From a virus (lineage: Duplodnaviria > Caudoviricetes), in the IMG/VR virus record IMGVR_UViG_3300034685_000067, positions 3,973 through 67,972 of that record: DNA of 64,000 nt; one strand, written 5' to 3'. The position numbers were made by a program, and so were the translations under genes. The notes beneath the pieces were generated by a model, which had not been told where the DNA came from, searched no databases, and was given only the letters and a program-made list of their open reading frames with translations. This document shows, one piece after another, positions 1-64,000 of the stretch. Within the stretch, counting starts at the first letter, position 1; each line of letters starts with the position of its first letter.

Positions 1-1119
1 AATCAAGCAGCGAATAAGGAATATGTGGATACAGTAATAGCCAATCATGATTCTCAACATGATGATAGGTTTGTTAAGAAATCTGGAGACACTATGACTG
101 GTGTATTAACTTTAAGTGTACACCCATCAACTGTTAGAGATCCCTTGGGTAGTAGACAAGCAGCTACTAAAGGGTATGTAGACTATGCTGCTCAAGAAAT
201 AGATAATAGATTGGTTGCTGATTATGTGCCTAAGCTTGGTACTACAATGACTGGATTTTTAACATTATATGATCATCCAGTTAATACAATGCATGCAGCT
301 ACAAAGGGTTTTGTTGATACCAGTATAAATAATTTAAAAAATTATGTTGATACCAATTTTGTTACACAAAACCAAGCAACTGGAACTTATGTTAAAAAAG
401 CTGGAGATTCTATGACTGGTTATCTTACTCTCCATGCAGATCCAACTAATTTATTGCATGCTGCTACAAAACGATATGTTGATAATGAAATCACTGGTCT
501 TAGAACATATGCTAATAATACCTTTGCTACAAAAACAGAAGCTACCAATACTTATGTTAAAAAAGCTGGAGATGTAATGACTGGTACTCTGAAGATATCA
601 GGTACCACTAAAGCTGAAGGTTATTTATATGCAGGATCTACAGCACCAACAGCAGCTTATAGATTGAATTTAGATGGATATTTTTATGCTACAAGAGTGT
701 ATAATGCAGTATATAATGACTTTGCTGATTGTTTGATACCTGAAGATGGTCTCTCATATGAAACTGCAAAAAATAAAATAGTAGCAATAGTAGACAATGA
801 TACTGTAGCATTAGCCAGTAAAGGATCTTCATCTGTAATTGGTATAGTTTCAGATTCTTATGCTTATTTAGCTGGTGGTAGTGAAGAAGAAATTAAATCT
901 GGTAAAAAACTTCCAATATGTTCTGCTGGATATGTATGGGTAGATGTAGTAAATGTTGAAGATGCTCAAATTGGAGATTATATTATACCTGATGACAATG
1001 GTTATGGGAAAGTTATTAGTAAAACAGAACGAAAACAATATGCTGATCAAATAGTTGGAAGAATTATTAATATTAATAAATCAGCCAATCAAGTTAGAGT
1101 TATGTTTATACCATCCTAA
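1..1119 (+). CDS. Tail fibre protein, 5'-truncated by the window, with a C-terminal peptidase-G2-like intramolecular chaperone domain
   Basis: Frame is open from base 1 (NQAANKEYVD). Repeats of KxGDxMTGxLTL...AATKxYVD are typical of fibres. C-terminal YATRVYNAVYNDFAD...IGIVSD...G.V.V module is shared with the ORF at 36625. Confidence 0.8.
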   Translation, partial: NQAANKEYVDTVIANHDSQHDDRFVKKSGDTMTGVLTLSVHPSTVRDPLGSRQAATKGYVDYAAQEIDNRLVADYVPKLGTTMTGFLTLYDHPVNTMHAATKGFVDTSINNLKNYVDTNFVTQNQATGTYVKKAGDSMTGYLTLHADPTNLLHAATKRYVDNEITGLRTYANNTFATKTEATNTYVKKAGDVMTGTLKISGTTKAEGYLYAGSTAPTAAYRLNLDGYFYATRVYNAVYNDFADCLIPEDGLSYETAKNKIVAIVDNDTVALASKGSSSVIGIVSDSYAYLAGGSEEEIKSGKKLPICSAGYVWVDVVNVEDAQIGDYIIPDDNGYGKVISKTERKQYADQIVGRIININKSANQVRVMFIPS

Positions 1120-1126
1120 GGAATGA

Positions 1127-1789
1127 TTGTATATGTGGACATCTCCTGATATAAGAGAGCATGTTAAAGAAGAAAGTGATTTCAGAATTGGTAAGGTTAT
1201 AGAAACATTAACTATAGAGGCAACTGGTAAATCAGTCGAAGAATACAAATATGTATATGTTGGAGATTCTCTAACATATTTGAATGTTCCAGATATATCT
1301 ATTTCTTTTTTATTGGATAAGATAGATCAAGTGGTAGAGACTACAGAACAATATAATATGTCTCCTGATATGGATTATAAATCACCAGTATTAGCATATG
1401 ATGAATATAACAATACTACTTTCTTTATTTTAGTTCTTTTACTTAATAAAATAACTACTAATGCTAACTTCAGATCTGATTATTATCCTAACATTAAGTT
1501 ATTATCGAATGAACAAATAAAGGATATATTAATATCTAAAAAGCAATCTAATTCATATACTGCTAAGGAGATAACATCACCTGAAGAGTTTATAGAAATA
1601 TATGAAGAATACATAAAGAATGGTAAAGATCCAGAAACATCTATAGATAATTGGCTTAATATTAAAATTCCCAATTTTGACTATACAGATATTCAGAATA
1701 CGCCTGCATTTAAGAAGTTAGTAGAAGAAATTGGTTTGGACAAACTCACACAATATGTTTATATATTAGACAAATATATTAAGAAGTAA
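1127..1789 (+). CDS. Hypothetical protein (possible fibre assembly/accessory protein, by position only)
   Basis: 220-aa ORF, AAGGA SD before a TTG start, tightly packed; no recognisable motif. Confidence 0.55.
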   Translation: MYMWTSPDIREHVKEESDFRIGKVIETLTIEATGKSVEEYKYVYVGDSLTYLNVPDISISFLLDKIDQVVETTEQYNMSPDMDYKSPVLAYDEYNNTTFFILVLLLNKITTNANFRSDYYPNIKLLSNEQIKDILISKKQSNSYTAKEITSPEEFIEIYEEYIKNGKDPETSIDNWLNIKIPNFDYTDIQNTPAFKKLVEEIGLDKLTQYVYILDKYIKK

Positions 1790-1809
1790 AATTAAAAGGT
1801 GGAATAATT

Positions 1810-2796
1810 ATGTTTAAAGGATTGACTAATACACCATCTGATATATTTAATATAACTATACCAATATTGAGAAACCCACCAGATAGGAGAATTAATTTAG
1901 AAGAACCACATAGACCCTTTGATGGTATTGATAGAGTTAATAATATATTAGCCAGTGCACTTTCAGCATCATATGCTGAATATATCAAGCAATTAACTCT
2001 GAACAATATATCATTATCTGTTTTTCCTCAAGCAATTAGCTTATTACCAGCAATGATATACGTAACAGATGCAACATCTAAAGGTATTGTATTGAATATA
2101 GATGTGTGCTCTGCTCGTTTAGATATGACTAAAAATAAAATTATAGTCCAAGATTATAACAATTTTGCATCGTGTATATCATATGGTTTAACAAAGTTAA
2201 TATTATATGATATTGATAATGAAACAGTATTAAATTCATTGTATTTTGCAGCATGCGCATTCTGTTATTCTCTTTTAATGAGATGTTATATAAGAGATTT
2301 TGATATTTTAAAGACCTCAGATCAGGAACTTGGTACTGTTTTTTATCTTATAGCTAGGTTAATATGTTCACATTATTTTGATTTTCAGGGTAATGATAAA
2401 GCTATTGCGTTTGGTGCGTTGAGAAGATTTTTCTCCAAAGAAAAGAACTCTAAGATTAGATTCAATATTAAAACAGATAAGTTACCAAGTGATAAAGTTT
2501 CAAGTTGGAACGATATATTTAGAATATTAACTGAATATAATATAATGCCAAATATTACAGTTGATGATTTCAGAAATAGAATTACACGTATGTTTGGTGC
2601 AACATGTACTATATGTGTATCATCTGGTTTTGAATTAGTTGCTATGATGAATACAGTTAATATCGCTTCTGATATATTCTATACTAGAATAGGAAGCATC
2701 AATCCAAGTGCGATTAGGGTTGCTAAGAATGCTATACTAACACAGTTGAAATCATTATTACAACAATCAAACAATAAAGAGATAGAGATGATATAA
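1810..2796 (+). CDS. Hypothetical phage protein (likely virion-associated)
   Basis: 328-aa ORF with AGGTGG SD in a structural neighbourhood; no catalytic motif recognised. Confidence 0.6.
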   Translation: MFKGLTNTPSDIFNITIPILRNPPDRRINLEEPHRPFDGIDRVNNILASALSASYAEYIKQLTLNNISLSVFPQAISLLPAMIYVTDATSKGIVLNIDVCSARLDMTKNKIIVQDYNNFASCISYGLTKLILYDIDNETVLNSLYFAACAFCYSLLMRCYIRDFDILKTSDQELGTVFYLIARLICSHYFDFQGNDKAIAFGALRRFFSKEKNSKIRFNIKTDKLPSDKVSSWNDIFRILTEYNIMPNITVDDFRNRITRMFGATCTICVSSGFELVAMMNTVNIASDIFYTRIGSINPSAIRVAKNAILTQLKSLLQQSNNKEIEMI

Positions 2797-2797
2797 T

Positions 2798-4027
2798 ATG
2801 CCTGATGCAGATGTTAAACAAAGTGCATTTGATATAAAAGCAGAGTTTAAATTTACTAAGACTTCTCTTGTTTTGCAAGAAGAGATTCTTGAAGTTGCAT
2901 TTATCATGCAGAATCATAAATTAGTGCCACGTATGAAAATGAACTTTAGAATTGATAATAGATATAGAAATTTACTCCTTATGCCTTATACTGTCCACGT
3001 TATTATTGTTGAAAAGAATATGGGTGAAACAGAAAGAACTTTAATAGATAGTGAATGGTTGAGTTTTGGTCAAGCTGTGATTGATATACATAGAGAAGCA
3101 GATTTATCTTCCAGACCAGATGTAATAAATGTTAGGCATGAATATGTTGCTAAAGACGCATATACTGGTGTTAATACTGTTGTTGGTGGTCTTTATGAGA
3201 ATGTTAAAGTTATAGATGTTATTAATAGTCTATGGTCAAAAACAAATCATGGAAAATTAAGATTAAATGTATCCAAATTAGATAATTCTGAGAAATATGA
3301 ACAGATATGGATACCAAATAATAAGTTCTTTGTCAATTTAGCATATATATCTCAACGATATGGAATGTTCAATATTCCCCCTATTATTTATACTAATTTA
3401 CATGATAATGTAGCATATATTAAATCCTTAAACGAAGCAACATCAGATAAAGCTCTGGAATTATATGGTGATTTACCACAAGAAGATCAAGATAAAATAA
3501 GGATAGATGATGGACAGTATTTTTTGCCAAATCTTCCTTCATTAACAAATTCATTTAATAGTATTGCTGCACTCATTCCAAAGAAAATAACACTATGCAA
3601 AAAAAGTGATACTGGTTTGTATAAAGAAAGTGAAATAGATGTAATGAGTTTAATACGTTCTATGAAGTTTGTAGATAGTGTTGATTCGTTTGAAAATTAT
3701 TTGGACAAAATAGTACAACCAAATACTAAAATATACCTAGATCAGAGTAATGAATATTCTTTAAGAGAAAGTATAGCTTCTATAATATTGAATACAGTTA
3801 AACCTATATCTGTTCGTATTTCCCAACCTTTTAGATTTCCACATTGGTATATAGGCAGAAAAGTTGTATTGAAATATAAGCATATAAACTATAAAATAGG
3901 AAGTGAAATAACGTTTTTTATATCAGGTATTCAATTTAATATCAAACGAACTAAGGTCAAAAATGCACAAGGTGCTATAAATGTAATGTTAAATGCAGTA
4001 TCTACTCATGATTCATATGTTGGATAG
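2798..4027 (+). CDS. Hypothetical structural protein, possibly baseplate-hub-like
   Basis: 409-aa beta-rich ORF coupled to the upstream stop (TAAT ATG). Size and C-terminal IGRKV..F.I.GI.F pattern recall gp27/gpD-type hubs (weak). Confidence 0.4.
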   Translation: MPDADVKQSAFDIKAEFKFTKTSLVLQEEILEVAFIMQNHKLVPRMKMNFRIDNRYRNLLLMPYTVHVIIVEKNMGETERTLIDSEWLSFGQAVIDIHREADLSSRPDVINVRHEYVAKDAYTGVNTVVGGLYENVKVIDVINSLWSKTNHGKLRLNVSKLDNSEKYEQIWIPNNKFFVNLAYISQRYGMFNIPPIIYTNLHDNVAYIKSLNEATSDKALELYGDLPQEDQDKIRIDDGQYFLPNLPSLTNSFNSIAALIPKKITLCKKSDTGLYKESEIDVMSLIRSMKFVDSVDSFENYLDKIVQPNTKIYLDQSNEYSLRESIASIILNTVKPISVRISQPFRFPHWYIGRKVVLKYKHINYKIGSEITFFISGIQFNIKRTKVKNAQGAINVMLNAVSTHDSYVG

Positions 4028-4044
4028 GTAAAGGAAGAATCAGT

Positions 4045-5733
4045 ATGAAAGCTGAAGAGCAAGCTAAAGAATTTTTTAAATGCTTATATGATATAACATA
4101 CTTCTTTAAAAATTATGTATTGATACCTGTTCCTGGATTGGGTACAACAGTCAATTTGAATCTATATCCCAGTCAGATGAAATATATCAACGCTCTAAAA
4201 GAAATTTGGACTAAAAAAGAAAAAGATGGTATTCTTTTGCTTGCATCGAGACAATGTGGTAAAACTGTAATGAATGAAGCTGTTATAGCATATTTAATGA
4301 TATTTAATGATAATTATGATGTGCTCTTTATGACAAGAGATCTAAAGCAGGGTAGAGAAACTTTACAAGAAGTTAAAGATATCATAAATAGATTGCCTGA
4401 TTGGATGAGGCCATCTTATACTATTAATAAAGCTGAAGAGTTTAAATTGTCAAATGGTTCATCTTTGATTTTACAAGCAAGTAATAAGACTAGAGATATT
4501 AACTCATCTAAAGGTAGAGGTTTGAGACCTACATTTATATGGATAGATGAGGCTGCATTTATACATTTGGAGGACCATTTAAAGGCTATTTTAAATGCAG
4601 CTGGATATACGTTTAAAGTAGCTAGAGAAAATAACATACCTTATGGTGTAGTTTTATCTTCTACTCCAAATGGAAGAACTGGTAAAGGTGAAAAGTTTTA
4701 TAAGATGTGGATGGAAAGTATTACTGATCCAGAGAGATCAGCATATATTCCAGTTAAAATCCATTGGTCTGAGATACCAGTATATGATAATGATTGGTAT
4801 GAAAAGCAAAAAGCTTTAAATAACTATGATGAGAAAACAATGAATCAGGAATATGAACTGTTATTTTTAGGTAGCTCAGATTCTATATTTCCTGATGATA
4901 TTATTAAAAGATTACAAGATGAATCACTTTCCTATCCACCAATATCAACTACAACATTGCCAGATGGATACATTTACTGGTTTGAAGAACCAGATGATAA
5001 TAAGAGATATATAATAGGTATAGATACTGCTACATCCAATGGTACAGATTATTCTGCTGTAGAAGTTATTAATTATGATACTGGAGAACAAGTAGCTGAA
5101 GGTATGTTCAAATGTCAAGTTATTAAATTCTGTGAACAATATATTCCAGCTATAGTAGATAAATTAAAAAATAAATTATTAGTAATAGAATCCAATGCTG
5201 TTGGAAATCAAACAATAGAAATGCTAAAAGTAAAATATGAAAAATATATAATACGAGATGAATTGAGCAGAAATAAAGATAAATATGGTATAACTATGTC
5301 AGCAGTTACTAGACCCTTATTAATGGAACAGATATATGAATTATTTACAAGACATGATAATCTTGTTAAATCTAAGAACCTAAGATTACAGGCAACATCA
5401 CTTATCAGAAAATCATCAGGACGAATAGAAGGAGAGCCAAATGATGATTTAGTATTTGCTATAGGAATGTGTTTCTTGGTAACAAATCATTTGAACTTGA
5501 CAAAGTATTTTGATATACTAGACTTTGAGAACAGTGGTGTAGATATATTTGATACTGTAAGTGTAGCTGGAAGCTCAAATATACAAATTAATAATGATGA
5601 TTTCTTTATTTTGTCTGATACTAAATCAGACTTAGTTAGATCTATAGTTGAGTATAATTTATTAAAAGGCAACAAGAACAAATCTATGAACAATAATGAT
5701 GAAGAAGATGATATTGCCAGATATATTGTTTAA
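4045..5733 (+). CDS. terL: Terminase large subunit (T4 gp17-like)
   Basis: Q-motif LYPSQ, Walker A ASRQCGKT, Walker B FIWIDEAAF, coupling motif STPNG, nuclease motifs IGIDTA, IESN and NDDLV. Confidence 0.95.
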   Translation: MKAEEQAKEFFKCLYDITYFFKNYVLIPVPGLGTTVNLNLYPSQMKYINALKEIWTKKEKDGILLLASRQCGKTVMNEAVIAYLMIFNDNYDVLFMTRDLKQGRETLQEVKDIINRLPDWMRPSYTINKAEEFKLSNGSSLILQASNKTRDINSSKGRGLRPTFIWIDEAAFIHLEDHLKAILNAAGYTFKVARENNIPYGVVLSSTPNGRTGKGEKFYKMWMESITDPERSAYIPVKIHWSEIPVYDNDWYEKQKALNNYDEKTMNQEYELLFLGSSDSIFPDDIIKRLQDESLSYPPISTTTLPDGYIYWFEEPDDNKRYIIGIDTATSNGTDYSAVEVINYDTGEQVAEGMFKCQVIKFCEQYIPAIVDKLKNKLLVIESNAVGNQTIEMLKVKYEKYIIRDELSRNKDKYGITMSAVTRPLLMEQIYELFTRHDNLVKSKNLRLQATSLIRKSSGRIEGEPNDDLVFAIGMCFLVTNHLNLTKYFDILDFENSGVDIFDTVSVAGSSNIQINNDDFFILSDTKSDLVRSIVEYNLLKGNKNKSMNNNDEEDDIARYIV

Positions 5734-5755
5734 AGAGTAAGGGAGATGATTATTA

Positions 5756-6763
5756 TTGTATAACCTTTATCATTTTTTAAAAGATATATGTGGTATGAAA
5801 TATATTGTTTGTGAAAAGACTTTGCTTTATGATGTAAAGCATTATTATGATTGGATTGTTTCATATGATGTATTAAATAATATTTTAACCAATTATAATA
5901 ATATAATTAATTTATTTTGGAAAGAATTAAAACCATATTCTAAAAGAACAACACCATCTAAACCTAATGATGAATTTATTATAAAGTACATATATCCAAA
6001 ACAAGAATTATTTACATCTAATATTATAAAGATAGATATGCAAAGAGCATTTACAACGTATGCTGAACAAGTATTAGATGCAGATGCATTAGCTCTTTAT
6101 ACTAAGATGTGTACTATTTTAGCATCCTCAAGTTATCTTCCCAAAAGAGCAAAGAAATTTTTATATAATTATTTTCTAACAAACATTATTATTCATTGTA
6201 TGGGTATTGATACATTATATAAACTAAGATATATGGTTTATGATGATGTATTGTATGTTGCTGAACGTATTGGGGACATCATTAAAAGTGAAGTAGATGG
6301 AGCATATATAAAACCATATAAAATGAGGATATTAAATGATATCTATGATATATATGGTCAAATATCAACAACTGTTTATAAATGGGTACTCTTTAAACAA
6401 AAGTATATGATTGGTGTAATAAACAAAAATAATCAGGTTACATTTAAAGGATTTGATTCTTTAAGCCCCAATATATTCTATAGTCTAATATCCAGATTGT
6501 GTTTAGCTACATCTGAACGTGATATGGATTATATTATTGATACATTCTTATTCAATAATACTGATTCATTATTAGATTTTGCTTATAAAACTACAGATGG
6601 CTCAAGTATAAAATTAAAGCTAAAGAATATGACAGCTATAATCAACAGCGATGATATTGATCTATCATCATATAATGATATGCATAATAGAATAGATTTT
6701 GCATATTATGTAAATGAGATATATCCTATCTTATCATCAATATTCAGTAATATAACTATATGA
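5756..6763 (+). CDS. Highly divergent family-B DNA polymerase-like protein (palm/fingers/thumb only)
   Basis: Degenerate PolB motifs in the correct order: KIDMQRAF (A), KKFLYNY (B), KSEVDG (C), KQKY, FKG, and terminal IDFAYY..I.PIL..IF. Confidence 0.45.
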   Translation: MYNLYHFLKDICGMKYIVCEKTLLYDVKHYYDWIVSYDVLNNILTNYNNIINLFWKELKPYSKRTTPSKPNDEFIIKYIYPKQELFTSNIIKIDMQRAFTTYAEQVLDADALALYTKMCTILASSSYLPKRAKKFLYNYFLTNIIIHCMGIDTLYKLRYMVYDDVLYVAERIGDIIKSEVDGAYIKPYKMRILNDIYDIYGQISTTVYKWVLFKQKYMIGVINKNNQVTFKGFDSLSPNIFYSLISRLCLATSERDMDYIIDTFLFNNTDSLLDFAYKTTDGSSIKLKLKNMTAIINSDDIDLSSYNDMHNRIDFAYYVNEIYPILSSIFSNITI

Positions 6764-6785
6764 GATCATAAGGAGATCAAAGTAA

Positions 6786-7754
6786 ATGACGCCAGAAACA
6801 TTTAGAAATTTTATTCTCAAACTTGAAGAAAACAAATTAATAGAATCTCCTTTAAGTACAGTTATTATAGGCCAAATGGATTCAGGAGGAATATATCCAA
6901 GAGGCAATAGAGCACCTAATGGAGTTATATTTGATTGGAGAACAAACAAAATATATTATGACGAATCTTTTATACTTACAGCAATAGATAATATATCTAC
7001 AAGTGTTAAAAACTTTCTTGCTAAAAATATATTATTAAAAAATGAGAAAGATATACTTAAAAGAATGATGGGAGAAAACATTGGAAAAGTCCTTGCCACA
7101 ATATTATATAGTGGTATCCATGCATATAATGCCCATCAACGTGGTTCTCTCATTAATTATGAATCAAATGATACATTTTATAAGAATTTCTTTTTTAAAT
7201 TACTTTATGAATTTACCCAATTATCTACAATGTCTAAAATGTTGGCATCATTATGGTATAAAAGATATCTCAATATCATTCTTGAGTATTTTGAAATACC
7301 TATGCTTCAAGGCATGTCAAAAATAAATAAGAATACAATCAATACAGTTATCTATTTATTTAATGAAATATATAAAGATACTTTAGAATATCTGAATCAA
7401 CGTGATATAGATCAACCAAGTTTGGACTCATATAAAGAATGGTTTGATACATTTATTAAAGAGTTTATTATATGTGTAAGAAATCAAAATCACAGATTAA
7501 AGATCTTTAATCAGGAATTTCTTGATAGATATGAATTTAAAGTATTATCTATTAAATCTTTAGATACATCATATTCCCTTATAAGTACAGTTAAAGTGGT
7601 AGATTTTAGATATCCTGTGCCCATATTTAGAGAGCTTTTTGTAACAAGTGAGCCTATGGCACAATATATCTATGCTTTATCTATAAATGCTAAATTATTA
7701 GCTGATCCAAATATTCAAACAATATGTGCACGTGGGATATCTTTTTTGTCATAA
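6786..7754 (+). CDS. Hypothetical protein
   Basis: 322-aa ORF with AAGGAG SD; no motif recognised. Confidence 0.6.
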   Translation: MTPETFRNFILKLEENKLIESPLSTVIIGQMDSGGIYPRGNRAPNGVIFDWRTNKIYYDESFILTAIDNISTSVKNFLAKNILLKNEKDILKRMMGENIGKVLATILYSGIHAYNAHQRGSLINYESNDTFYKNFFFKLLYEFTQLSTMSKMLASLWYKRYLNIILEYFEIPMLQGMSKINKNTINTVIYLFNEIYKDTLEYLNQRDIDQPSLDSYKEWFDTFIKEFIICVRNQNHRLKIFNQEFLDRYEFKVLSIKSLDTSYSLISTVKVVDFRYPVPIFRELFVTSEPMAQYIYALSINAKLLADPNIQTICARGISFLS

Positions 7755-7823
7755 TATTCTTTTATTTTATTTGTAATATTAAGTTTAGTAATAAAAACAA
7801 AATTTTATTGGGAGGAATGTAAT

Positions 7824-9437
7824 ATGGCAACAAATATTTTTCCAGGAGTTTATACTACAATAGTCGATGAATCTTTCACTATGCAGCCACTTCCAGGTAC
7901 TATTGGATTTATTTGTTTATTTTCAGAAAAAGGACCAGATAATGTACCTAGGATGACCACTTCAGTACAGGATCTAATTAATACCTATGGTGTAGGTAAT
8001 CCTGCCAAATATGGACAAGGTTGGTATGTAGCAAAACAGTATTTAAGCATTCTTGGTAATCTTTATGTAATGAGAGTATTACCAGAAACTGCTGGATTTG
8101 CTAATTTGGGATTAAAATATAATGTTGGTACTGATAGCGTTAGCACAGTATTTTTAACGAATATAGCTTCAGTAGCTGCTATATTAACAAAAATTACTGA
8201 TGGTAATGCTGATGCAATATTTTATCCAGTAGGAAGAGGATCTTGGTACAATGATGTTGCTATCAAATTAACACCATCTTCAGAATATGCTGGTCTGTTT
8301 AGTTGCTACAATATAGATATTTATCAGAAGACATCTGAAGGAGAATATGTTATAGCAGAATCATTCTTAATTTCCTTTGACAAAGATGCTGTAGATTATA
8401 CTAATGAAAGTCTATTTGTAGAATATGTTTTAGATAAATATTCTCAATTATTGAGAGTTAAAGTATCTGATAATATAGACACTACTAAAGATTGGTCTGT
8501 TCCCTTTACAACTTTTCTTAATTTAAAAAATGGTGACGATGGTAACCTCTTTAATGCAACTACTGGATTTCTTGATTGGACTGTTGCCACTCAGCTTCTG
8601 GTAAGAGGATACACTGGTACACTTACAAATCCTTTTACTGGCAATCTAAATGATGAATTGACTGATCCTGAGTGTTTAATGTTTTCAGTAGTATTTGATG
8701 CTGGATATCCAACTGCAGTAAAAGATGCCATTGTAGATCTGTGTGATATAAGAACAGATTGTTTTGCATTCTTGGATAATGGAGATAATCCTTCTCCTGC
8801 TGCAGCTATCCAAACTAGAACAACTGATCATAATTATAACAACTATAGAGCAGCATTATTTGAAATGTATACTAAAGTATATGATGCATATACTGGTAAA
8901 TATTATTGGTTTTCTCCAATATATCATGTTGCTAAAGCATTTGCTAAAACAGATAGAGATTATGATTTATGGTGGCCAACTGCTGGATTGACCAGGGGCG
9001 TTGTTGATGGTATCAAAGATATAAGGTATAAGTTGGTTGGTGGATATAAAGATCAGTTTAAGTTAAATCAACTTAATCCAATAATGAGATGGTCCAATGG
9101 TGGAGATTGTATATGGGGTAACTGGACTACTCAATCTAGACCAAGTGCTTTACAGAATATTCACGTTGTTTTGACATTATTGTATATTAAGAGAGTGCTT
9201 GAATGGAATTTAAAGTATTATATCTTTGATCTAAATGATGAATATACTTGGGAATTGATTAAAGGTAACGTGACTGCATTCCTTGGTGAACTAAGATCCA
9301 AGAGAGCACTTGAATGGTTTAAAGTCAATGTATTTGCAAATGATTATGATAAAAAGCTTAACAGATGCCAAGTACAGATTAATCTACAAATAACTGGCGC
9401 AATAGAAGTTATTAGTATTACTCTTACTGTCCAATAG
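7824..9437 (+). CDS. Contractile tail sheath protein
   Basis: N-terminal FPGVYTTIVDES and GP.N.P; C-terminal WWPTAGLTRG, LNPI, IWGNWT, LQNIHV, YIFDLNDEYTW; strong GGGAGG SD. Confidence 0.93.
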   Translation: MATNIFPGVYTTIVDESFTMQPLPGTIGFICLFSEKGPDNVPRMTTSVQDLINTYGVGNPAKYGQGWYVAKQYLSILGNLYVMRVLPETAGFANLGLKYNVGTDSVSTVFLTNIASVAAILTKITDGNADAIFYPVGRGSWYNDVAIKLTPSSEYAGLFSCYNIDIYQKTSEGEYVIAESFLISFDKDAVDYTNESLFVEYVLDKYSQLLRVKVSDNIDTTKDWSVPFTTFLNLKNGDDGNLFNATTGFLDWTVATQLLVRGYTGTLTNPFTGNLNDELTDPECLMFSVVFDAGYPTAVKDAIVDLCDIRTDCFAFLDNGDNPSPAAAIQTRTTDHNYNNYRAALFEMYTKVYDAYTGKYYWFSPIYHVAKAFAKTDRDYDLWWPTAGLTRGVVDGIKDIRYKLVGGYKDQFKLNQLNPIMRWSNGGDCIWGNWTTQSRPSALQNIHVVLTLLYIKRVLEWNLKYYIFDLNDEYTWELIKGNVTAFLGELRSKRALEWFKVNVFANDYDKKLNRCQVQINLQITGAIEVISITLTVQ

Positions 9438-9442
9438 TTCCA

Positions 9443-9487
9443 TTAGATGAGGAGAGAGATTCTATTAATCTCTCTCCTCTTATCTAA
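9443..9487 (+). terminator. Stem-loop after the sheath gene (terminator or 3' stabiliser)
   Basis: Perfect 13-bp stem GAGGAGAGAGATT (9449-9461) / AATCTCTCTCCTC (9467-9479) with a 5-nt loop, extendable by TTAGAT/ATCTAA; no long U-tract. Confidence 0.65.
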
Positions 9488-9537
9488 ATCAATGAATATT
9501 ATTTAATTAAAAGATTGATAATATGGAGGTAATTGAA

Positions 9538-10320
9538 ATGGCAAAGACAGAATATATTTGTACATTAGAAGATGCTGACTTATTTGATGATAAATCTTTT
9601 AAACGTATGTCTAGGGAGCATGAAGGAAAGACCTATTATGTAGTATTAGGTAAAAAGAAAGGTTCAACTTCAACTAGTGAGCAATCATATAGATATAAGA
9701 AAGATGAATGGGATCAAAATGAAGCTAAAGCACACTGTAAAGAACACGATGGAACATTTATCACAGTTACAGAAGAAAATAAAAGAGTGACTGAAAGTAA
9801 ACGATTGACTGAAAATATCATTCAATCTATCATTAATGTAATTGCATCTGTTGATGAAAAAGAAGTTAATATTGTAAAACAGATATATGAAAAGGTCTCC
9901 TCTTCTGATAAAACAGTAGATGCTATGAAAGATAATCTGGCATATATAGAATCATTAATTCCTGATGCTGATATGTTTATTAATAGGGAGAACACTGATA
10001 TAGCAGTACAAGAGGCTTATAATCTTTTTAATTCAATAACAGATGTAGATAAAAATAGTAAATGGTTATTAGCTAATATAATAGCAGTATTAGGTATTCA
10101 TATGCGTACTGCAAGTGAGATAGCTGGTGTATGTAATAAATACAAAGATAGATTTGCAATGTTCAAATCTGCTGAAGTTGCTTTTACAATAGTAGCATTA
10201 GAAGTTGCTAAGAAAGTATTTAAAGTAATGTTACCTAATGATTGTGCAAAAATATTGATAGGAATGATTGTGATATTACTTAAAGATTCTTTAAATCTAC
10301 CACCATCTAACGTAGTATAG
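9538..10320 (+). CDS. Hypothetical two-domain protein, possibly head/internal
   Basis: GGAGG SD favours the ATG at 9538. Small charged N-domain (FKR...EQSYRY.KDEW...AKAHCKEH), a VTES/LTEN linker, then a helical C-domain. Confidence 0.5.
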   Translation: MAKTEYICTLEDADLFDDKSFKRMSREHEGKTYYVVLGKKKGSTSTSEQSYRYKKDEWDQNEAKAHCKEHDGTFITVTEENKRVTESKRLTENIIQSIINVIASVDEKEVNIVKQIYEKVSSSDKTVDAMKDNLAYIESLIPDADMFINRENTDIAVQEAYNLFNSITDVDKNSKWLLANIIAVLGIHMRTASEIAGVCNKYKDRFAMFKSAEVAFTIVALEVAKKVFKVMLPNDCAKILIGMIVILLKDSLNLPPSNVV

Positions 10321-10370
10321 GTAATCAACTATTTAATGACATATATTATTAAGATTGGAGGATTATTAAT

Positions 10371-12287
10371 GTGGCTGTCCATGTAACTGAAGATGAAAAA
10401 TACATCTACGTATATAATATACATTATAAAATGTTTATGAAGCACATGGTTAGATTATATGGAACCAACATAATGGATGAAATAGGCCTATTTGGTCATA
10501 TTAAGACTAGATGGTTTAAACACAGAGCCATTCTTCAATTTCATAAGTTCTTTGCACCAGAAGTATATTACCTTTTTGAGCAATTAGCAAATAAGTTTAG
10601 AAAACGTAATTATATAAATATTGCTCAGCAATTAATAAATAATACTTGGTTGATAAGTGTTACCAAATCAATTCCTCCAATAGATTATTCTAAACTTGAT
10701 GATTTAAACTGGGAATTAAAACCATATCAGAAAGAATTTATTGAGAGTTATTTTGAATCTAAAGTCAAACTTAACTTAAGAGGAGCTATATTAGCTTTTG
10801 AACAAGGTCTTGGTAAAACATTTACTGCTCTGGCTACTGCTAAAGTAATAGATAATAAACAGGTATTTATAATATGCCCTAAGTCAGTAGTTGATGTGTG
10901 GAGAAAAGAAATTGGTAAGGTATTTAAAACCAAATACAAAATTGCATATGTAGATGAAGATCCAGTTTCCACAGATTATGATTATGTAATAAGTAATTAT
11001 GAGAGAGTAAACAAAGCTGCAGATTATTTACTGGATGGAAATATTACTATGATTATTGATGAATCTCATAATATTAGATATATGGATACTAAACGTGCTG
11101 GTGATATCTTAGCATTAAGAAATGCAAAACATATAAATGATATTATGGCATTATCAGGCACACCAATAAAAGCATTGGCTTCAGAGCTTATCCCAATAAT
11201 AGCTTTATTGGATCCATTATTTGATAAAGAAGCTATGAGACTTTTTATGAACGTATATAAGAAATATAGAGAATTTGCATATGACATTTTGCAATATAGA
11301 TTAAGTATAATGATGGACAGAAAGCTGAAATCAGAAGTTCTAAATTTACCAGAAAAGCACATAGCTAATCTATGGCTAAAGATAAAAAATCCTGAAAAAT
11401 ATTTAATAGATAATATTGTAAAAGATATGCATGATTACATGGAGAAACGTTTTAATGAACTTGTTAAGAATACTGATAAATATATAAAAGATTTTGATAT
11501 AGTAATAGAATATTGTGAGAATAATAATGTTATAACTCGTAAAGAAGCTAAGTTTATGAAGAAGATGATACGTAATTATGATATTAAGAAGATAGATGAT
11601 ATAAATAGATTTAATTTCATCTACAATGTATGTTTTAATTGGTTGAATACACATGATAAACGTCTTAGAGATTTATTAAGACAAACAAAAGTATCTATCA
11701 CTAATGCTATTATGAAAGCATTAGGAGAAGCAATGGGTCAAATATATACAAAACGTAAGATTCAAGCTATAAATGATATGGTGTCTGAAAACTTAGATGT
11801 TATAATTGCTCTTATTAATAAAGCAGAAAAGAAAACCATTATTTGGTCTACATTTAAAGATACTATCTCTAATACTTCAAATTTATTAAATGCTAAGGGT
11901 GTTAAACATGTAGTAGTAACTGGAGATACTAAAGATAGTGATGAAGTTTTAAAGCAATTTAGATTATATGATGATATAGATGTACTTATAGCATCATTAA
12001 AGAAGCTATCAACTGGTGTTACCTTAATTGAGGCTAATCAAGCCATATTTTTAGATTTACCTTATAGGGATGCTGATTTTCAGCAAGCTGTTGATAGGAT
12101 ACATAGAATTGGTCAGGATACAGAAGTATATATATGGAAAGCTTTATTAAATACAAAGAAACCAAATATACTCACACATACTCATGATATAATGCAATGG
12201 TCTGCACAGATGAGTTCTATTGTTATGGGTAGTAAACAACCACCAATAGAAAATAGAAGAAGAATAAATAATGTTCTTTTTATCTAA
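10371..12287 (+). CDS. SNF2-family (SF2) helicase/ATPase
   Basis: LKPYQ, FEQGLGKT (Walker A), IICPKS, IIDESH (Walker B), LSGTPI, STGVTL and QAVDRIHRIGQ. Confidence 0.92.
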   Translation: MAVHVTEDEKYIYVYNIHYKMFMKHMVRLYGTNIMDEIGLFGHIKTRWFKHRAILQFHKFFAPEVYYLFEQLANKFRKRNYINIAQQLINNTWLISVTKSIPPIDYSKLDDLNWELKPYQKEFIESYFESKVKLNLRGAILAFEQGLGKTFTALATAKVIDNKQVFIICPKSVVDVWRKEIGKVFKTKYKIAYVDEDPVSTDYDYVISNYERVNKAADYLLDGNITMIIDESHNIRYMDTKRAGDILALRNAKHINDIMALSGTPIKALASELIPIIALLDPLFDKEAMRLFMNVYKKYREFAYDILQYRLSIMMDRKLKSEVLNLPEKHIANLWLKIKNPEKYLIDNIVKDMHDYMEKRFNELVKNTDKYIKDFDIVIEYCENNNVITRKEAKFMKKMIRNYDIKKIDDINRFNFIYNVCFNWLNTHDKRLRDLLRQTKVSITNAIMKALGEAMGQIYTKRKIQAINDMVSENLDVIIALINKAEKKTIIWSTFKDTISNTSNLLNAKGVKHVVVTGDTKDSDEVLKQFRLYDDIDVLIASLKKLSTGVTLIEANQAIFLDLPYRDADFQQAVDRIHRIGQDTEVYIWKALLNTKKPNILTHTHDIMQWSAQMSSIVMGSKQPPIENRRRINNVLFI

Positions 12288-12293
12288 AATAAG

Positions 12294-13632
12294 CAAGAAG
12301 ACTCCCACCTCTTTAGGTGGGAGATGAATTGGGGCTCGACAAAATATAAATATAATATTAAAATAAAATTAGAAAGGTAGGTGAAATACTTGAAAATAAT
12401 ATTAAGAGCCTATAAATATAGATTATACCCTAACAAAAAGCAACAAGAGTTAATTAATAAAACTATAGGTTGTTGTAGATTTGTATATAACTATTATCTC
12501 AATAAAAAGATTGAATTATATAAAACAGAGCAAAAGTCTATAAATTATAATGCTTGTGCTAATGATTTAAAAAATCTTAAAAATCAATATGAATGGCTCA
12601 AAGAAGTTGATAGTATTTCCCTACAGCAAACATTGAAGGATTTAGATGCTGCTTATCAAAACTTTTTTAGACGTATAAAAAATGGTGAAAAAAAAGTAGG
12701 ATTTCCGAAGTTTAAAACTAAAAAGAATCCTAAACAGTCATATAGAACACAAAACGTAAATAACAACATTGAAATCAAAGGTAATAAAATAAAGTTACCT
12801 AAACTTGGGTTAGTTAAATTTGCTAATAGTAGAAGTTTAATGGTAAAATAATTTCTTGTACTGTATCTAAAACTAATACTGATAAATATTTCGTATCAGT
12901 ATTAGTTGAAGAAGAAATACAAGAATTACCAAAGAAGAATAATGCTATAGGATTTGATTTGGGGGTTAAAGATTATTTAATTACATCAGATGGTGAAGTA
13001 GTTAATAATCCTAAAATACTAAAACAATACGAAAAGAAACTTATCAAACTTCAACGTCAATTATCAAGAAAAAAGATAGGCAGTAACAGATATAAGAAAC
13101 ATTCTAAGAAGATTGCTAAGTTACATGAAAAAATAAGAAATATAAGAACCGACTTTTTACATAAGCTATCTTCACGAATAATCAAGGAAAACCAACTGAT
13201 TATAAGTGAAGACTTAAATGTAAAAGGTATGGTTCAGAATCATAGATTAGCAAAAGCAATAAATGATGTTTCTTGGTCTGAATTTTGTAGGATGATTGAG
13301 TATAAAGCTAATTGGTACGGTAGAACATATCATAAAATTAATAGGTTTTATGCTTCAAGTCAAACATGCAATGTTTGTGGGTATAAAAATGTAGATATAA
13401 AAGATTTAAATGTAAGAAAATGGGTATGTGATAATTGTGGTACTAAGCACGATAGAGACAACAATGCTGCAATAAACATACTCAATCAAGGATTAAAAGA
13501 ATTAGGCTTAACGGCTTAATATAAACTAGGGTTGGAACGACCCGATGTGAGGCTCGTGGAGGTAGTAGGTTGCGAGGCTGATGAAGCGAGAATCTCCACC
13601 TTCTAAGCGAAGCGTAAGGTGGAGAGGTTCAA
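12294..13632 (+). mobile_element. IS200/IS605-family element, tnpB only (IS1341-like, no tnpA); ends approximate
   Basis: Left-end hairpin CTCCCACCT-CTTT-AGGTGGGAG at ~12302-12323. Right-end hairpin CTCCACCTT...AAGGTGGAG followed by GGTTCAA at ~13594-13632. Encloses tnpB. Confidence 0.85.
12381..13519 (+). pseudogene. tnpB: TnpB RNA-guided nuclease, frameshifted at ~12836-12838
   Basis: HTH_OrfB start RAYKYRLYPN..Q...GCCRFVYN, GFPKFK, RuvC motifs GFDLG, SEDL and DRDNNAA, Zn finger CNVC/CDNC. One extra T at the TTT restores SRSFNGKIISCTVSKT...FDLGVK. Confidence 0.9.
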
Positions 13633-13652
13633 ATATAGAATCTTGAAAAAGG
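13520..13652 (+). ncRNA. Predicted TnpB omega/reRNA scaffold plus flank-derived guide
   Basis: GC-richer structured stretch between the tnpB stop and the right end (ACTAGGGTTGGAACGACCCGA...GAAGCGAGAATCTCCACC...TTCAA); the guide would start ATATAGAATCTTG. Boundaries approximate. Confidence 0.65.
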
Positions 13653-13740
13653 AGGTTTTAAGATCAATATAAACATCTAATTATCAAACCTAACAAATAA
13701 TAGAGCATATTAAACACATTAAAGGAGGAAGAATTATAAA

Positions 13741-15477
13741 ATGAGTCAAACATCTAAATTTGTAAGAATAAGGGAAGCACATAAGTTAGTAGAAGAAGCT
13801 GAAAGTAATCTACTAAAGAATATTAATAAAATTATATCCAAAACAAAGAGTTCTGAAGGAGCTACTTTATTTAAACGTTTGGATTCTTTAAAACCAACTA
13901 AAAGCAATATTAATATAGGTATTAATATGTTGCTTGATAATCTACCTGAAGATAAAGCACCCGCTCAGGAGATATTAGATGCTATATTGTCGAAATGTGA
14001 AAAACTTTTTGATCTTGTAAAAAGTGAAAATGAAGCATCAGATAATGAAAGTATTGATAAACTAGCACTATTTATGGCACTTGGATTTGCGTGCTCAAAT
14101 CTCTTTGCTGGTGATGCAAAAGATGTTGAAAAACGTTATCAATTTATGGCTAAGCAGATACCTAATCTGTTTGATTCTGAAGAAGATGCTGAGAAAGTAT
14201 TAGATATTATTGTTGGAAAACAAATTACAGATTTAACTCTTTCAGCTGCTGCTGTATTGGGTAAAACAGAAACAGTATTCACAGCAATTCCAGCATTAAT
14301 GCATGCTGCTTTCAGTATATATGCTGCACAATATAGTATGATTGAAGGTATGGCCAATACAAGTGAGCCTATTGAGACAGAAGAAAGTAGAGTAATTGAA
14401 GCCAAACCATTGAAGTGGATAAATCTTAGTAGTCCTATAACGAAGGATGATGTGCTATTTGTAGAGAAAGAAACTGGTTTGATGTTGCCAGAAGACTACG
14501 TTGTCTGTGTATTACAACATAATGGAGGAACACCTATCCCCTCTGGACTGCCTGATATCGAAACTGAAATTGATCATTTACATAGTCTAAATAAAGAGGA
14601 TGAAGATTTCGTTTTAATTTATTATCGATTATTTGAAAAAGAAAGCAACGGTCTTCTATTCCCATTTGGCAGTGACGGGTGTGGCAATTATTTTTGTTTC
14701 CTGTACAAGAATAAGAAAGATAAAAATCCAACTGTTGTATTCTATGATCATGAGGTGCAAAGAATCACATTCTTGGCATTAACATTTTCAGATTTATTAA
14801 ATTCTTTAGAGCCTATTGAGACAGAAGAAAGTAGAGTAATTGAAGCTAAACCTTCTACAGCAAAGGCTTTAAAGCAACTTAATAATATCCTCAAAAAGAC
14901 TAAGAGTCCAGAGGCAGACTCATTAGTAAAACAAATCAATTCTTTACCACCTACTGAAGATAGTGTAGAAATTGCTTTTCAGATGTTAGTTGATACTTTA
15001 CCTGAAGATCAGAAGCCAGCTGAATCTATCTTAAATGCAATACTAAGCTATGCAAAAATGTTATATACTCATGTTTTAACAGAAGCAAAAAAGAATCCAG
15101 TTTATGCTAATGATAAGAGATTAAATAAATTTGCATTTAATGTTGCTGTAGGTTTTATTAGTTCTAACTTATTAGTCAAAAATTTATCTAAAATTGACAA
15201 ACATTATAATAGTCTCAAAAAGAGGATACCAACATTATTCCAATCAACTAAAAAAACAGCTTTAAGTGTAGTTAAAAACTTTTTTGCAGCTGTAACTGCA
15301 AATGTTCTGTTTTCACTTGGAGTAACGCTTGGTCAGCCTTTAGTAGTAAAAGCAAGTATACCAGTATTAATTTATGCTCAAATTCAATTTTTTAAAGCAT
15401 TGTGGAATATTTTAATTGATATCTTTGTTGGAAGAGATGTATTTAAAGGAACACAAGCAGAGGAAAATAAGAAATAA
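13741..15477 (+). CDS. Three-part protein: helical domain / SMI1-KNR4 (SUKH) domain / second homologous helical domain
   Basis: Central LPEDY...HNGG...LFPFGSDGCGNYFCF...PTVVFYDHE...FSDLL is a typical SUKH domain. Outer domains align (NINKIISKTKSSEG/QLNNILKKTKSPEA; LPEDKAPAQEILDAILS/LPEDQKPAESILNAILS). Confidence 0.75.
   Translation: MSQTSKFVRIREAHKLVEEAESNLLKNINKIISKTKSSEGATLFKRLDSLKPTKSNINIGINMLLDNLPEDKAPAQEILDAILSKCEKLFDLVKSENEASDNESIDKLALFMALGFACSNLFAGDAKDVEKRYQFMAKQIPNLFDSEEDAEKVLDIIVGKQITDLTLSAAAVLGKTETVFTAIPALMHAAFSIYAAQYSMIEGMANTSEPIETEESRVIEAKPLKWINLSSPITKDDVLFVEKETGLMLPEDYVVCVLQHNGGTPIPSGLPDIETEIDHLHSLNKEDEDFVLIYYRLFEKESNGLLFPFGSDGCGNYFCFLYKNKKDKNPTVVFYDHEVQRITFLALTFSDLLNSLEPIETEESRVIEAKPSTAKALKQLNNILKKTKSPEADSLVKQINSLPPTEDSVEIAFQMLVDTLPEDQKPAESILNAILSYAKMLYTHVLTEAKKNPVYANDKRLNKFAFNVAVGFISSNLLVKNLSKIDKHYNSLKKRIPTLFQSTKKTALSVVKNFFAAVTANVLFSLGVTLGQPLVVKASIPVLIYAQIQFFKALWNILIDIFVGRDVFKGTQAEENKK
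14365..14852 (+). repeat. 44-bp direct repeat (1 mismatch) flanking the SMI1/KNR4 cassette
   Basis: GAGCCTATTGAGACAGAAGAAAGTAGAGTAATTGAAGC(C/T)AAACC at 14365-14408 and 14809-14852, 444 bp apart; encodes EPIETEESRVIEAKP. Confidence 0.95.
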
Positions 15478-15515
15478 CATTCTTAGAAAAAAGAATACTT
15501 AGGAGGTAATAACTA

Positions 15516-16214
15516 ATGCCAAATCCTTTTGTAATGGGATCATTTGATAAATATAGATGGCCTGATCAGTTGAGGGGTATGTTTGGTGATCATGCAACAG
15601 CAATAGATCCCTATCAAACAGGTTATCATTTTCTATTTTTTACTAAACTGCCATCTGCATTGTCAGCAGAAGTTGGTAAATTTCTAACTACTGTATGTCA
15701 ATCAGTTACTGTACCAGGAATTACTGTTAATCCAATTGAATACAATGGTACAAACAATATGTCTTGGTCAGTACCAGGTACTGTTGAATATGATAACAAG
15801 AGATTTACAGTGAGATTTGTTGAATTTGCTGGACTACCTATAACCCAAATAATGGGTAAATGGGTAACCATATTTAGAAATGTAATATATGGTATAGCTG
15901 ATCCATCTATAGGTTCAGCTTCACAGGTGGATTATAAAGGTAAATGTATTTATGCTACAACTCTACCAGACGCTAGGACAGTTCAATATGCTGCTGCCTT
16001 TACTGGAGTATATCCTCTTAAGATACCAACTGATTCTTTCTCTAGTGATAGAACTACTCAAGAAAAAGTGGAACCAGAGATTGAATTTAGCTTTGATATG
16101 ATGTATACTGGTGAACAGGCAATATATACTGCACAGAGTTTGGTTCAAAGCACAGTGGCTGCTTCTATTACTGCTATTGATGCGATGTATGAGGAGGCAA
16201 CTGGTGGTATATAA
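15516..16214 (+). CDS. Tail tube protein (T4 gp19-like)
   Basis: CQSVTVPG, VPGTVEY...FTVRFVE, W, FTGVYP and EIEFSFD pattern; 232 aa; AGGAGG SD. Confidence 0.8.
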   Translation: MPNPFVMGSFDKYRWPDQLRGMFGDHATAIDPYQTGYHFLFFTKLPSALSAEVGKFLTTVCQSVTVPGITVNPIEYNGTNNMSWSVPGTVEYDNKRFTVRFVEFAGLPITQIMGKWVTIFRNVIYGIADPSIGSASQVDYKGKCIYATTLPDARTVQYAAAFTGVYPLKIPTDSFSSDRTTQEKVEPEIEFSFDMMYTGEQAIYTAQSLVQSTVAASITAIDAMYEEATGGI

Positions 16215-16252
16215 GTTAATATAGGTTTTAATCTTTTTGATTAACTGTATCA

Positions 16253-16314
16253 GGAGAAGAAGTATTCTCAATATCCATTCTTATTTGAAGGAGAAACAAG
16301 AATACTTCTTCTCC
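16253..16314 (+). repeat. Perfect 16-bp inverted repeat with a 30-nt loop after the tube gene
   Basis: GGAGAAGAAGTATTCT (16253-16268) / AGAATACTTCTTCTCC (16299-16314). Confidence 0.85.
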
Positions 16315-16350
16315 AAATATATTTTTGTATTATAATATTTATATAAAGAG

Positions 16351-19300
16351 GTGTGCATTAATTTGGCTATAGATGCGAGAAATCTACCAACATTTGATCC
16401 TTATGATATTAAAAAGAGTTTAGTTGATTTAACTGATGAATATTTTCAATTAAAAAATATAGACTTGTATGAATCTGGCTTTTTAGGGTACTTTATCCAA
16501 GCATTAACATATCTGACTTCAGATATGTTATTTCAAAATGCATTAGCTTATAATGAAGCATTTTTAATAAGAGCAACATTACCATCTACAGTATATAATA
16601 TTGCTGCACAATTAGATTATAAAATCCAAAATGTAGTACCAGCTTCAGGCACATTGAAAGTGGTTATTCCCTTAGCTTCTGGTGATATGAAAATTAAGAT
16701 TCCAGCAGGTTCTAATGTTACCTCAGAAAGTGCAGCATATAAAGTAATTCATAATTATTATGTTACAAAAGATTCAACAACTATAGAAATTATAAAGGAA
16801 GATATTGCTACTGGTATAGTTACTCCAGTAACATATAATATAGAAATTAGTTCAGGACAACCAAGTCTTGTTTTTGATGTAGAAATACAACAATTAGAAA
16901 TATATACACATTCTTTTACATTTGAAAATACTCAATTATATAAGTTTTATGATGAGCCAATCTCTGGATTTAACGGTTATATATATGATGTAGTAGTTAA
17001 TGTTGGTGGAGAATTATATAAACCAATCAACTCCATTTATATAGCATCATCATCAGATAAAGTATATGAACTAATGATGAATCAATCTGAAGGAAGTCTA
17101 GTTGTCAGATTTGGTAATGGTATTCATGGATATCTTCCACATAATGGAGCACAAGCATTAATAACTATATATTCCACTCTTGGTGCAGAAGGAAATATAG
17201 CAGCCAATACAGCCCAATTGGCTGATCGTGTAATAGATGGTATATCTGGTGATATAGTTAATGTCATAAGTTATAATCCATTACCTATTATGAATGGTTC
17301 CAATGGTGAAACATTGGAAGAAGTAAAAAAACATATTATAGAGAATATATCAGCAGCAAAAAGATTGGTAACTGAAAAGGATTATAAAGGGTTTCAAGGA
17401 GTAACAGGTATTACAGATTTAATAGCTTTACCTGTATTACAGAGAAGAGATGTCTATGGCAATGAAATCACTCTTTATATAGTCAAATATGATAGTGATA
17501 AAGTTCCAATGCCAACTGCTTCTATTCCTGTTCAAATGGATAATATAAATAATGTAATAGAACAGGGTTCTGTTTTAACGTATGATAATATTTCTTATGT
17601 CTCTCCTTTTAAAATAGAATATGATGATAATTATGATATACCATTGGCACGATATTTCTATAATCTGAATAATTTAAAAGTATCACCTAGCCTAGCATTT
17701 AAAAGTGAGCATGAAGATATATTAATGGGTGCAAGAACAATATCTGTATATTTATATCCAAATACACATCAAATGTCTATTACTGCTGAAGTATATAAGC
17801 TTACAGATATGACTGCAGATAAGATTCATGCAGAATTTCAAATAGGAAACAATTATCGAATTCCATTAACACTAACTAAAGTATATGATGATAATACTAC
17901 ATGTATATTCAGTTCCAATTATATAGACTATGAATCATATATTATAAATACAGGAGTTCAGATGTGGTATCTGTATTTATACTTTGATGATCTAAAAAGA
18001 AATTGGAACTTTAAAGGCATATATAATCCATCTTATGTATATTCTATTAATGATGTTGTAAATTATAATAATAGAACTTATATATCTCTTGCTGATAATA
18101 ATGTTAATAAATCTTTAGCTGATCCTAATTATTGGGAAGATCTATATGCAACCAGTTTTTATAATACTTACAGAGGCAGCATTACATTATTTAAATCTGG
18201 ATTACCTATAGATACAGATATTGTTTCAAATGCTACATCTTCTAATGTACCAACTCCAGCTATGTTTAATGTTTATACGTTGGATTTTAAATACTTAGCA
18301 GGCTTAGAAGATAAATGTATGTTTTCAGTAGATATATTAAATTTGGCATCAAATATAGATACTACGAAATTATCAGTAACATTGCATATCAATAATAGAG
18401 ATTATACTATGCATTTAAATACTGCTCAGATTGATAGATTTACATTTATTACAGATAACATACCACTAGATGATTTTGTTGTTGGTGATTTACATTGGAC
18501 TATAGATATAACATATGAACTTGGTAATTTACATCAATTTTCTGGTGATATAGAGATATTATCTAATGGAAAACGTATAATATCTAATACAATAAGTGCA
18601 GCTGTTGAAGAGAGTGATACTCCTCAAATAGAATTGGTGCATATTGGTTTGAATTCTATTCAAATTAAAAGCACACCTGATAATACGTTTTATAAATTCA
18701 TATGTAATGTAAGTAAATTACCAGAGAATAGTAGCATGAATATCTCTTTACATTTGAATATAGCAGAGCAAACATATTCTCTTCATTTGGTTGGGGATAC
18801 TCCTGAAGGATTGGCAGTATTTGAAACTGATAATATCAATACAAATATAATACAACCTGGTTTAATCACATTTGATATTAATATATATTATAAAGGTGAG
18901 TTTTTTGCATCATATAAACAATCAGTTGTACTTAAACAGGAAGTAACAAATATATGTCATAGCAATATAGCAGTAGCATCAGATGGAGTGCAATATGCAT
19001 TTGGTGTTCCAGTTATAAAACAGGAGTATTATGATGCCAAGAAAGATGTTATAGATGAATTAATATTGAATCAATTAGCAAAGTTTTCAACAGCATTAAG
19101 TGAGTATAAAATGTTAACTGATAATATTAATATAAAGTTTGTCAAAACATCTGGTTATTCTAATAATATGCAACTTAATTTATATAATTCTAAAGCTGTT
19201 ATAACTTATCCAGATACATTTGCAATAGAAATACCACCAAAGATCAAAGTAAGAATATATGTCAAACGTAAGAGTGGATTATCTATCAATTCAGTTATAA

Positions 19301-19569
19301 CTGAATGTAAAAATGTATTATATACATTCTTAACTCTAAAGGCTGGTTTTCATAGTAATATTTATAGATCTGAGATGGCAAGATATCTTCATGATGTTGT
19401 TGACGATGTTGAATTTTGTGAAATATTGGAACCAACTCAAGATATAGTATATGATTTTGACATTGAGAATATGCCATCCACATATAGGGATATAGTATAC
19501 AAGTATTGTCCTGAATTTATATGGTTTTCTAAAGATAAAATTGAAATTGAGACAAATATGATTGATTAA
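16351..19569 (+). CDS. Baseplate wedge subunit (T4 gp6/gpJ-like) with inserted repeats
   Basis: NEAFLIRATLPSTVYNIAAQLDY, VRFGNGIHG..P, TLGAEGN and GSNGETLEEVK...RLVTEKDY motifs. Confidence 0.85.
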   Translation: MCINLAIDARNLPTFDPYDIKKSLVDLTDEYFQLKNIDLYESGFLGYFIQALTYLTSDMLFQNALAYNEAFLIRATLPSTVYNIAAQLDYKIQNVVPASGTLKVVIPLASGDMKIKIPAGSNVTSESAAYKVIHNYYVTKDSTTIEIIKEDIATGIVTPVTYNIEISSGQPSLVFDVEIQQLEIYTHSFTFENTQLYKFYDEPISGFNGYIYDVVVNVGGELYKPINSIYIASSSDKVYELMMNQSEGSLVVRFGNGIHGYLPHNGAQALITIYSTLGAEGNIAANTAQLADRVIDGISGDIVNVISYNPLPIMNGSNGETLEEVKKHIIENISAAKRLVTEKDYKGFQGVTGITDLIALPVLQRRDVYGNEITLYIVKYDSDKVPMPTASIPVQMDNINNVIEQGSVLTYDNISYVSPFKIEYDDNYDIPLARYFYNLNNLKVSPSLAFKSEHEDILMGARTISVYLYPNTHQMSITAEVYKLTDMTADKIHAEFQIGNNYRIPLTLTKVYDDNTTCIFSSNYIDYESYIINTGVQMWYLYLYFDDLKRNWNFKGIYNPSYVYSINDVVNYNNRTYISLADNNVNKSLADPNYWEDLYATSFYNTYRGSITLFKSGLPIDTDIVSNATSSNVPTPAMFNVYTLDFKYLAGLEDKCMFSVDILNLASNIDTTKLSVTLHINNRDYTMHLNTAQIDRFTFITDNIPLDDFVVGDLHWTIDITYELGNLHQFSGDIEILSNGKRIISNTISAAVEESDTPQIELVHIGLNSIQIKSTPDNTFYKFICNVSKLPENSSMNISLHLNIAEQTYSLHLVGDTPEGLAVFETDNINTNIIQPGLITFDINIYYKGEFFASYKQSVVLKQEVTNICHSNIAVASDGVQYAFGVPVIKQEYYDAKKDVIDELILNQLAKFSTALSEYKMLTDNINIKFVKTSGYSNNMQLNLYNSKAVITYPDTFAIEIPPKIKVRIYVKRKSGLSINSVITECKNVLYTFLTLKAGFHSNIYRSEMARYLHDVVDDVEFCEILEPTQDIVYDFDIENMPSTYRDIVYKYCPEFIWFSKDKIEIETNMID

Positions 19570-19584
19570 AGAGGGAGATAATAA

Positions 19585-20613
19585 TTGGATAAACAATTAT
19601 TGGATATCTTAACCAAAATGTCGCCCAATGTAGAACAGATGGCTGAATATATAGGCAAAAATATAACAACAGCTATGAGCACGATTGATCAACCATGTGG
19701 TCTTTATTTAATTAGTAAGAATATATATTCTACTTTATTACAAACTGCAGGAATAACTGAAGAAGAATTTAAATCATATTTAACTGCACAGTTTAAACAG
19801 CAAAGCAGTTTGTTAAATGCTCCAGCTTTGGGATATGTTATAACTAATCCATTATATAATCTCCTAGTTTTATATATATTAGCATTCTTAGCACACAATA
19901 GAATAGATGATGCATATGCTACTGCTAGATTGTATGCTTGTTTTACAATAAGTTATCTTAAGAAAAAGTATTTTCAGTCATGTAATCCAGAAGTTCTTAA
20001 ATATACTCTTAGTAACCTTCATGGATTATCAGTAGCAGGTAAATATGGTTTTTCAGGGCTTGTTTTAAAAATTGCTGATGAAACATTAGATAAATATAAG
20101 GATGATATGGTAAAAGAAATAAACCCATATTACTATTATAGATTCTTGATAGATATACGAAATAAATTAAATCAATCGTTAAAAGCAATAGCTAGTAAAT
20201 ACTATCAGAATATGTCTATATCAACACAAACTCCAGATGTTATGGAGAAAGCAGAAGATATAGTACAAAATTTATCAGAAGTTATTACATCATCTCAGGT
20301 AATATCTTATTTATCTAATATCACACAATTAACGCAATTAGAAATAGAAAGCATATTATTTGATATGGAAAACAATACAGATATACATGAGTTACTTAAG
20401 AGTATAGTAGCTAAACTCTTAGTTGATTATGATTCTATAGATAGGATTAGAGATATGGATCCCTTTACGTTGTTGAAAAGAATAAATAAAAAAGATGATT
20501 ATATATCATTGACTGATGATATACTGAAATCATTGAATGTAGATAATATAACACAATCACATAGAGATTTAATATTAATGTTATGTATTTTACTAATTTT
20601 ATGGAAGAGGTAG
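19585..20613 (+). CDS. Hypothetical helical protein (probable virion/tail assembly)
   Basis: 342-aa ORF with GGGAG SD and TTG start, between the baseplate and tape-measure-like genes. Confidence 0.55.
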   Translation: MDKQLLDILTKMSPNVEQMAEYIGKNITTAMSTIDQPCGLYLISKNIYSTLLQTAGITEEEFKSYLTAQFKQQSSLLNAPALGYVITNPLYNLLVLYILAFLAHNRIDDAYATARLYACFTISYLKKKYFQSCNPEVLKYTLSNLHGLSVAGKYGFSGLVLKIADETLDKYKDDMVKEINPYYYYRFLIDIRNKLNQSLKAIASKYYQNMSISTQTPDVMEKAEDIVQNLSEVITSSQVISYLSNITQLTQLEIESILFDMENNTDIHELLKSIVAKLLVDYDSIDRIRDMDPFTLLKRINKKDDYISLTDDILKSLNVDNITQSHRDLILMLCILLILWKR

Positions 20614-20620
20614 AACATAG

Positions 20621-23600
20621 ATGCCCAATGAAGAGGAAATCAAACTTAATTTAACTGGGTCTATAAGAGATGTAGCTAATTTACAGACAAATGCATCTCA
20701 GAGACCTAGACAACAAAATCAAGCATCTGTAATTTCCAATCTTCCAACTATTTCAAATGGTTATGCTAATAGTGATCAACAATTTGCTAAATTAATGGAT
20801 GCATTAGCTGTAATGACTAATAGAATTGAAAGTGCGCATAGAAAAACGCACTCTTTATTGGAAAAATTACAGGTATCATTGGTTGTAAGATTAGAATCAT
20901 TATATAAAGAGATGCATACTTTAAATACAACAATTAATTCTGTTTTCAAATATCAAATAGACTTACAAAAACAACTGGATAGTAATTTTACTAAGATAAC
21001 ATTTAGATTAAGTGGATTTTTGGGTGTTTTTGGAGAAAACTTTAGAAAAAATATTCTAAGAATGCAAGAGCTTATCTCTTCTAAAACAGCAGCAGAGGCT
21101 GCTGAAATGGCATTGGTTAGGTTACTGGGTAACATTAAATTTCTTAGAGGTTTTATTGGCTATGAAGCTATTGAATTTAAGGGTAGAATGAAACCAATGC
21201 CCCTTACTTTTGAGTTATACAAAACCATAATGATGACACCTTATTATTTTGATACATTATTCATGAATATAAAAACATTAACTATAGCTAATAATAAGAT
21301 TAAACAAGCATATGAAAAAATTGTTTTAAGTAAAATGGATATTATCACCAGACATTTAGCAGATATGAAGAATGTACTTTTAACTATACTCACATATAGA
21401 CCAGTATCCACAGATAATATGCGTGATGTTTTAAAAGATGTATTAAAACCATATTCAACAACAACAGAAGAATTAAGGAAACAGCTTAATCTTAAAAAGT
21501 TAGAAAGATATGCTGAACAACAAGTAACTGGATTAAAAGATCTTAAAGTTACATTTACAAAGAAGATAGAAGATGTCTTAAAGAGTACCATGAAAGTAGG
21601 TACTGCTCTATTTCAAATAGCTAGATATCTTTTATCACCAAGATCTCTTTTTGGTAAATTATTTTATGGATATCTAACTTATAAAGCTATGGCTTATGTA
21701 TTAGGACCTATTTTTGCAAACCTATTTAAACACAATGAATTTGTGGCTGCTATAGTTAAGACTATGTCTACAGCTACCAGAATTGGTCTAAATATGGTTG
21801 GAATTAGAATACCACAAAATCAATCTATTGGAGATTATTTTAAAGAGAAAATGCTATCTGCATTAGATATTTTCTGGCATAGATTTGCCCTTCCATCTAT
21901 TACTAAAGTAGTATCTGTTGTATTAGCAGTATATGGAATGAAGAACATTCTTACACAAGGTATTTTTGGTGGAGGGTTATGGGGATCTCAAGCATTTTTG
22001 AAAGGATTATCTAAATCTCAACGTGCTATATTAGCTTCAATGGAAAAAACTGGTGCAGCTTATGCTAAAAATATTAATGCACCTGCTATTGTAATGTCTC
22101 TTACTAGTGGATTGTTAAGAACAGTTGGTGGTATATTACAATCTACAGGTATCTTTGGTGTCAAAGAAGTAGGAAATGTATTGTTTGGTTTTGGCAGAGG
22201 TGTATCAAGAGCAAGTAGATTAAGAAGAAGAGGAGCAATCCCACCAAAAGTTCAACAGACTGTACAGACTATGCAGTCTGATATAGTAAACAATACTATT
22301 CAAAATATTTTAGATCAAACTCAGAAAGTAATAACATTACCTGAAAATACGCAACCTAGTAATAAATTCAAATCTAAAATACTTTCTTCTATGCAGAGTA
22401 TAACTGATGTCTTATTAGCAGGTATCAGTAAAACTTTTTCAGGAATGAAAACCATTGGTCGTGGTATAGGTACTGCTGGTGGTGTGATAGGAACAGCAGG
22501 CAAAACAGTATTTGGTATAATTGGTAAAATATTACCATTTGCAAAAGGGGCTTTAATGACATTAGGCCCAATTGGCATTGGTATAGCAATGACTTTGCCT
22601 TTATTTATAGAAGGTATATCTTTCTTTCAAAATATATTATTACCAAATGTGTTTGGTGGAAAAAACAATGTGCCATCTTCTCTAAGGGGCATTGTATCTG
22701 GATTAATGGTGAAATTAGTTACTGGAACAATTAGTACTGTTATCAATTTTATAAAAAATATTCCCAAATTTGTGCTTATTACAGCTAAAATAGGTGGGGA
22801 GATTTTAGGTGGCATAAAAGATGCTATAATTGAAATCTTTAAATGGGGCTGGAATGCCATTAAGAGGACGTTTACTGGCCAGTCTGTTGCAGAAGCAGCT
22901 CCTATACAGACTGCAGCTAGCGAAATGGCTGCTGTTCAGGAACAGCAAGAAGAGCAAACAAATTTCTATCAAAGTATGATTGATCAGGCAGAAGAGCAAG
23001 GTAAACGTATGGCTATGATTGCAGAATACTTTAAAGGTGGAGCATTCAAAACTGATATTATGGAACTTGCTCAATCTATGGGAAAGGCAGTCAGATCAGC
23101 ATTTGATGCTTTAGTTGGTATATTTGACTTTGCTAAAGGTCAATTTGGTGGATTTATAACATCTATGGGATCTACCTTGGGTGCATTTCTATCTGGTTTA
23201 ATGGGTACAGATAAAGCTGCAGGATTTTTATCAGATATCACTCAAATAGCAAGAGAAAAGGGATATGGTACATTAGCTGGAATATTGGGCAGAACACGAG
23301 AATCTGTTTTGGATTTAGCAAATAGATCTGCTCAAACCCAAGTTAGTGCTGCTAATACTTTTAGTGAATCAGTAGGTGTTTTTAAAGAGTCTGTTGATAC
23401 ATTAGCATATACGATAAACTATCGAGGATTAGCTTCTATTGGTGCACCAAATGTAATCAATGAACCAAGAATCGTTAAGAGAAATGTAGAACAAATAAAT
23501 ACTATTAAATCATTAGCCACTATTGGTGTTGCAGAAACAACTGGAGCACCTGAAATATCAAAAGCAGCAACTATTGAAAAAGAGAAACTAAAAGCAGATA

Positions 23601-24352
23601 TTACACGTCAGCAATTATTAAAATTATATTTTGGCAGTCAAAAAATTACCAGCAAATATGGTGAAATACGTGTAAATTCAAAGGGTGAGATCAGTCAGCA
23701 CCAAGGTGTAGATATTGGTGTAAAACATGGTACATCAATATATACTCCATTAGCAGGTAAAGTTTCTAAAGCTGGATGGATAAATGGTTATGGTAATACT
23801 GTTATAATAGATCATCCTCAAGAAAATGTAAGAACATTGTATGGACATTTATCAAAAATATTAGTTAAATCAGGGCAGGTAGTATATCCTGGTTATAAAA
23901 TAGCCTTATCAGGTTCTACAGGAAGATCAACTGGTCCTCATCTGCATTTTGAAGTTAGAAAATTAGGTTCATCTGATACCATAAACCCAATGCCTTTTAT
24001 AGATTCTATTTTAACAAAATATCTTCCTGATGTAAATTTGGCTGATGCTCAACTAAAAGAAAGAGCAGTCACTCTAAATTTAGTCAAACCAGTTAAAGCA
24101 CAAGTAGATACCATGCAATCATTACAAACTAAAGAAGTAACAACACAGGTATCTACTGTTGGACTTGGGACATCTCAAGCACAACAAAATAACAAACAAC
24201 AGCCTGCTGGAAACAATATAGTTATAGTTAATAGCCCAACTACGAATTCTTCTAATGTTACTTCAAATAATAATCAAACAAAAGATGATGATCATAATAC
24301 AGCATTTGCTTGGGTTACAGCTCCAATATTTTCACATGAATTAGGATTATAA
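20621..24352 (+). CDS. Tape-measure-like tail protein with a C-terminal M23 (LytM) peptidase
   Basis: Long helical G/A-rich body with hydrophobic stretches; M23 motifs HQGVD, GYGN.VIIDH, YGHL and STGPHLHFEVR. Confidence 0.85.
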   Translation: MPNEEEIKLNLTGSIRDVANLQTNASQRPRQQNQASVISNLPTISNGYANSDQQFAKLMDALAVMTNRIESAHRKTHSLLEKLQVSLVVRLESLYKEMHTLNTTINSVFKYQIDLQKQLDSNFTKITFRLSGFLGVFGENFRKNILRMQELISSKTAAEAAEMALVRLLGNIKFLRGFIGYEAIEFKGRMKPMPLTFELYKTIMMTPYYFDTLFMNIKTLTIANNKIKQAYEKIVLSKMDIITRHLADMKNVLLTILTYRPVSTDNMRDVLKDVLKPYSTTTEELRKQLNLKKLERYAEQQVTGLKDLKVTFTKKIEDVLKSTMKVGTALFQIARYLLSPRSLFGKLFYGYLTYKAMAYVLGPIFANLFKHNEFVAAIVKTMSTATRIGLNMVGIRIPQNQSIGDYFKEKMLSALDIFWHRFALPSITKVVSVVLAVYGMKNILTQGIFGGGLWGSQAFLKGLSKSQRAILASMEKTGAAYAKNINAPAIVMSLTSGLLRTVGGILQSTGIFGVKEVGNVLFGFGRGVSRASRLRRRGAIPPKVQQTVQTMQSDIVNNTIQNILDQTQKVITLPENTQPSNKFKSKILSSMQSITDVLLAGISKTFSGMKTIGRGIGTAGGVIGTAGKTVFGIIGKILPFAKGALMTLGPIGIGIAMTLPLFIEGISFFQNILLPNVFGGKNNVPSSLRGIVSGLMVKLVTGTISTVINFIKNIPKFVLITAKIGGEILGGIKDAIIEIFKWGWNAIKRTFTGQSVAEAAPIQTAASEMAAVQEQQEEQTNFYQSMIDQAEEQGKRMAMIAEYFKGGAFKTDIMELAQSMGKAVRSAFDALVGIFDFAKGQFGGFITSMGSTLGAFLSGLMGTDKAAGFLSDITQIAREKGYGTLAGILGRTRESVLDLANRSAQTQVSAANTFSESVGVFKESVDTLAYTINYRGLASIGAPNVINEPRIVKRNVEQINTIKSLATIGVAETTGAPEISKAATIEKEKLKADITRQQLLKLYFGSQKITSKYGEIRVNSKGEISQHQGVDIGVKHGTSIYTPLAGKVSKAGWINGYGNTVIIDHPQENVRTLYGHLSKILVKSGQVVYPGYKIALSGSTGRSTGPHLHFEVRKLGSSDTINPMPFIDSILTKYLPDVNLADAQLKERAVTLNLVKPVKAQVDTMQSLQTKEVTTQVSTVGLGTSQAQQNNKQQPAGNNIVIVNSPTTNSSNVTSNNNQTKDDDHNTAFAWVTAPIFSHELGL

Positions 24353-24370
24353 AAGAGAGGTGATACTTAA

Positions 24371-26341
24371 TTGGCTACTGTAAACTCTTCAAAATCATCA
24401 TCACCTGCTAAAAGTTCAAAGGATATTACATTTCCTAAAGTAGATAGAATAATGGGTTTACCACCAATTGGTGCAGAAACAGATGGAGAATATTTTGATA
24501 CAAGATCATTTCTTGAAGTTACTTTCCCAATACTTCATATTATAGCATCAGCATGTGAATGGGAAAATATAACAAAACCCATGAACGTTAAGAAGTTAAG
24601 TCAGGAATATCAATTTGCTGTTATACCTGATACATCTATCTCATATTCTCATACCAATAATTATTATGCATCTAATATAGAACAAGATTTAGCTAACTTA
24701 ATTAGACTTAATACAGCTGGAGAAATAAGACAACTTGCCTTAGTATCAAAAGGTCCAACTGGTCAAGCATTCTCTGGTGTAGGTGTTGCTTATTTGGATG
24801 AACTTATAAGACAAATGACAGATGTATTACAAACATATGGTACAAGAATTGGTGGTAATGCTGCACAATTATATACAGCATTGGGTGCTGATGTATCACG
24901 TACTTTTCTTGGTGGTGGAAGAATAGATATCCCAAATATATGGGAAGATTCTAGCACAACTATGTCATGGACATTTACTATCGATCTAAGGACATTTGCT
25001 ACAGATCCAAATAGTGAGATGTATTTTAGAGATATAATACAACCATTAGAAGTATTATTAAAATTATCTTTACCTGTAGGTGGATATAATATATCTTATT
25101 TGGAACCACCTTATATTTCAGCCAGATTAGGTAATATTATGGATGTTAAACTTGGTGGTATTTCTAGTTTATCTTGGTCTGCACCACTTAATGAGTTTAA
25201 TTTTAATGAAGTACCTAGGCATATTGAAGTATCTATTACTATTCAAGATTTATATAATGTAATGGTTCAATCTGGATCAGAGAATCCTGACTTCCCATCT
25301 GCTGAAAAGTTTATAACTAATATGTCTAGAAACTATAAAAATAGAATGCAAGGAAAGGCATTTACTAAAGTATTCAGTAAAGAATATGATATTAAAATGG
25401 GTTCTGTTGCTGAAGAAGCAAGTGATGTATCTTCAGCAATGAAACAACCAAACTATAGCAGTATTTCACAGCCAGCTATTCCTTCTGCTCAAGTTAAGGA
25501 CTTTAATATGAAAAAGTTGTTTAATAATCCAATTTTAACAAATGTAACAACAAAGTTTGATAGACTACGAAAATCTATTTCTATTAAGTCTGAATATACT
25601 AATACTATCTTTAAACTAGATAATGTGAAAAATGTAACTGGCAATATGATAACATATGATTTTGTGAATGGAAATCCATTGAATTTCAATATGAATAATA
25701 TCAGTAAATTTACTGTATCTGGAAATAATATGCTAAACAATTTATTATTCTCTGGTTTAGAGGGAAATATGTTATCTATGATTCAAGATGTATTCAATCC
25801 TTCTTCTATGCTTCATTTTACTAATAATCTTTTTTCACAAGTACCAAATACAACATTAAATGAACTGGCAATTATTCAAGCTATATTGACCAGAGAATTG
25901 GGTGGATTTATAAATGAAAGTGGATCTAATATTGGAACTCTGATATCAGTATTATCTAATATTACAAGAGGAATGAGTTATAAACTACCATCTATAATAA
26001 ATAATGAGACAATAACACCAGAATCGATAGTAGCATCTTCATTGAAAAGAATTAAAGAAAATGATATAATATTGGATAATCAAATCAAATATTCTATTGA
26101 TGCTCAAAGGTATCTACAACATGCTGCTGAAGAATTTGCTAAAAGATTTGGCAATAATCCCAACGTAACTAATGAAATAAGAACCATTGCTATGGGTAAA
26201 GATTTGGGAAGCTTTGTTGATGCGATGTCAAATGTATTTGATACTGTATCAGTTATTACTTCATCTTCTATTTTAAATGAGATTCTGAAGCCTCAATTAA
26301 ATGGTATTGATAATGATATTACAATAGTGATGGAGGCATAA
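24371..26341 (+). CDS. Baseplate/tail-tube initiator-like structural protein
   Basis: N-half has IWEDS...WTFTIDL...PPYI...ISSLSW...PRHIEVSITIQDL, typical of tube-fold baseplate proteins; follows the tape-measure-like gene. Confidence 0.55.
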   Translation: MATVNSSKSSSPAKSSKDITFPKVDRIMGLPPIGAETDGEYFDTRSFLEVTFPILHIIASACEWENITKPMNVKKLSQEYQFAVIPDTSISYSHTNNYYASNIEQDLANLIRLNTAGEIRQLALVSKGPTGQAFSGVGVAYLDELIRQMTDVLQTYGTRIGGNAAQLYTALGADVSRTFLGGGRIDIPNIWEDSSTTMSWTFTIDLRTFATDPNSEMYFRDIIQPLEVLLKLSLPVGGYNISYLEPPYISARLGNIMDVKLGGISSLSWSAPLNEFNFNEVPRHIEVSITIQDLYNVMVQSGSENPDFPSAEKFITNMSRNYKNRMQGKAFTKVFSKEYDIKMGSVAEEASDVSSAMKQPNYSSISQPAIPSAQVKDFNMKKLFNNPILTNVTTKFDRLRKSISIKSEYTNTIFKLDNVKNVTGNMITYDFVNGNPLNFNMNNISKFTVSGNNMLNNLLFSGLEGNMLSMIQDVFNPSSMLHFTNNLFSQVPNTTLNELAIIQAILTRELGGFINESGSNIGTLISVLSNITRGMSYKLPSIINNETITPESIVASSLKRIKENDIILDNQIKYSIDAQRYLQHAAEEFAKRFGNNPNVTNEIRTIAMGKDLGSFVDAMSNVFDTVSVITSSSILNEILKPQLNGIDNDITIVMEA

Positions 26342-26348
26342 AATAATC

Positions 26349-27392
26349 ATGTCCAATAAAAAGATAGTAATCATAACAGGTCCAGCTGCTTCTGGTAAAA
26401 CAACTTTAGTTAATGAACTTGCCAAAAAAGGATATTATACAGTTGAAGAAATGGCTATAAAGGTCATAAGACAATGGCAGCATGAAAAGAGAACACTCCC
26501 ATGGGAAGATCCTGATAATGAAAGTTTATTTGAAGAATTTGAAAAAGAATTATTACGTGCTGAAATTCAACAAAAACAATCTATTCCAGATGATGTTGAT
26601 TTGATAATAATGGATAGATCATTAGAAGATATATTAGCTTATTATTATAATAAAACTAAACATATTGATTTAGATGGATGGGTTCCTACTTATAAATTGA
26701 TGAATGTTGACAAAGAAGATATAGCAGTATTAATATTGTTACCAGTTGCCATAGATGAAGAATATATGACAGCTGAACAACAATGGTCTATTTATTATGA
26801 TATAATTAAAATATATAAACTAATTGGATATAAAATATATGAAGAATTAAAGGTTACAGATGTTCAAACCAGATTAGAATATGTTGATGAAATAATTAAA
26901 TCATTACGAGCATCAGATACAAATATCATTGAAAATTATATTAGACATTTATATATGAATACCTTGAGAGAAGATCAAGAAGCATATCCATTTACTACAA
27001 GATTTACAATACATGACCATTATGCCACTCATCATCATTTTGATTTAAGAATTAAAAAAGGAGATAAGGCACCTTCTTGGGCTCTTCCAAAAGCACACAT
27101 TCCTTCTAAAGATGGAGAAAGAATCCTTGCTGTAAGAACACCAGATCATGATCTCAAATGGATGTCTTTTAAAGGTGAAATACCTGAAGGGGAATATGGT
27201 GCAGGAACTGTAGATATCTATGATAAAGGTAAATGTATAATATATAAATGGGGTAGTACTATAGTAGTTGAATTCTTTGGTAATAAAGTTAAGGGATTTT
27301 ATTCATTGGTTAAAACAGATGATAAAAATTATCTATTTATCAGAATGAATCAAGAAGCAGCTGAAGAAAAATATAAGAAAGATAGCGAATAA
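26349..27392 (+). CDS. P-loop kinase (AAA_28-like) fused to a LigD-type 3'-phosphoesterase domain
   Basis: ITGPAASGKTT and MDRS in the N-domain; HYATHHHFDLR, SWALPK, LAVRTPDH and GEYGAGTV..YDKG in the C-domain. Confidence 0.85.
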   Translation: MSNKKIVIITGPAASGKTTLVNELAKKGYYTVEEMAIKVIRQWQHEKRTLPWEDPDNESLFEEFEKELLRAEIQQKQSIPDDVDLIIMDRSLEDILAYYYNKTKHIDLDGWVPTYKLMNVDKEDIAVLILLPVAIDEEYMTAEQQWSIYYDIIKIYKLIGYKIYEELKVTDVQTRLEYVDEIIKSLRASDTNIIENYIRHLYMNTLREDQEAYPFTTRFTIHDHYATHHHFDLRIKKGDKAPSWALPKAHIPSKDGERILAVRTPDHDLKWMSFKGEIPEGEYGAGTVDIYDKGKCIIYKWGSTIVVEFFGNKVKGFYSLVKTDDKNYLFIRMNQEAAEEKYKKDSE

Positions 27393-27412
27393 AGGAGGTT
27401 AATTATTATATT

Positions 27413-30307
27413 ATGTCTACATATACTCCCACAAGCAATTGGTCTGGCATACAGAAAAGAACAATAGATCCAAAAAGTAAACTTGATTCTGATATTCTTA
27501 ATCATTTAACTGTTATTGGTGGTGGAGATAGATATAAAGTATCTGGTCTAGATATGGATATATTATACGACACTGATAACAAAGTATATTTCCATTTAAC
27601 ACCAGGTATTGTAGTTAAAGATTATGTAGTTCTTGAATTCACTGCAGATATGTATATATTAGCAGGTACGTGGCCATTTAATGATGGTGTATATTATTTA
27701 GCAGTTGAATATCAGTACGTTAAGCAATATCCACCTGTTGTAGCAAGAATAGTTTTTATACCTGAAACTCAATTAAATGGATTAGAACATTATGCTTTGT
27801 TTAAAATAACAAAAACAGGAAATGTATTTCCTACTGATCTAGCTTATGAACAATTAGCATTTTCTGATGAAGAATTAGCACAACCTGTATTTGTAGAACG
27901 TCTTGCTAAGAAATATGTTATGACTGCTCTTGGTGGAGAAACAATATTAGATATATCTTTATATTTTGATGAGTATGTAAAAGAATATGCATTATATAGA
28001 AATGGTCTTTTACAATTAGAAGGATATGATTTCATTTTAGATCCAGCCACTAAAACCATCACTATGACTGAGCCATTGGATGCTGGAGATATAATGATCT
28101 TTTTATCTAAGATGTGGGGTTTTGCCAATAGTGAACTTGAAGAATTTGGTACGTATACTATATATGACTTAGATAATGGTGCTCTTGATTCTAGATATTA
28201 TACTAGACCACAGATTGATAACTTTTTTGAAGGTACATCTACTAATGGTAAAAAACAAGTAGATTGGGATAATGTATTAAATAAACCACAATTATTTCTT
28301 GATTTGACAAACGTTGCATTAAAATCAGAATCAGTAAATCAGTTTGTTGATTTAAATAGTGATGGACATCAAATAGATATGGCTGTAAGCAAAATGCATG
28401 ATCAAAATACTGATACTGGTACTAATAACAATTCATTTTATATTGGTACTAATGGTGTACTATTAAAAAATACATCAGGATCGTTAGAATTAAAGTCATA
28501 TGATGATTCCAATTATATTGATTTAACTGTCAACAATTTAACTGTTAAGGGAACACAGACTATTATAAATTCTGAAGTGGTATCCATTGCTGACAACATT
28601 TTAGTATTAAATAGTAACTATAGTGGAAGTACACCAACTGAAAATGCTGGTATAGAAGTCAACAGAGGATCAGTTACACAATCATCTTTGATATGGAATG
28701 AAACTATAGATAAATGGCAAGCTGGATTATTTGGTGATGAAAAAACTATAGTATTGCAAGGTAATACTATAACTTTAATTGGAGATGTAGTTGGTGGTGC
28801 GTCTTTTGATGCATCTGGAAATATGTCAATAACAACTACTGTTGTGGATGCTTCTCATAATCATACTATAGATAATATAAATGGTTTACAGGCTATTTTG
28901 GATTCAAAAATGGATACATCTACATTTGGAGCATCTACCATTTTAAATCTATTATTGACAGTAGATGGTTCAGATTCTGGATTAGATGCTGATTTATTGG
29001 ATGGATATCATGCGAGTTTAATTAATATAGCTAATACAATTCCTGTTAGAGATACTTCAGGTTCCATTAATGCTAATGCTTCTTCTGCTAGTAAACTTAA
29101 TACAGCACGAGAAATAAGATTATCTGGTGATGTATCTGGTGCAGTTAACTTCGATGGTAGTAGTAATGTCAATATAACTGTTACTGTTGCTGATAATTCT
29201 CATAATCACACTATAGATAATATAACTAACTTACAATCTATTCTTGACAGCAAACTGGATTCTGCTGATTTTACTCCTCAGGAATTATTGGATAGGATTA
29301 AGACTGTAGATGGTTCAGATTCTGGATTAGATGCTGATTTATTGGATGGATATGAGGGTTCTTTTTATAGAGATGCTTCCAATATAAATGCAGGTATACT
29401 ATCCCCCAGTAGGCTGAGTGGAACATATGATATAAATATTTCTGGCACTGCATCAAGTGCTAATATGCTTACAAATTCTAGAACAATAGAATTAAATGGA
29501 GATGTAACTGGATCTGTGCAATTTGATGGTAGTTCTAATGTAACTATTATAACTGAAGTATTAGATAACAGTCATAATCATACTATGGATAATATAACTG
29601 GACTTGCTGAACAACTTGACCTTAAACTGGATGCTTCTCAGTTTACAGCTTTGCAATTATTAATGATGATATCAACTGTAGATGGTTCAGATTCTGGATT
29701 AGATGCTGATTTATTGGATGGTAGAGACAGTTCATTTTATACAGATGCAAGTCATTTAGATACTGGTATAATAAGTCCTCCAAGGTTATCAGGCACATAT
29801 AATATTGATATAACAGGATCTGCTGCATATTTAGAAACACCTAGAAATATAACATTATCTGGTGATGTAACAGGATCAGCACAATTTGATGGGTCTGCAG
29901 ATGCATCTATAGCTACTAATGTTAGTATCGATAATATTTTAACAAAACTAAAAACAGTAGATGGTACTGGGTCTGGATTAGATGCTGATTTGTTAGATGG
30001 CTTCGATAGCACTGCTTTTGTTAAAGTTGTAGATTTTCATCCATATACATTAACATATTCAACAACAGCTAATGTTAATGCTGGTAGTTATTGGGAATAT
30101 GATACTTGGCTGACATTTGGTACTGATACAGATGCACGCAGTAGAATAGTTGATGTTAAGATTTTAGATAGTGTATCTGGAAGTGTCACTCAAAATATGT
30201 GGATTAATAGTGAAGCAGTTGCAACTGTAGCTATAAGAGATAATAGATATGTGAGAGTTATAAACAACCATACATCAACTATATCTTTTTATATAACTAT
30301 TAAATAA
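27413..30307 (+). CDS. Long tail fibre protein
   Basis: Four DGxxSGLDADLLDG repeats, L.GDV.G...FDGS repeats and SHNHT (HxH) motifs. Confidence 0.85.
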   Translation: MSTYTPTSNWSGIQKRTIDPKSKLDSDILNHLTVIGGGDRYKVSGLDMDILYDTDNKVYFHLTPGIVVKDYVVLEFTADMYILAGTWPFNDGVYYLAVEYQYVKQYPPVVARIVFIPETQLNGLEHYALFKITKTGNVFPTDLAYEQLAFSDEELAQPVFVERLAKKYVMTALGGETILDISLYFDEYVKEYALYRNGLLQLEGYDFILDPATKTITMTEPLDAGDIMIFLSKMWGFANSELEEFGTYTIYDLDNGALDSRYYTRPQIDNFFEGTSTNGKKQVDWDNVLNKPQLFLDLTNVALKSESVNQFVDLNSDGHQIDMAVSKMHDQNTDTGTNNNSFYIGTNGVLLKNTSGSLELKSYDDSNYIDLTVNNLTVKGTQTIINSEVVSIADNILVLNSNYSGSTPTENAGIEVNRGSVTQSSLIWNETIDKWQAGLFGDEKTIVLQGNTITLIGDVVGGASFDASGNMSITTTVVDASHNHTIDNINGLQAILDSKMDTSTFGASTILNLLLTVDGSDSGLDADLLDGYHASLINIANTIPVRDTSGSINANASSASKLNTAREIRLSGDVSGAVNFDGSSNVNITVTVADNSHNHTIDNITNLQSILDSKLDSADFTPQELLDRIKTVDGSDSGLDADLLDGYEGSFYRDASNINAGILSPSRLSGTYDINISGTASSANMLTNSRTIELNGDVTGSVQFDGSSNVTIITEVLDNSHNHTMDNITGLAEQLDLKLDASQFTALQLLMMISTVDGSDSGLDADLLDGRDSSFYTDASHLDTGIISPPRLSGTYNIDITGSAAYLETPRNITLSGDVTGSAQFDGSADASIATNVSIDNILTKLKTVDGTGSGLDADLLDGFDSTAFVKVVDFHPYTLTYSTTANVNAGSYWEYDTWLTFGTDTDARSRIVDVKILDSVSGSVTQNMWINSEAVATVAIRDNRYVRVINNHTSTISFYITIK
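28961..29721 (+). repeat. Three identical 44-bp intragenic repeats, with variants at ~29957 and ~37321
   Basis: GTAGATGGTTCAGATTCTGGATTAGATGCTGATTTATTGGATGG at 28961, 29306 and 29678. Confidence 0.92.
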
Positions 30308-30318
30308 AGTAGGAATTA

Positions 30319-33252
30319 TTGATGACTATATCTTTAAAAAAGTATTATTTAGAAGACTTTAATTTAATTCCTTATAAAGATAATATATCATCTCAATTAT
30401 TTTATGAAAACAACATATCAACATATATAAACCAAGATCTTGAAAATGGATGTTTAGCATTATATTTGTATAAGAATTATGCTACTAAATCTCTTTCATT
30501 AGTAATAATTGGAGGAGGATATATATCATCTGCAGGTAGTTGTTCTTTAGGTATATCTAATTTACCTTCATCATTTACTATAATAGGAAGTGGAACTATA
30601 ACATCTTCATCTAGTATAACATCTAATTTAAATTGGAATGCTAATAGTTTAGATTATATTATCATAGATAATATAGAATCATTTACAAATATAACTATTA
30701 ATATTATTAGTCAAACAAATGTAGATTATATTAAATGTTTGAGTTTTAATAATACGTATCAATATTTAGATATACAACAAAGTCCTTTTACTTTATCTGC
30801 TCAGGAATTAGAATATGCAGCACCAATTATATTAGAACCAGAAGCTAAAATATATTCCTCACCTATAAAAATTGAAATAATAATAGATAGTTCTGTTCAA
30901 GATTTAGTTTATACAACAGATGGAACAAATCCAACTATTGCAAAATATATTGCATATGATAATTTAACACCACCTAATCCATTTATAGCTGTAGTTGAAG
31001 ATGGATTAGGCAATGTATTGTTTGATGGTGGTTTCCCTAAATGGTATAATGGACAATGTAATACATCATGGACAACCTTTAGTGAAATGTCAGCATCTTA
31101 TAAATATCTTGCTAATGCAATCAATTATATTGCTAATCCAGCTAAAGTATCAAGTGGGAATAAAAAGATATTAATATTAGGAGATGCTATATCTGGTGAT
31201 CCTTATTATATAAAAGGTACTGCTTCTTATGATTTTAAAACATCTATAGATAAAGTTTGTAGTATTATTGGATACACACCTACATACAAAGTTAGATCTG
31301 ATTATGCAAGTGGTTTATTAGATGCAACATATTCAGAATTGGATCAATATTGTTGTGTTTTATTATTTTCCACAAAATATACAAACAGTAAACTTATAAC
31401 AGATTCATGTATAAATAATTTAGTTACATTTAGAGAAAATAAGAATGGTATATTTATTATAACAGATCATGGTGAACATATACCTGATTTAGATACTGCT
31501 ATAAATGGTACTTATTCTGGTTTCTTTAGAACAGCAAATTATTTAGCTGTCAACTATGGTGCATATTTTACAGATAATTATGATAGAACACCTGTAAATG
31601 TTGGATTCTTAAGACAAACTTATGGTGATCATCCTTTATGGAATAATCTATCTGATGATGAAAATATACATGCTGGTGGATCTGAATCAAGAGTAGTTGT
31701 TCCAATTTATGATACTTATACTGCTTCAGAGTTACCTTTATTATCATTAGATGAAGAAGGATATACTATTTATAAATTCTTGTTGAGATATCATGATAAT
31801 TCAACTTCTCCAATATCATTTACTTATGGATTAAGTACACAAGAGTTAGTTGAGTTTTTGGATAATAATAATAACGTTATAACTGAAACGCCCATGTCTG
31901 TATTTAATACAGTTGATGTTAACTTTAGATTAATACCAGGTGAACTTGGATCATTGTCTGGATTAATAAAATTAAATTCAGATGTAATTGGTGAAACTAG
32001 TCATGATGGTACAAATCAGAATATTATATGGTATGGAGATACTAATAGAATATTTGTCAAAAATGGAGATAGAGTTGTAGTACAGATTACAAATCCAATT
32101 GAATATACAAAATCATTATTAGTCAATAGATTTCAACCACCAGTACAAGATGAAATAGCATTAGCTAGATTCATAACAACAACAAAACAATATGAATGGG
32201 ATATTAACCCATTTCCTTCTCCCTTTCACAATAGGATTGCGCATATTAAAAATGCATTAGAATTAGTTGAACAGCAACCAACAAATAGAACTTCATCTAA
32301 TGTTTCACTATTAAAACAATATATATATGATACATTGCCATTACCCCCAACAAATGGATTTATATATGCTACTACTGCAGAAACTACAGAAACATTAAAT
32401 TCATTTGTACCACCATCTATGCAAGCTATATATAATAACTGGGGTGTATTTGCTATGCATAGTACTGCTGATGAATATTATGATAATATATCATTAGCAC
32501 CAGTTAGAGATCCATATAATACATGGGTATATGATGCTACATTAGATTCTATTAAACAAACATATAATAGTAATTATTACAATGGATTTGTAAGTAAAGA
32601 AAAATTAGATTATTATACACATGAGGTTACATTAACATCCCCTTCTAATGACGATGATATGATAGGTGTAGTTATTGCACACACATATAATGCAACTGAG
32701 GGTAAAAACTATGTATTATCTGCTACAAGCACATATGGTGGTAACTTTCATAGAAAAATACTTGGTATATCATATAATAATAATGCGTGGACTGTTGCAG
32801 TAAGAGATTATGATATTGTCAATACATCACCAAATTCAGGAGAAGGTTATTGGGCAGGTAAAAGAATAAGAGTAAAAGTTGAACGACAGGGTGATTATAT
32901 AAGAGTATTAGGTACAAAATGGAATAGTGATGTTTATGAGCCAGCATCAGAAATGATAGTTGATTTAAATAGTGATCCAAGATTAGCTGTATTTAAAGGT
33001 AAACAATCTTATGGTTATTGTAATGCATCCCAAGCAAATAGTTATTATCAAAATATTGTTCTAACAGGTGGAGCAGATTATAAAACTATTGTAGATGCAC
33101 AAAGTGGAAAGGTATATAAATATATTAATAATCAATGGGTCGAAACAGGACTAACTGCTCAAGATGTATTTGGTTATCCAAGAGAAGTCACTAATCCAGA
33201 AACTGGTAAGATTTTTTATATAACAGAAAATTCTATTATATTACTAAATTAA
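30319..33252 (+). CDS. Large virion/receptor-binding-type protein
   Basis: 977 aa; YTTDGTNPT (chitobiase/Fn3-associated type), FDGGFPKWYN domain and a C-terminal lectin-like DDDMIGVV module; sits among fibre genes. Confidence 0.6.
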   Translation: MMTISLKKYYLEDFNLIPYKDNISSQLFYENNISTYINQDLENGCLALYLYKNYATKSLSLVIIGGGYISSAGSCSLGISNLPSSFTIIGSGTITSSSSITSNLNWNANSLDYIIIDNIESFTNITINIISQTNVDYIKCLSFNNTYQYLDIQQSPFTLSAQELEYAAPIILEPEAKIYSSPIKIEIIIDSSVQDLVYTTDGTNPTIAKYIAYDNLTPPNPFIAVVEDGLGNVLFDGGFPKWYNGQCNTSWTTFSEMSASYKYLANAINYIANPAKVSSGNKKILILGDAISGDPYYIKGTASYDFKTSIDKVCSIIGYTPTYKVRSDYASGLLDATYSELDQYCCVLLFSTKYTNSKLITDSCINNLVTFRENKNGIFIITDHGEHIPDLDTAINGTYSGFFRTANYLAVNYGAYFTDNYDRTPVNVGFLRQTYGDHPLWNNLSDDENIHAGGSESRVVVPIYDTYTASELPLLSLDEEGYTIYKFLLRYHDNSTSPISFTYGLSTQELVEFLDNNNNVITETPMSVFNTVDVNFRLIPGELGSLSGLIKLNSDVIGETSHDGTNQNIIWYGDTNRIFVKNGDRVVVQITNPIEYTKSLLVNRFQPPVQDEIALARFITTTKQYEWDINPFPSPFHNRIAHIKNALELVEQQPTNRTSSNVSLLKQYIYDTLPLPPTNGFIYATTAETTETLNSFVPPSMQAIYNNWGVFAMHSTADEYYDNISLAPVRDPYNTWVYDATLDSIKQTYNSNYYNGFVSKEKLDYYTHEVTLTSPSNDDDMIGVVIAHTYNATEGKNYVLSATSTYGGNFHRKILGISYNNNAWTVAVRDYDIVNTSPNSGEGYWAGKRIRVKVERQGDYIRVLGTKWNSDVYEPASEMIVDLNSDPRLAVFKGKQSYGYCNASQANSYYQNIVLTGGADYKTIVDAQSGKVYKYINNQWVETGLTAQDVFGYPREVTNPETGKIFYITENSIILLN

Positions 33253-33273
33253 AGGAGTTATAAATATATATCC

Positions 33274-35856
33274 ATGGTTTACAAATATAATAAATCACCC
33301 GAATATTTTGAAGATCTTGAAACAAATTATTTTATAAAACCAGAAGTAGAAGAAAGAGATTATAAACCATATATTACAAAAATAGGCTATTTGGATGAAA
33401 AGACAATTCCTGTATATGGATATTTGAAATTTGCATTTACACTGTGGAATGTACCTTTTTATATGTTCGTAGATAATAGAGGAAGAGAAATATTATTATT
33501 ACCAGGTTCAGAAGGAAATCCAAATACAAATTCTTATTTTAAAGCATACAGATATGCTCCATCAGAAACATTTATATTTGAAAATACACCATTGAAACCA
33601 CCATTTTTATTAAATAATCAATTTATAGATTATATTGACTATGCGTGTAGTGATTATATAGTTGCTAGTATTAAAACAATAAACAATGATAATTCTGCTT
33701 CGTATAATTTTTGGTTAATCAAAACAAATGCAGACTATAACGAAATGACATGGCAATTAAAACAAAATTTAACTGCAAAAATTGGATTCAATTTATTAAC
33801 ACCACTATCACAAGAACTATCACAAGCATTATTCTTGACACAATTACAATCATGTTGTGTTGATGTAAATTATAATAAATTATATGTTGTCAAATGTGTA
33901 AATGCTGCTGAGAACTTAACTGGCTGGGGTAAAATCAAATTATATATGTATGATCTTAATACACTTGATTTTATAAATTCATATGAAATATTTGATATGA
34001 ATACAGATGTAGATATAAATGCTTATTATGGTATTGATTCAAAGAATTTAGCATATAGGGGATTAGGATGTGCATTTAACTATAATACTGGTGAGTTATT
34101 AGTACATCTTCAATGTATTATATATTTCTGGATACAACCTAACTTAAGAACACTTTCAGCTAAATCTTTTGTTATATCAATGAAATTAGATGATATAATG
34201 AGAAATAATGGTACTGCTTCATATTCTTATCTGATTCCTAGAGATATATCTGAATATAATTTTTTTAATTCCACAAATTGCAAAGGAATCTATACATCAT
34301 ATGGTTCAAATACATATTCTTTATCGTTTGATAAATATAATAATGTATTATATATACCGCACATTGGTATGAATGGTGGCTTACCTGTTCGCATATCAGC
34401 ATTTTATTTTAATAATATAAATAATACTAATACAATGGTCCAAGTATATCCAAATCAAACACGTGATGTAATAGATAGTTGTCCATACGCTAAACAAAAT
34501 TATAGAGCTGGATTTTTTATAGATGATTATATAATCACAGCTGGACGAAGTCAGAAATATGGTAATTCTGTAATGTACATTTCAAAGATAAATATGCTTG
34601 ATGATAAAGTAGATCTTTTACCTGGGCAGTGGAGAATATTAACTCAAATTAATCCTAATCCTGGAATACCTATACATGATAGAAGTAAATGGTTTATTTA
34701 TAAAACAGGAAATAATGTAAGTCATTATATATATGATAGTAGTTTTAAAGTATATAAAATAAACATTGGATCTAATTTTGATATTTCATATACTGATATG
34801 AATATTACATTACCAACACCACCATCTTCTTTATATACAAGGAGAAATGCATGGGGTTATGATTTCAACACAAATACTGTATATTGGATCTGCACTGATG
34901 TAAATGATTATGGAAGAAGCGTAGTTGTGTGGACTTCTAATAATGGAGTAACATGGAATAAAAGCCCAAGAATTAGTGCAGCTGAAGCTGATGCTAGTGC
35001 ATCATCATATGGAGATGGTGTAGCCAGATATTACTACAGTATAAATGGGTTTATAGAAAATGGAATATTTTATAATGGTAGTGCATTTGGTACTGTTGGA
35101 GGAGAAACAGGGATAAACATAAACAGTTATAATAAAAATACAAATACTGTTACGCAACATAATATTTCTTTAGAACCTTATTTTGATATTCATGGAAGAT
35201 TTGGATGGCATCCTATTTATGGTTATTATGCTGGGATTAATTGGGAAACATGGAGACAACTCTTCTATTTTAATCAAAATCTACAAGATTTTTTAAATAA
35301 TGTTAATCAAACATCTAGGTATATATATACAGTACCTTCTTCTGGATTAGCAGCGACTATAGTAAATTTCCCTGTATATATGGATGGGAGATTATATTAT
35401 CTACCTAATGAGGATGTTGTTTTAAATCCTAATACAGATAATTATGTTTATGCTATATTAAATAACAATAATATTAGTTTATATGTTGATACTGTTAAAT
35501 TATCTAATACTGCACAACGTATATTATTGGCTAAAATAACAACAAATGCTACAGATCCCATATCACAAGAATTATATGAAGTAAGAGAATTATCATTACC
35601 AGATTATTATAATCATAAAAAGATAATATTGAGAAACATTTCTATTCCAGCAAATGGTGAGATAAATTACACTAATACCCAATTAGATATTACTAATTTT
35701 GATAATATTATATACTCCATATATAGACAAGATGGTTTAAATTATTATTTAGATAATACTTTTATTGTTTCAAAATCACCTGATTTTACAAAATTATATA
35801 TCAAATCAAATTATTCCACAACACAGAATATATCTTTAATTATTATAGGTCATTAG
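33274..35856 (+). CDS. Tail-associated beta-rich protein (putative receptor-binding protein)
   Basis: 860 aa, Y/N/W-rich, with an Asp-box-like WTSNNGVTW; termini shared with the ORF at 35897. Confidence 0.55.
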   Translation: MVYKYNKSPEYFEDLETNYFIKPEVEERDYKPYITKIGYLDEKTIPVYGYLKFAFTLWNVPFYMFVDNRGREILLLPGSEGNPNTNSYFKAYRYAPSETFIFENTPLKPPFLLNNQFIDYIDYACSDYIVASIKTINNDNSASYNFWLIKTNADYNEMTWQLKQNLTAKIGFNLLTPLSQELSQALFLTQLQSCCVDVNYNKLYVVKCVNAAENLTGWGKIKLYMYDLNTLDFINSYEIFDMNTDVDINAYYGIDSKNLAYRGLGCAFNYNTGELLVHLQCIIYFWIQPNLRTLSAKSFVISMKLDDIMRNNGTASYSYLIPRDISEYNFFNSTNCKGIYTSYGSNTYSLSFDKYNNVLYIPHIGMNGGLPVRISAFYFNNINNTNTMVQVYPNQTRDVIDSCPYAKQNYRAGFFIDDYIITAGRSQKYGNSVMYISKINMLDDKVDLLPGQWRILTQINPNPGIPIHDRSKWFIYKTGNNVSHYIYDSSFKVYKINIGSNFDISYTDMNITLPTPPSSLYTRRNAWGYDFNTNTVYWICTDVNDYGRSVVVWTSNNGVTWNKSPRISAAEADASASSYGDGVARYYYSINGFIENGIFYNGSAFGTVGGETGININSYNKNTNTVTQHNISLEPYFDIHGRFGWHPIYGYYAGINWETWRQLFYFNQNLQDFLNNVNQTSRYIYTVPSSGLAATIVNFPVYMDGRLYYLPNEDVVLNPNTDNYVYAILNNNNISLYVDTVKLSNTAQRILLAKITTNATDPISQELYEVRELSLPDYYNHKKIILRNISIPANGEINYTNTQLDITNFDNIIYSIYRQDGLNYYLDNTFIVSKSPDFTKLYIKSNYSTTQNISLIIIGH

Positions 35857-35896
35857 TGATATAATATAACATAGAAGGGAATGTTATATAAATTAA

Positions 35897-36583
35897 ATGG
35901 TATATAAATTTAATAAACCAACTAAATATTATGAATATATGGAAAATGATATTTACTCTAAAAATGAAGTAGATGCTCTTGATTTTATTAATTTTGAACC
36001 AAAAATAGGGTTGTCATATGCTAATAGAAGAATCTCTTATTCTATATCTGGTCTTACACTTAATATTGTCAATACACATGTATTTCTTGGAGGTTATTAT
36101 ACTTTAGTTAACGATTCTATAACATTGCCAGCAAATAGTACTGTATATGTATATTTGAATAGAGGAACAAACAGATATACAATAAATATAACATACTCAT
36201 CATCAGCAGAACCAAATGGATTTAATAAAATATGTGTTGCAAGGGTAGTTACATCATCAACTGCTATTACAACTGTAAGTCCATTTGATATATCTCCAAA
36301 TTTGGATATTAGTAATATGGTTTCATTTGCAAAACATACTATGATTATAAATGCTGGTAGTACAAGCACATTATCATTTGCTGCATGTAATTTAATTTAT
36401 AAAGAAAATAAAACATTTTTAGATACAATTATTAAAGTATATATCTTAGATACTTCATCTAACAGATATATAGAAACAAATGATAGTATGTGCTCTCTAT
36501 GGATAAATTCAACAGGTAGTATATTAAATATCACAAACAATACATCACAACAAAAAACATTCGTGATTACAATATTTGGATAA
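35897..36583 (+). CDS. Short paralogue of the preceding tail protein
   Basis: MVYKFNKPTKYYEYME vs MVYKYNKSPEYFEDLE; VFLGGYY...LPANSTVYVY vs VYMDGRLY...LNPNTDNYVY. Confidence 0.6.
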   Translation: MVYKFNKPTKYYEYMENDIYSKNEVDALDFINFEPKIGLSYANRRISYSISGLTLNIVNTHVFLGGYYTLVNDSITLPANSTVYVYLNRGTNRYTINITYSSSAEPNGFNKICVARVVTSSTAITTVSPFDISPNLDISNMVSFAKHTMIINAGSTSTLSFAACNLIYKENKTFLDTIIKVYILDTSSNRYIETNDSMCSLWINSTGSILNITNNTSQQKTFVITIFG

Positions 36584-36624
36584 GTAAAAAAAAAATAATA
36601 TAGCTACAAGGAGTGAGATAATAA

Positions 36625-38328
36625 TTGCCAACCACAAAGATAGCTAATAATCAGATGAAAATATTTCCAGATTTGGCATTAAAATCAGGTAGTGTTAATC
36701 AGTTTTCTGATCTAGACTCTACTGGGCCATTAATTGATGATGCTGTTGCAAAAAGGCATGTTCAAAACACAGATTTAGGAACAAGTTCATCTACATTTTA
36801 TATTGGTACAGGTGGTCCAAAGTTAAAGAATAATGGTGGAACTTTAGAGATTGTTACTAATAATGCATCGTCATATGCTGATCTTGTAGTCAACAATTTA
36901 ACTGTTCATGGTTCACAAACAGTTATACATAGTGAAGTAGTTTCTATTGCTGATAATGTAATAGTATTGAATAGTAATTATAGTGGATCATCTCCAACTG
37001 AAAATGGTGGTGTAGAAGTTAAAAGAGGTTCTTTACCAAATGCATCATTGATCTGGAATGAATCTATGGATTTATGGAGAGCAGGATTAGTAAATAATGA
37101 AAGAACATTAGTTAGAGAATCTAATTCTATTACACTAACTGGTGATGTATCTGCTAGTAGCTACTTTAATAATTTGGGCAATATTGAATTATTGGTAACT
37201 GTATTAGATAATTCTCATAATCATACCATAGCTAATGTTACTGGATTGCAAGCTGCATTAGATTCAAAATTACCAAGTACTAATTACAATGCTGCTGATA
37301 TACTTTCTAAATTAAAAACAGTAGATGGTACTGGATCTGGATTAGATGCTGATTTATTGGATGGATATAACTCAAGTGTTGCAGCTGCAGCAAACACTGT
37401 AGTTGTTAGAGATAATAATGGTGTTATTGTTGGTGATTTGAATGGAAATGCTTCTTCTGCATCTAGGTTATTAAATACTATAACTATATCTTTAAGTGGT
37501 GATGTGAGTGGATCTGCATCCTTTAATGGTAGTTCTAATGTAACTATAACAGCACAAGTATTAGATAACTCTCATAATCATACTATAGCTAATGTTACTG
37601 GTTTACAAGCAGCCCTGGATAGTGTATTGAATACAAGTGATTTACATAACATGATATTGTCTATAGATGGAGCAGGGTCTGGAATAGATGCTGATTTATT
37701 GGATGGACAACATGGTTCTTATTATCGAAACGCTAGTAATTTAAATGCTGGTACAATTCATGCTGATAGAGGTGTATTAGCAGGATCGTCTGCATATTCA
37801 TTTCTTAGATATACAGGGTTAGATAATGTAGCGGGTGGATTGAATGGTGGATCTACAGCACCAACTGGTACAAACAGATTAAATTACAGTGGTTATTTTT
37901 ATGCCACAAGAGTATATAATGCAGTATATAATGACTTTGCAGAATGTTTTAATACATCTGTTAAATACCAAACATCTAAGAATAGAATTGTAGAATTTAT
38001 AAATGGTAAAGCACAATTAGCTAACCCCAATTCAGATGCTGTAATAGGTGTTGTATCTGATTCTTATGGTTATATTCTTAATGGTGATGAGGCTGATATC
38101 ATTGCAGGAAGAAAAGTACCAGTGGGTATGGCTGGTACTGTTATGGTTGATGCTGAATATACTGCAAGGGAATCTGATATGGGTTGTTTTGTTTGTGCTG
38201 GATTTAATGGTAAAGCAAGAGTTATACCAAAAGGTGAAGCTTATAAATATGAGGGTAAGATAGTTGGCAAAATTATAGATATAGATTATAATAAAAATCA
38301 GTATAAGATCATTATTTGTCTTAGATAG
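36625..38328 (+). CDS. Tail fibre protein with a C-terminal peptidase-G2-like chaperone
   Basis: N-half paralogous to the 27413 fibre (ALKS.SVNQF, SEVVSIADN, GLDADLLDG, SHNHT); C-terminus paralogous to the first fibre (YATRVYNAVYNDFAE). Confidence 0.85.
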   Translation: MPTTKIANNQMKIFPDLALKSGSVNQFSDLDSTGPLIDDAVAKRHVQNTDLGTSSSTFYIGTGGPKLKNNGGTLEIVTNNASSYADLVVNNLTVHGSQTVIHSEVVSIADNVIVLNSNYSGSSPTENGGVEVKRGSLPNASLIWNESMDLWRAGLVNNERTLVRESNSITLTGDVSASSYFNNLGNIELLVTVLDNSHNHTIANVTGLQAALDSKLPSTNYNAADILSKLKTVDGTGSGLDADLLDGYNSSVAAAANTVVVRDNNGVIVGDLNGNASSASRLLNTITISLSGDVSGSASFNGSSNVTITAQVLDNSHNHTIANVTGLQAALDSVLNTSDLHNMILSIDGAGSGIDADLLDGQHGSYYRNASNLNAGTIHADRGVLAGSSAYSFLRYTGLDNVAGGLNGGSTAPTGTNRLNYSGYFYATRVYNAVYNDFAECFNTSVKYQTSKNRIVEFINGKAQLANPNSDAVIGVVSDSYGYILNGDEADIIAGRKVPVGMAGTVMVDAEYTARESDMGCFVCAGFNGKARVIPKGEAYKYEGKIVGKIIDIDYNKNQYKIIICLR

Positions 38329-38357
38329 TTGACAGTATTTTCAAAATCTATTAGAAT
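38329..38357 (+). promoter_or_regulatory. Near-consensus sigma70/sigmaA promoter
   Basis: TTGACA (38329-38334), 17-nt spacer, TAGAAT (38352-38357); 43 nt upstream of the first radical SAM gene. Confidence 0.75.
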
Positions 38358-38400
38358 TAAACAAAAGCAGATAGTTGTCTTTGGGGAGTGAATTATTAAA

Positions 38401-39495
38401 TTGTTTATAATAGAAAATATTATTACTGAGCAATGTACTCTTATGTGTCGTTATTGTTACATGAATAACAATCCTTTATATATGAGCAAAGAAACATTTA
38501 AAGTTATTCTAGATAATCTAGATAATATATTGAATATATACAATCAATCACAGTATCATCTAGATTTCTTTGGAGGAGAACCATTATTAAACTTCGACTT
38601 AATTGAATATGCAGTTCCACTATTACAACATGATAAAAGATGTGAATCATTTGGTATAATATCCAATCTTCTTGAATTGGATGAAAACAAAGTATCATTT
38701 ATTAAAAATAATAATATAAATGTAAGCTTTAGCTTTGATGGTTTATGGAATGAATATAATAGACCATTAAGAAATGGTACAAGTTCATTACAGTATTATG
38801 AGAAGAAAAAAGACTTGATTAAGATGATATCACCATCTTATTGTAAAACAATGGTATCACCTACTTCATTGGGTACATTGGTTGAAAATGCAAGATATCT
38901 TGCAGATGTTTGGGGTTTTTCAAATATAGATTATTCACTAGTCAGAGATGATATATGGTCAGAAGATGATATCAATAAATTTAAAAATGAGATAAGAGAT
39001 CTATCTAATTTACAGATTGAATTCTTTAAAACAGGTAAAGATGTTATAATTGGATTTTATGAATTATATCTACTTGATATGTTTATAGGATATAAGGATG
39101 GAAAAAGACCATTTGGTTGCTTTGCTGGTAGTAGAGGAATAGGCATTCTGCCCAATGGCGTTGCTTATCCCTGTGCAAGATTTGCTACAAATAGAGAATA
39201 TCCAATTTATGATTTTAATACTAATCATCTTTATAAGGAGAACTTTGATATTTTTACTGATCCTCTGGTATCTAATCCAAGAAACTTTAATAAGTGTCAG
39301 CAATGTACTTATTATGTAGGATGTAATGCTGGTTGCACATATTCTCAAATGAAGAATAATAACAATCCAGTTGCATCTATTTGCAAATTGTATGATATAA
39401 TTTATACAGAATGTTTTTATGTATTTAACAATCTTAAAGATAATAAATTATTTATAGAAAAATTAAATAAACGATTAAATAATCTAGGAGGTTAA
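38401..39495 (+). CDS. Radical SAM/SPASM protein (peptide/protein maturase type), rSAM-1
   Basis: CTLMCRYC, FFGGEPLL, SFDG; SPASM CFAG...YPC...CQQC..CNAGC...C. Confidence 0.92.
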   Translation: MFIIENIITEQCTLMCRYCYMNNNPLYMSKETFKVILDNLDNILNIYNQSQYHLDFFGGEPLLNFDLIEYAVPLLQHDKRCESFGIISNLLELDENKVSFIKNNNINVSFSFDGLWNEYNRPLRNGTSSLQYYEKKKDLIKMISPSYCKTMVSPTSLGTLVENARYLADVWGFSNIDYSLVRDDIWSEDDINKFKNEIRDLSNLQIEFFKTGKDVIIGFYELYLLDMFIGYKDGKRPFGCFAGSRGIGILPNGVAYPCARFATNREYPIYDFNTNHLYKENFDIFTDPLVSNPRNFNKCQQCTYYVGCNAGCTYSQMKNNNNPVASICKLYDIIYTECFYVFNNLKDNKLFIEKLNKRLNNLGG

Positions 39496-39501
39496 ATTAT
39501 T

Positions 39502-39816
39502 ATGTTGGATAACAATGTAATCCAGTTTAATTTATTTAATGCTGTTGAACATATTGTTGAAAGTATGAAGTTTCTTGATTATCTCATTAAGAATGATGAG
39601 GATAGTGGAAGGCAAGAAACATATGCTAATGCAATGTATAATCTTCAAATATGTGGAGATAAACTGTGTGATCTTGGAGAAATATTAATAGGAAATAAGA
39701 TAGTTCTACCTGATAAAGATCAACCAGTTGATCAACAAATTATAGAATATATTGATAAAATTCAGGAGAAAATTAAAATAAGAAAAGAAGAACATCAAGA
39801 TGGAGAACACAACTAA
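39502..39816 (+). CDS. Small helical accessory protein
   Basis: 104-aa ORF with AGGAGG SD between two radical SAM genes. Confidence 0.6.
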   Translation: MLDNNVIQFNLFNAVEHIVESMKFLDYLIKNDEDSGRQETYANAMYNLQICGDKLCDLGEILIGNKIVLPDKDQPVDQQIIEYIDKIQEKIKIRKEEHQDGEHN

Positions 39817-40612
39817 TGTTATTTATATAACCTCAAACTGTAATTTAAAGTGTGAATATTGTTTTGAAGAAGAGAAAAGACCAAATAGAACTATGACATA
39901 TGATGATATAGATAGATATTTTGAAGGAATAGATAAAATATCAGCACCTCATTCTCATATAGTCTTATTTGGTGGTGAACCATTATTATATCCAGATTTA
40001 ATAGAATATATTGTAATAGATAAGATACTTAAACAATATGACTATAAACAATATTCTGTTTCAATGACATCCAATGGTTTGAGATTATTAGAAGATGATA
40101 TTTATAATTGGTTTTTTGATCTGAGAAAAAAGAAATATATACATTTAGAAATAAGTTATGATGGACCTAATTGTTACAGACGTAAGGATAAAAATGGAAA
40201 TTGTGTAAATAATTTAATAGAAAAAGTATTGAACAAATTAAATAATGATAATAGAACTTTTGCCATATCTTATACTTTAAACAAAGATAATTATAATTAT
40301 TGCATTGAAGATGTTATTACATTGTTTGAGACATATGATCATCTGGAAAAAATAATATTAAGTATAGCTAGTCAAGATTTGGATGTTATAGACAATGATT
40401 ATCAAAGATCTGTATTGAGATTGAAACCTTATTTAAATGAGATATATAGAAGATATAGAAAACCCATTTGTGAAGAAGTATGTGATGTATGTCAAAAATG
40501 TGTTTTTAATAATAAGAACTTGTATGCTGTGCCTAATGTACCTTATCCAATAGAACATTCTAAATTTGCAAATGAAGATTTCTCATTATGGGAGTATTGT
40601 CATGAAAGATAA
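39800..40612 (+). CDS. Radical SAM protein with a short Cys-rich tail, rSAM-2
   Basis: CNLKCEYC, LFGGEPLL, TSNG, ISYDG; C-terminal CEEVCDVCQKC. Confidence 0.9.
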   Translation: MENTTNVIYITSNCNLKCEYCFEEEKRPNRTMTYDDIDRYFEGIDKISAPHSHIVLFGGEPLLYPDLIEYIVIDKILKQYDYKQYSVSMTSNGLRLLEDDIYNWFFDLRKKKYIHLEISYDGPNCYRRKDKNGNCVNNLIEKVLNKLNNDNRTFAISYTLNKDNYNYCIEDVITLFETYDHLEKIILSIASQDLDVIDNDYQRSVLRLKPYLNEIYRRYRKPICEEVCDVCQKCVFNNKNLYAVPNVPYPIEHSKFANEDFSLWEYCHER

Positions 40613-41744
40613 ATTATATACCATTTTCATCAATATGACAGATAGATGCAATTTCAATTGTAAATACTGCTTTGAAAAGGATATACATTCTTCTCATATA
40701 TTATCTCAAGATGCAGCAAAGAGTATAACTGAATTTGTAGGAAGATTATTAAATTCTCAATTTTATATATCGAATTACAATGGTATATTGATAAATTTCT
40801 TTGGTGGAGAACCAACTCTTAATCATATGGCCTTAAAATATATAGTTGACTATTTTAAACATAATGATAATATCTTCTTCTCCACTATAACTAATGGCTA
40901 CAAGATAAATATATTACAAGATATATTTAAAGATATCAAAGATTATATGATAAATAATGCATTCAAAACACATATTCAAATATCATATGATGGTTATCCT
41001 GTTCATGATATGACACGTCTTGATGTTAAAGGTAATCCAACTGGTGATATTATCTATAATAATATCAAAACAATGATAAGTGATGGTTATAATATCTCTA
41101 CTAAGTCAGTCATTACTCCAGATACATTTAAGTATATGCCAGAAGCCTATTTGGATATACGTAAACTATTGAATGATCATGGAAATTATTTTCCAACTAT
41201 AGATTATTATACTGAATATGAAAATGGTTATAAATTACAAGAACTTGAAGATGCTCTTTTAGAAATTGCTCCTTATGAAATAGATTACTTTAATCAATAT
41301 CATAAGTTCTTCTTTACATGGTTTGAACCAAATAATAATCATATCTGTGCTGCAGGTAAAGATGTAATAGGTATAGATACTAACTTAAATATATATCCAT
41401 GTGAAGGTTGTTTCTCTAATAATAAAGGGGAACATTTAATAGGAACTATCTTTGAAAAAGATATAATAGATAAATTAATTGAAAGAAAACATTATCATGA
41501 AGAGTTTGAATATAGGACCCCTGTTTGTGTAGATTGTGATACAACTACATGTTTTAAGTGTAATGTGATGAAATATAAAGTTTCATCCAAAAATGACTAT
41601 TTGAATAGATGGTATGATTATACCAATCAAGATTGGTTGTGCACATATTATAAGACAATAGGTAAGATTAAAAGAGCAGTTTTTAATCTTTTAAATAAAG
41701 GAGATGTGTATAATATTGGATCGAAATGTAGACTTGATTCTTAG
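40602..41744 (+). CDS. Radical SAM/SPASM protein, rSAM-3
   Basis: CNFNCKYC, FFGGEPTL, ISYDG; CAAG...YPC.GC...CVDC...CFKC...C. GGAG SD favours the ATG at 40602. Confidence 0.92.
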   Translation: MKDKLYTIFINMTDRCNFNCKYCFEKDIHSSHILSQDAAKSITEFVGRLLNSQFYISNYNGILINFFGGEPTLNHMALKYIVDYFKHNDNIFFSTITNGYKINILQDIFKDIKDYMINNAFKTHIQISYDGYPVHDMTRLDVKGNPTGDIIYNNIKTMISDGYNISTKSVITPDTFKYMPEAYLDIRKLLNDHGNYFPTIDYYTEYENGYKLQELEDALLEIAPYEIDYFNQYHKFFFTWFEPNNNHICAAGKDVIGIDTNLNIYPCEGCFSNNKGEHLIGTIFEKDIIDKLIERKHYHEEFEYRTPVCVDCDTTTCFKCNVMKYKVSSKNDYLNRWYDYTNQDWLCTYYKTIGKIKRAVFNLLNKGDVYNIGSKCRLDS

Positions 41745-42216
41745 AAAGATAGTATATCAATTGTCTCAAGATGATTTAGAAGGAGCATATGATACAGTAA
41801 ACAATAATGTACAATTATTAAATACAGTTGAACCATTCCTTACAGATATACTTTTAATTAGATTGTCTTTGATATTAAATAGAGTTGATAATATAAATAA
41901 TATATTTTCTAAGCTAATAGACATAATAAATACATATAGTCAACTAGATGATAAGACAAAAGAAGTATGGATAGATTTAATATTTTCTACTATTATAATA
42001 TTACTTAAACAAGATTTATCTGAAGAGCAAGAAGAACAACTATATGATGTTCTAATTTCAGATATATCCAATGAATATTACATTACTTTGGGCTTGAATT
42101 ATGCTAATAATAAAGATAATATAGATATAGATTCAGTAATAGATGCCCAAAATGAAGTATTATATGAATATATTAGAAATATGCTTAATTATTATTCTAA
42201 GTATAGGAGAGACTAA
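41704..42216 (+). CDS. Acidic all-helical hypothetical protein
   Basis: 170-aa ORF overlapping the rSAM-3 stop, immediately before the Cys-repeat gene. Confidence 0.55.
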   Translation: MCIILDRNVDLILRKIVYQLSQDDLEGAYDTVNNNVQLLNTVEPFLTDILLIRLSLILNRVDNINNIFSKLIDIINTYSQLDDKTKEVWIDLIFSTIIILLKQDLSEEQEEQLYDVLISDISNEYYITLGLNYANNKDNIDIDSVIDAQNEVLYEYIRNMLNYYSKYRRD

Positions 42217-42218
42217 AG

Positions 42219-42770
42219 ATGGGTACTTTAATTAGAAATATCACTCCACCATGTCCATCCAATTATGGTCCAGGTGGTGATGGACACCCATGTACCAGTA
42301 ATTTGACACCATGGACACAACCATCTGATCTTACCACTGCTACTATTCTAGCACAACATTTAAATGAACTTAGAGATGCTATTAGACGTGAACAAGCTAG
42401 ACGACAGATATCTCAAACAGATTTTGGTGCAAATGTTGCATCTTCTAATTTAATTACAGCAGCACATTGGTCTGCAATTAGAAATGCAATAAATACATTA
42501 AAAACATTTTCATGGTCATCATCTGTACCTACTACAGGTAATATCATACAAGCAGCACAAGCAAACGAATATAGAGCTAAAATAAATGATGCTGAAGACG
42601 ATTGTTTATGTCATTGCAATTACTGTACTTGTAATTGTAATTATTGTACTTGTAATTGCAATTACTGTACTTGTAATTGCAATTATTGTACATGTGTCTG
42701 TAATTATAGATGTACTTGTAATTGTAATTATTCTGATGCAAGGCTCAAATATGATATCTTATATATTTAA
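42219..42770 (+). CDS. Fibre-like protein with a C-terminal (CNYCTCN)n Cys-rich tract and a terminal S74 cleavage motif; candidate radical SAM substrate
   Basis: Three I.A.h.ne.R..I repeats, then 18 Cys in 43 aa, then SDARLKYDILYI-stop; AGGAG SD. Confidence 0.8.
   Translation: MGTLIRNITPPCPSNYGPGGDGHPCTSNLTPWTQPSDLTTATILAQHLNELRDAIRREQARRQISQTDFGANVASSNLITAAHWSAIRNAINTLKTFSWSSSVPTTGNIIQAAQANEYRAKINDAEDDCLCHCNYCTCNCNYCTCNCNYCTCNCNYCTCVCNYRCTCNCNYSDARLKYDILYI
42615..42731 (+). repeat. 21-bp tandem repeat (about 5.5 copies) encoding CNYCTCN
   Basis: TGYAATTAYTGTACTTGTAAT units varying mostly at synonymous positions; one N-to-V change and one Arg insertion. Confidence 0.95.
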
Positions 42771-42802
42771 TATGATTTTAATCAGATAAAACTGGAGTGA
42801 TA

Positions 42803-43093
42803 ATGATGAATGATGAAAATGATTTGGGCTTAAGTTTTATTACACAATTAAAACCATGTATTTTTAAATATAAGAACTGTAATGATAACAGAAAACATAT
42901 AGGATTTATAGCTCAAGATATCTTAAAGTTATTGCCAGAAAATGAATATGCTGTTATTATGAGAGATGAGAATGGATTCTATATGATTAATTATAGTGAA
43001 TTGATTGCACCACTTGTAAAAGCAGTTCAAGAATTAAATATAAAAGTACAAGAATTAGAAGAACAATTAAAAAGATATGGAGATGGTAAATAA
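42803..43093 (+). CDS. Stand-alone peptidase-S74/intramolecular-chaperone body lacking the SDxRLK motif
   Basis: LGLSFITQLKPCIFKYK...HIGFIAQDI...INYSELIAPLVKAVQEL plus coiled coil; own GGAG SD at 42794. Confidence 0.88.
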   Translation: MMNDENDLGLSFITQLKPCIFKYKNCNDNRKHIGFIAQDILKLLPENEYAVIMRDENGFYMINYSELIAPLVKAVQELNIKVQELEEQLKRYGDGK

Positions 43094-43815
43094 TGAGATT
43101 ACTATTTAATGTGGCTGATAGAGGAGATAAGTATGAGGTTATCAGTATAAATACAAATGAAATAGCCTATGCTGGTATGAGAGATGATATTTTAGAAGTA
43201 CCATCATGGGAAGTATATGAGACAGTAGCTAGGAATCTAAATGAAGGTAAAAAAGTATATATACCTAAATTATTAGATCAATTTTTGGATGTCTCTGATT
43301 TAGTAATAGAAGAATTGGATCCATTAGATACTGCTAAACAAACTGCTATAATAAAAGCAAGAGATATAATATATACTACCAGAATTAATAAGTTAGCTAT
43401 AGCAAAATTTTATAGATTTTTTATCCTAAGTCATTACTTTGCTGATAAAGGTATATTTATAACTGATGAAAACAGAGAAAGTAAATATCTGGAAGTTATT
43501 AATTCAGCAGCACAACTGACAGATCCAGAAGCATCTGAAGAAATGATTGCCAATCTTGAAGAGTATATTAATCTGTTAGATAATCTGGCTGAAATAAAGA
43601 ATATTTTAAAAGATTTAGATAAATTTATTGAATCAGTTAATGAAATAACATTAATATCAATGGAAGAATTGGAAGCTAGAGCAAGTTTACAGGGCACTTC
43701 AGAATCTCCTGTAGATCCATTATCAACTAAGATGGAAAATGAATTTGTAACTGAAGAGGAAGCTATTGATGCTGTAAACAATTTATATATAGCATTTGCT
43801 GATCAATATAAATAA
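43093..43815 (+). CDS. Hypothetical acidic protein, possibly fibre-assembly-like
   Basis: 240 aa with TAATG coupling to the S74 gene; LDTAKQTAI helix recalls fibre-assembly proteins (weak). Confidence 0.45.
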   Translation: MRLLFNVADRGDKYEVISINTNEIAYAGMRDDILEVPSWEVYETVARNLNEGKKVYIPKLLDQFLDVSDLVIEELDPLDTAKQTAIIKARDIIYTTRINKLAIAKFYRFFILSHYFADKGIFITDENRESKYLEVINSAAQLTDPEASEEMIANLEEYINLLDNLAEIKNILKDLDKFIESVNEITLISMEELEARASLQGTSESPVDPLSTKMENEFVTEEEAIDAVNNLYIAFADQYK

Positions 43816-43818
43816 TAT

Positions 43819-44553
43819 GTGATGACAGATGTTATTTCAAAATCTGTAGCTTTTATTATATATTGTTATGGCAAATATAAACTTATAAAAGATAACATAT
43901 CATATAATTTTGAGAGATATGCTAATAAGTATAATTATACTTTAATTATATCTGAACAAGAAAACAATTATAATTATCCATGGATTAAGCTTAATTCATT
44001 TAATCTTCTGGATAGTTATGATTGGGTGATAACATGTGATTTGGATGTATATATTTCACCCTCTTGTCCAGATATAATTAATTTATGTAATGAAAACAGT
44101 TTTAATCAAATTACCAATACATTGATGACAACATCCAGCTTATTTGTAATACATAAATCATTATTAAAATATAGATCATTGTTTTTAAATTATGTCCAGT
44201 TTATAGATAAATCTATAAAAGATAATTGTATAAAATGTATACCAGATTGTAACATGTCTGAGTATAGAGATGTAATAGATGAAGAATGTTGGCTTACAAG
44301 AATGCTATATTTAAATCAAATCAATAAACATACTATTAATATAAATATGTATACTACCAATAGAGATAATATATTACTTCCAGCAGATTGTTATAGATAT
44401 AATATGATTCATTTTAATAGTTACAATTATCATAATATATTAAACATAATACCTGAATTATTTAAATTGTTAGATAAGAAAGAAAAAGTAAATATATTAA
44501 ACAGATATATTTTAAACAAATGGGGTAATCAATATGCCCTCAGACAACTATAA
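43819..44553 (+). CDS. Putative GT-A glycosyltransferase
   Basis: YANKYNY...PWIKL...YDWVITCDLDVYI (DxD), DEECWL and MIHF. Confidence 0.7.
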   Translation: MMTDVISKSVAFIIYCYGKYKLIKDNISYNFERYANKYNYTLIISEQENNYNYPWIKLNSFNLLDSYDWVITCDLDVYISPSCPDIINLCNENSFNQITNTLMTTSSLFVIHKSLLKYRSLFLNYVQFIDKSIKDNCIKCIPDCNMSEYRDVIDEECWLTRMLYLNQINKHTININMYTTNRDNILLPADCYRYNMIHFNSYNYHNILNIIPELFKLLDKKEKVNILNRYILNKWGNQYALRQL

Positions 44554-45022
44554 TATAGATCAGTTTTTAGTAGGAAAACCATATCATCAAAAGTTAAATT
44601 TTAAAATATTTAAGCATTATGATCATTTCAATCATGACGCTTTTTTAACATGTGTAAGTAAAGGAATGCTGACTAATGATCAGCTAGACGAAATATTTAG
44701 TTATCTGGATGAGGATCAAAAACTGTTAATATCTGTTAAAAAGGGACAATATATAGAACATCCCAGAATAATACTTCTATATGAAAATCCTAAAGACTTT
44801 CATTCCCTTTTTGACACATATGTTTATTATCATACAGGATATTTTGACCCACATCCAAGATTATTTTATGAATGTATATTCTATAATAAGAAGATAATTT
44901 ATATTAACAAAGCTAATATTAAAGATGGTGGGTATTACAGATATTATGATGCTATTAATAATGGATTACAGAATGCTTGGCTTGATGATAATGATAAAAT
45001 AGTTAAAAATTTTACTAAGTAA
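44534..45022 (+). CDS. C-terminal half of a GT-B-like family member
   Basis: Aligns with the C-half of ORF 45498 (NPKDFHSLFDTY/NPSDLFSLFDTY; FDPHPRLFYEC..YNKKIIY/FDYSPRMLIEA..FGKKIIY). Confidence 0.65.
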   Translation: MPSDNYNIDQFLVGKPYHQKLNFKIFKHYDHFNHDAFLTCVSKGMLTNDQLDEIFSYLDEDQKLLISVKKGQYIEHPRIILLYENPKDFHSLFDTYVYYHTGYFDPHPRLFYECIFYNKKIIYINKANIKDGGYYRYYDAINNGLQNAWLDDNDKIVKNFTK

Positions 45023-45043
45023 AAACATAAGGATCTGATTATA

Positions 45044-45511
45044 TTGTCAATATTTATTAAATCAGATATAAATGCAGTTATACATGTTATCTTACCATTT
45101 ATAAATGGTGGATTATTTGATGCTTTTGAATACTATACAAGCATATATGACAACAATAAAGAAATATATTTGATATTGATATTTAATCCATCTTTTAATT
45201 ATAATTTAAATAATATAAATATTACAAACATACAAACATTGTTTAATGATAAATATATGTTATCTTCAGATATATTTGATAATGTAATATTTCTCAAAAG
45301 ACCAAGTCAGCTTATTAGATACCAATTTAATAAAGTTTTGATACTGGATAATCATACGTTATATTATATCAAGGATGTGCTGAATGCTCAGGAATATCAT
45401 GTTATAATAGATCCTTTTATACCATCAAAAACAGATTATCATCAATTAAGTAAATTTAATAATTATCACTTATATTCTGAATTGTTATTATATAATAATG
45501 GAGATAACTAA
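45044..45511 (+). CDS. N-terminal half of a GT-B-like family member
   Basis: INAVIHVILPFINGGLFDAFEYY aligns with MNAVIHYFL...FINGSFFYILDYY of ORF 45498. Confidence 0.65.
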   Translation: MSIFIKSDINAVIHVILPFINGGLFDAFEYYTSIYDNNKEIYLILIFNPSFNYNLNNINITNIQTLFNDKYMLSSDIFDNVIFLKRPSQLIRYQFNKVLILDNHTLYYIKDVLNAQEYHVIIDPFIPSKTDYHQLSKFNNYHLYSELLLYNNGDN

Positions 45512-46433
45512 TAAAATGAATGCTGTTATTCATTATTTCTTAAATGCAGATAATTTTATTAATGGTTCTTTTTTCTATATCTTAGATTACTATCTATATT
45601 TGGTCAATGAATGTAAAAAAGACATGTATTTTATAGGTATGTCTGATGATGACTATCGTCCATTTATATTTGATATTATATCTAAACGTTATGATATACC
45701 TATAATACAAAATAAATATTTATGGATATCATTAGCTGGATTAGAAAGAACATCAGATATGTGTTTAAATTTAACAAAATTATTATATAAGTTAGTTTCA
45801 TATAGAATAACTAAATGTTTACTAAATATTGAAACATTACAACTACTTAATGGTATAATGCCAGCCAGATTAGTAGCTATTCAGGGTACACATAATACTG
45901 AGATTATAAAAGATAAAATAGATTTATCTTATAATCATTATATATTGTTTGAAGAAAGTGATAATTATGTTAAAAAATTATATTTACAAAGAATTAAATA
46001 TAATGGTTATTGTTCAAACAATAATACTGGCTTTATTAATTTAAAGGGATTGAGATATATAAGTGAAGATCAGTTTGAGGAGTATATCCAACCTCATTTA
46101 AGTCAGTTAAATAAACTATATGTATTTGGTGATAAGAATCTAAGGTCTAATTATGATTATTTACTAAAATATGATAAAATAGAGATGATTTATGATAACC
46201 CATCAGATCTCTTTAGTTTATTTGATACCTATATAGACATGACATTGAATACATTTGATTATAGTCCAAGAATGCTAATTGAAGCAGTGTGGTTTGGTAA
46301 GAAAATAATTTATATTGATAATGGTAGAGAAGATGGAGCTAAGAGAAGATACAATGATATTATGAATAATAATATTGATAAGTATATATTAGCCCAGAAT
46401 GATGATATAGTTAACTTATTTATTAAAGAATAA
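45498..46433 (+). CDS. Divergent GT-B-like protein
   Basis: N-terminal NG loop; C-terminal D..P..LIEA...GKKII resembles the GT4 E-x7-E/G.PVI motif. Confidence 0.55.
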   Translation: MEITNKMNAVIHYFLNADNFINGSFFYILDYYLYLVNECKKDMYFIGMSDDDYRPFIFDIISKRYDIPIIQNKYLWISLAGLERTSDMCLNLTKLLYKLVSYRITKCLLNIETLQLLNGIMPARLVAIQGTHNTEIIKDKIDLSYNHYILFEESDNYVKKLYLQRIKYNGYCSNNNTGFINLKGLRYISEDQFEEYIQPHLSQLNKLYVFGDKNLRSNYDYLLKYDKIEMIYDNPSDLFSLFDTYIDMTLNTFDYSPRMLIEAVWFGKKIIYIDNGREDGAKRRYNDIMNNNIDKYILAQNDDIVNLFIKE

Positions 46434-46443
46434 GGGAGACATC

Positions 46444-47313
46444 ATGTTTAATATATATGTTTATACAGCACCCTTTTCTGGTGGAACTACATTTGATTAT
46501 ATTGATTTGTTTTGTAATATATCAACAATTGCAGATGTTGATTTTAAGCTATTTGTAGAAGCTTATTATGTTTGTGATTTTATATCAGATATAAAAAATT
46601 CATATAATTCAAATTTTATAAATAGAATACTAAAGCATATGTGTATTATTAAAGATCCAAATGAGATTTCATCTATTATTCTTAATTCTAATAATTTTAA
46701 TATAGCATTTATACATTTTTCAATATTGCAAAGATATCTTGATAAACAAATAATAGAAAGATATAAAAAAATATATATAATGTCTTCATGGAGAATGATA
46801 AGAAAATTTTTATATGATGATGATGTATCCCCCTCTTATAATTATGATAATATAAAAATACTAGCTTCACCATTTTTTAAAAAGTTTTTAATACAAAAGA
46901 ATATACCTTTGACTAAATATCAGTTACATTATTCTAAACTATCCTCATATAGATTAGACAATATTAAACTAGGGTATGATGGTGTATTTTCTGATTATGA
47001 AAATTATTCTATATGCAGACATACAAATAAAAATTTTAATATTCATAACTTTGGTAAATTATTCTATACTAGAAGAAGTGATATATTATATCTAGAATTA
47101 AAAGCTAAAACTTTATTTGAATTTTTATACTTTAATAAGCCAGTATATTATTCATCAAAAAATAAAGTAATGGATGATGGATTAACAGACTACTTGAAAT
47201 TATTTAATGTTGATGATAATATATCTCAAGAACTATATATACCATCTTCTGAAGTGTATGAAAAACTTATTAAGTTTGATGAATCAGATTTAAATAATAT
47301 ATTAAACAGTTAG
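46444..47313 (+). CDS. Divergent GT-B-like protein (same family)
   Basis: FSGGTTFDYIDL; ELKAKTLFEFLYFNKPVYY...DDGL..YL.LFNVDDN shared with ORF 53671. Confidence 0.5.
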   Translation: MFNIYVYTAPFSGGTTFDYIDLFCNISTIADVDFKLFVEAYYVCDFISDIKNSYNSNFINRILKHMCIIKDPNEISSIILNSNNFNIAFIHFSILQRYLDKQIIERYKKIYIMSSWRMIRKFLYDDDVSPSYNYDNIKILASPFFKKFLIQKNIPLTKYQLHYSKLSSYRLDNIKLGYDGVFSDYENYSICRHTNKNFNIHNFGKLFYTRRSDILYLELKAKTLFEFLYFNKPVYYSSKNKVMDDGLTDYLKLFNVDDNISQELYIPSSEVYEKLIKFDESDLNNILNS

Positions 47314-47315
47314 AG

Positions 47316-48329
47316 GTGAGTATTATTAACATATATCTATTATATAATTGTGCAGACCCAACATTACGTTGCAGTGATTTTCTATTCATGGATCTTGCCA
47401 AAAATTACCCATCTAATAATTATATAATAATTCCATCAGACTATTCATATCAAAAATTATATCCTTGGACTGGTTATGATGATATCTATAAACAACATTA
47501 TAACCTAGAGTATAAATTTAACTATTATAATCCAGATGAAATGTCTATTATTGACAGTATAATATTTTCTAATGCTCTTCCATATATTGTAACCAACAAT
47601 ATACCTATCAATAATGTTATCATATTAGATGATGGTACATTAGAACGTCTTTATTTTATTAATGATCGTACTAAATTAGAGTTGTATTTAAATTATATAA
47701 AAAACAATCTAATAATTATTGGAAATAAAAACTTTTACAACATCATAAAGGACAAGTATAACATAAAGAATATTATACAATCTGAGTTCAAAATTGATTT
47801 TAGCAGGTTAAATAATATTGTACCAACATCTAACTATAATTGCATGAGTGCCATGGAGAATGAAGATTGTATACCATACATAGATGCTATACTTAACTCA
47901 GGCACAATAAAATGTGATACATTATATCTCACAGATAGATATTTCAAAGTATCAGATATGAAACAACTTAAGATTATAAAACTATATGCTGATTTAAAAA
48001 TGAATAAACGTGTTAAGTTAATTGAGTCAAAATATTTACAATCAAATATAGAACAATGCTATGCTTATGTGTATTTCAGATATGATTCTGAATATAGCTT
48101 CATGGTGAGATCTGTATGGGAATTCTTCTATACAGACAGATACATGTATTGGATGAGAAAAAACAATCAAACAAATGACCTTGATGGGTTTAATTATTAT
48201 ATAAAGTATGTCACAAACAAATCAAGTGAAGAATATTCCAATAAATTATTTACTGTTGACAAGAGATTAATTGAAGATAAAATGCAATTAGATCCAAATA
48301 GTTATTTCTTAGGAGAATACTTAAAATGA
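47316..48329 (+). CDS. Divergent GT-B-like protein (same family)
   Basis: FKIDFSRL; RSVWEFFYTDRYMYW...DLDGFNYYI matches the family C-terminal motif. Confidence 0.45.
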   Translation: MSIINIYLLYNCADPTLRCSDFLFMDLAKNYPSNNYIIIPSDYSYQKLYPWTGYDDIYKQHYNLEYKFNYYNPDEMSIIDSIIFSNALPYIVTNNIPINNVIILDDGTLERLYFINDRTKLELYLNYIKNNLIIIGNKNFYNIIKDKYNIKNIIQSEFKIDFSRLNNIVPTSNYNCMSAMENEDCIPYIDAILNSGTIKCDTLYLTDRYFKVSDMKQLKIIKLYADLKMNKRVKLIESKYLQSNIEQCYAYVYFRYDSEYSFMVRSVWEFFYTDRYMYWMRKNNQTNDLDGFNYYIKYVTNKSSEEYSNKLFTVDKRLIEDKMQLDPNSYFLGEYLK

Positions 48330-49213
48330 AAGTGTATAATATAGGTATATTATTAACAAGACAATGTAATCAGCATTGCTATTACTGTGATGTATATAAA
48401 CAATATAATAATGAACAAATAGAAGTTGATTTGGATTATTTACAGTATGTAATATCTTTGTATGGTAATATACCATTACATATAGAGATATCTGGTGGTG
48501 AACCTGGACTTGTAAATAATTTTGAAGAAATTGTCACTAAATTACTATCCAGAAAAAATATTATTAAAATGTCTTTACTGAGTAATGGCTTATGTAGAAA
48601 GAAATACAATATTCTTGAATTATTTGGCAAAAAATTAAATTACTATCAGGAACATAGTATGTTGGACATAGTTGGTACTGACTGTTTGTATTTTGAGCCA
48701 GAAAATGAGATATTAGAAGATTGGATGGAACAGACAATAGTGTTGACAGATACAACTTTAAATTCATTGTTAAATAATTTTGAATATTTTGAGTCTATAG
48801 ATTTCTTTAAATCAAACAGATATTTTAAGAGTATAACACCCAAGAAAGAAACTTTAAAAGCTGATATAGATAAGTTATTATTATTCTTTAATAAAATAAA
48901 ACAATATAATACCTTATATCTATATGGAGAAATGCACCAATATTTACCAAGAACAGATACCAGATCTTTATGTGCCCAATATTCATATAATCCATTTATA
49001 GATGTAGATGCTAAAAAGTTGAGACACTGCAGTATGCAGGTTGATAAGTCTGCTTCTTATGATATAACGCCAGAAAATATACAATTATCTTTAAATGGAA
49101 AATTGTTTAAATATCAGCCATATTGTAGTATATGTTATAAATATTCTGCAAACAGCCCCAAGTTTGCTATGAGTGCTATAAAAGATAAAGAATATTATAA
49201 CTTGGAGATATAA
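48326..49213 (+). CDS. Radical SAM protein with Twitch-like C-terminal cysteines, rSAM-4
   Basis: CNQHCYYC, SGGEPG, SNG; LC...HC...CSIC. Confidence 0.9.
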   Translation: MKVYNIGILLTRQCNQHCYYCDVYKQYNNEQIEVDLDYLQYVISLYGNIPLHIEISGGEPGLVNNFEEIVTKLLSRKNIIKMSLLSNGLCRKKYNILELFGKKLNYYQEHSMLDIVGTDCLYFEPENEILEDWMEQTIVLTDTTLNSLLNNFEYFESIDFFKSNRYFKSITPKKETLKADIDKLLLFFNKIKQYNTLYLYGEMHQYLPRTDTRSLCAQYSYNPFIDVDAKKLRHCSMQVDKSASYDITPENIQLSLNGKLFKYQPYCSICYKYSANSPKFAMSAIKDKEYYNLEI

Positions 49214-49215
49214 AA

Positions 49216-50085
49216 ATGCAAATGCAAAGATCTTTTCAGATATATTTAACCAACAAATGTCAATGGCATTGTTCTTATTGCCATATATGGAAGCTTCCAC
49301 AGCAATCATATCAAAAATATTTAATTGATATATATTTACCCAGATTGGTAGCACATTGCAAGCATACTAATGACAAGATTTTACTTATGGGTGGAGAAGT
49401 TGGTATGCTTAACTATGATGAGATGGATTATGTATTATCATTTATTAAAGAATCTGATGTTCCTGTTGAAATATATACTAATGGCCTTTTCCTAAAAAAG
49501 AATTATCATAAAATAAAAGGTATCAATTATACTTTCATATCATATCATATCTGTGAAGATATATTAAATGATAACACTCCAGATATATATGATTATTCAG
49601 ATCAGATACCAATTAAATATTGCATAGTTGTACATAAAAATAACTTACATAAATTAGATGATTTCCTTTCTTCACATAAACATTTGTCAAGTATAGAATT
49701 AAAATGTTATATTGCACATTCACAAACTGATGACAATATGAATCTATCTAAAGAAGATATTGATTATATTACAATGTTAAGCAATAAATATCCAAATATA
49801 GATCATGAATATATTTCAAGAGCGCAAAACACATTAAGTAATACATATAAACAGATGTGTTCTTCCATGTTGTATGTAACAAGATTAGATTTTGTTAAAG
49901 GTGAAATATATAAATGTGGTTGTGGTGTTACTGATTTATCACCATCTGTAGAATTAAACAATGATAACTTTGAAGATATAGTTGTTAATAGAAAAAATAT
50001 ATATCCAAAAGATGATATATGTTCATACTGTAACAGACCTTCTATAGTTGATATTAAAGAATATTTAAATTTGAGGAAACAATAA
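49216..50085 (+). CDS. Radical SAM protein (Twitch-like), rSAM-5
   Basis: CQWHCSYC, MGGEVG, YTNG; C...KCGC...CSYC. Confidence 0.9.
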   Translation: MQMQRSFQIYLTNKCQWHCSYCHIWKLPQQSYQKYLIDIYLPRLVAHCKHTNDKILLMGGEVGMLNYDEMDYVLSFIKESDVPVEIYTNGLFLKKNYHKIKGINYTFISYHICEDILNDNTPDIYDYSDQIPIKYCIVVHKNNLHKLDDFLSSHKHLSSIELKCYIAHSQTDDNMNLSKEDIDYITMLSNKYPNIDHEYISRAQNTLSNTYKQMCSSMLYVTRLDFVKGEIYKCGCGVTDLSPSVELNNDNFEDIVVNRKNIYPKDDICSYCNRPSIVDIKEYLNLRKQ

Positions 50086-50089
50086 TAAT

Positions 50090-50881
50090 ATGTTTACTGA
50101 AAGAAAACAATGTCCCTTATGTAGAAGTCATCAACTGGAACAAATATATGAATATAAAGCTGATAATAGTTACTATGATTTTGTGACTTCATTGTTCAAC
50201 AATTATATATCAGATGTTGATATACCTGATTACATATTGTGTAAATGTAAAGATTGTCATACTTTATTTCAGAAATATATATTATCCAAAGAATATGAGG
50301 ATTATTTTTATATGCATGTATTTCATAAATTACCTCAATTTGAACAAGATAAGGAAAGCGTTAAAGATTGCTATTATTTTGCAACAAAGGAACTAGATAT
50401 AATAAATAATTTAGCCAATTCTAAACAATGTTACATTCTTGATTTTGGAGCAATGTATGGCCAATTTGGAAAATATATATCAATGTATAATCATAAAGTG
50501 GATTCCTTTGATATTATGATTGATAATGATCATCATATAAACACCTTAAATAATAATTATGATATCATTAGAAGTAAAGATACTTTATCACATATACAGA
50601 ATAATTTATACATAACTATTAGTAATTTAGTTAAAAGATTAAATAACAATGGATATCTAATTATTGTGGATTATTTTGTTAATAAATATATAGATTATAA
50701 TTATACTACTAAAGCACTCTTACCTTTCTGGCATACTCAGATGTTTGATATTAATTCATTCACTAAATTTGGATTAAAATTAAAAATGGAATATCCTTTT
50801 TCAATTGGAAAACATCAAATACTTGATATGAAAGTAGATAAAAACACTAGGTATATTGTATATGAAAAGATTACAAGTTAA
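50090..50881 (+). CDS. Class I SAM-dependent methyltransferase with an N-terminal Zn ribbon
   Basis: CPLC...CKDC; ILDFGAMYG; YDII..DTLSHI; LNNNGYLII; P.WH. Confidence 0.8.
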   Translation: MFTERKQCPLCRSHQLEQIYEYKADNSYYDFVTSLFNNYISDVDIPDYILCKCKDCHTLFQKYILSKEYEDYFYMHVFHKLPQFEQDKESVKDCYYFATKELDIINNLANSKQCYILDFGAMYGQFGKYISMYNHKVDSFDIMIDNDHHINTLNNNYDIIRSKDTLSHIQNNLYITISNLVKRLNNNGYLIIVDYFVNKYIDYNYTTKALLPFWHTQMFDINSFTKFGLKLKMEYPFSIGKHQILDMKVDKNTRYIVYEKITS

Positions 50882-51713
50882 ACCAAGATATTTTTCAGTA
50901 TATATAACACATGAATGTAACTGGCACTGCTCTTACTGCCATAATGCTAATGAGCATTATGATTATAATATAGATCAAATAATATATAATGTTAATATGA
51001 TTAAACCATATCTTGATAAAGCAGAGGTATTATGTTTGACTGGTGGTGAGCCAGGATTAGTACCAGAAGATATATTAAGATATGTGTTAAATTCAACTAA
51101 TAATAAATGGACTATATGTACTAATGGTACTTTTATTAAGAATAACTATCATAAGTTATTTGAGAAGAATATTAAAAAGATATATTATCATGCCATAAAA
51201 GATTTGACAGAATCTTCTCAATTTATAAAATATGATGTTTTAAATATTGTATATTATGTTATAATAAATAACGATAATATACAATATTTAAATAAATTTA
51301 TCCAAACAAATCAGGATATAATTATAGCACCAAAAGTAGAACACCCAAGGGTTAAGAAAGATATAGATATTGAAAATATAATTCAGTTATATGATATAAT
51401 AAATGAATATAGTAATATATGTCCAGATAGAAAACATCAAATAGCAGAAATAATACATAACTATCAATCAGCTTCAAATAATATATGCAGATTGTATAAT
51501 AAGAACTATGGCTTTGATTTAATAAAAAATAAAATATATAGATGCTGTTTAACAGATAAAGACATAGCAAGCATTCCATTAAATAAGGATAATGTTGATT
51601 ACATATTTAATAGCAGAGATAATAATATATTTGGAATCAAAGATGATTTCTGTGATAGATGTAATAGATATGATATGATGTCAAATATACAGAAGGAGTT
51701 GTATACATTATGA
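50856..51713 (+). CDS. Radical SAM protein (Twitch-like), rSAM-6
   Basis: CNWHCSYC, TGGEPG, TNG; C...RCC...CDRC. Confidence 0.9.
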   Translation: MYMKRLQVKPRYFSVYITHECNWHCSYCHNANEHYDYNIDQIIYNVNMIKPYLDKAEVLCLTGGEPGLVPEDILRYVLNSTNNKWTICTNGTFIKNNYHKLFEKNIKKIYYHAIKDLTESSQFIKYDVLNIVYYVIINNDNIQYLNKFIQTNQDIIIAPKVEHPRVKKDIDIENIIQLYDIINEYSNICPDRKHQIAEIIHNYQSASNNICRLYNKNYGFDLIKNKIYRCCLTDKDIASIPLNKDNVDYIFNSRDNNIFGIKDDFCDRCNRYDMMSNIQKELYTL

Positions 51714-52771
51714 AATTGTATAGCACTAATGAATGGGGAAAATTAAGGGAAGTAATAATTGGAAATGTAGAAGATACTTATGTGCCTAAATTCTTTCACA
51801 ATCCAAGATTTAATGACAGATTTATATTCTCTGACAGAGGCAATTTCAATATTCATAAAACCATAAAAAGGAAATTTGATAATAGTAAGAATGTTACTTT
51901 AAATGATGTGAATATGATAGATAAACAAATACTAGAAGAACGTAGAGAAGATGTTGAGAATTTATGTGAAATATTAAGAAAAGAGCATATATCTGTCTTG
52001 CGTCCCAAATTGTTAAATGGTATACAAACTGTAAAGACACCATATTGGGAATCATTAACTCTTCCTGCACATAATGTAAGAGATTTGGTTTTGATAGTTA
52101 AAGATATGATAATAGAAACGCCTGTTATGAATACATTTAGATATTTTGAAACAGATTTATTTAAAGATATATTTTATGAATACTTTAAAAATGGATGTAA
52201 ATGGATATCTGCACCAAAACCAACGTTGCAGTATATAGATGAGCATGATTTTGAAGATGATAATATTAAAGATACAAATGAAGCTGAAATTCTATTTGAT
52301 GCAGCACAGATATTAAGATTTGGTGATAAATTATTATTTAATGTATCAACCAAGCATAATTATATGGGATATTTATGGCTCAAATCTATATTACAGGATA
52401 AGTTTGAAATATATCCTGTAGAAAGAATCTGTTATACCCATATAGATGGTGCACTAATGCCATTAGAAGATGGGGTTGTATTATATGATCCAATAAAAAT
52501 GACTAAAGATAATCTAGATAAGCTTCCTGACTGGTTGAAAAAATGGAAATTTATACCAGCACAGGATGATAATGATATGGAACGTTATACTGGTACTAAT
52601 GTTCTAGTATTAGGTGATAAAAAGATTATTATAAATGCTGCTTCAACTGAATTGATTAAAAAATTGGATTCTCTTGGATATACGTGTATTCCAGTACAAT
52701 TACGTCATAATAGGATGTTTGTTGGAGCATTTCATTGTATTTCTTTAGATACAGTGAGAGATGATGTCTAA
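51710..52771 (+). CDS. Amidinotransferase (glycine/inosamine-phosphate amidinotransferase family)
   Basis: NEWGKLREVIIG, RD, R.FE, FDAA..LRFG, HID, N.L and terminal GAFHCISLD (Asp-His-Cys triad). Confidence 0.9.
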   Translation: MKLYSTNEWGKLREVIIGNVEDTYVPKFFHNPRFNDRFIFSDRGNFNIHKTIKRKFDNSKNVTLNDVNMIDKQILEERREDVENLCEILRKEHISVLRPKLLNGIQTVKTPYWESLTLPAHNVRDLVLIVKDMIIETPVMNTFRYFETDLFKDIFYEYFKNGCKWISAPKPTLQYIDEHDFEDDNIKDTNEAEILFDAAQILRFGDKLLFNVSTKHNYMGYLWLKSILQDKFEIYPVERICYTHIDGALMPLEDGVVLYDPIKMTKDNLDKLPDWLKKWKFIPAQDDNDMERYTGTNVLVLGDKKIIINAASTELIKKLDSLGYTCIPVQLRHNRMFVGAFHCISLDTVRDDV

Positions 52772-53669
52772 ACTATATTTATATAATAATGAATCTTTAA
52801 GTACTTACTATATACCACAAATAAGTTTCAATTTAACACTTTCATGCAATAGAAAATGCACTTATTGTTATGTTGGTAATAATCCACGTAATACTACAAT
52901 GTCTTTACAATCATTTAAATATATTGTTGATATGATTAATGATATGGATATTATGTATAACATTCATATATTGGGTGGAGAACCAACTATATTAGATAAT
53001 TTGGTAGATTATATTCAATATTTGCAGTCAGATAATATTAATGAAATAGTCATTATGTCTAATGGATATAGACCTGATGACTATTTCATTCCATTTGAAA
53101 AGATATCTAAATTACATATGAAGTTTACTTATCATCCAGAATATTGTACTCCACAAGAATTTCTAGATAAATGTATATCTATGAACTCTATGGCTTTTAA
53201 GTTTTCAACAATTATAATGGTTTATTCAGAACAGTATTTGAATGATGCACTATGGTTATATAATAAATTAAAAGAGGTAAATGTAAGTACATATATAAAA
53301 ATAGTACATAATGATGATTATACACTTTTATTAGATATGATAAAACAGTATATTGATGAAACTGATTATCCTATATTATATCTTAAAACTGATGAATGTA
53401 TTTATAAAGAGATTAAACCACAGATATATGTTGACAATATGTTTTATTATGGAAGTTTTTATAATTGGTATTGTAAGAAATATAGTATGATTGATATAAT
53501 GCCAGATACAATGTTAAAATTGTCTTGTTCAAGAGATGTTCTAATGCGTTCAGCATTAAGTAAAGCATTCTGGTCTTGGTATAGATCAAATTATAATAAG
53601 TATTATACATGTACTAATGCATATTGTTCATATTGTGCATCTGAAATACCAAAATATGTAGAGTTATAA
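52761..53669 (+). CDS. Radical SAM protein, rSAM-7
   Basis: CNRKCTYC, LGGEPT, SNG, TYHPE; C...C...C....C..C tail. Confidence 0.9.
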   Translation: MMSKLYLYNNESLSTYYIPQISFNLTLSCNRKCTYCYVGNNPRNTTMSLQSFKYIVDMINDMDIMYNIHILGGEPTILDNLVDYIQYLQSDNINEIVIMSNGYRPDDYFIPFEKISKLHMKFTYHPEYCTPQEFLDKCISMNSMAFKFSTIIMVYSEQYLNDALWLYNKLKEVNVSTYIKIVHNDDYTLLLDMIKQYIDETDYPILYLKTDECIYKEIKPQIYVDNMFYYGSFYNWYCKKYSMIDIMPDTMLKLSCSRDVLMRSALSKAFWSWYRSNYNKYYTCTNAYCSYCASEIPKYVEL

Positions 53670-53670
53670 T

Positions 53671-54564
53671 ATGATAGACATATTACATGTAGCAGATAAT
53701 AGAAATATAAGTGGTACGTTCACATCATTGATAGATGTGTATTATAATCTATTAAACAATAATTATACTAATGTTAAATTACATATTTTATGCTATACAG
53801 ATATATTAAATGTGTTTAAACTATATCAGTCATTTATTAAGACCTTCTGTCCTAATGTAGGTATTTCATATCATCATATAAATCAATTTGATAGTATTAA
53901 AACAGATATATTGATAACCACAACAGAATTATTGTCATTTTATTATATGCACTCTAATTATATTCCCAAATTAAATTATAATAAGTTTATAGTGCTTGAT
54001 TCTGCTGGATTTTATCAATCATATGAAGAAGAACAGTTTAAAGATTGTTTCAGAGTAATACCAAATGATGCTATAATATTATGTAATAAAGCTAATCTTA
54101 AATTATCTCCATGGAAGAATTCATATGAATATTATATTAAATTGTCAGAAGATAGATTAAGTATATTAAAACAATATAGCGTACCTATTTCTAATGATAG
54201 ATTAAAATCATCATATTATATACCAATTGATGCTAAATATGTTTATAATGATTTAAAGAAACAAAAGATTTTGACAACTGATATATATAAAGTGTATGAA
54301 GTTCACTTTTGCAGAAGATATTTATCAAGTACTGGAACATATAGTGAGAATATAGGCAAATTAATATTTGAAATGATATGGTTGGACAGACCAGTATATT
54401 ACTATAGTAAACCAAAGACATTTGATGATGGATTACATTATTATCTTCAATTATTTAACGTAGATGATAATAAGGATCAGCTATTATCTATAACCAAGGA
54501 AGACATTGAAGATAAATTATTTATACATGATGATGATCTTTTATATAAAATAATAGAGGATTGA
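53671..54564 (+). CDS. Divergent GT-B-like protein (same family)
   Basis: ISGTFTSLIDVYY; ENIGKLIFEMIWLDRPVYY...DDGLHYYLQLFNVDDN. Confidence 0.5.
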   Translation: MIDILHVADNRNISGTFTSLIDVYYNLLNNNYTNVKLHILCYTDILNVFKLYQSFIKTFCPNVGISYHHINQFDSIKTDILITTTELLSFYYMHSNYIPKLNYNKFIVLDSAGFYQSYEEEQFKDCFRVIPNDAIILCNKANLKLSPWKNSYEYYIKLSEDRLSILKQYSVPISNDRLKSSYYIPIDAKYVYNDLKKQKILTTDIYKVYEVHFCRRYLSSTGTYSENIGKLIFEMIWLDRPVYYYSKPKTFDDGLHYYLQLFNVDDNKDQLLSITKEDIEDKLFIHDDDLLYKIIED

Positions 54565-54570
54565 TAGTAA

Positions 54571-55506
54571 TTGCATATGTTTAATATTTCAAACAATATT
54601 AAAGAGAAATTTCATTATAGATACAATATACCATATCCTATTCATATGTACAGATATGCTAAAAATGCCAATGAAAGAAGACAATTGTTAAATTATATGA
54701 TAAAATTTAACATATTACCATCTTTAGATATTATATATATTGAAACTATCAATTATTGTAATCTTACATGTAACTTCTGTCCAGTTGGTGAAGGACAAAG
54801 AATAAATAAAGCCACAATGTCAGATGAACTATTTGATCATATATTAAATTTAATTGGACAAATTACAGATAAAAGTAAAGTTACTGTATGTATGAATGGT
54901 CATGGAGAACCACTACTAGATAAAGATATATTTAAGAGAATAAATAAATTAAAACAATTTTATCCACAATTTCGTACTGTATTATTTACTAATACTACTT
55001 TAATACAAGATAGAATAGATGAATTAGTTAAAAGTAAACTAGATTATCTCATGTGTGATTTTTATAATGAAGATGATAAGACTAAATGCTTAGAATTGTT
55101 TAATGAATACAATATTGCTTATAATAAAGCTCTTGATTATTGGGGAAATATTAATAATAGATTAAATGTAAGATATTCTGAAGTATATAATTCAGAAGAG
55201 TCTTTCTATAATAATAGATTAGGTACTGTAAATGTAGGTCCATCTGAAATTATAGATGAACCTTGTATATTTTCATTCATTCAATTACCAATTAATGTAA
55301 ATGGTAATATAAGATACTGCTGTATAGATGCTATGGATAAAACAGTATTTGATAATGTTTTAAACTATAATAATATTTTAGAACTATGGTATAGCAAATT
55401 ATATAATGATATAAGATGTAATTTAAAAGATAGTAAATTAAAAGATACTGCTTGTAGGCAATGTAACAATCATGATTATTTAAAATTTAGATTGATCTAT
55501 ACCTAG
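54571..55506 (+). CDS. Radical SAM/SPASM-Twitch protein, rSAM-8
   Basis: IETINYCNLTCNFC, GHGEPLL, FTN; PC...YCC.D...CRQC. Confidence 0.92.
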   Translation: MHMFNISNNIKEKFHYRYNIPYPIHMYRYAKNANERRQLLNYMIKFNILPSLDIIYIETINYCNLTCNFCPVGEGQRINKATMSDELFDHILNLIGQITDKSKVTVCMNGHGEPLLDKDIFKRINKLKQFYPQFRTVLFTNTTLIQDRIDELVKSKLDYLMCDFYNEDDKTKCLELFNEYNIAYNKALDYWGNINNRLNVRYSEVYNSEESFYNNRLGTVNVGPSEIIDEPCIFSFIQLPINVNGNIRYCCIDAMDKTVFDNVLNYNNILELWYSKLYNDIRCNLKDSKLKDTACRQCNNHDYLKFRLIYT

Positions 55507-55521
55507 AGGAGGAAACATAAA

Positions 55522-57279
55522 GTGACCAAAGTAATTATGCTTGTATCACACGCTGCCTCTTTTAAAGTATTTAATGAGTTGAAACAATATTTGTATGTAA
55601 AAGGGTGTAGTGATATAGATTTATCATATTATTATTTCCCTTTGAGATTTGCATATTATGATAGTAATTACATTATACCAATTTTTCCAAATCATAATAT
55701 AAATGTTCCAGCTATATATAATCATCATGCTATATCTACAGATGTACCTCAAGAAGAGTTATACTTATGTCAGAAATTAGCTGATGTTGTAGAATATTTA
55801 CTCCAAATAACTAGTAATTTTATTAATAATAGACCATTGGATTATAATCTAGAATCTTGTTCATGGACACACAGTAAAAAGTTTGCTCAGTATAAAAAGT
55901 CAAAAATATATGACGCATCAGATATTTTAAGTATTGTTGATAATATACCAAAAGCAGATATATATTTATTTACGCATGCAGAGAATGCTTCTGCAGTAGT
56001 TCAATATTTATTGATATTTAATTTAATTAGAAAATATAATAGTCATGTATTACTTGGTGGTGGAGAAAATTTAAATTATAACAATCCAGAGACAATTTTA
56101 TTAAATAAAATTAGTGAAAACTATTTAGATAACAAATTACATAAATGTTCTGGAGATATAGGACCCACATTGATCAATTTCTTAAATAATAAAGAATATT
56201 CAACATCATATGCTGATATTCATGATTACTTTATTAAACCATGGGTAGTTGATTTTACTCCATATGAACTTCATGAAATTTGTGGTGATACATTATACCT
56301 TTCAACAGTATATGGTTGTTCTGGGCGTTGTCCTTATTGTGTTGGTAGTAATCTTCATCCATATACATCATTGGAAAATTTAGAATATTATAAAGATATA
56401 CTAGAATATATGAGTGATGTATATCCAGAAGTGTCTATTACATTTTTTGATACAGAATTAAACAGAGATAAAGATAGATTTAATACAATGTTAGAGTGGT
56501 TAATACAACATAATATAAAAAATAAGTTGAGTTTCTTTATTAATTTATCACGTTTAGATAAAGATTCATTAAATTTGATAAAACAAATTAATGTAAATTG
56601 TATAAATTCTGCTTTTGATGGTATGTTTGAATATAATGTTCATAGACATTCTATTAGCACTCAAGATGAATTCTCTATAATTAATAATTTAGATTCCTTG
56701 AAAAAAATAGTTTTAAATCAAGGAGGAACTTTAGCATTTAATTCAGTTATGTTTATACCAAATTCATTAGATCTTTTACGATATAGAGATGATCCTTCTT
56801 TTGTAACTAATGTAGCTATGCAGTATGTTAAATATGCTTCTGATTTAGCATTAGATTTTAATTTATATGACCTTAAACTAAATTCTGATATGTATTTTAA
56901 TAAAGACAAATATAATATTAAAGTATTTAATTATCAAAATAAAAAATTTAAAGATTTGCATGATATAGATGATGCTATTAATAATATACCAATATTTTTT
57001 ACATATGATTTGCCTCGTAAAGAAAGAACAAGAATTTTACATCAAATGTTTATGGTATGGAAAAAATATGATTTTTTAACTTTGAATAATATTATGTCTA
57101 GATGTTTTGATAATAAATATAAAAGTAATTTCACTGGTTATAAATCATATAAAAAGTTAGATGAAGATATGAACATTAATGGATATATTGAACTGGCCAG
57201 TTATGTATTGCAGGATATGTTAGATATGTTTGGGCCAAATGATGACATAGTACAATATATTATGTCAAATATAAGATAG
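55522..57279 (+). CDS. Radical SAM protein with an N-terminal B12-binding-like domain, rSAM-9
   Basis: About 250-aa N-extension with VLLGGG, then STVYGCSGRCPYC and FFDTELN, as in class B radical SAM methylases. Confidence 0.7.
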   Translation: MTKVIMLVSHAASFKVFNELKQYLYVKGCSDIDLSYYYFPLRFAYYDSNYIIPIFPNHNINVPAIYNHHAISTDVPQEELYLCQKLADVVEYLLQITSNFINNRPLDYNLESCSWTHSKKFAQYKKSKIYDASDILSIVDNIPKADIYLFTHAENASAVVQYLLIFNLIRKYNSHVLLGGGENLNYNNPETILLNKISENYLDNKLHKCSGDIGPTLINFLNNKEYSTSYADIHDYFIKPWVVDFTPYELHEICGDTLYLSTVYGCSGRCPYCVGSNLHPYTSLENLEYYKDILEYMSDVYPEVSITFFDTELNRDKDRFNTMLEWLIQHNIKNKLSFFINLSRLDKDSLNLIKQINVNCINSAFDGMFEYNVHRHSISTQDEFSIINNLDSLKKIVLNQGGTLAFNSVMFIPNSLDLLRYRDDPSFVTNVAMQYVKYASDLALDFNLYDLKLNSDMYFNKDKYNIKVFNYQNKKFKDLHDIDDAINNIPIFFTYDLPRKERTRILHQMFMVWKKYDFLTLNNIMSRCFDNKYKSNFTGYKSYKKLDEDMNINGYIELASYVLQDMLDMFGPNDDIVQYIMSNIR

Positions 57280-57291
57280 AGATAGACTAAA

Positions 57292-58293
57292 ATGAATAAT
57301 ATAAAATATGCATATGGATTAGATAATGAATATACTTTGACATTAATTATTACAAATCAATGTAATTTACATTGTGATTATTGTTTATATTATGGGCGTG
57401 TTAATGATGTTAACAAGCATTATTTATCTCCAATAGTTGTTAATAATTTTATGGATGTTTATTTTAATGATATAAATAATACGCACCCAATTAATATGGT
57501 TATCTCTGGAGGAGAACCTACTTTATCACCATATTTTCTTGATATTGTTGAATTATGTGCAAATAATTCCTCAGTAAATAATATATTCATATTGACTAAT
57601 GGTCTATGTGATCCAAATATATTTATTAAAGCAAATAGTATAACGAAACAATATAATAAATTATTATTTGTATGTATAAGCATACACATGTCACAAATAA
57701 ATCTAATAGATAAATATATTGAGAAAATAAATTATTTAACATCTAATAATATATATGTAAGAATTAAAGCTATTGTTGATCCAAGTAAGATAAATAAAGA
57801 AACGTTATTATATTTACAATCAAACAATATTGAAATCTCCCCATTATTTGGATCTAATATTACTAGATTTAAACATATACAAGAATTAAACTTATATAAT
57901 TCTGTTAAGAATAAATTATTAATACATTATGATAACAATAGTGAAGAAATATGTTCACTATTTGACATTAGAATACAAAAACATAATCCTTTTAAAGGTT
58001 ATTATTGTACAAGTTCATTTCAGAATATAACTGTTAATGAAGATGGTTATGTATTTTCATCATGTTTTGCAACAAATGGATGTTCATGTTGGTCCAAATC
58101 TAAGCTACAACATTTTAACATTATCATTAAACAGCATAGAAAATGTCTTTTAGATGTATGTAATTGTTATCATCAGCCAATTAGATATAAAGATATTAGC
58201 ATGTTACCATATTTGATAGACAAACAAAAAGAAAATATAGCAGAATATAAAACAATTAAAATATATGATAACAGTGATATAATTTCAAGATGA
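57292..58293 (+). CDS. Radical SAM protein, rSAM-10
   Basis: CNLHCDYC, SGGEPTL, TNG, SIH; FKGYYC...C...C....C.C. Confidence 0.92.
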   Translation: MNNIKYAYGLDNEYTLTLIITNQCNLHCDYCLYYGRVNDVNKHYLSPIVVNNFMDVYFNDINNTHPINMVISGGEPTLSPYFLDIVELCANNSSVNNIFILTNGLCDPNIFIKANSITKQYNKLLFVCISIHMSQINLIDKYIEKINYLTSNNIYVRIKAIVDPSKINKETLLYLQSNNIEISPLFGSNITRFKHIQELNLYNSVKNKLLIHYDNNSEEICSLFDIRIQKHNPFKGYYCTSSFQNITVNEDGYVFSSCFATNGCSCWSKSKLQHFNIIIKQHRKCLLDVCNCYHQPIRYKDISMLPYLIDKQKENIAEYKTIKIYDNSDIISR

Positions 58294-58850
58294 GAACAGT
58301 TTTAATACATTCATGGAAAGATGAATATATTTCATACATAAATAGAGATGATATTTTAACATTTGATGATGCGCTGTATTCTATATATCATCATAGAAAA
58401 GATATATCTATGTTACCAAACCAAAAAATTATATGTATACCAACTGGTAGAATATTAACTGAAAGAAAAAACAAATCCATTGCAACAGATTGTTACACAG
58501 CTAATAATATGTGGTTAATCAATAATGATAATTCTGCTTATATGATTATTGATGAAATTAAAGAAATGATGTCATTAGGCTTTGAAATTGGTGGACATAG
58601 TCATTTCCATGATAGAGAAACACATCCAAGAATTTTAAAGATATTGAATATAGAAAGCAAATTAATTACCAGGGGTAAATCATATTATGAATATGATACT
58701 CAACTTATGATAGATTGGTTTTTAGATATACTTGGTTATGTTCCTAAATACTATGCTTTTCCATATAATGAAGAGACTGAAGCACTTAAAAGCTATTTAC
58801 AATCAGTTGGTTTTGATGTATTCTTTGGTAAGGAAAGATATTCAATATAA
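58290..58850 (+). CDS. NodB-type polysaccharide deacetylase
   Basis: LTFDDA, GFEIGGHSHFH and YAFPYN. Confidence 0.85.
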   Translation: MRTVLIHSWKDEYISYINRDDILTFDDALYSIYHHRKDISMLPNQKIICIPTGRILTERKNKSIATDCYTANNMWLINNDNSAYMIIDEIKEMMSLGFEIGGHSHFHDRETHPRILKILNIESKLITRGKSYYEYDTQLMIDWFLDILGYVPKYYAFPYNEETEALKSYLQSVGFDVFFGKERYSI

Positions 58851-58868
58851 GGAGGTTGACATTATAAA

Positions 58869-59852
58869 ATGAATAATAAAACAATTATGGTTACTGGCTG
58901 TTTGGGTACTGTAGGAATATTTACTATCAATGAATTGCTTAAAAGAGGTTATTATGTAATAGGTGTTGATAATTTATCTGGAAATCCATATTCCAGAATA
59001 CATTGTATTAAGAGTAATAATAACTTTCTCTTTGTTAATAATAGAGCATATGATGAGCACAAAACAGATGCTTTAAATAGAATATTTAAAGATTATAATG
59101 TATCAGCTATATTACATCTGGCAGGTAAAATTGGTGTGACTGAATCATTTGATCTTGAGAAGTCTGATGAGTATATCAATTCAAATGTAGCTTTTACATT
59201 AAAGATGTTAAATTATGCAAAATTATATAATGTAAAAAGATTTGTATATGCATCAAGTTCATCCATATATGGAAACAATAAAGTTCCCAGTACAGAAGAT
59301 TTAATACCTAATCCAGAGTCTGTATATGGTGTTACAAAGTATGCTGGAGAAATGTTGTTAGCACAATATCACAATCTGTTTGGTTTAGAGACTATAGCAT
59401 TGAGATACTACAATATATTTGCACCAATTAAATATTATAGTTATAAAGGTGTAGTTCCAATGTTTGCTGAAAAGATAATGAATGATAAATCTATAGTATT
59501 ATTTAATAAAGGTCAACAAAGAAGACAGTTCGTACCAATAGATAATATAGTTCATGCTAATATTCTTGCTTTGGAGACAGATAATAAAGAATGCTTTGGA
59601 AATGTATTTAATATTACAGTAGATGATGAACCAATAGCTTTAATTGATTTAGTTAACTTATTATATAAATTATTAAATAAAACACCAAATTATACATTAA
59701 AATCTGAAAAAAGTTTAGGTGATATAGATGTGGTGTGGGGATCTTCTGATAAAGCTAAGAATTATTTAGGATATCTTGTTCAAAAATCAATGTATGATGG
59801 TATAGAAGAATATTGCAGATATATAAACAATGAGGTGAGAGATTGTGGCTAA
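58869..59852 (+). CDS. NAD-dependent nucleotide-sugar epimerase/dehydratase (extended SDR)
   Basis: VTGCLGTVG, HLAG, ASSSSIYG, YGVTK and LRYYNIF. Confidence 0.92.
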   Translation: MNNKTIMVTGCLGTVGIFTINELLKRGYYVIGVDNLSGNPYSRIHCIKSNNNFLFVNNRAYDEHKTDALNRIFKDYNVSAILHLAGKIGVTESFDLEKSDEYINSNVAFTLKMLNYAKLYNVKRFVYASSSSIYGNNKVPSTEDLIPNPESVYGVTKYAGEMLLAQYHNLFGLETIALRYYNIFAPIKYYSYKGVVPMFAEKIMNDKSIVLFNKGQQRRQFVPIDNIVHANILALETDNKECFGNVFNITVDDEPIALIDLVNLLYKLLNKTPNYTLKSEKSLGDIDVVWGSSDKAKNYLGYLVQKSMYDGIEEYCRYINNEVRDCG

Positions 59853-60813
59853 TATAGAATATGCATATGGATTAAGTAACAGATATACTCTTACGTTGAA
59901 TATTACAAATGTATGTAATTTACATTGTGAATATTGTGTATATTATACTCACATTCAAAATAATAAAAAATATTACTTGTCTACTGCAGTTCTCAATAAT
60001 TTTATGGATATGTATTTCAATGATATGAACAATATTCATCCTGTTGATATAAATATATCTGGAGGAGAACCTACTTTATCACCATATTTTCTTGATATTG
60101 TAGAATTATGTGCAAGTAAAGCATTAATTAATGATATATTTGTGATTACAAATGGTTTATATGATCCTGAAATATATATTAAGGCTGATAATATAGCTAA
60201 AAAGAATAATAAATCATTATTTGTATGTATAAGCATACATATGTCTCAACTTAGAAATATAGAAAACTATATTCAGAAAATAAAGTATCTAAGATCTAGT
60301 AATATAGATACTTGTGCTAGAGCTATTGTTGATCCCAATAAGATAACTGAAGAGATGCTGTTATATTTACAATCTAATTATATCAAAATTTTGCCATTAT
60401 TTGGATCCAATATAATTAAATTACATAATGTGTCTGATCTTAAATTATATCATGCAATTCAGAATAAATTATTAATACATTATGATGATAATAAAGAAGA
60501 AATATGTTCACTATTTGACATTAGAATACAAAAACATAATCCTTTTAAAGGTTATTATTGTACAAGTTCATTTCAGAATATAACTGTTAATGAAGATGGT
60601 TGTGTTGCTTCAGCATGTTTTCTAGCAGATACATATTCAGGTTGGTCTAAATCTAAATTAAGACATTTTAATATTATAAATAGACAACATAGAAAATGTA
60701 TTTTAGACATATGCACTTGTTTTTCTTCTCCAATCAGATATAAAGATATTAAATCATTACCATATTTAATTAAAAAACAAAAAGAAGATATAATAAAATA
60801 TGGATATGATTAA
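59845..60813 (+). CDS. Radical SAM protein, recent paralogue of rSAM-10, rSAM-11
   Basis: CNLHCEYC; collinear with ORF 57292 at a constant 2553-bp offset. Confidence 0.92.
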   Translation: MANIEYAYGLSNRYTLTLNITNVCNLHCEYCVYYTHIQNNKKYYLSTAVLNNFMDMYFNDMNNIHPVDINISGGEPTLSPYFLDIVELCASKALINDIFVITNGLYDPEIYIKADNIAKKNNKSLFVCISIHMSQLRNIENYIQKIKYLRSSNIDTCARAIVDPNKITEEMLLYLQSNYIKILPLFGSNIIKLHNVSDLKLYHAIQNKLLIHYDDNKEEICSLFDIRIQKHNPFKGYYCTSSFQNITVNEDGCVASACFLADTYSGWSKSKLRHFNIINRQHRKCILDICTCFSSPIRYKDIKSLPYLIKKQKEDIIKYGYD

Positions 60814-61666
60814 AATACCTTATAACTTGATAATAAAATATCTTAACAATGAAGGTCAAAAAGCAACATCAGTAGCATACTATTTAAAATATAAATATCT
60901 TGGACATATAATAATAAGTAATCATATTATTAAAGAATGCAACAGAAATATAATATTAACTCAAATACCTTTCTTTTATAGAAAGAAAAAAGAATTATTT
61001 AATGAAGTACTAAATGCTATTCACTTCTTGAGACCACATCTGGTTAATTATTTCAAAAACAGTGCTACAAATGGATTCTCAGTCTATAAAACAATACAGG
61101 GGTACAAATTCTGTATTCCAATGATGTATGATTATCATTGTCCAATTATTAGTAATAATAATCAACAAGATAATATAATAATTGGTTATTACAATACTTC
61201 TTATAGAAATACTAAAGAATGGTTTAAACAATTTATTAAAGATAATGATAAATATATAGATAAAGTATATATACTTGGTGAATCTATGCCTGAATGTCCT
61301 AATTTTATATACACCAAAGATAAAGATTTATTTTTCTCTAATATCACCCACTTTATTTATCCTATGTCCAAAACATTTATTGATCCATGGCCAACTACAT
61401 TAGAAGAAGCAGTGAGATGTAATAAACAGATAATAATATTACCATCTAATAGAAACTGGCATGATGGTATAGATGATATATGTTCTTGTATAAGATATCA
61501 TACCAGTTTAAATTTAGATAAATATTATGATAATACAAATTGCAGTATAAATATGTTTGATTTGACTGAGTATTATGATACTCTTTTATTTGATAATAAC
61601 TTCGAATATAAAATTGATAGAACCAAATATAAAAGCTTTAATGAGTGGTGTAGTGAATGGTGTTAA
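60800..61666 (+). CDS. Divergent GT-B-like protein (same family)
   Basis: IIIGYY, and FIYP...IDPWPTTLEEAVRCNKQIII...DGI, the closest match to a GT4 motif. Confidence 0.55.
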   Translation: MDMIKIPYNLIIKYLNNEGQKATSVAYYLKYKYLGHIIISNHIIKECNRNIILTQIPFFYRKKKELFNEVLNAIHFLRPHLVNYFKNSATNGFSVYKTIQGYKFCIPMMYDYHCPIISNNNQQDNIIIGYYNTSYRNTKEWFKQFIKDNDKYIDKVYILGESMPECPNFIYTKDKDLFFSNITHFIYPMSKTFIDPWPTTLEEAVRCNKQIIILPSNRNWHDGIDDICSCIRYHTSLNLDKYYDNTNCSINMFDLTEYYDTLLFDNNFEYKIDRTKYKSFNEWCSEWC

Positions 61667-62055
61667 TTAATATTTTTAATACTGTTTTGAAGAAAGTATT
61701 ACCTAAAATAGGTAAATCTTCACGTACATTTATTGAAGATTATAAAGGAGTCAGAAGGATTATACTTCTAATAGTTCTATGGATCAATATTCATATATTC
61801 TTTATAACTATCAGTATGTATAGATCAACACTATATCTTGATCAACAATGGGTTATATTTGCAGGATACTGGGCTGGTATATTTGGCACGTTTGCTGCAT
61901 TCTATACTAACGGAAGAACTAAGGAGCAAGTTGCTAAAATAAACAAAATTAAGAGTGTAGATGAAAAAGTCATTGAACCTTGGAAGTTTACACCAAACAG
62001 CAATATTAAAATATATGATGAAGATGATACTGATAATCTAAACGAAGGATATTAA
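61657..62055 (+). CDS. Putative holin
   Basis: Two hydrophobic segments and a charged C-tail; directly upstream of the endolysin. Confidence 0.6.
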   Translation: MVLINIFNTVLKKVLPKIGKSSRTFIEDYKGVRRIILLIVLWINIHIFFITISMYRSTLYLDQQWVIFAGYWAGIFGTFAAFYTNGRTKEQVAKINKIKSVDEKVIEPWKFTPNSNIKIYDEDDTDNLNEGY

Positions 62056-62139
62056 TCTATTATTCTAAAACGTGGTATCCATTAATCAACTTTGAACAAA
62101 GTAATGATAAAAATATTTGAACAAGGAGTTGTCTGTACT

Positions 62140-62718
62140 ATGTTAGAAAAAGGTAAAAAATATCCTAAATTACCTAATGAATATTTAAACGAAGTATTAA
62201 AGTATGAAGGTGGTTTTGTTAATCATCCACTTGATAAAGGTGGAAAGACTAATAGAGGGATAACAGAATCTACTCTTAAATCTGCTATAAAACAAGGTAT
62301 AGTTCCATCTACAGTTACTATAGAGTCTCTAACTAATGATTTAGAATCAGTTAGAAAAATATATGAAATTAATTATTATTTAAGAGCTAAATGTGATCAG
62401 ATGCCACATTCTTTAGCATTTGCTCATTTTGATGCATCTGTCAATCATGGTGTTGGTAATGCAGCAAGATTTATTCAAAGAACACTAAATGCGCTTGGTG
62501 CTACATTAAGAGTTGATGGTGCTATTGGACCACTGACAATAGCAGCATTGAATCAAGCTTTATCTGCTATAGAAATAGATGTCATTGTAAAAGTATATTG
62601 TGACATAAGAAAATCATTTTATGATGCTATAGTTGCTAATAATCCATCTCAACGCATATTTTATAAAGGTTGGATGAATAGACTTCAACATGTTAGAGAG
62701 TTTTGTGAAATAGATTAA
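62140..62718 (+). CDS. Endolysin, glycoside hydrolase family 108 with a PG-binding-3 domain
   Basis: EGGFVNHPLDKGGKTNRGIT, FDASVNHG, VDGAIGPLT and F.KGWMNR; AAGGAG SD favours the ATG at 62140. Confidence 0.92.
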   Translation: MLEKGKKYPKLPNEYLNEVLKYEGGFVNHPLDKGGKTNRGITESTLKSAIKQGIVPSTVTIESLTNDLESVRKIYEINYYLRAKCDQMPHSLAFAHFDASVNHGVGNAARFIQRTLNALGATLRVDGAIGPLTIAALNQALSAIEIDVIVKVYCDIRKSFYDAIVANNPSQRIFYKGWMNRLQHVREFCEID

Positions 62719-62891
62719 TTACCTTAATATTTATAAATTAACTTAAATGATAATGAAAAAGTATATTAAAAATTTAAATTATAAAATCAAACATATTGTA
62801 TTCATAAATGTATGATTTCATAAATACATATGAATTATATTCCGAACAAATATAAGAAGAAATATGTTGAAAGAATAGGAGGAAAGTAAAC

Positions 62892-63869
62892 ATGCCCAAT
62901 CAGGAAGAACAATATTTATTATTTACAGTTGATGATATAAAAAGACAAATGAAAGAAATAACAGCGTTTGGATATGACTGGAAAGAATTCACAAGGATGA
63001 AGCCAATAGATCATGATAATGAATATCATACTAAAGAGTTTGTTACCATTGAAGATATTGGCCTTGATGATCTTAATAATGTTAATACCATTAATAAAGT
63101 CAATGGTCAAGTACTTGTATGGGATTCCACCAGTCAGAAATGGGTAAATATGACTATGACTGGAGGTGGTGAAGGAAGTATTACATTTGATGCAGTGAGC
63201 AAGGCATTTACAGCATCACAAGGACAGACTGAATATGATATATCAGATATATATGATGATGGATATTTAGCACATTCTGTATATAGAAATGGTGTCTATC
63301 AATTAGATGGATTGGATTATACTTTTAATACATTAGATAAAAAAGTAGTATTTAACTATCCATGTAATGCTAACGATATTATAGTTGTTATATTGAATAC
63401 TTCTTCAAGTACTATATCTATGACTGCACATGGACATGGAATGGCTGAAATATCTGGATTGATAAATGCATTAAATAGTAAAGCACCTCTAGATTCTCCA
63501 ACATTTACTGGTACAATTACATTAAATGGAGTATTAGGTAGTGCTTTAAATGTTGGAAATAATAATGTATATTTTGCTAATACAAACAATGTTCCAACAG
63601 CAGGCATGGTAACAGTAGATTGGAGAAGAGCAAATATACAGAAAATATCATTGAATGGTAATACCACTGTATCATTTGTAAATCCAAATGGAAATAGTTT
63701 TCTAATATTACATATTCAACAGGATAGTGTTGGAAATCGTAGTATAGCATTACCATCTATTAGAACCAAAAATGGAGATCCATTAGAGATTAATATGACT
63801 TCTAATGGCTCAACTGTTTTATGGTTGTATTATGATGGTAGTGTATACTATGGTGGTAATTTGCAGTAA
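62892..63869 (+). CDS. Tail/fibre-associated structural protein
   Basis: GQVLVWDS..KWVN, YRNGVYQLDGLDY (paralogous to YRNGLLQLEGYDF in ORF 27413), HGH and APLDSPTFTG fibre motifs. Confidence 0.7.
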   Translation: MPNQEEQYLLFTVDDIKRQMKEITAFGYDWKEFTRMKPIDHDNEYHTKEFVTIEDIGLDDLNNVNTINKVNGQVLVWDSTSQKWVNMTMTGGGEGSITFDAVSKAFTASQGQTEYDISDIYDDGYLAHSVYRNGVYQLDGLDYTFNTLDKKVVFNYPCNANDIIVVILNTSSSTISMTAHGHGMAEISGLINALNSKAPLDSPTFTGTITLNGVLGSALNVGNNNVYFANTNNVPTAGMVTVDWRRANIQKISLNGNTTVSFVNPNGNSFLILHIQQDSVGNRSIALPSIRTKNGDPLEINMTSNGSTVLWLYYDGSVYYGGNLQ

Positions 63870-63874
63870 AATTA

Positions 63875-64000
63875 GTCAACTACCCCACCCTATAGAGGGT
63901 GGAGCTTGTGATTAACAAGCTCAGTTGATTAGCCTCAGCCAGGGGGTATTAACCCTATCGGGCTACGTTATATGGGAATATATAGTCACCATAGGATGCT
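63875..64000 (+). ncRNA. 5' part of an IscB-type omega (HEARO) RNA / IS200-605 element end, truncated by the window
   Basis: GTCAACTACCCC start pairing with GTTGAT, hairpins CCACCCT-ATAG-AGGGTGG and AGCTTG...CAAGCT, then AGCCTCAG...CTACGTT...GGATGC. The iscB ORF is not visible. Confidence 0.7.

What the first reader, a model, noticed from the sequence alone, without database searches (positions are those of the whole stretch)
38329..43815. Phage RiPP-like system: three radical SAM maturases beside a fibre-like protein tipped with (CNYCTCN)n
Seen: directly after the last tail fibre are rSAM/SPASM, small accessory, rSAM, rSAM/SPASM and helical ORFs. Next is a 183-aa protein with three fibre-type I.A.h.ne.R..I repeats and 18 Cys in 43 residues in CNYCTCN heptads. 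The DNA repeats vary mostly at synonymous sites, so the peptide appears to be under selection. Known: SPASM enzymes next to Cys-repeat peptides (sactipeptides, ranthipeptides, Cxxx-repeat targets) install thioether or aromatic crosslinks. Inference: here the substrate looks like a trimeric virion appendage rather than a secreted peptide, implying radical-SAM crosslinking or metal/Fe-S loading of a structural protein tip. I know of no characterised system like this.
Basis: partly seen in the sequence, partly recalled or inferred. Interest (0 to 1): 0.92.

Follow-up and report, generated by a model that had tools for sequence, protein, structure and literature searches.

The report
Radical-SAM cassette for cysteine-repeat phage fibre protein
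An uncultured large phage encodes, right after its tail fibres, three cysteine-stapling-type radical-SAM enzymes next to a small fibre-type protein tipped with six Cys-x-Cys-x-Cys units, a gene set that recurs in many phages and suggests that phages enzymatically cross-link one of their own particle proteins.

Summary
At 38401-43815 (+) lie rSAM/SPASM, a small ORF, a short rSAM, a second SPASM-like rSAM, a helical ORF, a 183-aa protein with 18 Cys in 43 residues, the remainder of a Peptidase_S74 chaperone, and a conserved 240-aa protein. The Cys-repeat protein belongs to a large uncurated family (660 database proteins). In 24 distinct loci with 4.5 kb or more on both sides, 21 hold both rSAM1- and rSAM3-type genes within 5 kb and 18 hold all three. 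Cultured Campylobacter CP220-group phages carry the same parts, dispersed. The enzymes resemble thioether-forming PapB and CteB but fall below every curated family cut-off. Best reading (about 0.55): thioether stapling of the C-x-C-(N/D/Q)-C-N-Y units of a tail-fibre-module protein that is finished by a chaperone acting in trans. The chemistry, virion location and trimeric state are not shown. This scan has flagged the same family on other DNA (41 findings in at least 29 genomes). My searches found no paper that links these genes.

The parts
36625..38328 (+). Last tail fibre gene (567 aa), directly upstream of the cassette
   Evidence: It matches PHROG tail fibre families (phrog_7389 at 4.6e-22) and gives weak Pfam PTR and Peptidase_G2 matches. 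Relatives of it precede the cassette in many related loci.
38401..39495 (+). rSAM-1: radical SAM enzyme with a complete seven-Cys SPASM domain and no N-terminal extension
   Evidence: PF04055 scores 43 bits and TIGR04085 scores 35.4 bits, above its cut-off of 27. The best NCBIfam match is PapB NF047865 at 4.8e-43 (147.7 bits, below the cut-off of 340). The best solved structure is CteB 5wgg at 4.7e-16, and the alignment runs through the SPASM domain.
39502..39816 (+). Small accessory ORF (104 aa) of no known family
   Evidence: It has no Pfam, NCBIfam or PHROG match. Sequence relatives were found in 8 close loci only. An ORF of 72-177 aa follows rSAM-1 in 11 viral loci, and all but two of those ORFs are linked to one another only by weak pairwise similarity.
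39800..40612 (+). rSAM-2: short radical SAM enzyme (270 aa) with a C-terminal CX3CX2CX2C cluster motif
   Evidence: PF04055 scores 56.6 bits. The best NCBIfam match is PapB at 2.1e-21, covering model positions 7-220 of 330 only. No SPASM model matched. Cys 224/228/231/234 come.
40566..41744 (+). rSAM-3: radical SAM enzyme (392 aa) with a SPASM-like Cys pattern
   Evidence: PF04055 scores 43.6 bits. It matches PapB at 1.3e-23 (model 4-307 of 330) and the CXXX-repeat maturase TIGR04115 at 4.8e-20 (model 3-336 of 359), both below their cut-offs. Solved-structure matches are 8vpo at 1.6e-9 and 5wgg at 2.9e-7. Cys 261, 279, 282, 321, 324, 329, 332 and 359 come.
41704..42216 (+). Helical ORF (170 aa), found only in close relatives of this phage
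   Evidence: It matches no family. Relatives appear only in loci L043-L052. In most other loci rSAM-3 directly abuts the Cys-repeat gene.
42219..42770 (+). Cys-repeat protein F (183 aa): N-terminal three-helix domain, six Cys units, and a 12-residue start of Peptidase_S74
   Evidence: It belongs to a family of 660 database proteins and matches phrog_26958 at 3.5e-24. The model has pLDDT about 90 for residues about 28-130 and below 50 for 132-183.
42603..42731 (+). The six C-x-C-x-C-N-Y units (residues 129-171; 18 Cys in 43 residues), the presumed substrate core
   Evidence: Family-wide, the unit is C-T-C-(N/D/Q)-C-N-Y with 7- or 8-residue spacing.
42732..42770 (+). S-D-A-R-L-K tail plus stop: the first positions of the S74 chaperone domain
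   Evidence: In five fused homologues the PF13884 profile starts at position 1. In P0032, where I counted residues by hand, that position is the Ser directly after the last Cys unit. Of the 120 listed database relatives, 65 end in such a 12-residue tail.
42797..43093 (+). G: the remainder of Peptidase_S74 as a separate gene (98 aa from GTG 42797; ATG at 42803 follows a GGAG)
   Evidence: PF13884 scores 37.7 bits (cut-off 22), covering profile positions 16-55 of 58. It matches PHROG tail fibre C-termini, the best at 2.6e-16. No single frameshift joins it to F (read by eye).
43093..43815 (+). H: conserved 240-aa partner of unknown function
   Evidence: A relative follows F or G in most loci. It matches phrog_25260 (unknown function) at 2.2e-9. 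The model has pLDDT 91.9 and no informative fold match.

Best explanation
This is a dedicated protein-maturation cassette in the tail-fibre module of a large, AT-rich, uncultured myovirus-type phage.

Inferred mechanism: the three radical-SAM enzymes (two with SPASM-type auxiliary clusters) act on the newly made 183-aa protein F. They install sulfur-to-carbon thioether crosslinks, of ranthionine or sactionine type, inside each C-T-C-(N/D/Q)-C-N-Y unit. Each unit offers three donor Cys. It also offers two C-X-X-(N/D/Q) motifs of the kind modified in CrpA.

Partly shown: the separately encoded remainder of the Peptidase_S74 chaperone (G) then completes the chaperone fold with the 12-residue S-D-x-R-L-K tail of F. 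It is inferred to help F assemble and to be followed by cleavage at the Ser. That would leave the stapled Cys block as the C-terminal tip.

The product would be a small fibre-type particle protein whose tip is covalently rigid and insensitive to reduction.

Shown here: gene content, family membership at superfamily level, the split S74 domain, and the conserved, specific synteny.

Inferred: the substrate relation, the chemistry, the cleavage, and incorporation into the virion.
For: 1. Enzyme type. All three enzymes are PF04055 members. Their best NCBIfam model is the ranthipeptide maturase PapB: rSAM-1 at 4.8e-43 over model positions 8-325 of 330. The best solved relative of rSAM-1 is the thioether-forming CteB (5wgg, 4.7e-16), and the alignment includes the SPASM cysteines.

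2. Specific synteny. Of the 109 loci fetched, 36 have at least 4.5 kb on both sides of F, and 24 of these are distinct. Among the 24, 23 hold a cassette-type rSAM within 5 kb, 21 hold rSAM1- and rSAM3-types together, and 18 hold all three. Only 7 hold any of the window's seven other rSAM types. The gene order rSAM1 - small ORF - (rSAM2) - rSAM3 - F - (G) - H recurs at F identities of 26-60%.

3. Phyletic match in GenBank phages. rSAM-1 relatives at 34% identity occur in 15 Campylobacter-phage records. The F-like protein gp140 occurs in 15 records of the same phages. It was found in no other record at the thresholds used.

4. Substrate-like core. Across 1,758 units in 213 sequences, position 4 is N/D/Q in 93%, position 6 is N in 87% and position 7 is Y in 93%. 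CrpA, a whole protein shown to receive ranthionine links from a SPASM rSAM, has C-X-X-Q/D repeats (PMC13692751, section 8 and passages).

5. Fibre type. The S74 profile starts at position 1 in five fused homologues. In P0032, counted by hand, that position is the Ser directly after the last unit. G matches tail fibre C-termini. The cassette follows a tail fibre gene here and in many loci.

6. The split is maintained. Of 120 database relatives, 65 end in the 12-residue tail. Of 43 such ORFs in loci with room downstream, 33 are followed by G.

7. One related cassette (L028) carries an A-type Fe-S carrier gene (PF01521, 9.7e-16) at the position of the small ORF.

8. Contigs from four RNA libraries of four studies cover the cassette at 90-100% identity. 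This is consistent with expression but does not prove it.
Against: No chemistry was observed: there are no mass data for any member.

All three enzymes score far below the curated cut-offs of every named maturase family. PapB scores 147.7, 76.5 and 83.8 bits against 340. SCIFF scores 92.8 against 425. The CrpC family TIGR04463 scores 39.9 and 44.3 against 525. Their reaction could therefore differ.

No RRE or PqqD-type recognition domain was detected in any cassette protein. rSAM-1 starts directly with the radical-SAM core.

Three distinct phage fragments carry an F-like protein with no PF04055 gene anywhere in the fragment: L003/L004, L008/L009 and L025, fragments of 22.7-60.3 kb estimated 13-33% complete. 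In CP220 the parts are dispersed, with the rSAM-1 relative about 32 kb from gp140.

These phages are rich in radical-SAM genes (11 PF04055 matches in the 68-kb record), so mere proximity counts for less than it would elsewhere.

The alternating C-x-C-x-C pattern would also suit a beta-strand with an all-Cys face that binds metal or forms disulfides.

The Cys block is modelled at pLDDT below 50.

Virion location is untested. The published IBB_35 virion proteome is in supplementary tables that I could not open.
Confidence: 0.55

Rival explanations
1. The Cys block is a metal-binding, Fe-S-binding or disulfide-locked structural element, for example a Cys-lined triple beta-helix nucleated by the S74 chaperone. 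The neighbouring radical-SAM enzymes would then act on another substrate, such as another fibre protein or a glycan, or only help load the metal.
For: Cys at alternating positions 1, 3 and 5 would put all three on one face of a beta-strand (read from the sequence). The 7- or 8-residue unit length (772 and 704 spacings) resembles the short repeats of triple beta-helices that S74 chaperones are known to fold, and metal ions in T4 fibre tips are established knowledge; both points are recalled, not tested here. Many homologues also carry N-terminal Cys/His-rich motifs. The CrpA authors themselves suggest metal binding as CrpA's function (PMC13692751 discussion passage). The phage encodes eight further rSAM genes downstream, beside GT-like genes an earlier scan note describes. 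F-like proteins exist on three fragments without any rSAM.
Against: It does not explain why three specific rSAM paralogues, and not the other seven types, track F across distant phages. It does not explain why positions 4 and 6 are held as N/D/Q and N, the usual thioether acceptor types. Metal binding and stapling are not exclusive.
Confidence: 0.2
2. F is a precursor in the RiPP sense. The conserved N-terminal domain would act as a leader or recognition handle, and the modified Cys-rich core would be released as a free product that acts on the host or on competitors, not built into the particle.
For: The layout resembles RiPP and CrpA logic: a conserved N-terminal part (E58, R61 and R62 are invariant or nearly so in 72 sequences) and a repetitive C-terminal core. 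According to the section heading in PMC13692751, CrpC engages its substrate through N-terminal protein domains. An autoproteolytic site sits directly after the core.
Against: The only cleavage site is C-terminal to the core, so the core stays attached to the folded N-terminal domain. No protease, exporter or immunity gene was recognised in the cassette. The S74 domain and the position after the tail fibres point to a structural protein.
Confidence: 0.1
3. The enzymes carry out a different radical reaction on F or on a neighbour. Candidates are Cys-to-formylglycine oxidation, C-C (cyclophane-type) links from the conserved Tyr, epimerisation or methylation.
For: All named families are missed by a wide margin. 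The hit lists include anaerobic sulfatase maturase (1.6e-13) and cyclophane-forming maturases such as YhhB (5.3e-11), GrrM and AmcB. Tyr at position 7 is kept in 93% of units. Of the six CteB catalytic-site proximity positions, my hand mapping gives only 2 identical and 2 conservative residues in rSAM-1.
Against: The highest-scoring and longest alignments are to thioether formers: PapB, SCIFF/CteB, the CXXX-repeat family and QhpD. Three Cys per unit are invariant by the definition of the family.
Confidence: 0.15

Closest known systems
CrpC/CrpA of Methanococcus voltae (Dieter et al. 2026, PMC13692751; I read the abstract, section 8 and passages)
   Same: A SPASM radical-SAM enzyme encoded next to a Cys-rich whole protein, not a short peptide. 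The protein has a conserved N-terminal part and a C-terminal block of repeated Cys motifs containing C-X-X-(Q/D). Ranthionine crosslinks were shown by mass spectrometry.
   Different: It is archaeal and cellular, not viral. It has one enzyme that carries an RRE, a 17-residue repeat, no S74 chaperone and no fibre context. The window's enzymes score only 39.9 and 44.3 bits against the CrpC family model TIGR04463, whose cut-off is 525.
PapB/PapA (freyrasin) and CteB/CteA (SCIFF, PDB 5WGG/5WHY) ranthipeptide systems
   Same: These give the best profile match (PapB NF047865, 4.8e-43) and the best solved-structure match (CteB, 4.7e-16). They share the SPASM architecture and a substrate with repeated Cys-plus-acceptor motifs.
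   Different: Their substrates are short secreted peptides with leaders. The window's scores are far below the equivalog cut-offs. The window has three enzymes instead of one, and its substrate is a 183-aa protein with a folded domain and a chaperone tail.
QhpD/QhpC of quinohemoprotein amine dehydrogenase
   Same: A radical-SAM/SPASM enzyme puts Cys-to-Asp/Glu thioethers into a protein subunit that stays part of a larger assembly (as described in PMC13692751). The model TIGR03906 matches rSAM-1 at 2.6e-17.
   Different: It is an enzyme subunit with three crosslinks, not a repeat array. It is recognised through a leader and an RRE. It is bacterial and periplasmic.
Intramolecular chaperone (Peptidase_S74) of endosialidase tailspikes and phage tail fibres
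   Same: The Ser and Lys motif is followed by the chaperone fold at the C-terminus of a fibre-type protein. In fused homologues of F the domain is intact.
   Different: Here, and in 65 of 120 relatives, the domain is split. About 12 residues carrying the Ser and Lys stay on the substrate, and the rest is a separate gene. That the catalytic residues are this Ser and Lys is recalled knowledge, not tested here.
Campylobacter phage CP220 group (Firehammervirus): gp140 with a 21-bp x 6 repeat and 11-12 radical-SAM genes (Timms et al. 2010, PMC2853527; passages read)
   Same: It has the same Cys unit in gp140, an rSAM-3 relative 2.2 kb downstream and an rSAM-1 relative at 34% identity. These phages are cultured, and so testable.
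   Different: gp140 is 534 aa, has no S74 tail and has a further Cys-containing C-terminal part. The genes are dispersed. The paper notes the repeat and the rSAM genes separately and proposes a role in host metabolism, not a link between them.

Membership tests
Radical SAM superfamily (PF04055) | Profile match above the gathering score and a CX3CX2C cluster motif | tested here: met
   The three enzymes score 43, 56.6 and 43.6 bits against a cut-off of 29.5. Cys lie at 12/16/19, 14/18/21 and 28/32/35.
SPASM domain (TIGR04085 / PF13186) | Seven-Cys pattern C-x(9-17)-G-x4-C ... CX2CX5CX3C ... C, and a profile match | tested here: met
   This applies to rSAM-1 only. TIGR04085 scores 35.4 bits against 27, while PF13186 scores 18 against 21.5, which is below its cut-off. 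Cys lie at 240, 258, 299, 302, 308, 312 and 328. rSAM-3 has a variant pattern (CX2CX4CX2C) and no SPASM model among the 25 listed matches. rSAM-2 has only CX3CX2CX2C. Both of those are inconclusive.
PapB-family ranthipeptide maturase (NCBIfam NF047865, equivalog) | Score at or above the curated cut-off of 340 bits | tested here: not met
   The three enzymes score 147.7, 76.5 and 83.8 bits. They are related to this equivalog but are not members of it.
SCIFF maturase (TIGR03974) and CrpC family (TIGR04463) | Score at or above the curated cut-offs (425 and 525 bits) | tested here: not met
   TIGR03974 scores 92.8 (rSAM-1), 36.9 (rSAM-2) and 47.5 (rSAM-3). TIGR04463 scores 39.9 (rSAM-2) and 44.3 (rSAM-3).
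RiPP pathway in the strict sense | Short precursor with a leader bound by an RRE (PqqD-like) domain, and a released peptide product | tested here: inconclusive
   No PqqD/RRE family appeared in the Pfam scans of the cassette proteins at E 0.01 or below. rSAM-1 has no N-terminal extension. RRE domains are often missed by Pfam. The substrate is a 183-aa protein with a folded domain.
Ranthipeptide/sactipeptide-type product | S-to-C thioether bonds between Cys and an acceptor residue | not testable with these tools
   This needs mass spectrometry. Only the acceptor-like residues are seen (N/D/Q at position 4 in 93% of units and N at position 6 in 87%).
Peptidase_S74 intramolecular chaperone (PF13884) | One continuous C-terminal domain starting at the Ser of S-D-x-R-x-K | tested here: not met
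   The domain is present but split. G covers profile positions 16-55 of 58 at 37.7 bits, and the F tail supplies the start. Five fused homologues match from profile position 1. In P0032, counted by hand, that position is the Ser after the last unit. It works like an S74 domain but would have to act between chains.
Phage tail fibre / virion protein | Presence in purified particles and a trimeric fibre structure | not testable with these tools
   Support is by context only. The structure model gives a compact single-chain three-helix domain.

The most novel reading that the evidence does not exclude
Phages use radical-SAM enzymes to staple one of their own particle proteins. A small fibre-type protein would receive up to three thioether links per 7-8-residue unit (up to 18 here). 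A chaperone domain that evolution has split into a 12-residue tag on the substrate and a free-standing folding partner would then assemble and trim it. This would be the first enzyme-installed covalent crosslinking of a virus structural protein. It would amount to a radical-chemistry counterpart of the self-catalysed HK97 capsid chainmail. It would also explain the long-unexplained abundance of radical-SAM genes in Campylobacter phages of the CP220 group.
Probability: 0.4. Interest if true: 0.9.

Novelty: new variant of a known kind. Interest (0 to 1): 0.8.

Why it matters
Radical-SAM thioether chemistry is known from small secreted peptides, from QhpC, and from CrpA since 2026. A virus applying it to a structural protein would extend RiPP-type chemistry to virion assembly. 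It would also give a concrete function to genes that were noted in 2010 as puzzling in Campylobacter phages (PMC2853527).

The family is large: 660 database proteins and 109 loci fetched here. It is spread over many uncultured large phages, and this one comes from oxygen-poor habitats by record. The units are short, modular and tolerant of copy-number change. That makes them attractive as enzymatically stapled scaffolds.

The maintained split of an intramolecular chaperone into tag plus free partner is of independent interest for fibre assembly.

Cultured carriers exist, so the idea can be tested directly.

Tried and rejected
Homotrimer prediction of F (three copies, alignment A1) returned no answer (score 0.00, mark 0.42, controls not run). 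It counts neither for nor against a trimer.

Fold searches gave nothing informative.
- The H model (pLDDT 91.9) had 0 matches at E 0.001 or below in the PDB and in BFVD. The best VIA Z was 6.9, to generic helical proteins.
- The F model had 0 Foldseek matches at E 0.001 or below. The best VIA scores were Z 7.5 to a designed filament and Z 6.8 to the three-fold beta-alpha repeat BARA domain 3vp7_A (rmsd 3.3, 107 residues aligned). These are below the level at which a shared fold can be claimed.
- The protein atlas gave no usable hit for H.

Catalytic-site proximity profiling after PMC10288494 (passages) was inconclusive. By hand, from the alignment and assuming a 3-residue numbering offset, CteB F112/F152/T186/S210/H363/Q364 map to rSAM-1 Y20/F57/S88/S111/A259/R260. 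The reference profiles for sactisynthases and ranthisynthases are in figures that I could not see, so no call was possible.

tblastn of F against GenBank phages found nothing, probably because the repeat is masked. The CP220 link came through rSAM-1 and the viral-contig scan.

My first clustering of loci by BLAST identity over-merged lineages through the repeat, putting 53 loci in one cluster. I replaced it by de-duplication on the first 90 residues.

The test "ORF immediately upstream of F is rSAM-3" gave 23 rSAM-3, 3 rSAM-2, 27 non-rSAM and 2 none, among 55 loci examined. A further 42 loci had too little upstream sequence and 11 were duplicates. The non-rSAM cases include this window's lineage, where the helical ORF intervenes, so I used the 5-kb test instead.

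Promoter-like sites, including the one at 38329, are at chance level here: 62 found against 55.1 +/- 7.8 in shuffles.

The longer-protein search found 40 relatives of 322-851 aa. None carried a recognised fibre domain, so it did not help to place F in the particle.

On habitat, runs with small shares of the words that I did not lay (X6-X14, X19-X22) are not used as evidence. Stretches without RNA-contig cover (36000-36300 and beyond about 44400) are not interpreted.

Supplementary tables (the IBB_35 virion proteome and the CrpA data sets) were closed and may bear on virion location and on relatives of CrpA.

Full report
**What is there**

The window is part of a 67,972-base virus record that CheckV rates about 25% complete. 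Its GC content is 23-35%. Upstream of the finding lie a large terminase subunit, a tail sheath, a baseplate wedge protein and several tail fibre genes.

Directly after the last fibre gene (36625-38328) come, all on the + strand and tightly packed:
- rSAM-1 (38401-39495)
- a 104-aa ORF
- rSAM-2 (39800-40612)
- rSAM-3 (40566-41744)
- a 170-aa helical ORF
- the 183-aa Cys-repeat protein F (42219-42770)
- a 98-aa ORF, G (42797-43093)
- a 240-aa ORF, H (43093-43815)

F has 18 Cys in the 43 residues 129-171. These form six units. Units that share the same peptide differ only at synonymous third positions. No other such run exists in any frame of the window.

**The enzymes**

All three pass PF04055 and carry CX3CX2C. 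rSAM-1 has the full seven-Cys SPASM pattern and passes TIGR04085.

For all three the best NCBIfam model is the ranthipeptide maturase PapB, at 4.8e-43, 2.1e-21 and 1.3e-23. Next come the SCIFF, CXXX-repeat, QhpD and other peptide maturases. Every score is far below the curated cut-off, so these are uncurated relatives and not members of those families.

The closest solved structure to rSAM-1 is CteB (5wgg, 4.7e-16), aligned through the SPASM domain. rSAM-3 matches 8vpo and 5wgg, and rSAM-2 matches only weakly. rSAM-1 begins with the radical-SAM core, and no RRE-type domain was detected in the cassette.

**The Cys-repeat protein**

F has no Pfam or NCBIfam family. It does have 660 relatives at E 0.01 or below among 711 candidates in the protein database, and it matches phrog_26958, a family of unknown function.

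I examined 1,758 units in 213 distinct sequences. The search pattern itself fixed Cys at positions 1, 3 and 5 and an aromatic residue at position 7. The unit is C-T-C-(N/D/Q)-C-N-Y:

| Position | Residue | Share of units |
|---|---|---|
| 2 | T | 78% |
| 4 | N, D or Q | 93% |
| 6 | N | 87% |
| 7 | Y | 93% |

Successive units are spaced by 7 residues (772 cases) or 8 residues (704 cases), the extra residue mostly A or S. Each unit therefore holds two C-X-X-(N/D/Q) motifs.

The AlphaFold2 model, built on a 72-sequence alignment, is confident (pLDDT about 90) for residues about 28-130. The Cys block and the tail are modelled below pLDDT 50. Fold searches gave only weak matches. A homotrimer prediction gave no answer.

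**The split chaperone**

F ends with S-D-A-R-L-K and six more residues. G matches Peptidase_S74 over profile positions 16-55 of 58 and matches the C-termini of many tail fibre families.

In five homologues where the domain is fused, the profile starts at position 1. In P0032, where I counted residues by hand, that position is the Ser directly after the last Cys unit. No single frameshift joins F and G (read by eye).

The split is the commonest state in the family. Of the 120 listed relatives, 65 end in the 12-residue tail, 9 are fused, 45 have no tail and 1 is intermediate. In the loci, 33 of 43 tailed ORFs with room downstream are followed by a G gene. This agrees with, and extends, the separate note e1-6244426 on the same window.

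**Is the enzyme-substrate link real?**

I fetched 109 loci encoding relatives of F: 30 from viral contigs, 2 from genome contigs and 77 from metagenome contigs. The order rSAM1 - small ORF - (rSAM2) - rSAM3 - F - (G) - H recurs throughout.

These phages carry many radical-SAM genes (11 PF04055 matches in this record). I therefore asked which paralogue each neighbouring gene resembles most. I dropped 73 loci with less than 4.5 kb on one side and 12 near-duplicates, which left 24 distinct loci:

| rSAM content within 5 kb of F | Loci (of 24) |
|---|---|
| Any cassette-type rSAM | 23 |
| rSAM1- and rSAM3-types together | 21 |
| All three cassette types | 18 |
| Any of the window's seven other rSAM types | 7 |

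The exceptions should be stated. L025 has none. L005 has only an rSAM2-type and L019 only an rSAM3-type. L003/L004 and L008/L009 have 10 kb upstream without any. The whole fragments of L003, L008 and L025 (13-33% complete) have no PF04055 match at all.

**Cultured relatives**

rSAM-1 finds 15 GenBank records of Campylobacter phages of the CP220 group at 34% identity. These phages encode gp140, a 534-aa hypothetical protein with seven C-T-C-(D/N)-C-N-Y units; six of its 21-bp DNA repeats are annotated as a repeat. gp140 occurs in 15 records of the same phages. An rSAM-3 relative lies 2.2 kb downstream of gp140, and the rSAM-1 relative lies about 32 kb away.

Timms et al. 2010 (PMC2853527, passages read) recorded the 11-12 radical-SAM genes and, separately, the 21-bp intragenic repeat. 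They proposed a metabolic role. The IBB_35 paper lists 38 virion proteins only in supplementary tables that I could not open.

**Expression and habitat**

The stretch is held by DNA runs labelled subsurface (possibly the source) and oil field, at word shares of 0.51-1.00.

Contigs from four metatranscriptome libraries of four studies (sludge, activated sludge, biogas fermenter) cover the cassette from the fibre gene to H at 90-100% identity. One example is a 291-base contig over 42306-42596 with no difference. Another is a 1,707-base contig over 39356-41062. These are contigs from RNA libraries, so DNA carry-over is not excluded.

**What is known**

My searches found no paper that joins radical-SAM enzymes to a phage fibre or particle protein. 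I searched "radical SAM + tail fiber + thioether + phage", the repeat motif, "Campylobacter phage + radical SAM + CP220", "radical SAM/SPASM/bacteriophage/cysteine-rich" and the CP220 locus tags.

The closest characterised system is CrpC/CrpA of Methanococcus voltae (PMC13692751; abstract, section 8 and passages read). There, a SPASM enzyme installs ranthionine links on a Cys-rich protein with C-X-X-Q/D repeats. That paper also cites QhpD/QhpC.

This scan has itself met the family repeatedly: 41 findings in at least 29 genomes, with the same reading. I did not treat those notes as evidence.

**Verdict**

The link between the three enzymes and the Cys-repeat protein is well supported by conserved, paralogue-specific synteny. 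The fibre-type nature of the protein is supported by the S74 domain.

Thioether chemistry is the most likely reaction but is inferred. Virion location and trimeric state are open, and the model suggests that the N-terminal repeats form a single-chain domain.

The system is a new viral variant of radical-SAM protein crosslinking. It has an unusual split chaperone and a conserved partner protein (H) that has a confident model but no recognisable fold.

Noticed in passing
L028:6194-6523: In one related cassette the small ORF after rSAM-1 is an A-type iron-sulfur carrier (PF01521 Fe-S_biosyn, 9.7e-16). The phage therefore brings its own cluster-delivery protein for these enzymes.
   Followed up: partly
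L068:9411-9923 and L067:1142-1603: Here the G-like S74 remainder is extended at its C-terminus by a further run of Cys units. The chaperone partner itself carries substrate-like repeats.
   Followed up: no
L002:9383-10531, L012:9923-11067, L064:7713-9962, L068:7743-9410: Two or more F paralogues stand in tandem behind one set of enzymes. Some copies have the S-D-x-R-L-K tail and some do not.
   Followed up: no
Database relatives P0010, P0011, P0029, P0033, P0040, P0069, P0118: Many relatives start with extra Cys/His-rich motifs of the C-x-G-H type, repeated up to about seven times. This would suit metal binding at the other end of the protein.
   Followed up: no
window 43093-43815: The conserved partner H gives a very confident model (pLDDT 91.9, a small beta/alpha part plus a helical bundle). 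It has no match at E 0.001 or below in the PDB or BFVD. Some loci hold only its C-terminal half, or two copies.
   Followed up: partly
window 48326-60813: Seven further ORFs with an N-terminal CX3CX2C motif lie downstream, and the whole record has 11 PF04055 matches. CP220 has a comparable radical-SAM cluster with an amidinotransferase, according to Timms et al. 2010.
   Followed up: no
window 42729: A contig from RNA library X16 carries a 12-base insertion just before the S-D-A-R-L-K tail. It corresponds to the four extra residues seen in the 94%-identical database relative P0001, so the junction between core and tail varies among close strains.
   Followed up: no
window 38329-38357: The promoter-like TTGACA-N17-TAGAAT site noted elsewhere is one of 62 such matches in 6.2 kb, against 55.1 +/- 7.8 in shuffles. 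On its own it carries no weight.
   Followed up: partly
GenBank HE815464.1 / OP654737.1 (CP21_105 and its homologue): The gp140 homologue is annotated 'putative N-acetylneuraminate pyruvate lyase' in two phages. Pfam finds no domain in gp140, so that name looks unsupported.
   Followed up: partly

Follow-up and report, generated by a model that had tools for sequence, protein, structure and literature searches.

A radical SAM gene island in a jumbo phage fragment as a candidate locus for maturation of a cysteine-repeat fibre-type protein

During our analysis of a 64,000-nucleotide window of viral DNA (positions 3,973 to 67,972 of IMG/VR record IMGVR_UViG_3300034685_000067, a 67,972-bp jumbo phage fragment estimated by CheckV to be 25% complete) we found that an island of 11 radical SAM (rSAM) genes at 38401-61666 divides into two modules. 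Module A (38401-43815) has three rSAMs, which we designated R1, R2, and R3, directly upstream of a 183-residue protein with cysteine heptads (42219; genes are named by start position), and module B (43819-61666) has eight further rSAMs, GT-B-like proteins, and sugar/amidino enzymes, its content differing among relatives. We hold with moderate confidence that the island is a two-part virion-fibre maturation locus, in which R1-R3 would staple 42219 and module B would make and transfer modified sugars. In our judgement the gene content, folds, motifs, two-way synteny, and family size are best read as RiPP-like stapling of a fibre protein through thioethers; that 42219 is the substrate, that the chemistry is thioether formation, which residues act as acceptors, and what module B targets are our inferences. 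The island is 99.4% coding with all genes on the + strand; of the gene junctions between 36625 and 63869, 14/31 overlap and 13/31 have gaps of 0-25 nt, in keeping with the original prediction of mostly overlapping or abutting genes. Its placement of the cluster between fibre and lysis genes was likewise borne out by the tail-fibre PHROG match of 36625 and the endolysin at 62092; the possible holin, 61657, had no family match. The flanking genes and module A are:

36625..38328, + strand: tail fibre protein preceding the island, context (best E-value 4.6e-22, to PHROG tail fibre families)
38401..39495, + strand: R1, radical SAM/SPASM enzyme, PapB/CteB-like (Pfam Radical_SAM 43 bits)
39502..39816, + strand: small acidic helical ORF after R1, putative accessory (by position)
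39800..40612, + strand: R2, radical SAM enzyme with four-Cys C-terminal motif (Pfam 56.6 bits)
40566..41744, + strand: R3, radical SAM enzyme with SPASM-like seven-Cys C-terminal domain (Pfam 43.6 bits; alternative start 40602)
41704..42216, + strand: ORF without assigned family (no family match)
42219..42770, + strand: Cys-heptad fibre-type protein, 183 residues, 20 Cys (phrog_26958, E-value 3.5e-24)
42609..42730, + strand: 21-bp tandem repeat encoding the heptads (Tandem Repeats Finder, period 21, 5.7 copies)
42797..43093, + strand: rest of Peptidase_S74 intramolecular-chaperone domain, a separate ORF (PF13884, 37.7 bits, profile 16-55/58)
43093..43815, + strand: conserved partner ORF (phrog_25260, E-value 2.2e-9)
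61657..62055, + strand: small hydrophobic ORF ahead of the endolysin gene, perhaps a holin, context (position, hydrophobic stretches in translation)
62092..62718, + strand: endolysin, context (Glyco_hydro_108 E-value 5.5e-23, PG_binding_3 E-value 6.9e-15)

Each of the 11 rSAM ORFs carries one N-terminal copy of CxxxCxxC, as had been predicted, and 10 of them score above the Pfam Radical_SAM cut-off of 29.5 bits, the exception being 55522, which falls slightly under it. Scanning the entire 67,972-bp record in six frames returned the same 11 rSAMs and no additional ones. Their starts agreed with those given previously except for the third (R3), which is listed from a TTG at 40566, 40602 being an internal ATG. 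The Pfam SPASM model scored above its cut-off for 54571 (31.8 bits) and below it for R1 (18 bits), and with the NCBIfam SPASM domain model TIGR04085 R1 scored 35.4 against a cut-off of 27.

For R1, R2, and R3 the NCBIfam ranking placed the PapB ranthipeptide maturase first, then nif11, SCIFF, and CXXX-repeat maturases, with anSME far lower (50.5 bits vs 147.7 for PapB). The PapB matches had E-values of 4.8e-43 for R1 (over 8-325/330), 2.1e-21 for R2, and 1.3e-23 for R3, which also matched a CXXX-repeat maturase (E-value 4.8e-20). Because their scores (147.7, 76.5, and 83.8 bits, respectively) all lie far under the PapB cut-off of 340, we rejected R1-R3 as members of the PapB family itself. The sole solved relative of R1 is the thioether maturase CteB (5wgg; E-value 4.7e-16), the alignment spanning the SPASM domain, whose seven Cys are all invariant across 11 R1 homologues. 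Similarly, the seven extra Cys of R3 are invariant in 10 homologues, and C224, C228, C231, and C234 of R2, which likely has one auxiliary cluster, are invariant in 8. We detected no RRE or leader-recognition element. The small ORF 39502 had no family match; an ORF of ~100 residues occupies its position in relatives L007, L013, L017, and L018, with similarity judged by eye. Among the loci compared with the window ORFs, 41704 had a homologue only in L020, a 92%-identical relative.

The protein 42219 is composed of a ~125-residue N-terminal domain, C-[D/N]-C-N-Y-C-T heptads, and the first strand of an S74 chaperone (SDxRLKxxIxY). Since the heptads run into this first S74 strand and the remainder comes from 42797, we take 42219 to be a small fibre-type structural protein. 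A stop codon at 42770 and the lack of overlap between the frames set 42797 apart from 42219, and the spacer between them has a 1-nt indel in L020. The 42797 product has matches at the C-termini of 23 PHROG families, of which 19 belong to the tail category (mostly tail fibre/tailspike), and the heptad gene itself is located between fibre genes. Relatives of 42219 were found in 17 + 3 related loci, and its family comprises 466 representative clusters at E ≤ 1e-3. Homologues of the partner ORF 43093 follow directly downstream of the heptad/S74 genes in many loci; 43093 also has a weak match to CP220 gp015, which adjoins the baseplate hub.

To describe the repeat we compared 245 heptad units, drawn from 37 distinct runs across 48 loci with a search pattern that itself fixes the three Cys. 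N, D, or Q occupies position 2 in 235/245 units and N or D occupies position 4 in 241/245; position 5 is aromatic in 242/245 (Y in 186, F in 43), while position 7 is variable (T in 183/245, P in 38/245). Relative to 811 Cys, a D, N, E, or Q stands at i+3 in 66% and at i+2 or i+4 in 1%. The original prediction had named Thr and Tyr among the possible attachment residues of the repeat; both are replaceable (P at position 7 in 38 units, F at position 5 in 43), and it is the Cys and D/N positions that are kept. CrpA/CrpB have the motif C-X-X-Q/D, and the 42219 heptads likewise have D/N at Cys i+3. In the case of CrpA, a SPASM rSAM has been shown to install ranthionine on a 28.8-kDa protein (PMC13692751). 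CrpC/CrpA (2026) is the closest precedent for the stapling proposed here; our literature search turned up no published account of fibre stapling in phages.

Synteny was assessed in both directions. Among 17 viral loci with a 42219 relative (26-53% identity), 12 carry homologues of R1 and R3 immediately upstream in the same orientation, and of R2 too in 10 of the 12. In two more (contigs of CP21 and CPt10 length) an R3 homologue lies 3 kb downstream, one locus is without an upstream flank, and the near-identical L003 and L004 have no R1-R3 homologue in the 10 kb upstream, their downstream DNA being too short; in L021, the closest relative of these two, R3 and R1 homologues lie 3.3-5 kb downstream. 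L022 has the heptad protein and no rSAM within its flanks. In the reverse direction an R1 profile found 78 loci, 37 at ≥31% identity and 41 more distant. A heptad gene was present within 5 kb in 29/35 assessable loci of the former group (2/37 were not assessable), 27 with a run of at least three heptads on the same strand and two with interrupted heptad proteins. The exceptions were L023, L033, L042, L053, and L057, with no nearby heptad gene, and L047 (CPt10), where the gene is elsewhere in the genome. This heptad occurred in none of the 41 more distant loci; in four of these, short Cys-repeat peptides of another kind are encoded 124-254 nt before the rSAM. The repeat protein is thus tied to the island (12/17 forward, 29/35 reverse), which agrees with the earlier suggestion of the Cys-repeat fibre as target. 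However, with a conserved Cys-heptad neighbour and with thioether peptide maturases as the nearest relatives of R1-R3, the Cys are more likely cross-linked than glycosylated.

Whole related contigs have 7-16 rSAMs each, concentrated around the heptad gene (9/10 in a contig rated 100% complete), and GT-B-like genes and short rSAMs come after the heptad gene in most relatives. The cultured Campylobacter phages CP220 and CPt10 have relatives of the heptad protein and of all three enzymes scattered over both genomes; because of this dispersal, adjacency of the heptad gene and R1-R3 is not obligatory. We located the heptad-protein relative in CP21 and CPt10, in the latter at ~160 kb of the 176-kb genome, where it (gp145) sits between the tail tube and a tail-fibre attachment gene. 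The CPt10 annotation includes another Cys-repeat protein, with insect-antifreeze-like repeats. Four RNA libraries from four studies contained contigs covering 38.3-43.6 kb at 90-99% identity that bridge the junctions R2/R3, R3/41704, 41704/42219, and 42797/43093, which is weak evidence since such libraries may contain DNA.

The genes of module B are:

43819..44553, + strand: ORF, earlier GT-A candidate (no family match)
44534..45022, + strand: C-terminal half of GT-B-like family (33% identity to 45498 residues 154-310)
45044..45511, + strand: N-terminal half of GT-B-like family (matches residues 13-109 of the same 270-residue relatives as 44534)
45498..46433, + strand: GT-B-fold glycosyltransferase-like protein (AF2 pLDDT 84.5, pTM 0.86)
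46444..47313, + strand: GT-B-like, second subfamily (40% identity to 53671 C-terminus)
47316..48329, + strand: shares only C-terminal GT-B-like motif (hhalign 85.6% over 56 columns)
48326..49213, + strand: short radical SAM (Pfam 37 bits; NCBIfam matches generic, N-terminal only)
49216..50085, + strand: short radical SAM, paralogue of 50856 at 29% identity (Pfam 37.2 bits)
50090..50881, + strand: class I SAM methyltransferase, N-terminal Cys pair motif (Methyltransf_23, 27.2 bits vs cut-off 27)
50856..51713, + strand: short radical SAM (Pfam 36.1 bits)
51710..52771, + strand: amidinotransferase (phmmer E-value 7.7e-46 to StrB1, 1bwd)
52761..53669, + strand: short radical SAM (Pfam 49 bits)
53671..54564, + strand: GT-B-like, second subfamily (hhalign of 46444/53671 family)
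54571..55506, + strand: radical SAM/SPASM enzyme (Pfam Radical_SAM 46.1 bits, SPASM 31.8 bits)
55522..57279, + strand: long radical SAM, ~250-residue N-terminal domain (Pfam 26.1 bits, under cut-off; CxxxCxxC at residue 266)
57292..58293, + strand: short radical SAM, four conserved C-terminal Cys (Pfam 31.2 bits; alignment invariants)
58290..58850, + strand: NodB-type polysaccharide deacetylase (Polysacc_deac_1, 25 bits vs cut-off 23.1)
58869..59852, + strand: NAD-dependent NDP-sugar epimerase/dehydratase (Pfam Epimerase E-value 1.7e-44)
59845..60813, + strand: short radical SAM, paralogue of 57292 at 68% identity (sequence comparison)
60800..61666, + strand: conserved protein with only C-terminal GT-B-like motif (hhalign 77.8% over 82 columns)

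The epimerase, amidinotransferase, NodB deacetylase, and methyltransferase had all been predicted, and each was recovered, the last two just above their cut-offs. The predicted GT-A enzyme, presumably 43819, was not: this ORF had no match in Pfam, PHROGs, NCBIfam, or a PDB profile search, is unrelated to the GT-B family, and its four homologues (58-99% identity, one being the window's own cluster) are all without a Pfam domain. As for the six predicted GT-B-like units, we count five to seven. The model of 45498 folds as GT-B, with 92 Foldseek matches in the PDB at E ≤ 1e-3 that include MshA, BshA, WbnH, PimA, OGT, and SPY, and the 46444/53671 family aligned to the 45498 family with an hhalign probability of 92.6% over 227 columns; 44534 matches the C-halves of 270-residue relatives. 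The family is supported; 47316 and 60800 share only its C-terminal motif. Homologues of 60800 occur in L005, L014, and L015, and in relatives lie near and downstream of the heptad gene. After StrB1 the next-best matches to 51710, which had no Pfam match, were SxtG, HsvA, and AGAT; its catalytic-Cys motif (C-terminal FHC..LD) aligned with that of StrB1, and it is about 33-37% identical to CP220 gp086. A class-B (cobalamin) rSAM is weakly suggested for 55522, which scored 24.3 bits against the PhpK family of NCBIfam. The predicted model of 57292 had a pLDDT of only 64.8 and an ambiguous fold search, MoaA, viperin, and BlsE matching about as well as anSME, SkfB, EpeE, and TigE; the former three act on nucleotide or sugar substrates and the latter four on peptides.

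A sugar or amidino pathway in these remaining 18 kb is plausible, and to this extent the single glycan or small-molecule pathway originally predicted for all 11 rSAMs would stand. In its full form, all 11 would tailor an amino-/guanidino-sugar or pseudo-oligosaccharide, with the heptad protein at most an acceptor or a mere neighbour. The epimerase, an amidinotransferase nearest to StrB1 of streptomycin biosynthesis, the match of 45498 to MshA and BshA (partners of deacetylases), and that of 57292 to MoaA, viperin, and BlsE all fit such a pathway, as does the same rSAM, amidinotransferase, and GT-A-like combination in CP220, away from the heptad gene. Yet thioether peptide maturases rank first for R1-R3, these stay beside the heptad gene in 29/35 and 12/17 loci while module B content changes, and the repeat Thr and Tyr are replaceable in relatives, so we regard the full form as rather unlikely.

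Also unlikely, in our estimate, is that the heptad array is a metal-/Fe-S-binding or disulfide element and that the SPASM enzymes perform formylglycine formation (anSME), epimerisation (EpeE), or C-C cross-linking. The CxCxxC spacing resembles metal-thiolate motifs, and an array of this kind might just as well bind metals or be disulfide-bonded. SPASM enzymes span several chemistries, anSME and EpeE being among the fold matches of 57292, and the antifreeze-like protein annotated in CPt10 offers another Cys repeat. The CrpA authors (PMC13692751) also weigh metal binding. Against this, thioether maturases give the best family matches, with anSME trailing PapB as given above, and conservation of the i+3 carboxamide/carboxylate residues is as strict as that of the Cys, a feature that a pure metal site would not need.

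We think it improbable that the genes are auxiliary metabolic or host-surface conversion genes that boost or remodel host metabolism or the envelope during infection. This was proposed for CP220 in 2010 (Timms et al.), and sugar enzymes could change surface polysaccharide, but the island lacks membrane and export components, its enzymes belong to maturase-like rather than housekeeping rSAM families, and it is tightly linked to a fibre-type gene and its chaperone. Very improbable is DNA hypermodification, in which the rSAMs, GTs, and amidinotransferase would modify phage DNA bases: CP220 DNA carries a complete 7-amido-7-deazaguanine modification, for which a single QueE-type rSAM is required (bioRxiv 10.1101/2023.04.13.536721), and some short rSAMs match QueE-like families weakly, but the island sits inside a fibre module, TGT/DpdA, QueC, QueD, and FolE were not found in it, the relative rated 100% complete, with its 10 rSAMs, has no TGT/DpdA or QueC match, and TGT was in none of four related contigs (a DpdA3 type may escape PF01702), leaving this earlier alternative with no positive support.

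Under the thioether stapling that we favour, R1, R2, and R3 would act on 42219 before assembly, in the reducing cytoplasm, abstracting H from a side-chain carbon and then joining that carbon to a Cys sulfur, with SPASM domains borne by R1 and R3 and probably one auxiliary cluster by R2. Asn/Asp would be the likeliest acceptors of the Cys cross-link because there are two C-x-x-[D/N] motifs per heptad unit, and the repeat would acquire along its length a ladder of thioether staples of the ranthionine type. The module B enzymes and their eight rSAMs would produce amino- or guanidino-modified sugars and transfer them, or add other modifications, to the same fibre or to another virion or host-surface component. 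Since the CP220 rSAM, amidinotransferase, and GT cluster adjoins baseplate spike genes and the CPt10 heptad relative lies far from the corresponding region, module B may serve another target; its variation among relatives is as expected of a host-interaction determinant. Thioether bridges, unlike disulfides, would survive reducing, anoxic surroundings.

The IMG/VR record is 67,972 bp long (25% complete by CheckV), and the window, which covers 64,000 of these bases, has a G+C content of ~27% with nearly all coding on the + strand. On the 5' side of the island the window encodes a terminase large subunit, a tail sheath, a helicase, a baseplate wedge, and several tail fibre proteins. Since the tail sheath (7824-9437) was closest, at ~31% identity, to those of Bacillus phages AR9 and PBS1, and then to that of Yersinia phage phiR1-37, we concluded that the window is a fragment of an uncultured jumbo myovirus. 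AR9 and PBS1 are jumbo phages with uracil-DNA. A 1,243-residue protein (20621-24352) has a C-terminal peptidase domain as found in tape-measure/tail lysin proteins (PHROG E-value about 1e-25). A megablast search of 50,697 phage records with the 23-kb island identified no close relative, no tRNA genes were found in the window, and a promoter scan was uninformative (210 sites found, 210.2 expected), one 11-of-12 site lying in the 72-nt gap preceding ORF 38401. In DNA runs with the labels landfill, sludge, oil field, digester, and biogas, 24-45% of the sampled words occur; no inference on habitat is drawn from them.

The original prediction had described this island as containing 11 radical SAM (rSAM) enzymes, and each of the 11 ORFs was found to have one CxxxCxxC motif close to the start of the core; ten scored above the Pfam Radical_SAM (PF04055) gathering cut-off of 29.5 bits, the exception being ORF 55522 (26.1-26.7 bits), and a six-frame scan of the full record returned exactly the same 11. 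An NDP-sugar epimerase (Pfam epimerase/dehydratase, E-value 1.7e-44), a NodB-type deacetylase (25 bits against a Pfam cut-off of 23.1), and a methyltransferase (27.2 bits against 27) had also been proposed and were recovered. The amidinotransferase ORF had no match in a Pfam search; it matched StrB1 (1bwd) with an E-value of 7.7e-46 over positions 72-350, and the C-terminal FHC..LD catalytic-Cys motif of StrB1/AGAT-type amidinotransferases aligns with that of StrB1. The described tight packing was borne out (14 of 31 junctions overlap, 13 are gaps of 25 nt or less, and 99.4% is coding), as was the position between fibre and lysis genes, with tail fibre proteins 5' and a GH108 endolysin 3'. A proposed GT-A glycosyltransferase (ORF 43819) found support in none of the searches we ran. 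The earlier observation therefore holds except for this gene, and its interpretation was partly right, as described below. The ORFs on which the argument turns, named by their start coordinates, are as follows.

38401: rSAM enzyme R1, the first gene of module A (38401-43815)
39502: small ORF
39800: rSAM enzyme R2
40566: rSAM enzyme R3
41704: small ORF
42219: heptad protein of 183 residues, the proposed substrate of R1-R3
42797: remainder of a Peptidase_S74 chaperone domain
43093: conserved partner ORF
43819-61666: module B, with eight further rSAMs, GT-B-like proteins, and sugar and amidino enzymes

The top NCBIfam family for R1, R2, and R3 was in each case the PapB ranthipeptide maturase (NF047865), with R1 matching almost the full length of the model (E-value 4.8e-43); lower-ranked matches to R1 were to the nif11, SCIFF, CXXX-repeat, HxsB, and QhpD maturases, and the match to the anaerobic sulfatase maturase was far weaker. 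As R1-R3 did not reach the curated cut-offs (340 bits for NF047865, against 147.7 for R1, 76.5 for R2, and 83.8 for R3), they are not members of those maturase families. The sole solved relative of R1 was the thioether maturase CteB, the alignment extending through the SPASM domain. Seven SPASM Cys of R1 (C240, C258, C299, C302, C308, C312, and C328) were invariant among 11 sequences, and its TIGR04085 score was 35.4 against a cut-off of 27. R3 has seven extra Cys with CX2CX4CX2C spacing, invariant in 10 homologues; R2 has only four, invariant in 8 homologues, and the six short rSAMs we aligned have four C-terminal Cys each, in both cases short of the seven of a SPASM domain, which serve two auxiliary [4Fe-4S] clusters. 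The eight rSAMs of module B had only generic N-terminal matches, e.g., to MoaA, viperin, and HxsC, and one of them, ORF 54571, scored 31.8 bits for Pfam SPASM (cut-off 21.5). Pfam gave no RRE/PqqD match in R1-R3 or in the small ORF 39502, and the rSAM core begins at the very start of R1. Comparison of 39502 with the N-terminal extensions of the relatives' R2 was not significant (best 5 bits, E-value 0.008, in a four-sequence database).

Downstream of R3 and ORF 41704 lies ORF 42219, in which an N-terminal part of ~125 residues is followed by C-[D/N]-C-N-Y-C-T units encoded by a 21-bp tandem repeat. Defining a unit by its three Cys, we counted 245 units in 37 distinct runs from 48 loci, 170 of them heptads and 75 octads with an extra residue following the aromatic. 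Position 2 was N, D, or Q in 235 of the 245, position 4 was N or D in 241, and position 5 was Y, F, or H in 242; position 7 was T in 183, P in 38, and I in 10. There are two C-x-x-[D/N] motifs per unit. Of 811 Cys, 66% have D, N, E, or Q at i+3, and 1% have one of these residues at i+2 or i+4. The original prediction had named Cys, Thr, Asn, or Tyr of the repeat as possible attachment points for a glycan. Since the carboxamide/carboxylate positions are as strictly conserved as the Cys, and the Thr and the Tyr hydroxyl are dispensable, Cys-to-Asn/Asp side-chain thioethers would, on the sequence of the repeat, fit better than glycosylation of Thr or Tyr. PapB-family maturases join Cys by a thioether to a non-alpha carbon of Asp/Glu, PapB itself proceeding along a repeated Cys/Asp motif, and the D, N, E, or Q at i+3 is a grammar such as a substrate of that kind would have.

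The family to which the heptad protein belongs is large: a search of 1.84 billion representatives matched at least 466 representative clusters with E-values of 1e-3 or less, a number that falls to 272 at 1e-10 and to 70 at 1e-30. Most have 150-250 residues, with the N-terminal domain covered too. A tblastn search of phage records with 42219 found no match, though CP21- and CPt10-type contigs (both Campylobacter phages) carry a relative, and the miss is probably due to the BLAST low-complexity filter. Among relatives the number of units ranged from 3 to more than 26, some loci (L005, L025, L034, L035, and L037) had two to four heptad-protein genes in tandem, and L043-L045 and L073 have variants in which F replaces Y and P replaces T. 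At the end of the heptad array (42728-42729) contigs of two RNA-library runs had in-frame insertions of 9 or 12 nt, so repeat length varies among close relatives.

The C-terminus of 42219 reads SDxRLKxxIxY and then stops; with these residues begins the Peptidase_S74 domain, which in tail fibres and tailspikes is an intramolecular chaperone. The remainder of that domain is encoded by the following ORF, 42797 (PF13884, 37.7 bits against a cut-off of 22, profile positions 16-55 of 58), which aligns with the C-termini of 23 PHROG families, 19 of which are in the tail category. ORFs 42219 and 42797 use different reading frames, and their open frames do not overlap. The break falls at the identical residue in six related loci (L002, L005, L007, L010, L015, and L018), the domain is split in L020 as well, and it is fused in L016 only. 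The spacer between the ORFs differs by one base in the 92%-identical L020 and in one RNA-library contig, and thus the relative frame of the two parts is not conserved. A frameshift or an assembly error behind the split is ruled out by the same break in relatives and by the unconserved frame, which together indicate a true two-gene arrangement; because the frame differs between close relatives, we conclude that the split S74 domain is a genuine trans-acting version of the "intramolecular" chaperone. With the first strand of S74 in 42219 and the rest in 42797, the heptad protein is small, of fibre type, and receives help with folding or trimerisation partly in trans. Within the split domain (42732-43093), the S74 remainder has its own GGAG-type ribosome site. 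A homotrimer prediction for 42219 with a 10-row alignment scored 0.00 ("no answer") and is evidence neither way.

Synteny across related viruses bears out the association of the heptad protein with rSAM genes. Scanning IMG/VR with 42219 identified 17 loci with relatives 26-53% identical, in which all island ORFs were compared by tblastn. Homologues of R1 (36-48% identical) and R3 were directly upstream in the same orientation in 12 of these (L002, L005-L010, L013, L014, and L016-L018, some pairs of which are near-identical contigs), and R2 was there too in 10 of the 12. In two loci, on CP21-/CPt10-type contigs, an R3 homologue was 3 kb downstream; one locus had no upstream DNA; and L003 and L004 had no rSAM within 10 kb upstream, with just 0.9-1.6 kb of downstream DNA. 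In L021, the locus closest to L003 and L004, homologues of R3 and R1 lie 3.3-5 kb downstream, and no rSAM was found in the flanks of L022, which has a large CP21-type heptad protein.

For the reverse comparison, scanning viral contigs with the single sequence of 57292 or of 38401 yielded no confirmed match, and where the latter had failed a profile of 11 R1 sequences succeeded, identifying 78 loci, 37 of them with ≥31% identity to R1. At least three heptads were present on the same strand at 27 of the 37, at +3.0 to +4.7 kb or -1.8 to -3.1 kb, and interrupted heptad proteins were near the R1 homologue in L048 and L051. The rest comprised two loci too short to judge, CPt10, where the gene is elsewhere, and five without a heptad. 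A heptad gene was therefore near the R1 homologue in 29 of 35 assessable loci, several contigs being near-duplicates, and this heptad was found in none of the 41 more distant rSAM loci. Four of those 41, with PapB-like rSAMs (L059, L074, L088, and L090), have short Cys-repeat peptides of CxCxxCx-, CECE-, and CTCT-type 124-254 nt upstream, and these pairs look like the classical RiPP precursor-maturase layout carried by phages.

The usual order in relatives was R3-R1-x-R2-x-heptad-(S74)-43093 homologue-x-GT-B-like-rSAM-x-rSAM. Whole related contigs of 193-207 kb had 7-16 rSAMs each, and in the contig rated 100% complete 9 of 10 rSAMs flank the heptad gene. Four RNA libraries, each from a different study and labelled sludge, activated sludge, biogas fermenter, and anaerobic digester, yielded contigs that are 90-99% identical to the window across 38.3-43.6 kb and span four gene junctions, with DNA carry-over possible and transcript ends not visible in the contigs; RNA-library contigs are sparse over 43.6-58.3 kb, from which neither silence nor absence follows.

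The best-scoring enzyme families for R1-R3 and the sole solved relative of R1 point to PapB/PapA (freyrasin) and CteB/CteA (SCIFF) as known systems for comparison. The PapB and CteB substrates are short secreted peptides with leaders, whereas a fibre-type protein is the proposed substrate here; the spacing in those systems is C-x3-D, in contrast to C-x-x-D/N in the heptad repeat, and the scores are far below the family cut-offs. Closer in substrate is a protein system of Methanococcus voltae in which, according to the accessible text of Dieter et al. 2026 (PMC13692751), the SPASM rSAM CrpC installs ranthionine on the 28.8-kDa Cys-repeat protein CrpA, the cross-links being shown by mass spectrometry; a C-X-X-Q/D motif is noted there as well. 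As in the window, a SPASM rSAM gene adjoins a Cys-rich protein and not a short peptide, and CrpA, like 42219, has an N-terminal non-repeat part followed by C-terminal tandem Cys repeats with C-X-X-Q/D. The window and its relatives have such a Cys-repeat protein beside a SPASM rSAM, likened here by description. As described, CrpC/CrpA belongs to a cellular archaeon, its repeat is 17 residues long, and it has a single enzyme with a predicted RRE, whereas here each unit has 7 or 8 residues, three of them Cys, there are two or three enzymes in which no RRE was found, and the protein ends in part of an S74 fibre chaperone inside a phage tail module. Neither "phage" nor "viral" appears as a word in the accessible part of that paper (PMC13692751). 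The same text cites QhpD, an rSAM/SPASM enzyme that installs Cys-Asp and Cys-Glu thioethers in QhpC, a subunit of quinohemoprotein amine dehydrogenase (PMC13692751); the QhpD family is among the R1 matches (E-value 2.6e-17), and QhpC differs in that its three cross-links are made in one small subunit of an enzyme, and neither in an array of repeats nor in a component of a virion. In the accessible text of PMC12801897, an rSAM and an amidinotransferase of a cyanophage are termed "antibiotic synthesis genes", with no target given. Our literature searches found no publication on rSAM modification of phage fibres.

Campylobacter phages CP220 and CPt10 (Firehammervirus) are the cultured phages most relevant to the island; the accessible text of Timms et al. 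2010 (PMC2853527) reports 11 rSAM genes in CP220 and 12 in CPt10, and describes a variable cluster in which five rSAMs stand with an amidinotransferase. Homologues were found to R1 (CP220 gp023, 34% identity), R2 (CP220 gp099, 30%), R3 (CPt10 gp141, 33%), and the amidinotransferase (CP220 gp086, about 33-37%); a homologue of the deacetylase is also among the CP220/CPt10 genes, and that of 43093 adjoins the baseplate hub in CP220. A relative of the heptad protein was found in CP21 and in CPt10, where gp145 (53% identity over the repeat, annotated as hypothetical with a 21-bp repeat) is at ~160 kb of the 176-kb genome, between the tail tube and an RNA ligase/tail-fibre attachment gene. What the window shares with the CP220-type cluster (gp080-gp089) is a variable block, in a large myovirus, that combines at least five rSAMs with an amidinotransferase and GT-like genes. 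CP220 and CPt10 are, however, a phage lineage separate from that of the window, with its sheath nearest AR9/PBS1, and their genes are dispersed whereas those of the window form one block; adjacency is therefore not obligatory. A second Cys-repeat protein, annotated with insect-antifreeze-like repeats, is present in CPt10 (gp169-gp166; L019 8921-11176), its gene ~0.8 kb upstream of another rSAM gene, and the two may represent a second substrate-enzyme pair in a cultured phage.

Module B has a different character. Its components recur 3' of the heptad gene in relatives with changing numbers and combinations, and the cluster varies in the same manner between CP220 and CPt10 in the accessible text of Timms et al. 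2010 (PMC2853527). It encodes an SDR epimerase, a NodB deacetylase, a StrB1-like amidinotransferase, a Zn-ribbon methyltransferase, and GT-B proteins, together with one SPASM rSAM, one long rSAM with weak PhpK-like matches, and six short rSAMs; this enzyme set speaks for synthesis and transfer of modified sugars. Six GT-B-like units had been proposed. ORF 45498, aligned with 13 homologues and then folded, gave a model (pLDDT 84.5, pTM 0.86) that resembles MshA/BshA and had 92 PDB matches with Foldseek E-values of 1e-3 or less, to GT-B glycosyltransferases (TM 0.5-0.6), so that on this model the protein has two Rossmann-like domains in a GT-B fold. The 46444/53671 family is homologous to that of 45498 (hhalign 92.6%, 227 columns), and 44534 and 45044 are half-copies; the proposal holds less well for 60800 (77.8%) and 47316 (85.6%), which by hhalign have only the C-terminal nucleotide-sugar-half motif in common with the GT-B family. 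Pfam, NCBIfam, and PHROGs assigned none of these ORFs to a curated GT family, ESM Atlas gave leads only (Glycos_transf_1 and DUF2827 at 0.89-0.90), and PDB profile searches with the 43819, 53671, and 60800 families gave nothing meaningful. Over 43819-46433 the GT-B family occurs as an orphan C-half (44534), an orphan N-half (45044), and then a full-length copy (45498); the two halves are one 270-residue protein in relatives, and the arrangement looks like a rearranged or split duplication. The rSAMs at 57292-58293 and 59845-60813 are 68% identical paralogues on either side of the deacetylase and epimerase genes, a recent duplication within the island. The model of 57292 was moderate (pLDDT 64.8), and its fold search did not separate peptide from nucleotide or sugar substrates, as MoaA, TigE, viperin, anSME, SkfB, EpeE, and BlsE matched about equally.

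What module B acts on has several candidate answers. DNA hypermodification, offered as an alternative by the original prediction, has no positive support, as TGT/DpdA is absent from all four related contigs and QueC from the complete one; the 7-amido-7-deazaguanine modification of CP220 DNA needs just one QueE-type rSAM according to the accessible text of bioRxiv 10.1101/2023.04.13.536721. Decoration of the fibre is just one option, because the CP220 rSAM-amidinotransferase cluster adjoins gp5-like lysozyme and PAAR spike genes and the relative of the heptad protein was located in CPt10 and CP21, at ~160 kb of the CPt10 genome; we find it somewhat doubtful that module B also acts on the heptad protein. 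The original prediction had read the whole island as one pathway; the sugar/amidino inventory and the involvement of a Cys-repeat fibre agree with that reading, and the ranking of thioether maturases first for R1-R3 speaks against it.

Our best-supported core is therefore a conserved enzyme-substrate pairing of two or three thioether-maturase-like rSAM/SPASM enzymes with a Cys-heptad fibre-type protein, which would be RiPP chemistry on a virion part; we consider this pairing, with thioether chemistry, moderately probable. That R1-R3 staple the fibre and module B decorates the same fibre or another target on the virion or host surface has, as a combined statement, about an even chance. In its broadest form, the proposal is that phages of anoxic habitats build a fibre part in RiPP-like fashion. 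Two or three rSAM/SPASM enzymes dedicated to the task would staple a genetically encoded Cys-heptad rod, one residue after another, into a ladder of thioethers, and a fast-evolving set of additional rSAMs and glycosyltransferases would then decorate it with amidino- or amino-sugars; the product would be a chemically diversified, reduction-proof receptor-binding or stabilising element. We think this full account, including its explanation of the CP220/CPt10 rSAMs, unlikely to hold as a whole, and offer it speculatively.

Protein ranthionine systems and CP220-type rSAM clusters are the known kinds that are extended here. The proposal gives a testable answer to why some large phages have about ten rSAM genes, and CPt10 gp145 with the R1, R2, and R3 homologues of CP220 and CPt10 provides candidate enzyme-substrate pairs in cultured phages. 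It defines a family of sequence clusters whose repeat grammar could serve the engineering of stapled protein rods, and makes the variable sugar/rSAM module a candidate determinant of host range or defence evasion. If true, the same logic would account for the CP220 and CPt10 rSAM genes, unexplained since 2010, rSAM thioether chemistry would extend beyond small secreted peptides to viral structural parts, and viruses would have a means to harden or diversify a virion part where disulfides are unreliable.

Follow-up and report, generated by a model that had tools for sequence, protein, structure and literature searches.

Two adjacent genes, ORF1 and ORF2, that between them carry the parts of one peptidase-S74 domain were identified in the whole stretch of viral DNA analysed here (64,000 nt; the window). 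The features of the locus are as follows.

38401-41744, plus strand: three radical SAM (SPASM-type) genes and a small ORF, matching Pfam Radical_SAM and phrog_1802; the genes probably modify the Cys heptads (context)
42219-42770, plus strand: ORF1, the client (183 aa), from the ORF reading and a phrog_26958 match
42603-42731, plus strand: six Cys heptads of the C-x-C-N-Y-C-T type (21-nt repeats), residues 129-171, ending ...CNCNY
42732-42767, plus strand: 12-residue tag SDARLKYDILYI, strand 1 of the S74 domain, from sequence and alignment
42768-42770, plus strand: ORF1 stop TAA, in homologues always 12 codons past the Ser codon
42771-42802, plus strand: 32-nt spacer containing TAA at 42779-42781 and GGAG at 42793-42796; a 1-nt deletion is polymorphic at 42792
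42803-43093, plus strand: ORF2, a stand-alone S74 body (96 aa with the start at ATG 42803, 98 aa with GTG 42797)
43093-43815, plus strand: conserved neighbour of 240 aa and unknown function, matching phrog_25260 (context only)

The C-terminus of ORF1 reads ...CNCNY-SDARLKYDILYI, followed by the TAA at 42768-42770, and its terminal stretch is CTCNCNYSDARLKYDILYI. The tag contains the putative catalytic residues Ser172 (42732-42734) and Lys177 (42747-42749), the motif SDARLK occupying ORF1 residues 172-177. The GGAG is located 6 nt upstream of ATG 42803 and is followed by GTG 42797 and ATG 42803/42806; public gene callers use an ATG start for ORF2 (P0003 and P0004 begin MMNDEN). Beyond its stop, the ORF1 frame next meets TGA at 42798-42800, and the ORF2 frame is closed upstream by the TAA at 42779-42781, so that a single frameshift cannot fuse the two genes. 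An earlier, sequence-only reading of this DNA had described the ORF1 end, the GGAG and both of these stops, and each detail was found again when the sequence was re-read. It had also held that ORF2 continues where the SDxRLK motif stops. Alignment to four fused S74 domains agrees: the 12-residue tails correspond to the first 12 domain positions, and ORF2-type proteins take up the alignment at the following conserved block, LGLxF, leaving neither gap nor overlap. The spacer contains no terminator-like site and no strong plus-strand promoter-like match (at least 10/12), and promoter-like sites were not commoner than in shuffles. No tRNA genes were found in the window. Look-alikes of the 240-aa neighbour were recognized by eye after the S74 body in loci L084, L089, L095, L098, L099 and L100.

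ORF2 (...DLGLSFITQLKPCIFKYK...HIGFIAQD...YSELIAPLVKAVQELNIKVQELEEQL) matches Pfam Peptidase_S74 (PF13884) over profile positions 16-55 of 58 (E 2.6e-9; score 37.7, cut-off 22). S74 was the sole family matched, and no NCBIfam match was obtained. The SDxRxK motif of the domain is present, but on ORF1 rather than on the Pfam-matching ORF2. The ORF2 layout consists of a short helix, a KPxxFxYK beta-strand, GFIAQD, further strands and a 30-residue C-terminal helix. A profile search of the PDB retrieved 8jov (9e-7), 7dc3 (1e-5) and 3gud (2e-4), whereas an SH3 likeness from a single-sequence PDB search was rejected as chance matches only. The AF2 model of ORF2 (pLDDT 88.8), which has the 30-residue helix, gave 7dc3 (MyRF ICA; TMq 0.72), 3gud, 3gw6 and 4uw8 as the best Foldseek matches. 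A protein-atlas search gave unnamed viral clusters only, the nearest named cluster being a 0.81 lead to PF27846. In gene order, as a separate small gene just downstream of its client, ORF2 resembles the trans-acting chaperones of the Tfa/gp38/gp57A type; no Tfa-type match was found in PHROGs for ORF1 or for the ORF at 43093.

Ahead of the Cys heptads, the N-terminal region of ORF1 contains three segments of the I.A.H.N.LR..I type. The PHROGs match of ORF1 is phrog_26958 (E 3.5e-24), a family of unknown function that includes CPt10_1891 of a Campylobacter phage, and its repeat DNA is 83-87% identical to a 21-bp repeat in CPt10_1891, F379_160 and CP220 CPT_0180, a repeat remarked on in PMC2853527. 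No Pfam or NCBIfam match was obtained for ORF1, and tblastn against GenBank phages returned zero matches.

Relatives of ORF1 were compared in a set of 84 distinct Cys-heptad proteins drawn from the window and 89 loci. The sequence-only reading had expected a conserved stop about 12 aa past the SD together with an adjoining S74 gene that lacks the motif, and both recur. The protein is exactly 12 residues long past the Ser in 37 of the 84 (11 or 13 never occur), and a motif-less S74 body lies directly downstream of 21 of these 37, at gaps of -4 to 62 nt; for the other 16 the body is absent from the stretch that was fetched. Because the stop position is identical in 37 distinct homologues, the split lies far above chance. 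A further 36 of the 84 are untagged. Six Cys-heptad proteins continue with CFLAGTPVL, a possible Hint/intein motif; this identity was not adopted, one of the four scanned giving a weak Vint match below the cut-off. Four loci (L105, L108, L109 and L119) each contain two tagged paralogues and one body gene, and in L105 and L108 the S74 body bears C-terminal Cys heptads of its own.

The closest homologues of ORF2 are all stand-alone proteins (up to 97% identity, then 57-44%), and the best longer ones, classed by length, reach 45% identity and 54 bits. The outcome that would have spoken against the sequence-only reading, namely close homologues that are all fused, was thus not what was seen. In an exhaustive profile search, 63 of the best 150 of 54,366 matches do not exceed 135 aa, and Met is the first residue in 61 of these 63. 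No SDxxxK precedes the body in 56 of the 63, to which one regex false positive may be added. Stand-alone motif-less bodies form about 57 clusters (50% identity) among the same best 150 of 54,366. On a tree of 173 S74 bodies (6 of 179 rows with more than 25 gaps were dropped) the stand-alone state changes 7 times, compared with a mean of 53.9 in shuffles. Because it rests on a short domain, is rooted at the midpoint and takes as tips the best matches to a stand-alone-protein profile, the tree shows clustering and not a count of origins. ORF2 has thus been kept as a separate gene, with its own start codon, through long divergence, as these sequence comparisons show.

The junction itself was found in contigs from four studies, independent contigs that bear out the natural split proposed by the sequence-only reading, as do the conserved stop and the stand-alone relatives. 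In a 96%-identical relative a 1-nt spacer deletion alters the relative frame and both ORFs stay intact, and contigs of other studies also carry a frame-altering 1-nt spacer deletion. For the TAA at 42768-42770, no alternative letter occurs among the differences listed for four runs, 32 weaker differences lying outside that list. Contigs from RNA libraries span the junction, which is not proof of transcription.

The distance between tag and body varies among genomes. The window, G005 and G010 each contain one tag and one motif-less body, which are adjacent in the window, 41 kb apart in G005 (183 kb, 81% complete) and 85 kb apart in G010 (162 kb, 71% complete), whose portal bears the tag. One complete record contains the fused form only and no tag. 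In other records a tag was found but no body: one is 66% complete, another has its two tags at the contig end, and three are fragments (3-12% complete) that encode tagged portals. No close stand-alone body was found in the cultured GenBank phages searched, the best of 27 records being 42% identical; Vibrio phage VS1 is fused by sequence, and in S-B28 the body match lies at the end of a single annotated CDS of 576 aa.

The tag has the consensus S-D-x-R-L-K-x-x-I-x-Y-x, and the Ser-Lys dyad lies on this strand. A tag search blind to the client gave 18 matches, 17 of them genuine ORF ends: six Cys-heptad proteins, three T4-like portals (Portal_T4 match, E about 1e-95) and eight others, with an S74 body just downstream in 8 of the 17. 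The sequences therefore describe a portable tag, the same 12 residues ending unrelated proteins that include T4-like portals. We know of no precedent for a trimeric body serving a dodecameric portal.

These observations are probably best explained by an S74/ICA/CIMCD domain that is naturally split over two genes, complemented in trans and then self-cut before the Ser. We infer the binding, trimerisation and cleavage in trans from sequence comparison and modelling. ORF2 would form a trimer through its C-terminal helix, and three client tags would supply the strand that it lacks, each lying against the KPxxFxYK strand and beside GFIAQD. In the terms of the MyRF structure paper (PMC8326128), the tag would be the "cable" and ORF2 the "cutter". 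Tag insertion would bring the three client chains together, and the rebuilt active site would cut the bond ahead of Ser172, giving a client that ends in ...CNCNY and a body freed together with the 12-mer. One body gene could serve several tagged paralogues, or a client located tens of kilobases away. The cut 12-mer might stay bound to the body, and for this reason turnover and sharing among clients are uncertain.

A 3:3 complex of the kind proposed in the sequence-only reading was modelled from three 45-aa ORF1 tails and three ORF2 copies, using alignments built by the authors. The model scored above the controls, with an ipSAE of 0.77 versus 0.03 for the best of three; this result may echo solved S74 structures, since the intact form has already been solved. 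Of 80 solved complexes 58 attain the mark applied, as do 2 of 110 mismatched pairs; this calibration is only roughly valid because own alignments were used. Contact agreement between runs was at least 73% and the partner pLDDT at least 80. On the 45-aa piece the predicted interface is confined to residues 31-45, which comprise the tag and three more residues, and on ORF2 it involves residues 17-25, 32-38 and 59-65. Modelling of the Cys repeats is poor (pLDDT about 50).

What this model displays is docking alone, and the main competing explanation, a rather unlikely one, is that docking is all that occurs: the tag would be a permanent strand-insertion peptide, the ORF2 trimer a cap or joint, and the Ser and Lys structural. 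The S74 bodies of L105 and L108 run on into their own Cys heptads, as if lengthening the fibre, and by their sequences would suit a lasting joint of two pieces of fibre more than a chaperone that is discarded. The stand-alone IMC-like chaperones of Alteromonas phages A5 and V22 are proposed as transient fibre caps in PMC10579305. Docking alone is at odds with the conservation of the tag: all 32 aligned tails keep S, D and K, and the sole variant at the nucleophile position, in one locus (L137), is Cys, so that the tag looks catalytic, with a putative Ser-Lys dyad. It is also at odds with the untagged relatives of both client types, which stop at the predicted cut site. Eight untagged Cys-heptad proteins end 0-4 residues past the last CxCNY; among portal relatives, the residue before the tag Ser is F, W or Y in all seven tagged forms, and F, W or Y is the last residue in 33 of 43 untagged ones. 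We infer from these ends comparative support for cleavage before the Ser. In addition, F21 and Y23 of ORF2, the latter nearly invariant, align with aromatic positions that MyRF cutting needs. As reported in PMC8326128, MyRF is cut between P586 and S587, S587 and K592 are essential, and the cleavage-site strand passes through a ring of the neighbouring subunit's strands.

It is improbable that the tag is instead a follower peptide for other machinery, such as radical SAM maturases, with ORF2 acting elsewhere or just removing the tag later. Three rSAM/SPASM genes lie directly upstream of ORF1, similar genes were recognized by eye from their Cys motifs upstream in L084, L089, L092, L095, L099 and L100, and the Cys heptads resemble a maturase substrate. 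The best NCBIfam matches of the three genes are PapB ranthipeptide and Cxxx-repeat maturases, all under the curated cut-offs. The tag, however, is also present on portals and other clients that have no such repeats by heptad pattern, Pfam or PHROGs, the 36 untagged Cys-heptad proteins have the repeats and no tag, and the tag is precisely the strand that the adjoining S74 body lacks.

Programmed recoding, by which readthrough or frameshifting would yield a fused S74 protein acting in cis, is very unlikely. The body is in the client's frame, 0-24 nt past the stop, in 10 of the 21 loci with an adjacent body, as recoding would allow, but 6 loci have the body at a relative frame of +1 and 5 at +2, and the polymorphic 1-nt indel shifts the relative frame between near-identical phages. 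In the window, TGA 42798 and TAA 42779-42781 bar fusion by one shift, and RNA folding across the junction is unremarkable (z = 0.11). The distances of 41 and 85 kb in G005 and G010 also stand against it. A recent pseudogene or a misassembly of an ordinary fused S74 tail protein, which has no specific support beyond the fact that split genes on single metagenome contigs are often artefacts, is refuted by the junction in contigs of four studies, the identical stop in 37 distinct homologues, the conservation of both tag and body, and a stand-alone body family that changes state so much less often on the tree than in shuffles.

Textbooks present the S74 domain as intramolecular in its chaperone action, and we know of no report of one acting in trans. 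No description of a split or trans-acting S74 domain, or of the CNYCTC repeat, was found in the openly available full-text literature searched. A natural, widely conserved two-gene S74 domain would offer a direct system for finding out whether a client can be folded and cut in trans and what share each half has in catalysis, and a 12-residue self-removing tag might be used for trimerisation and for processing C-termini without a trace. Tagged clients escape annotation because Pfam detects the body alone. The tag on T4-like portals suggests uses of S74 beyond trimeric fibres, which would be new in phage assembly. A wider proposal, offered tentatively and with less confidence than complementation in trans followed by self-cleavage, is that the tag and free S74 body are a general portable system of T4-like and jumbo phages. 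The tag would be a C-terminal pro-peptide with a catalytic dyad of its own, cutting itself off only once a separately made trimeric scaffold clamps three tags; phages would thereby gather virion proteins that are unrelated to one another, Cys-repeat fibres and the portal among them, and then time their release, one scaffold gene serving several clients anywhere in the genome.

The closest known systems are the fused S74/CIMCD/ICA domains of K1F endosialidase (3GW6), the GA-1 neck appendage (3GUD), the T5 L-shaped tail fibre (4UW8) and MyRF (7DC3). Tag and body together share with these SDxRLK, the KPxxYxYK strand, GFIAQ(D/E) and the long C-terminal helix, and are colinear with fused domains. 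Known S74 members are single polypeptides that act in cis, whereas here the client carries the first strand with both putative catalytic residues and a second gene encodes the remainder; a stop, a 32-nt spacer and an own start lie between the halves, and 21 related loci are arranged likewise. Unlike in fused S74 proteins, the body gene can be unlinked (G005, G010), shared by paralogues or paired with a client that is not a fibre (the portal). A5 gp9 and V22 gp27 of Alteromonas phages are similar small stand-alone IMC-shaped proteins, predicted to sit 3:3 at the fibre tip; in this likeness by description, their contact involves chaperone-specific strands and the fibre head, and the account of them in PMC10579305 describes no catalytic fibre tag. 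The analogy to RiPP follower processing drawn in the sequence-only reading holds for a C-terminal peptide that would be removed, and is only partial because the putative catalytic Ser and Lys belong to the tag, rather than to a processing protease with its own active site, and because portals and other clients without a heptad-pattern match carry the tag as well. Split inteins and other naturally fragmented autoprocessing domains would be alike in function, a self-processing fold being rebuilt through strand complementation from two fragments that are translated separately; they differ from the present pair in that there is no homology and no ligation, and that one fragment here is just 12 residues long and holds the putative dyad. 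The adenovirus protease is completed by the 11-residue C-terminal pVIc of a virion precursor, which is added as a strand. That enzyme, which is not homologous to the S74 body, holds the catalytic residues and takes the peptide as a cofactor, whereas here it is the peptide that holds the putative catalytic residues.

A peptidase S74 domain encoded in two parts was identified in the window. The first part is a 12-residue C-terminal tag, starting at the Ser of an SDxxLK motif, on a client protein (ORF1), and the second is a stand-alone S74 body (ORF2):

42219-42770, + strand: ORF1, 183 aa, ending ...CTCNCNY-SDARLKYDILYI, TAA at 42768-42770
42803 (ATG)-43093, + strand: ORF2, 96 aa from the ATG, with GGAG at 42793-42796 before it

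Every detail described in the sequence-only reading (the ORF1 end, the stops and the GGAG) is present in the sequence. As that reading held, one frameshift cannot fuse the two genes, because the ORF1 frame past its TAA meets the TGA at 42798 and the ORF2 frame is shut upstream by the TAA at 42779-42781. Pfam Peptidase_S74 matches ORF2 (E 2.6e-9) over profile positions 16-55 of 58 only, and ORF1 has no Pfam match. In a joint alignment of tails, ORF2-type proteins and four fused S74 domains, the tails cover positions 1 to 12, with the ORF2-type proteins starting at the next conserved block; since the two fill successive blocks, the domain is, by alignment, divided cleanly behind its first strand. 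The ORF2-type profile matches the solved S74/ICA structures 8jov (9e-7), 7dc3 (MyRF; 1e-5) and 3gud (GA-1; 2e-4), and the AlphaFold model of ORF2 (pLDDT 88.8) is nearest in fold to 7dc3 (TMq 0.72), followed by 3gud, 3gw6 and 4uw8.

The arrangement recurs among relatives. A set of 89 related loci (viral and metagenome contigs) plus the window contains 84 distinct proteins with CxCNYCT-type Cys heptads, as found before the tag in ORF1.

C-terminal classes of the 84 Cys-heptad proteins
Stop exactly 12 residues past the Ser of SDxxLK: 37
Short S74 domain fused: 6
SD motif, longer extension at the C-terminus: 3 (L133 and L171 look fused)
S74 motif absent: 36
Off the contig end: 2

A motif-less body lies directly downstream in 21 of the 37 proteins that stop at exactly 12 residues, at a gap of -4 to 62 nt and in mixed relative frames (+0, n=10; +1, n=6; +2, n=5). 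The S, D and K of the tails are invariant in 32/32 aligned sequences; among the bodies, divergence has brought identity down to 40-56%. The two halves co-occur, are both conserved and are separately translated. The nucleophile position is changed in a single case, Ser to Cys, at L137 (around 3100-3186), where CD replaces SD (...CNCAYCDNRLKKNIIYI-stop) and a normal S74 body follows. One to three additional residues stand between ...CNCNY and SD at L087, L122 and L124, and in run X10, from an RNA library, one contig carries a 12-nt in-frame insertion at 42729, directly before the tag, which places four residues there.

In the relative L101 (96% identical) a 1-nt deletion in the spacer alters the relative frame, and the same indel is polymorphic in contigs of other studies. 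The junction itself is seen in contigs from four studies, including one RNA library; no difference at the ORF1 TAA is listed across these contigs, in a table that leaves out 32 weaker differences. The spacer holds no terminator-like site, strong + strand promoter-like match or unusual RNA fold. Misassembly, recent pseudogenisation and recoding are therefore ruled out as general explanations by the conserved stop, the mixed frames, the indel, the multi-study junction and the bland spacer.

Stand-alone bodies form a wider family. A word-indexed search gave 13 clusters of 85-116-aa proteins starting M..GLxFIKKLKP; its best longer matches, called longer by length alone and not by motif, reached 45% identity and 54 bits at most. 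Among 1.84 billion representatives, an exhaustive profile search found 54,366 S74 matches; 63 of the best 150 are no longer than 135 aa, 61 of the 63 starting with Met and 56 lacking SDxxxK ahead of the body, plus one regex false positive. A tree of 173 S74 bodies has 7 changes of the stand-alone state, where shuffles average 53.9, and 62 of 68 stand-alone tips fall inside one clade of 86; with tips chosen as best matches to a stand-alone-built profile, a short domain and a midpoint root, this shows clustering, not the number of origins. Judged by eye from their motifs, just two of 80 scanned viral loci that have generic S74 domains are short and split.

The tag is not confined to Cys-heptad proteins. 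A client-blind DNA pattern, made from the tag and a following TAA, gave 18 matches in viral contigs, 17 of them genuine ORF ends, which belong to six Cys-heptad proteins, three portal proteins of T4-like type (Portal_T4 in Pfam, E about 1e-95) and eight other proteins, two of which share the N-terminal region of ORF1 and have no heptads. The tagged portals, the most surprising part of the findings, include the following:

L188:10839-12461, - strand: T4-like portal with S74 tag
L189:657-2312, + strand: T4-like portal with S74 tag
L174:533-2161, - strand: T4-like portal with S74 tag, on a 5-kb contig with a second tagged protein
L177:9510-9740, + strand: T4-like portal with S74 tag
G010:C1:107896-109533: T4-like portal with S74 tag

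Seven of 50 distinct C-termini in the portal clade bear the tag (one with three extra residues), which starts right behind a conserved C-terminal aromatic residue. F, W or Y precedes the Ser in 7/7 tagged portals, and 33/43 untagged ones end in the same residue class, so the tag seems appended to a native C-terminus that a cut before the Ser would restore. Among the Cys-heptad proteins without a tag, eight end 0-4 residues past the last CxCNY. On these sequences the tag is portable between proteins.

Tag and body can also be unlinked. Whole-record scans found a single tag, on a Cys-heptad protein, and a single motif-less body at a distance of 41 kb in G005 (183 kb, 81% complete), and in G010 (162 kb, 71% complete) the portal as sole tag-like ORF end and a motif-less stand-alone gene 85 kb off as sole S74 body. 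The complete record G009 has the fused form only and no tag. Four loci each carry two tagged paralogues and a single body gene.

The sequence-only reading had proposed that a separate chaperone complements the tail. A 3:3 model of ORF2 and the 45 C-terminal residues of ORF1 agrees with this. The best of its three controls has an ipSAE of 0.03 and the model itself one of 0.77, a value attained by 58/80 solved complexes and 2/110 mismatched pairs; because intact S74 structures are already solved, the result speaks for likeness, not binding. The runs share at least 73% of contacts with a partner pLDDT of at least 80, and the tag plus three residues is placed against ORF2 residues 17-25 (KPCIFKYKN), 32-38 (HIGFIAQ) and 59-65. 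MyRF is described as cut between P586 and S587, with S587 and K592 essential, and its S587/K592 strand as threading through the strand ring of the neighbouring subunit like a 'cable' in a 'cutter' (PMC8326128). By analogy, the ORF1 tag would be the cable and ORF2 the cutter. For a probable cut of the client at the bond before the tag Ser the support is comparative, from the ends of the untagged Cys-heptad and portal proteins and the Ser-to-Cys change at L137. The two-gene arrangement is confirmed and the reading as trans-complementation is supported, with a mechanism that is in part inferred.

Other observations count against this mechanism. At L105:3142-3651 and L108:1142-1600 the protein with the stand-alone body goes on into Cys heptads of its own, which points to a permanent joint. 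A scaffold of three subunits on a 12-fold portal has no known precedent, and sharing of a body between clients would need the 12-mer to leave it after the cut. As for why the domain is split, one may speculate about sharing between paralogues, a cheap, movable tag of 36 nt, or trimerisation delayed until radical SAM enzymes have acted on the heptads. At L131, L149, L159, L162, L165 and L169 the last heptad runs directly into CFLAG(T/S)xV..., which resembles the beginning of a self-cleaving domain of the Hint/intein type (Pfam Vint matches weakly, under cut-off, in L169 only), a possible further type of C-terminal self-processing in the family.

The IMG/VR record (67,972 bp, bases 3973-67972 being the window) has a CheckV completeness of about 25%. 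The window has 27% G+C and all its ORFs of at least 130 aa on the + strand. Genes for baseplate and tail-fibre proteins come first and numerous radical SAM genes after them; the most likely source is a large phage, T4-like or jumbo. The metagenomes behind the contigs with this stretch are from subsurface, sludge, biogas and wastewater sources. Two regions, 38401-41744 and 48326-58293, hold at least seven radical SAM genes, and the three directly 5' of ORF1 are nearest to PapB ranthipeptide and Cxxx-repeat peptide maturases, all under curated cut-offs. Directly after the body, 43093-43815 encodes a 240-aa phrog_25260 protein; look-alikes so placed in six related loci have the stretch ...KG.FIT..NR..KYLE.I..GD... 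in common with it.

A literature search found no paper on a split S74 domain. The heptads at 42603-42731 (a 21-nt repeat) recur, at 83-87% DNA identity, in a hypothetical protein of 534 aa from the Campylobacter phages CPt10, CP220 and F379 (L002:4125-5729; L003:4151-5755), which lacks the S74 tag; these phages carry 11-12 radical SAM genes. The 21-bp repeat of CP220/CPt10 was recorded in 2010, without interpretation in the text cited (PMC2853527). Alteromonas phages A5 and V22 have separately encoded chaperones of IMC-like shape, which contact the fibre head via their own strands, and the sections cited describe no catalytic tag (PMC10579305). In sequence and fold, the ORF1 tag and ORF2 jointly are a peptidase S74, whereas they depart from the intramolecular arrangement that defines the family in being two genes.
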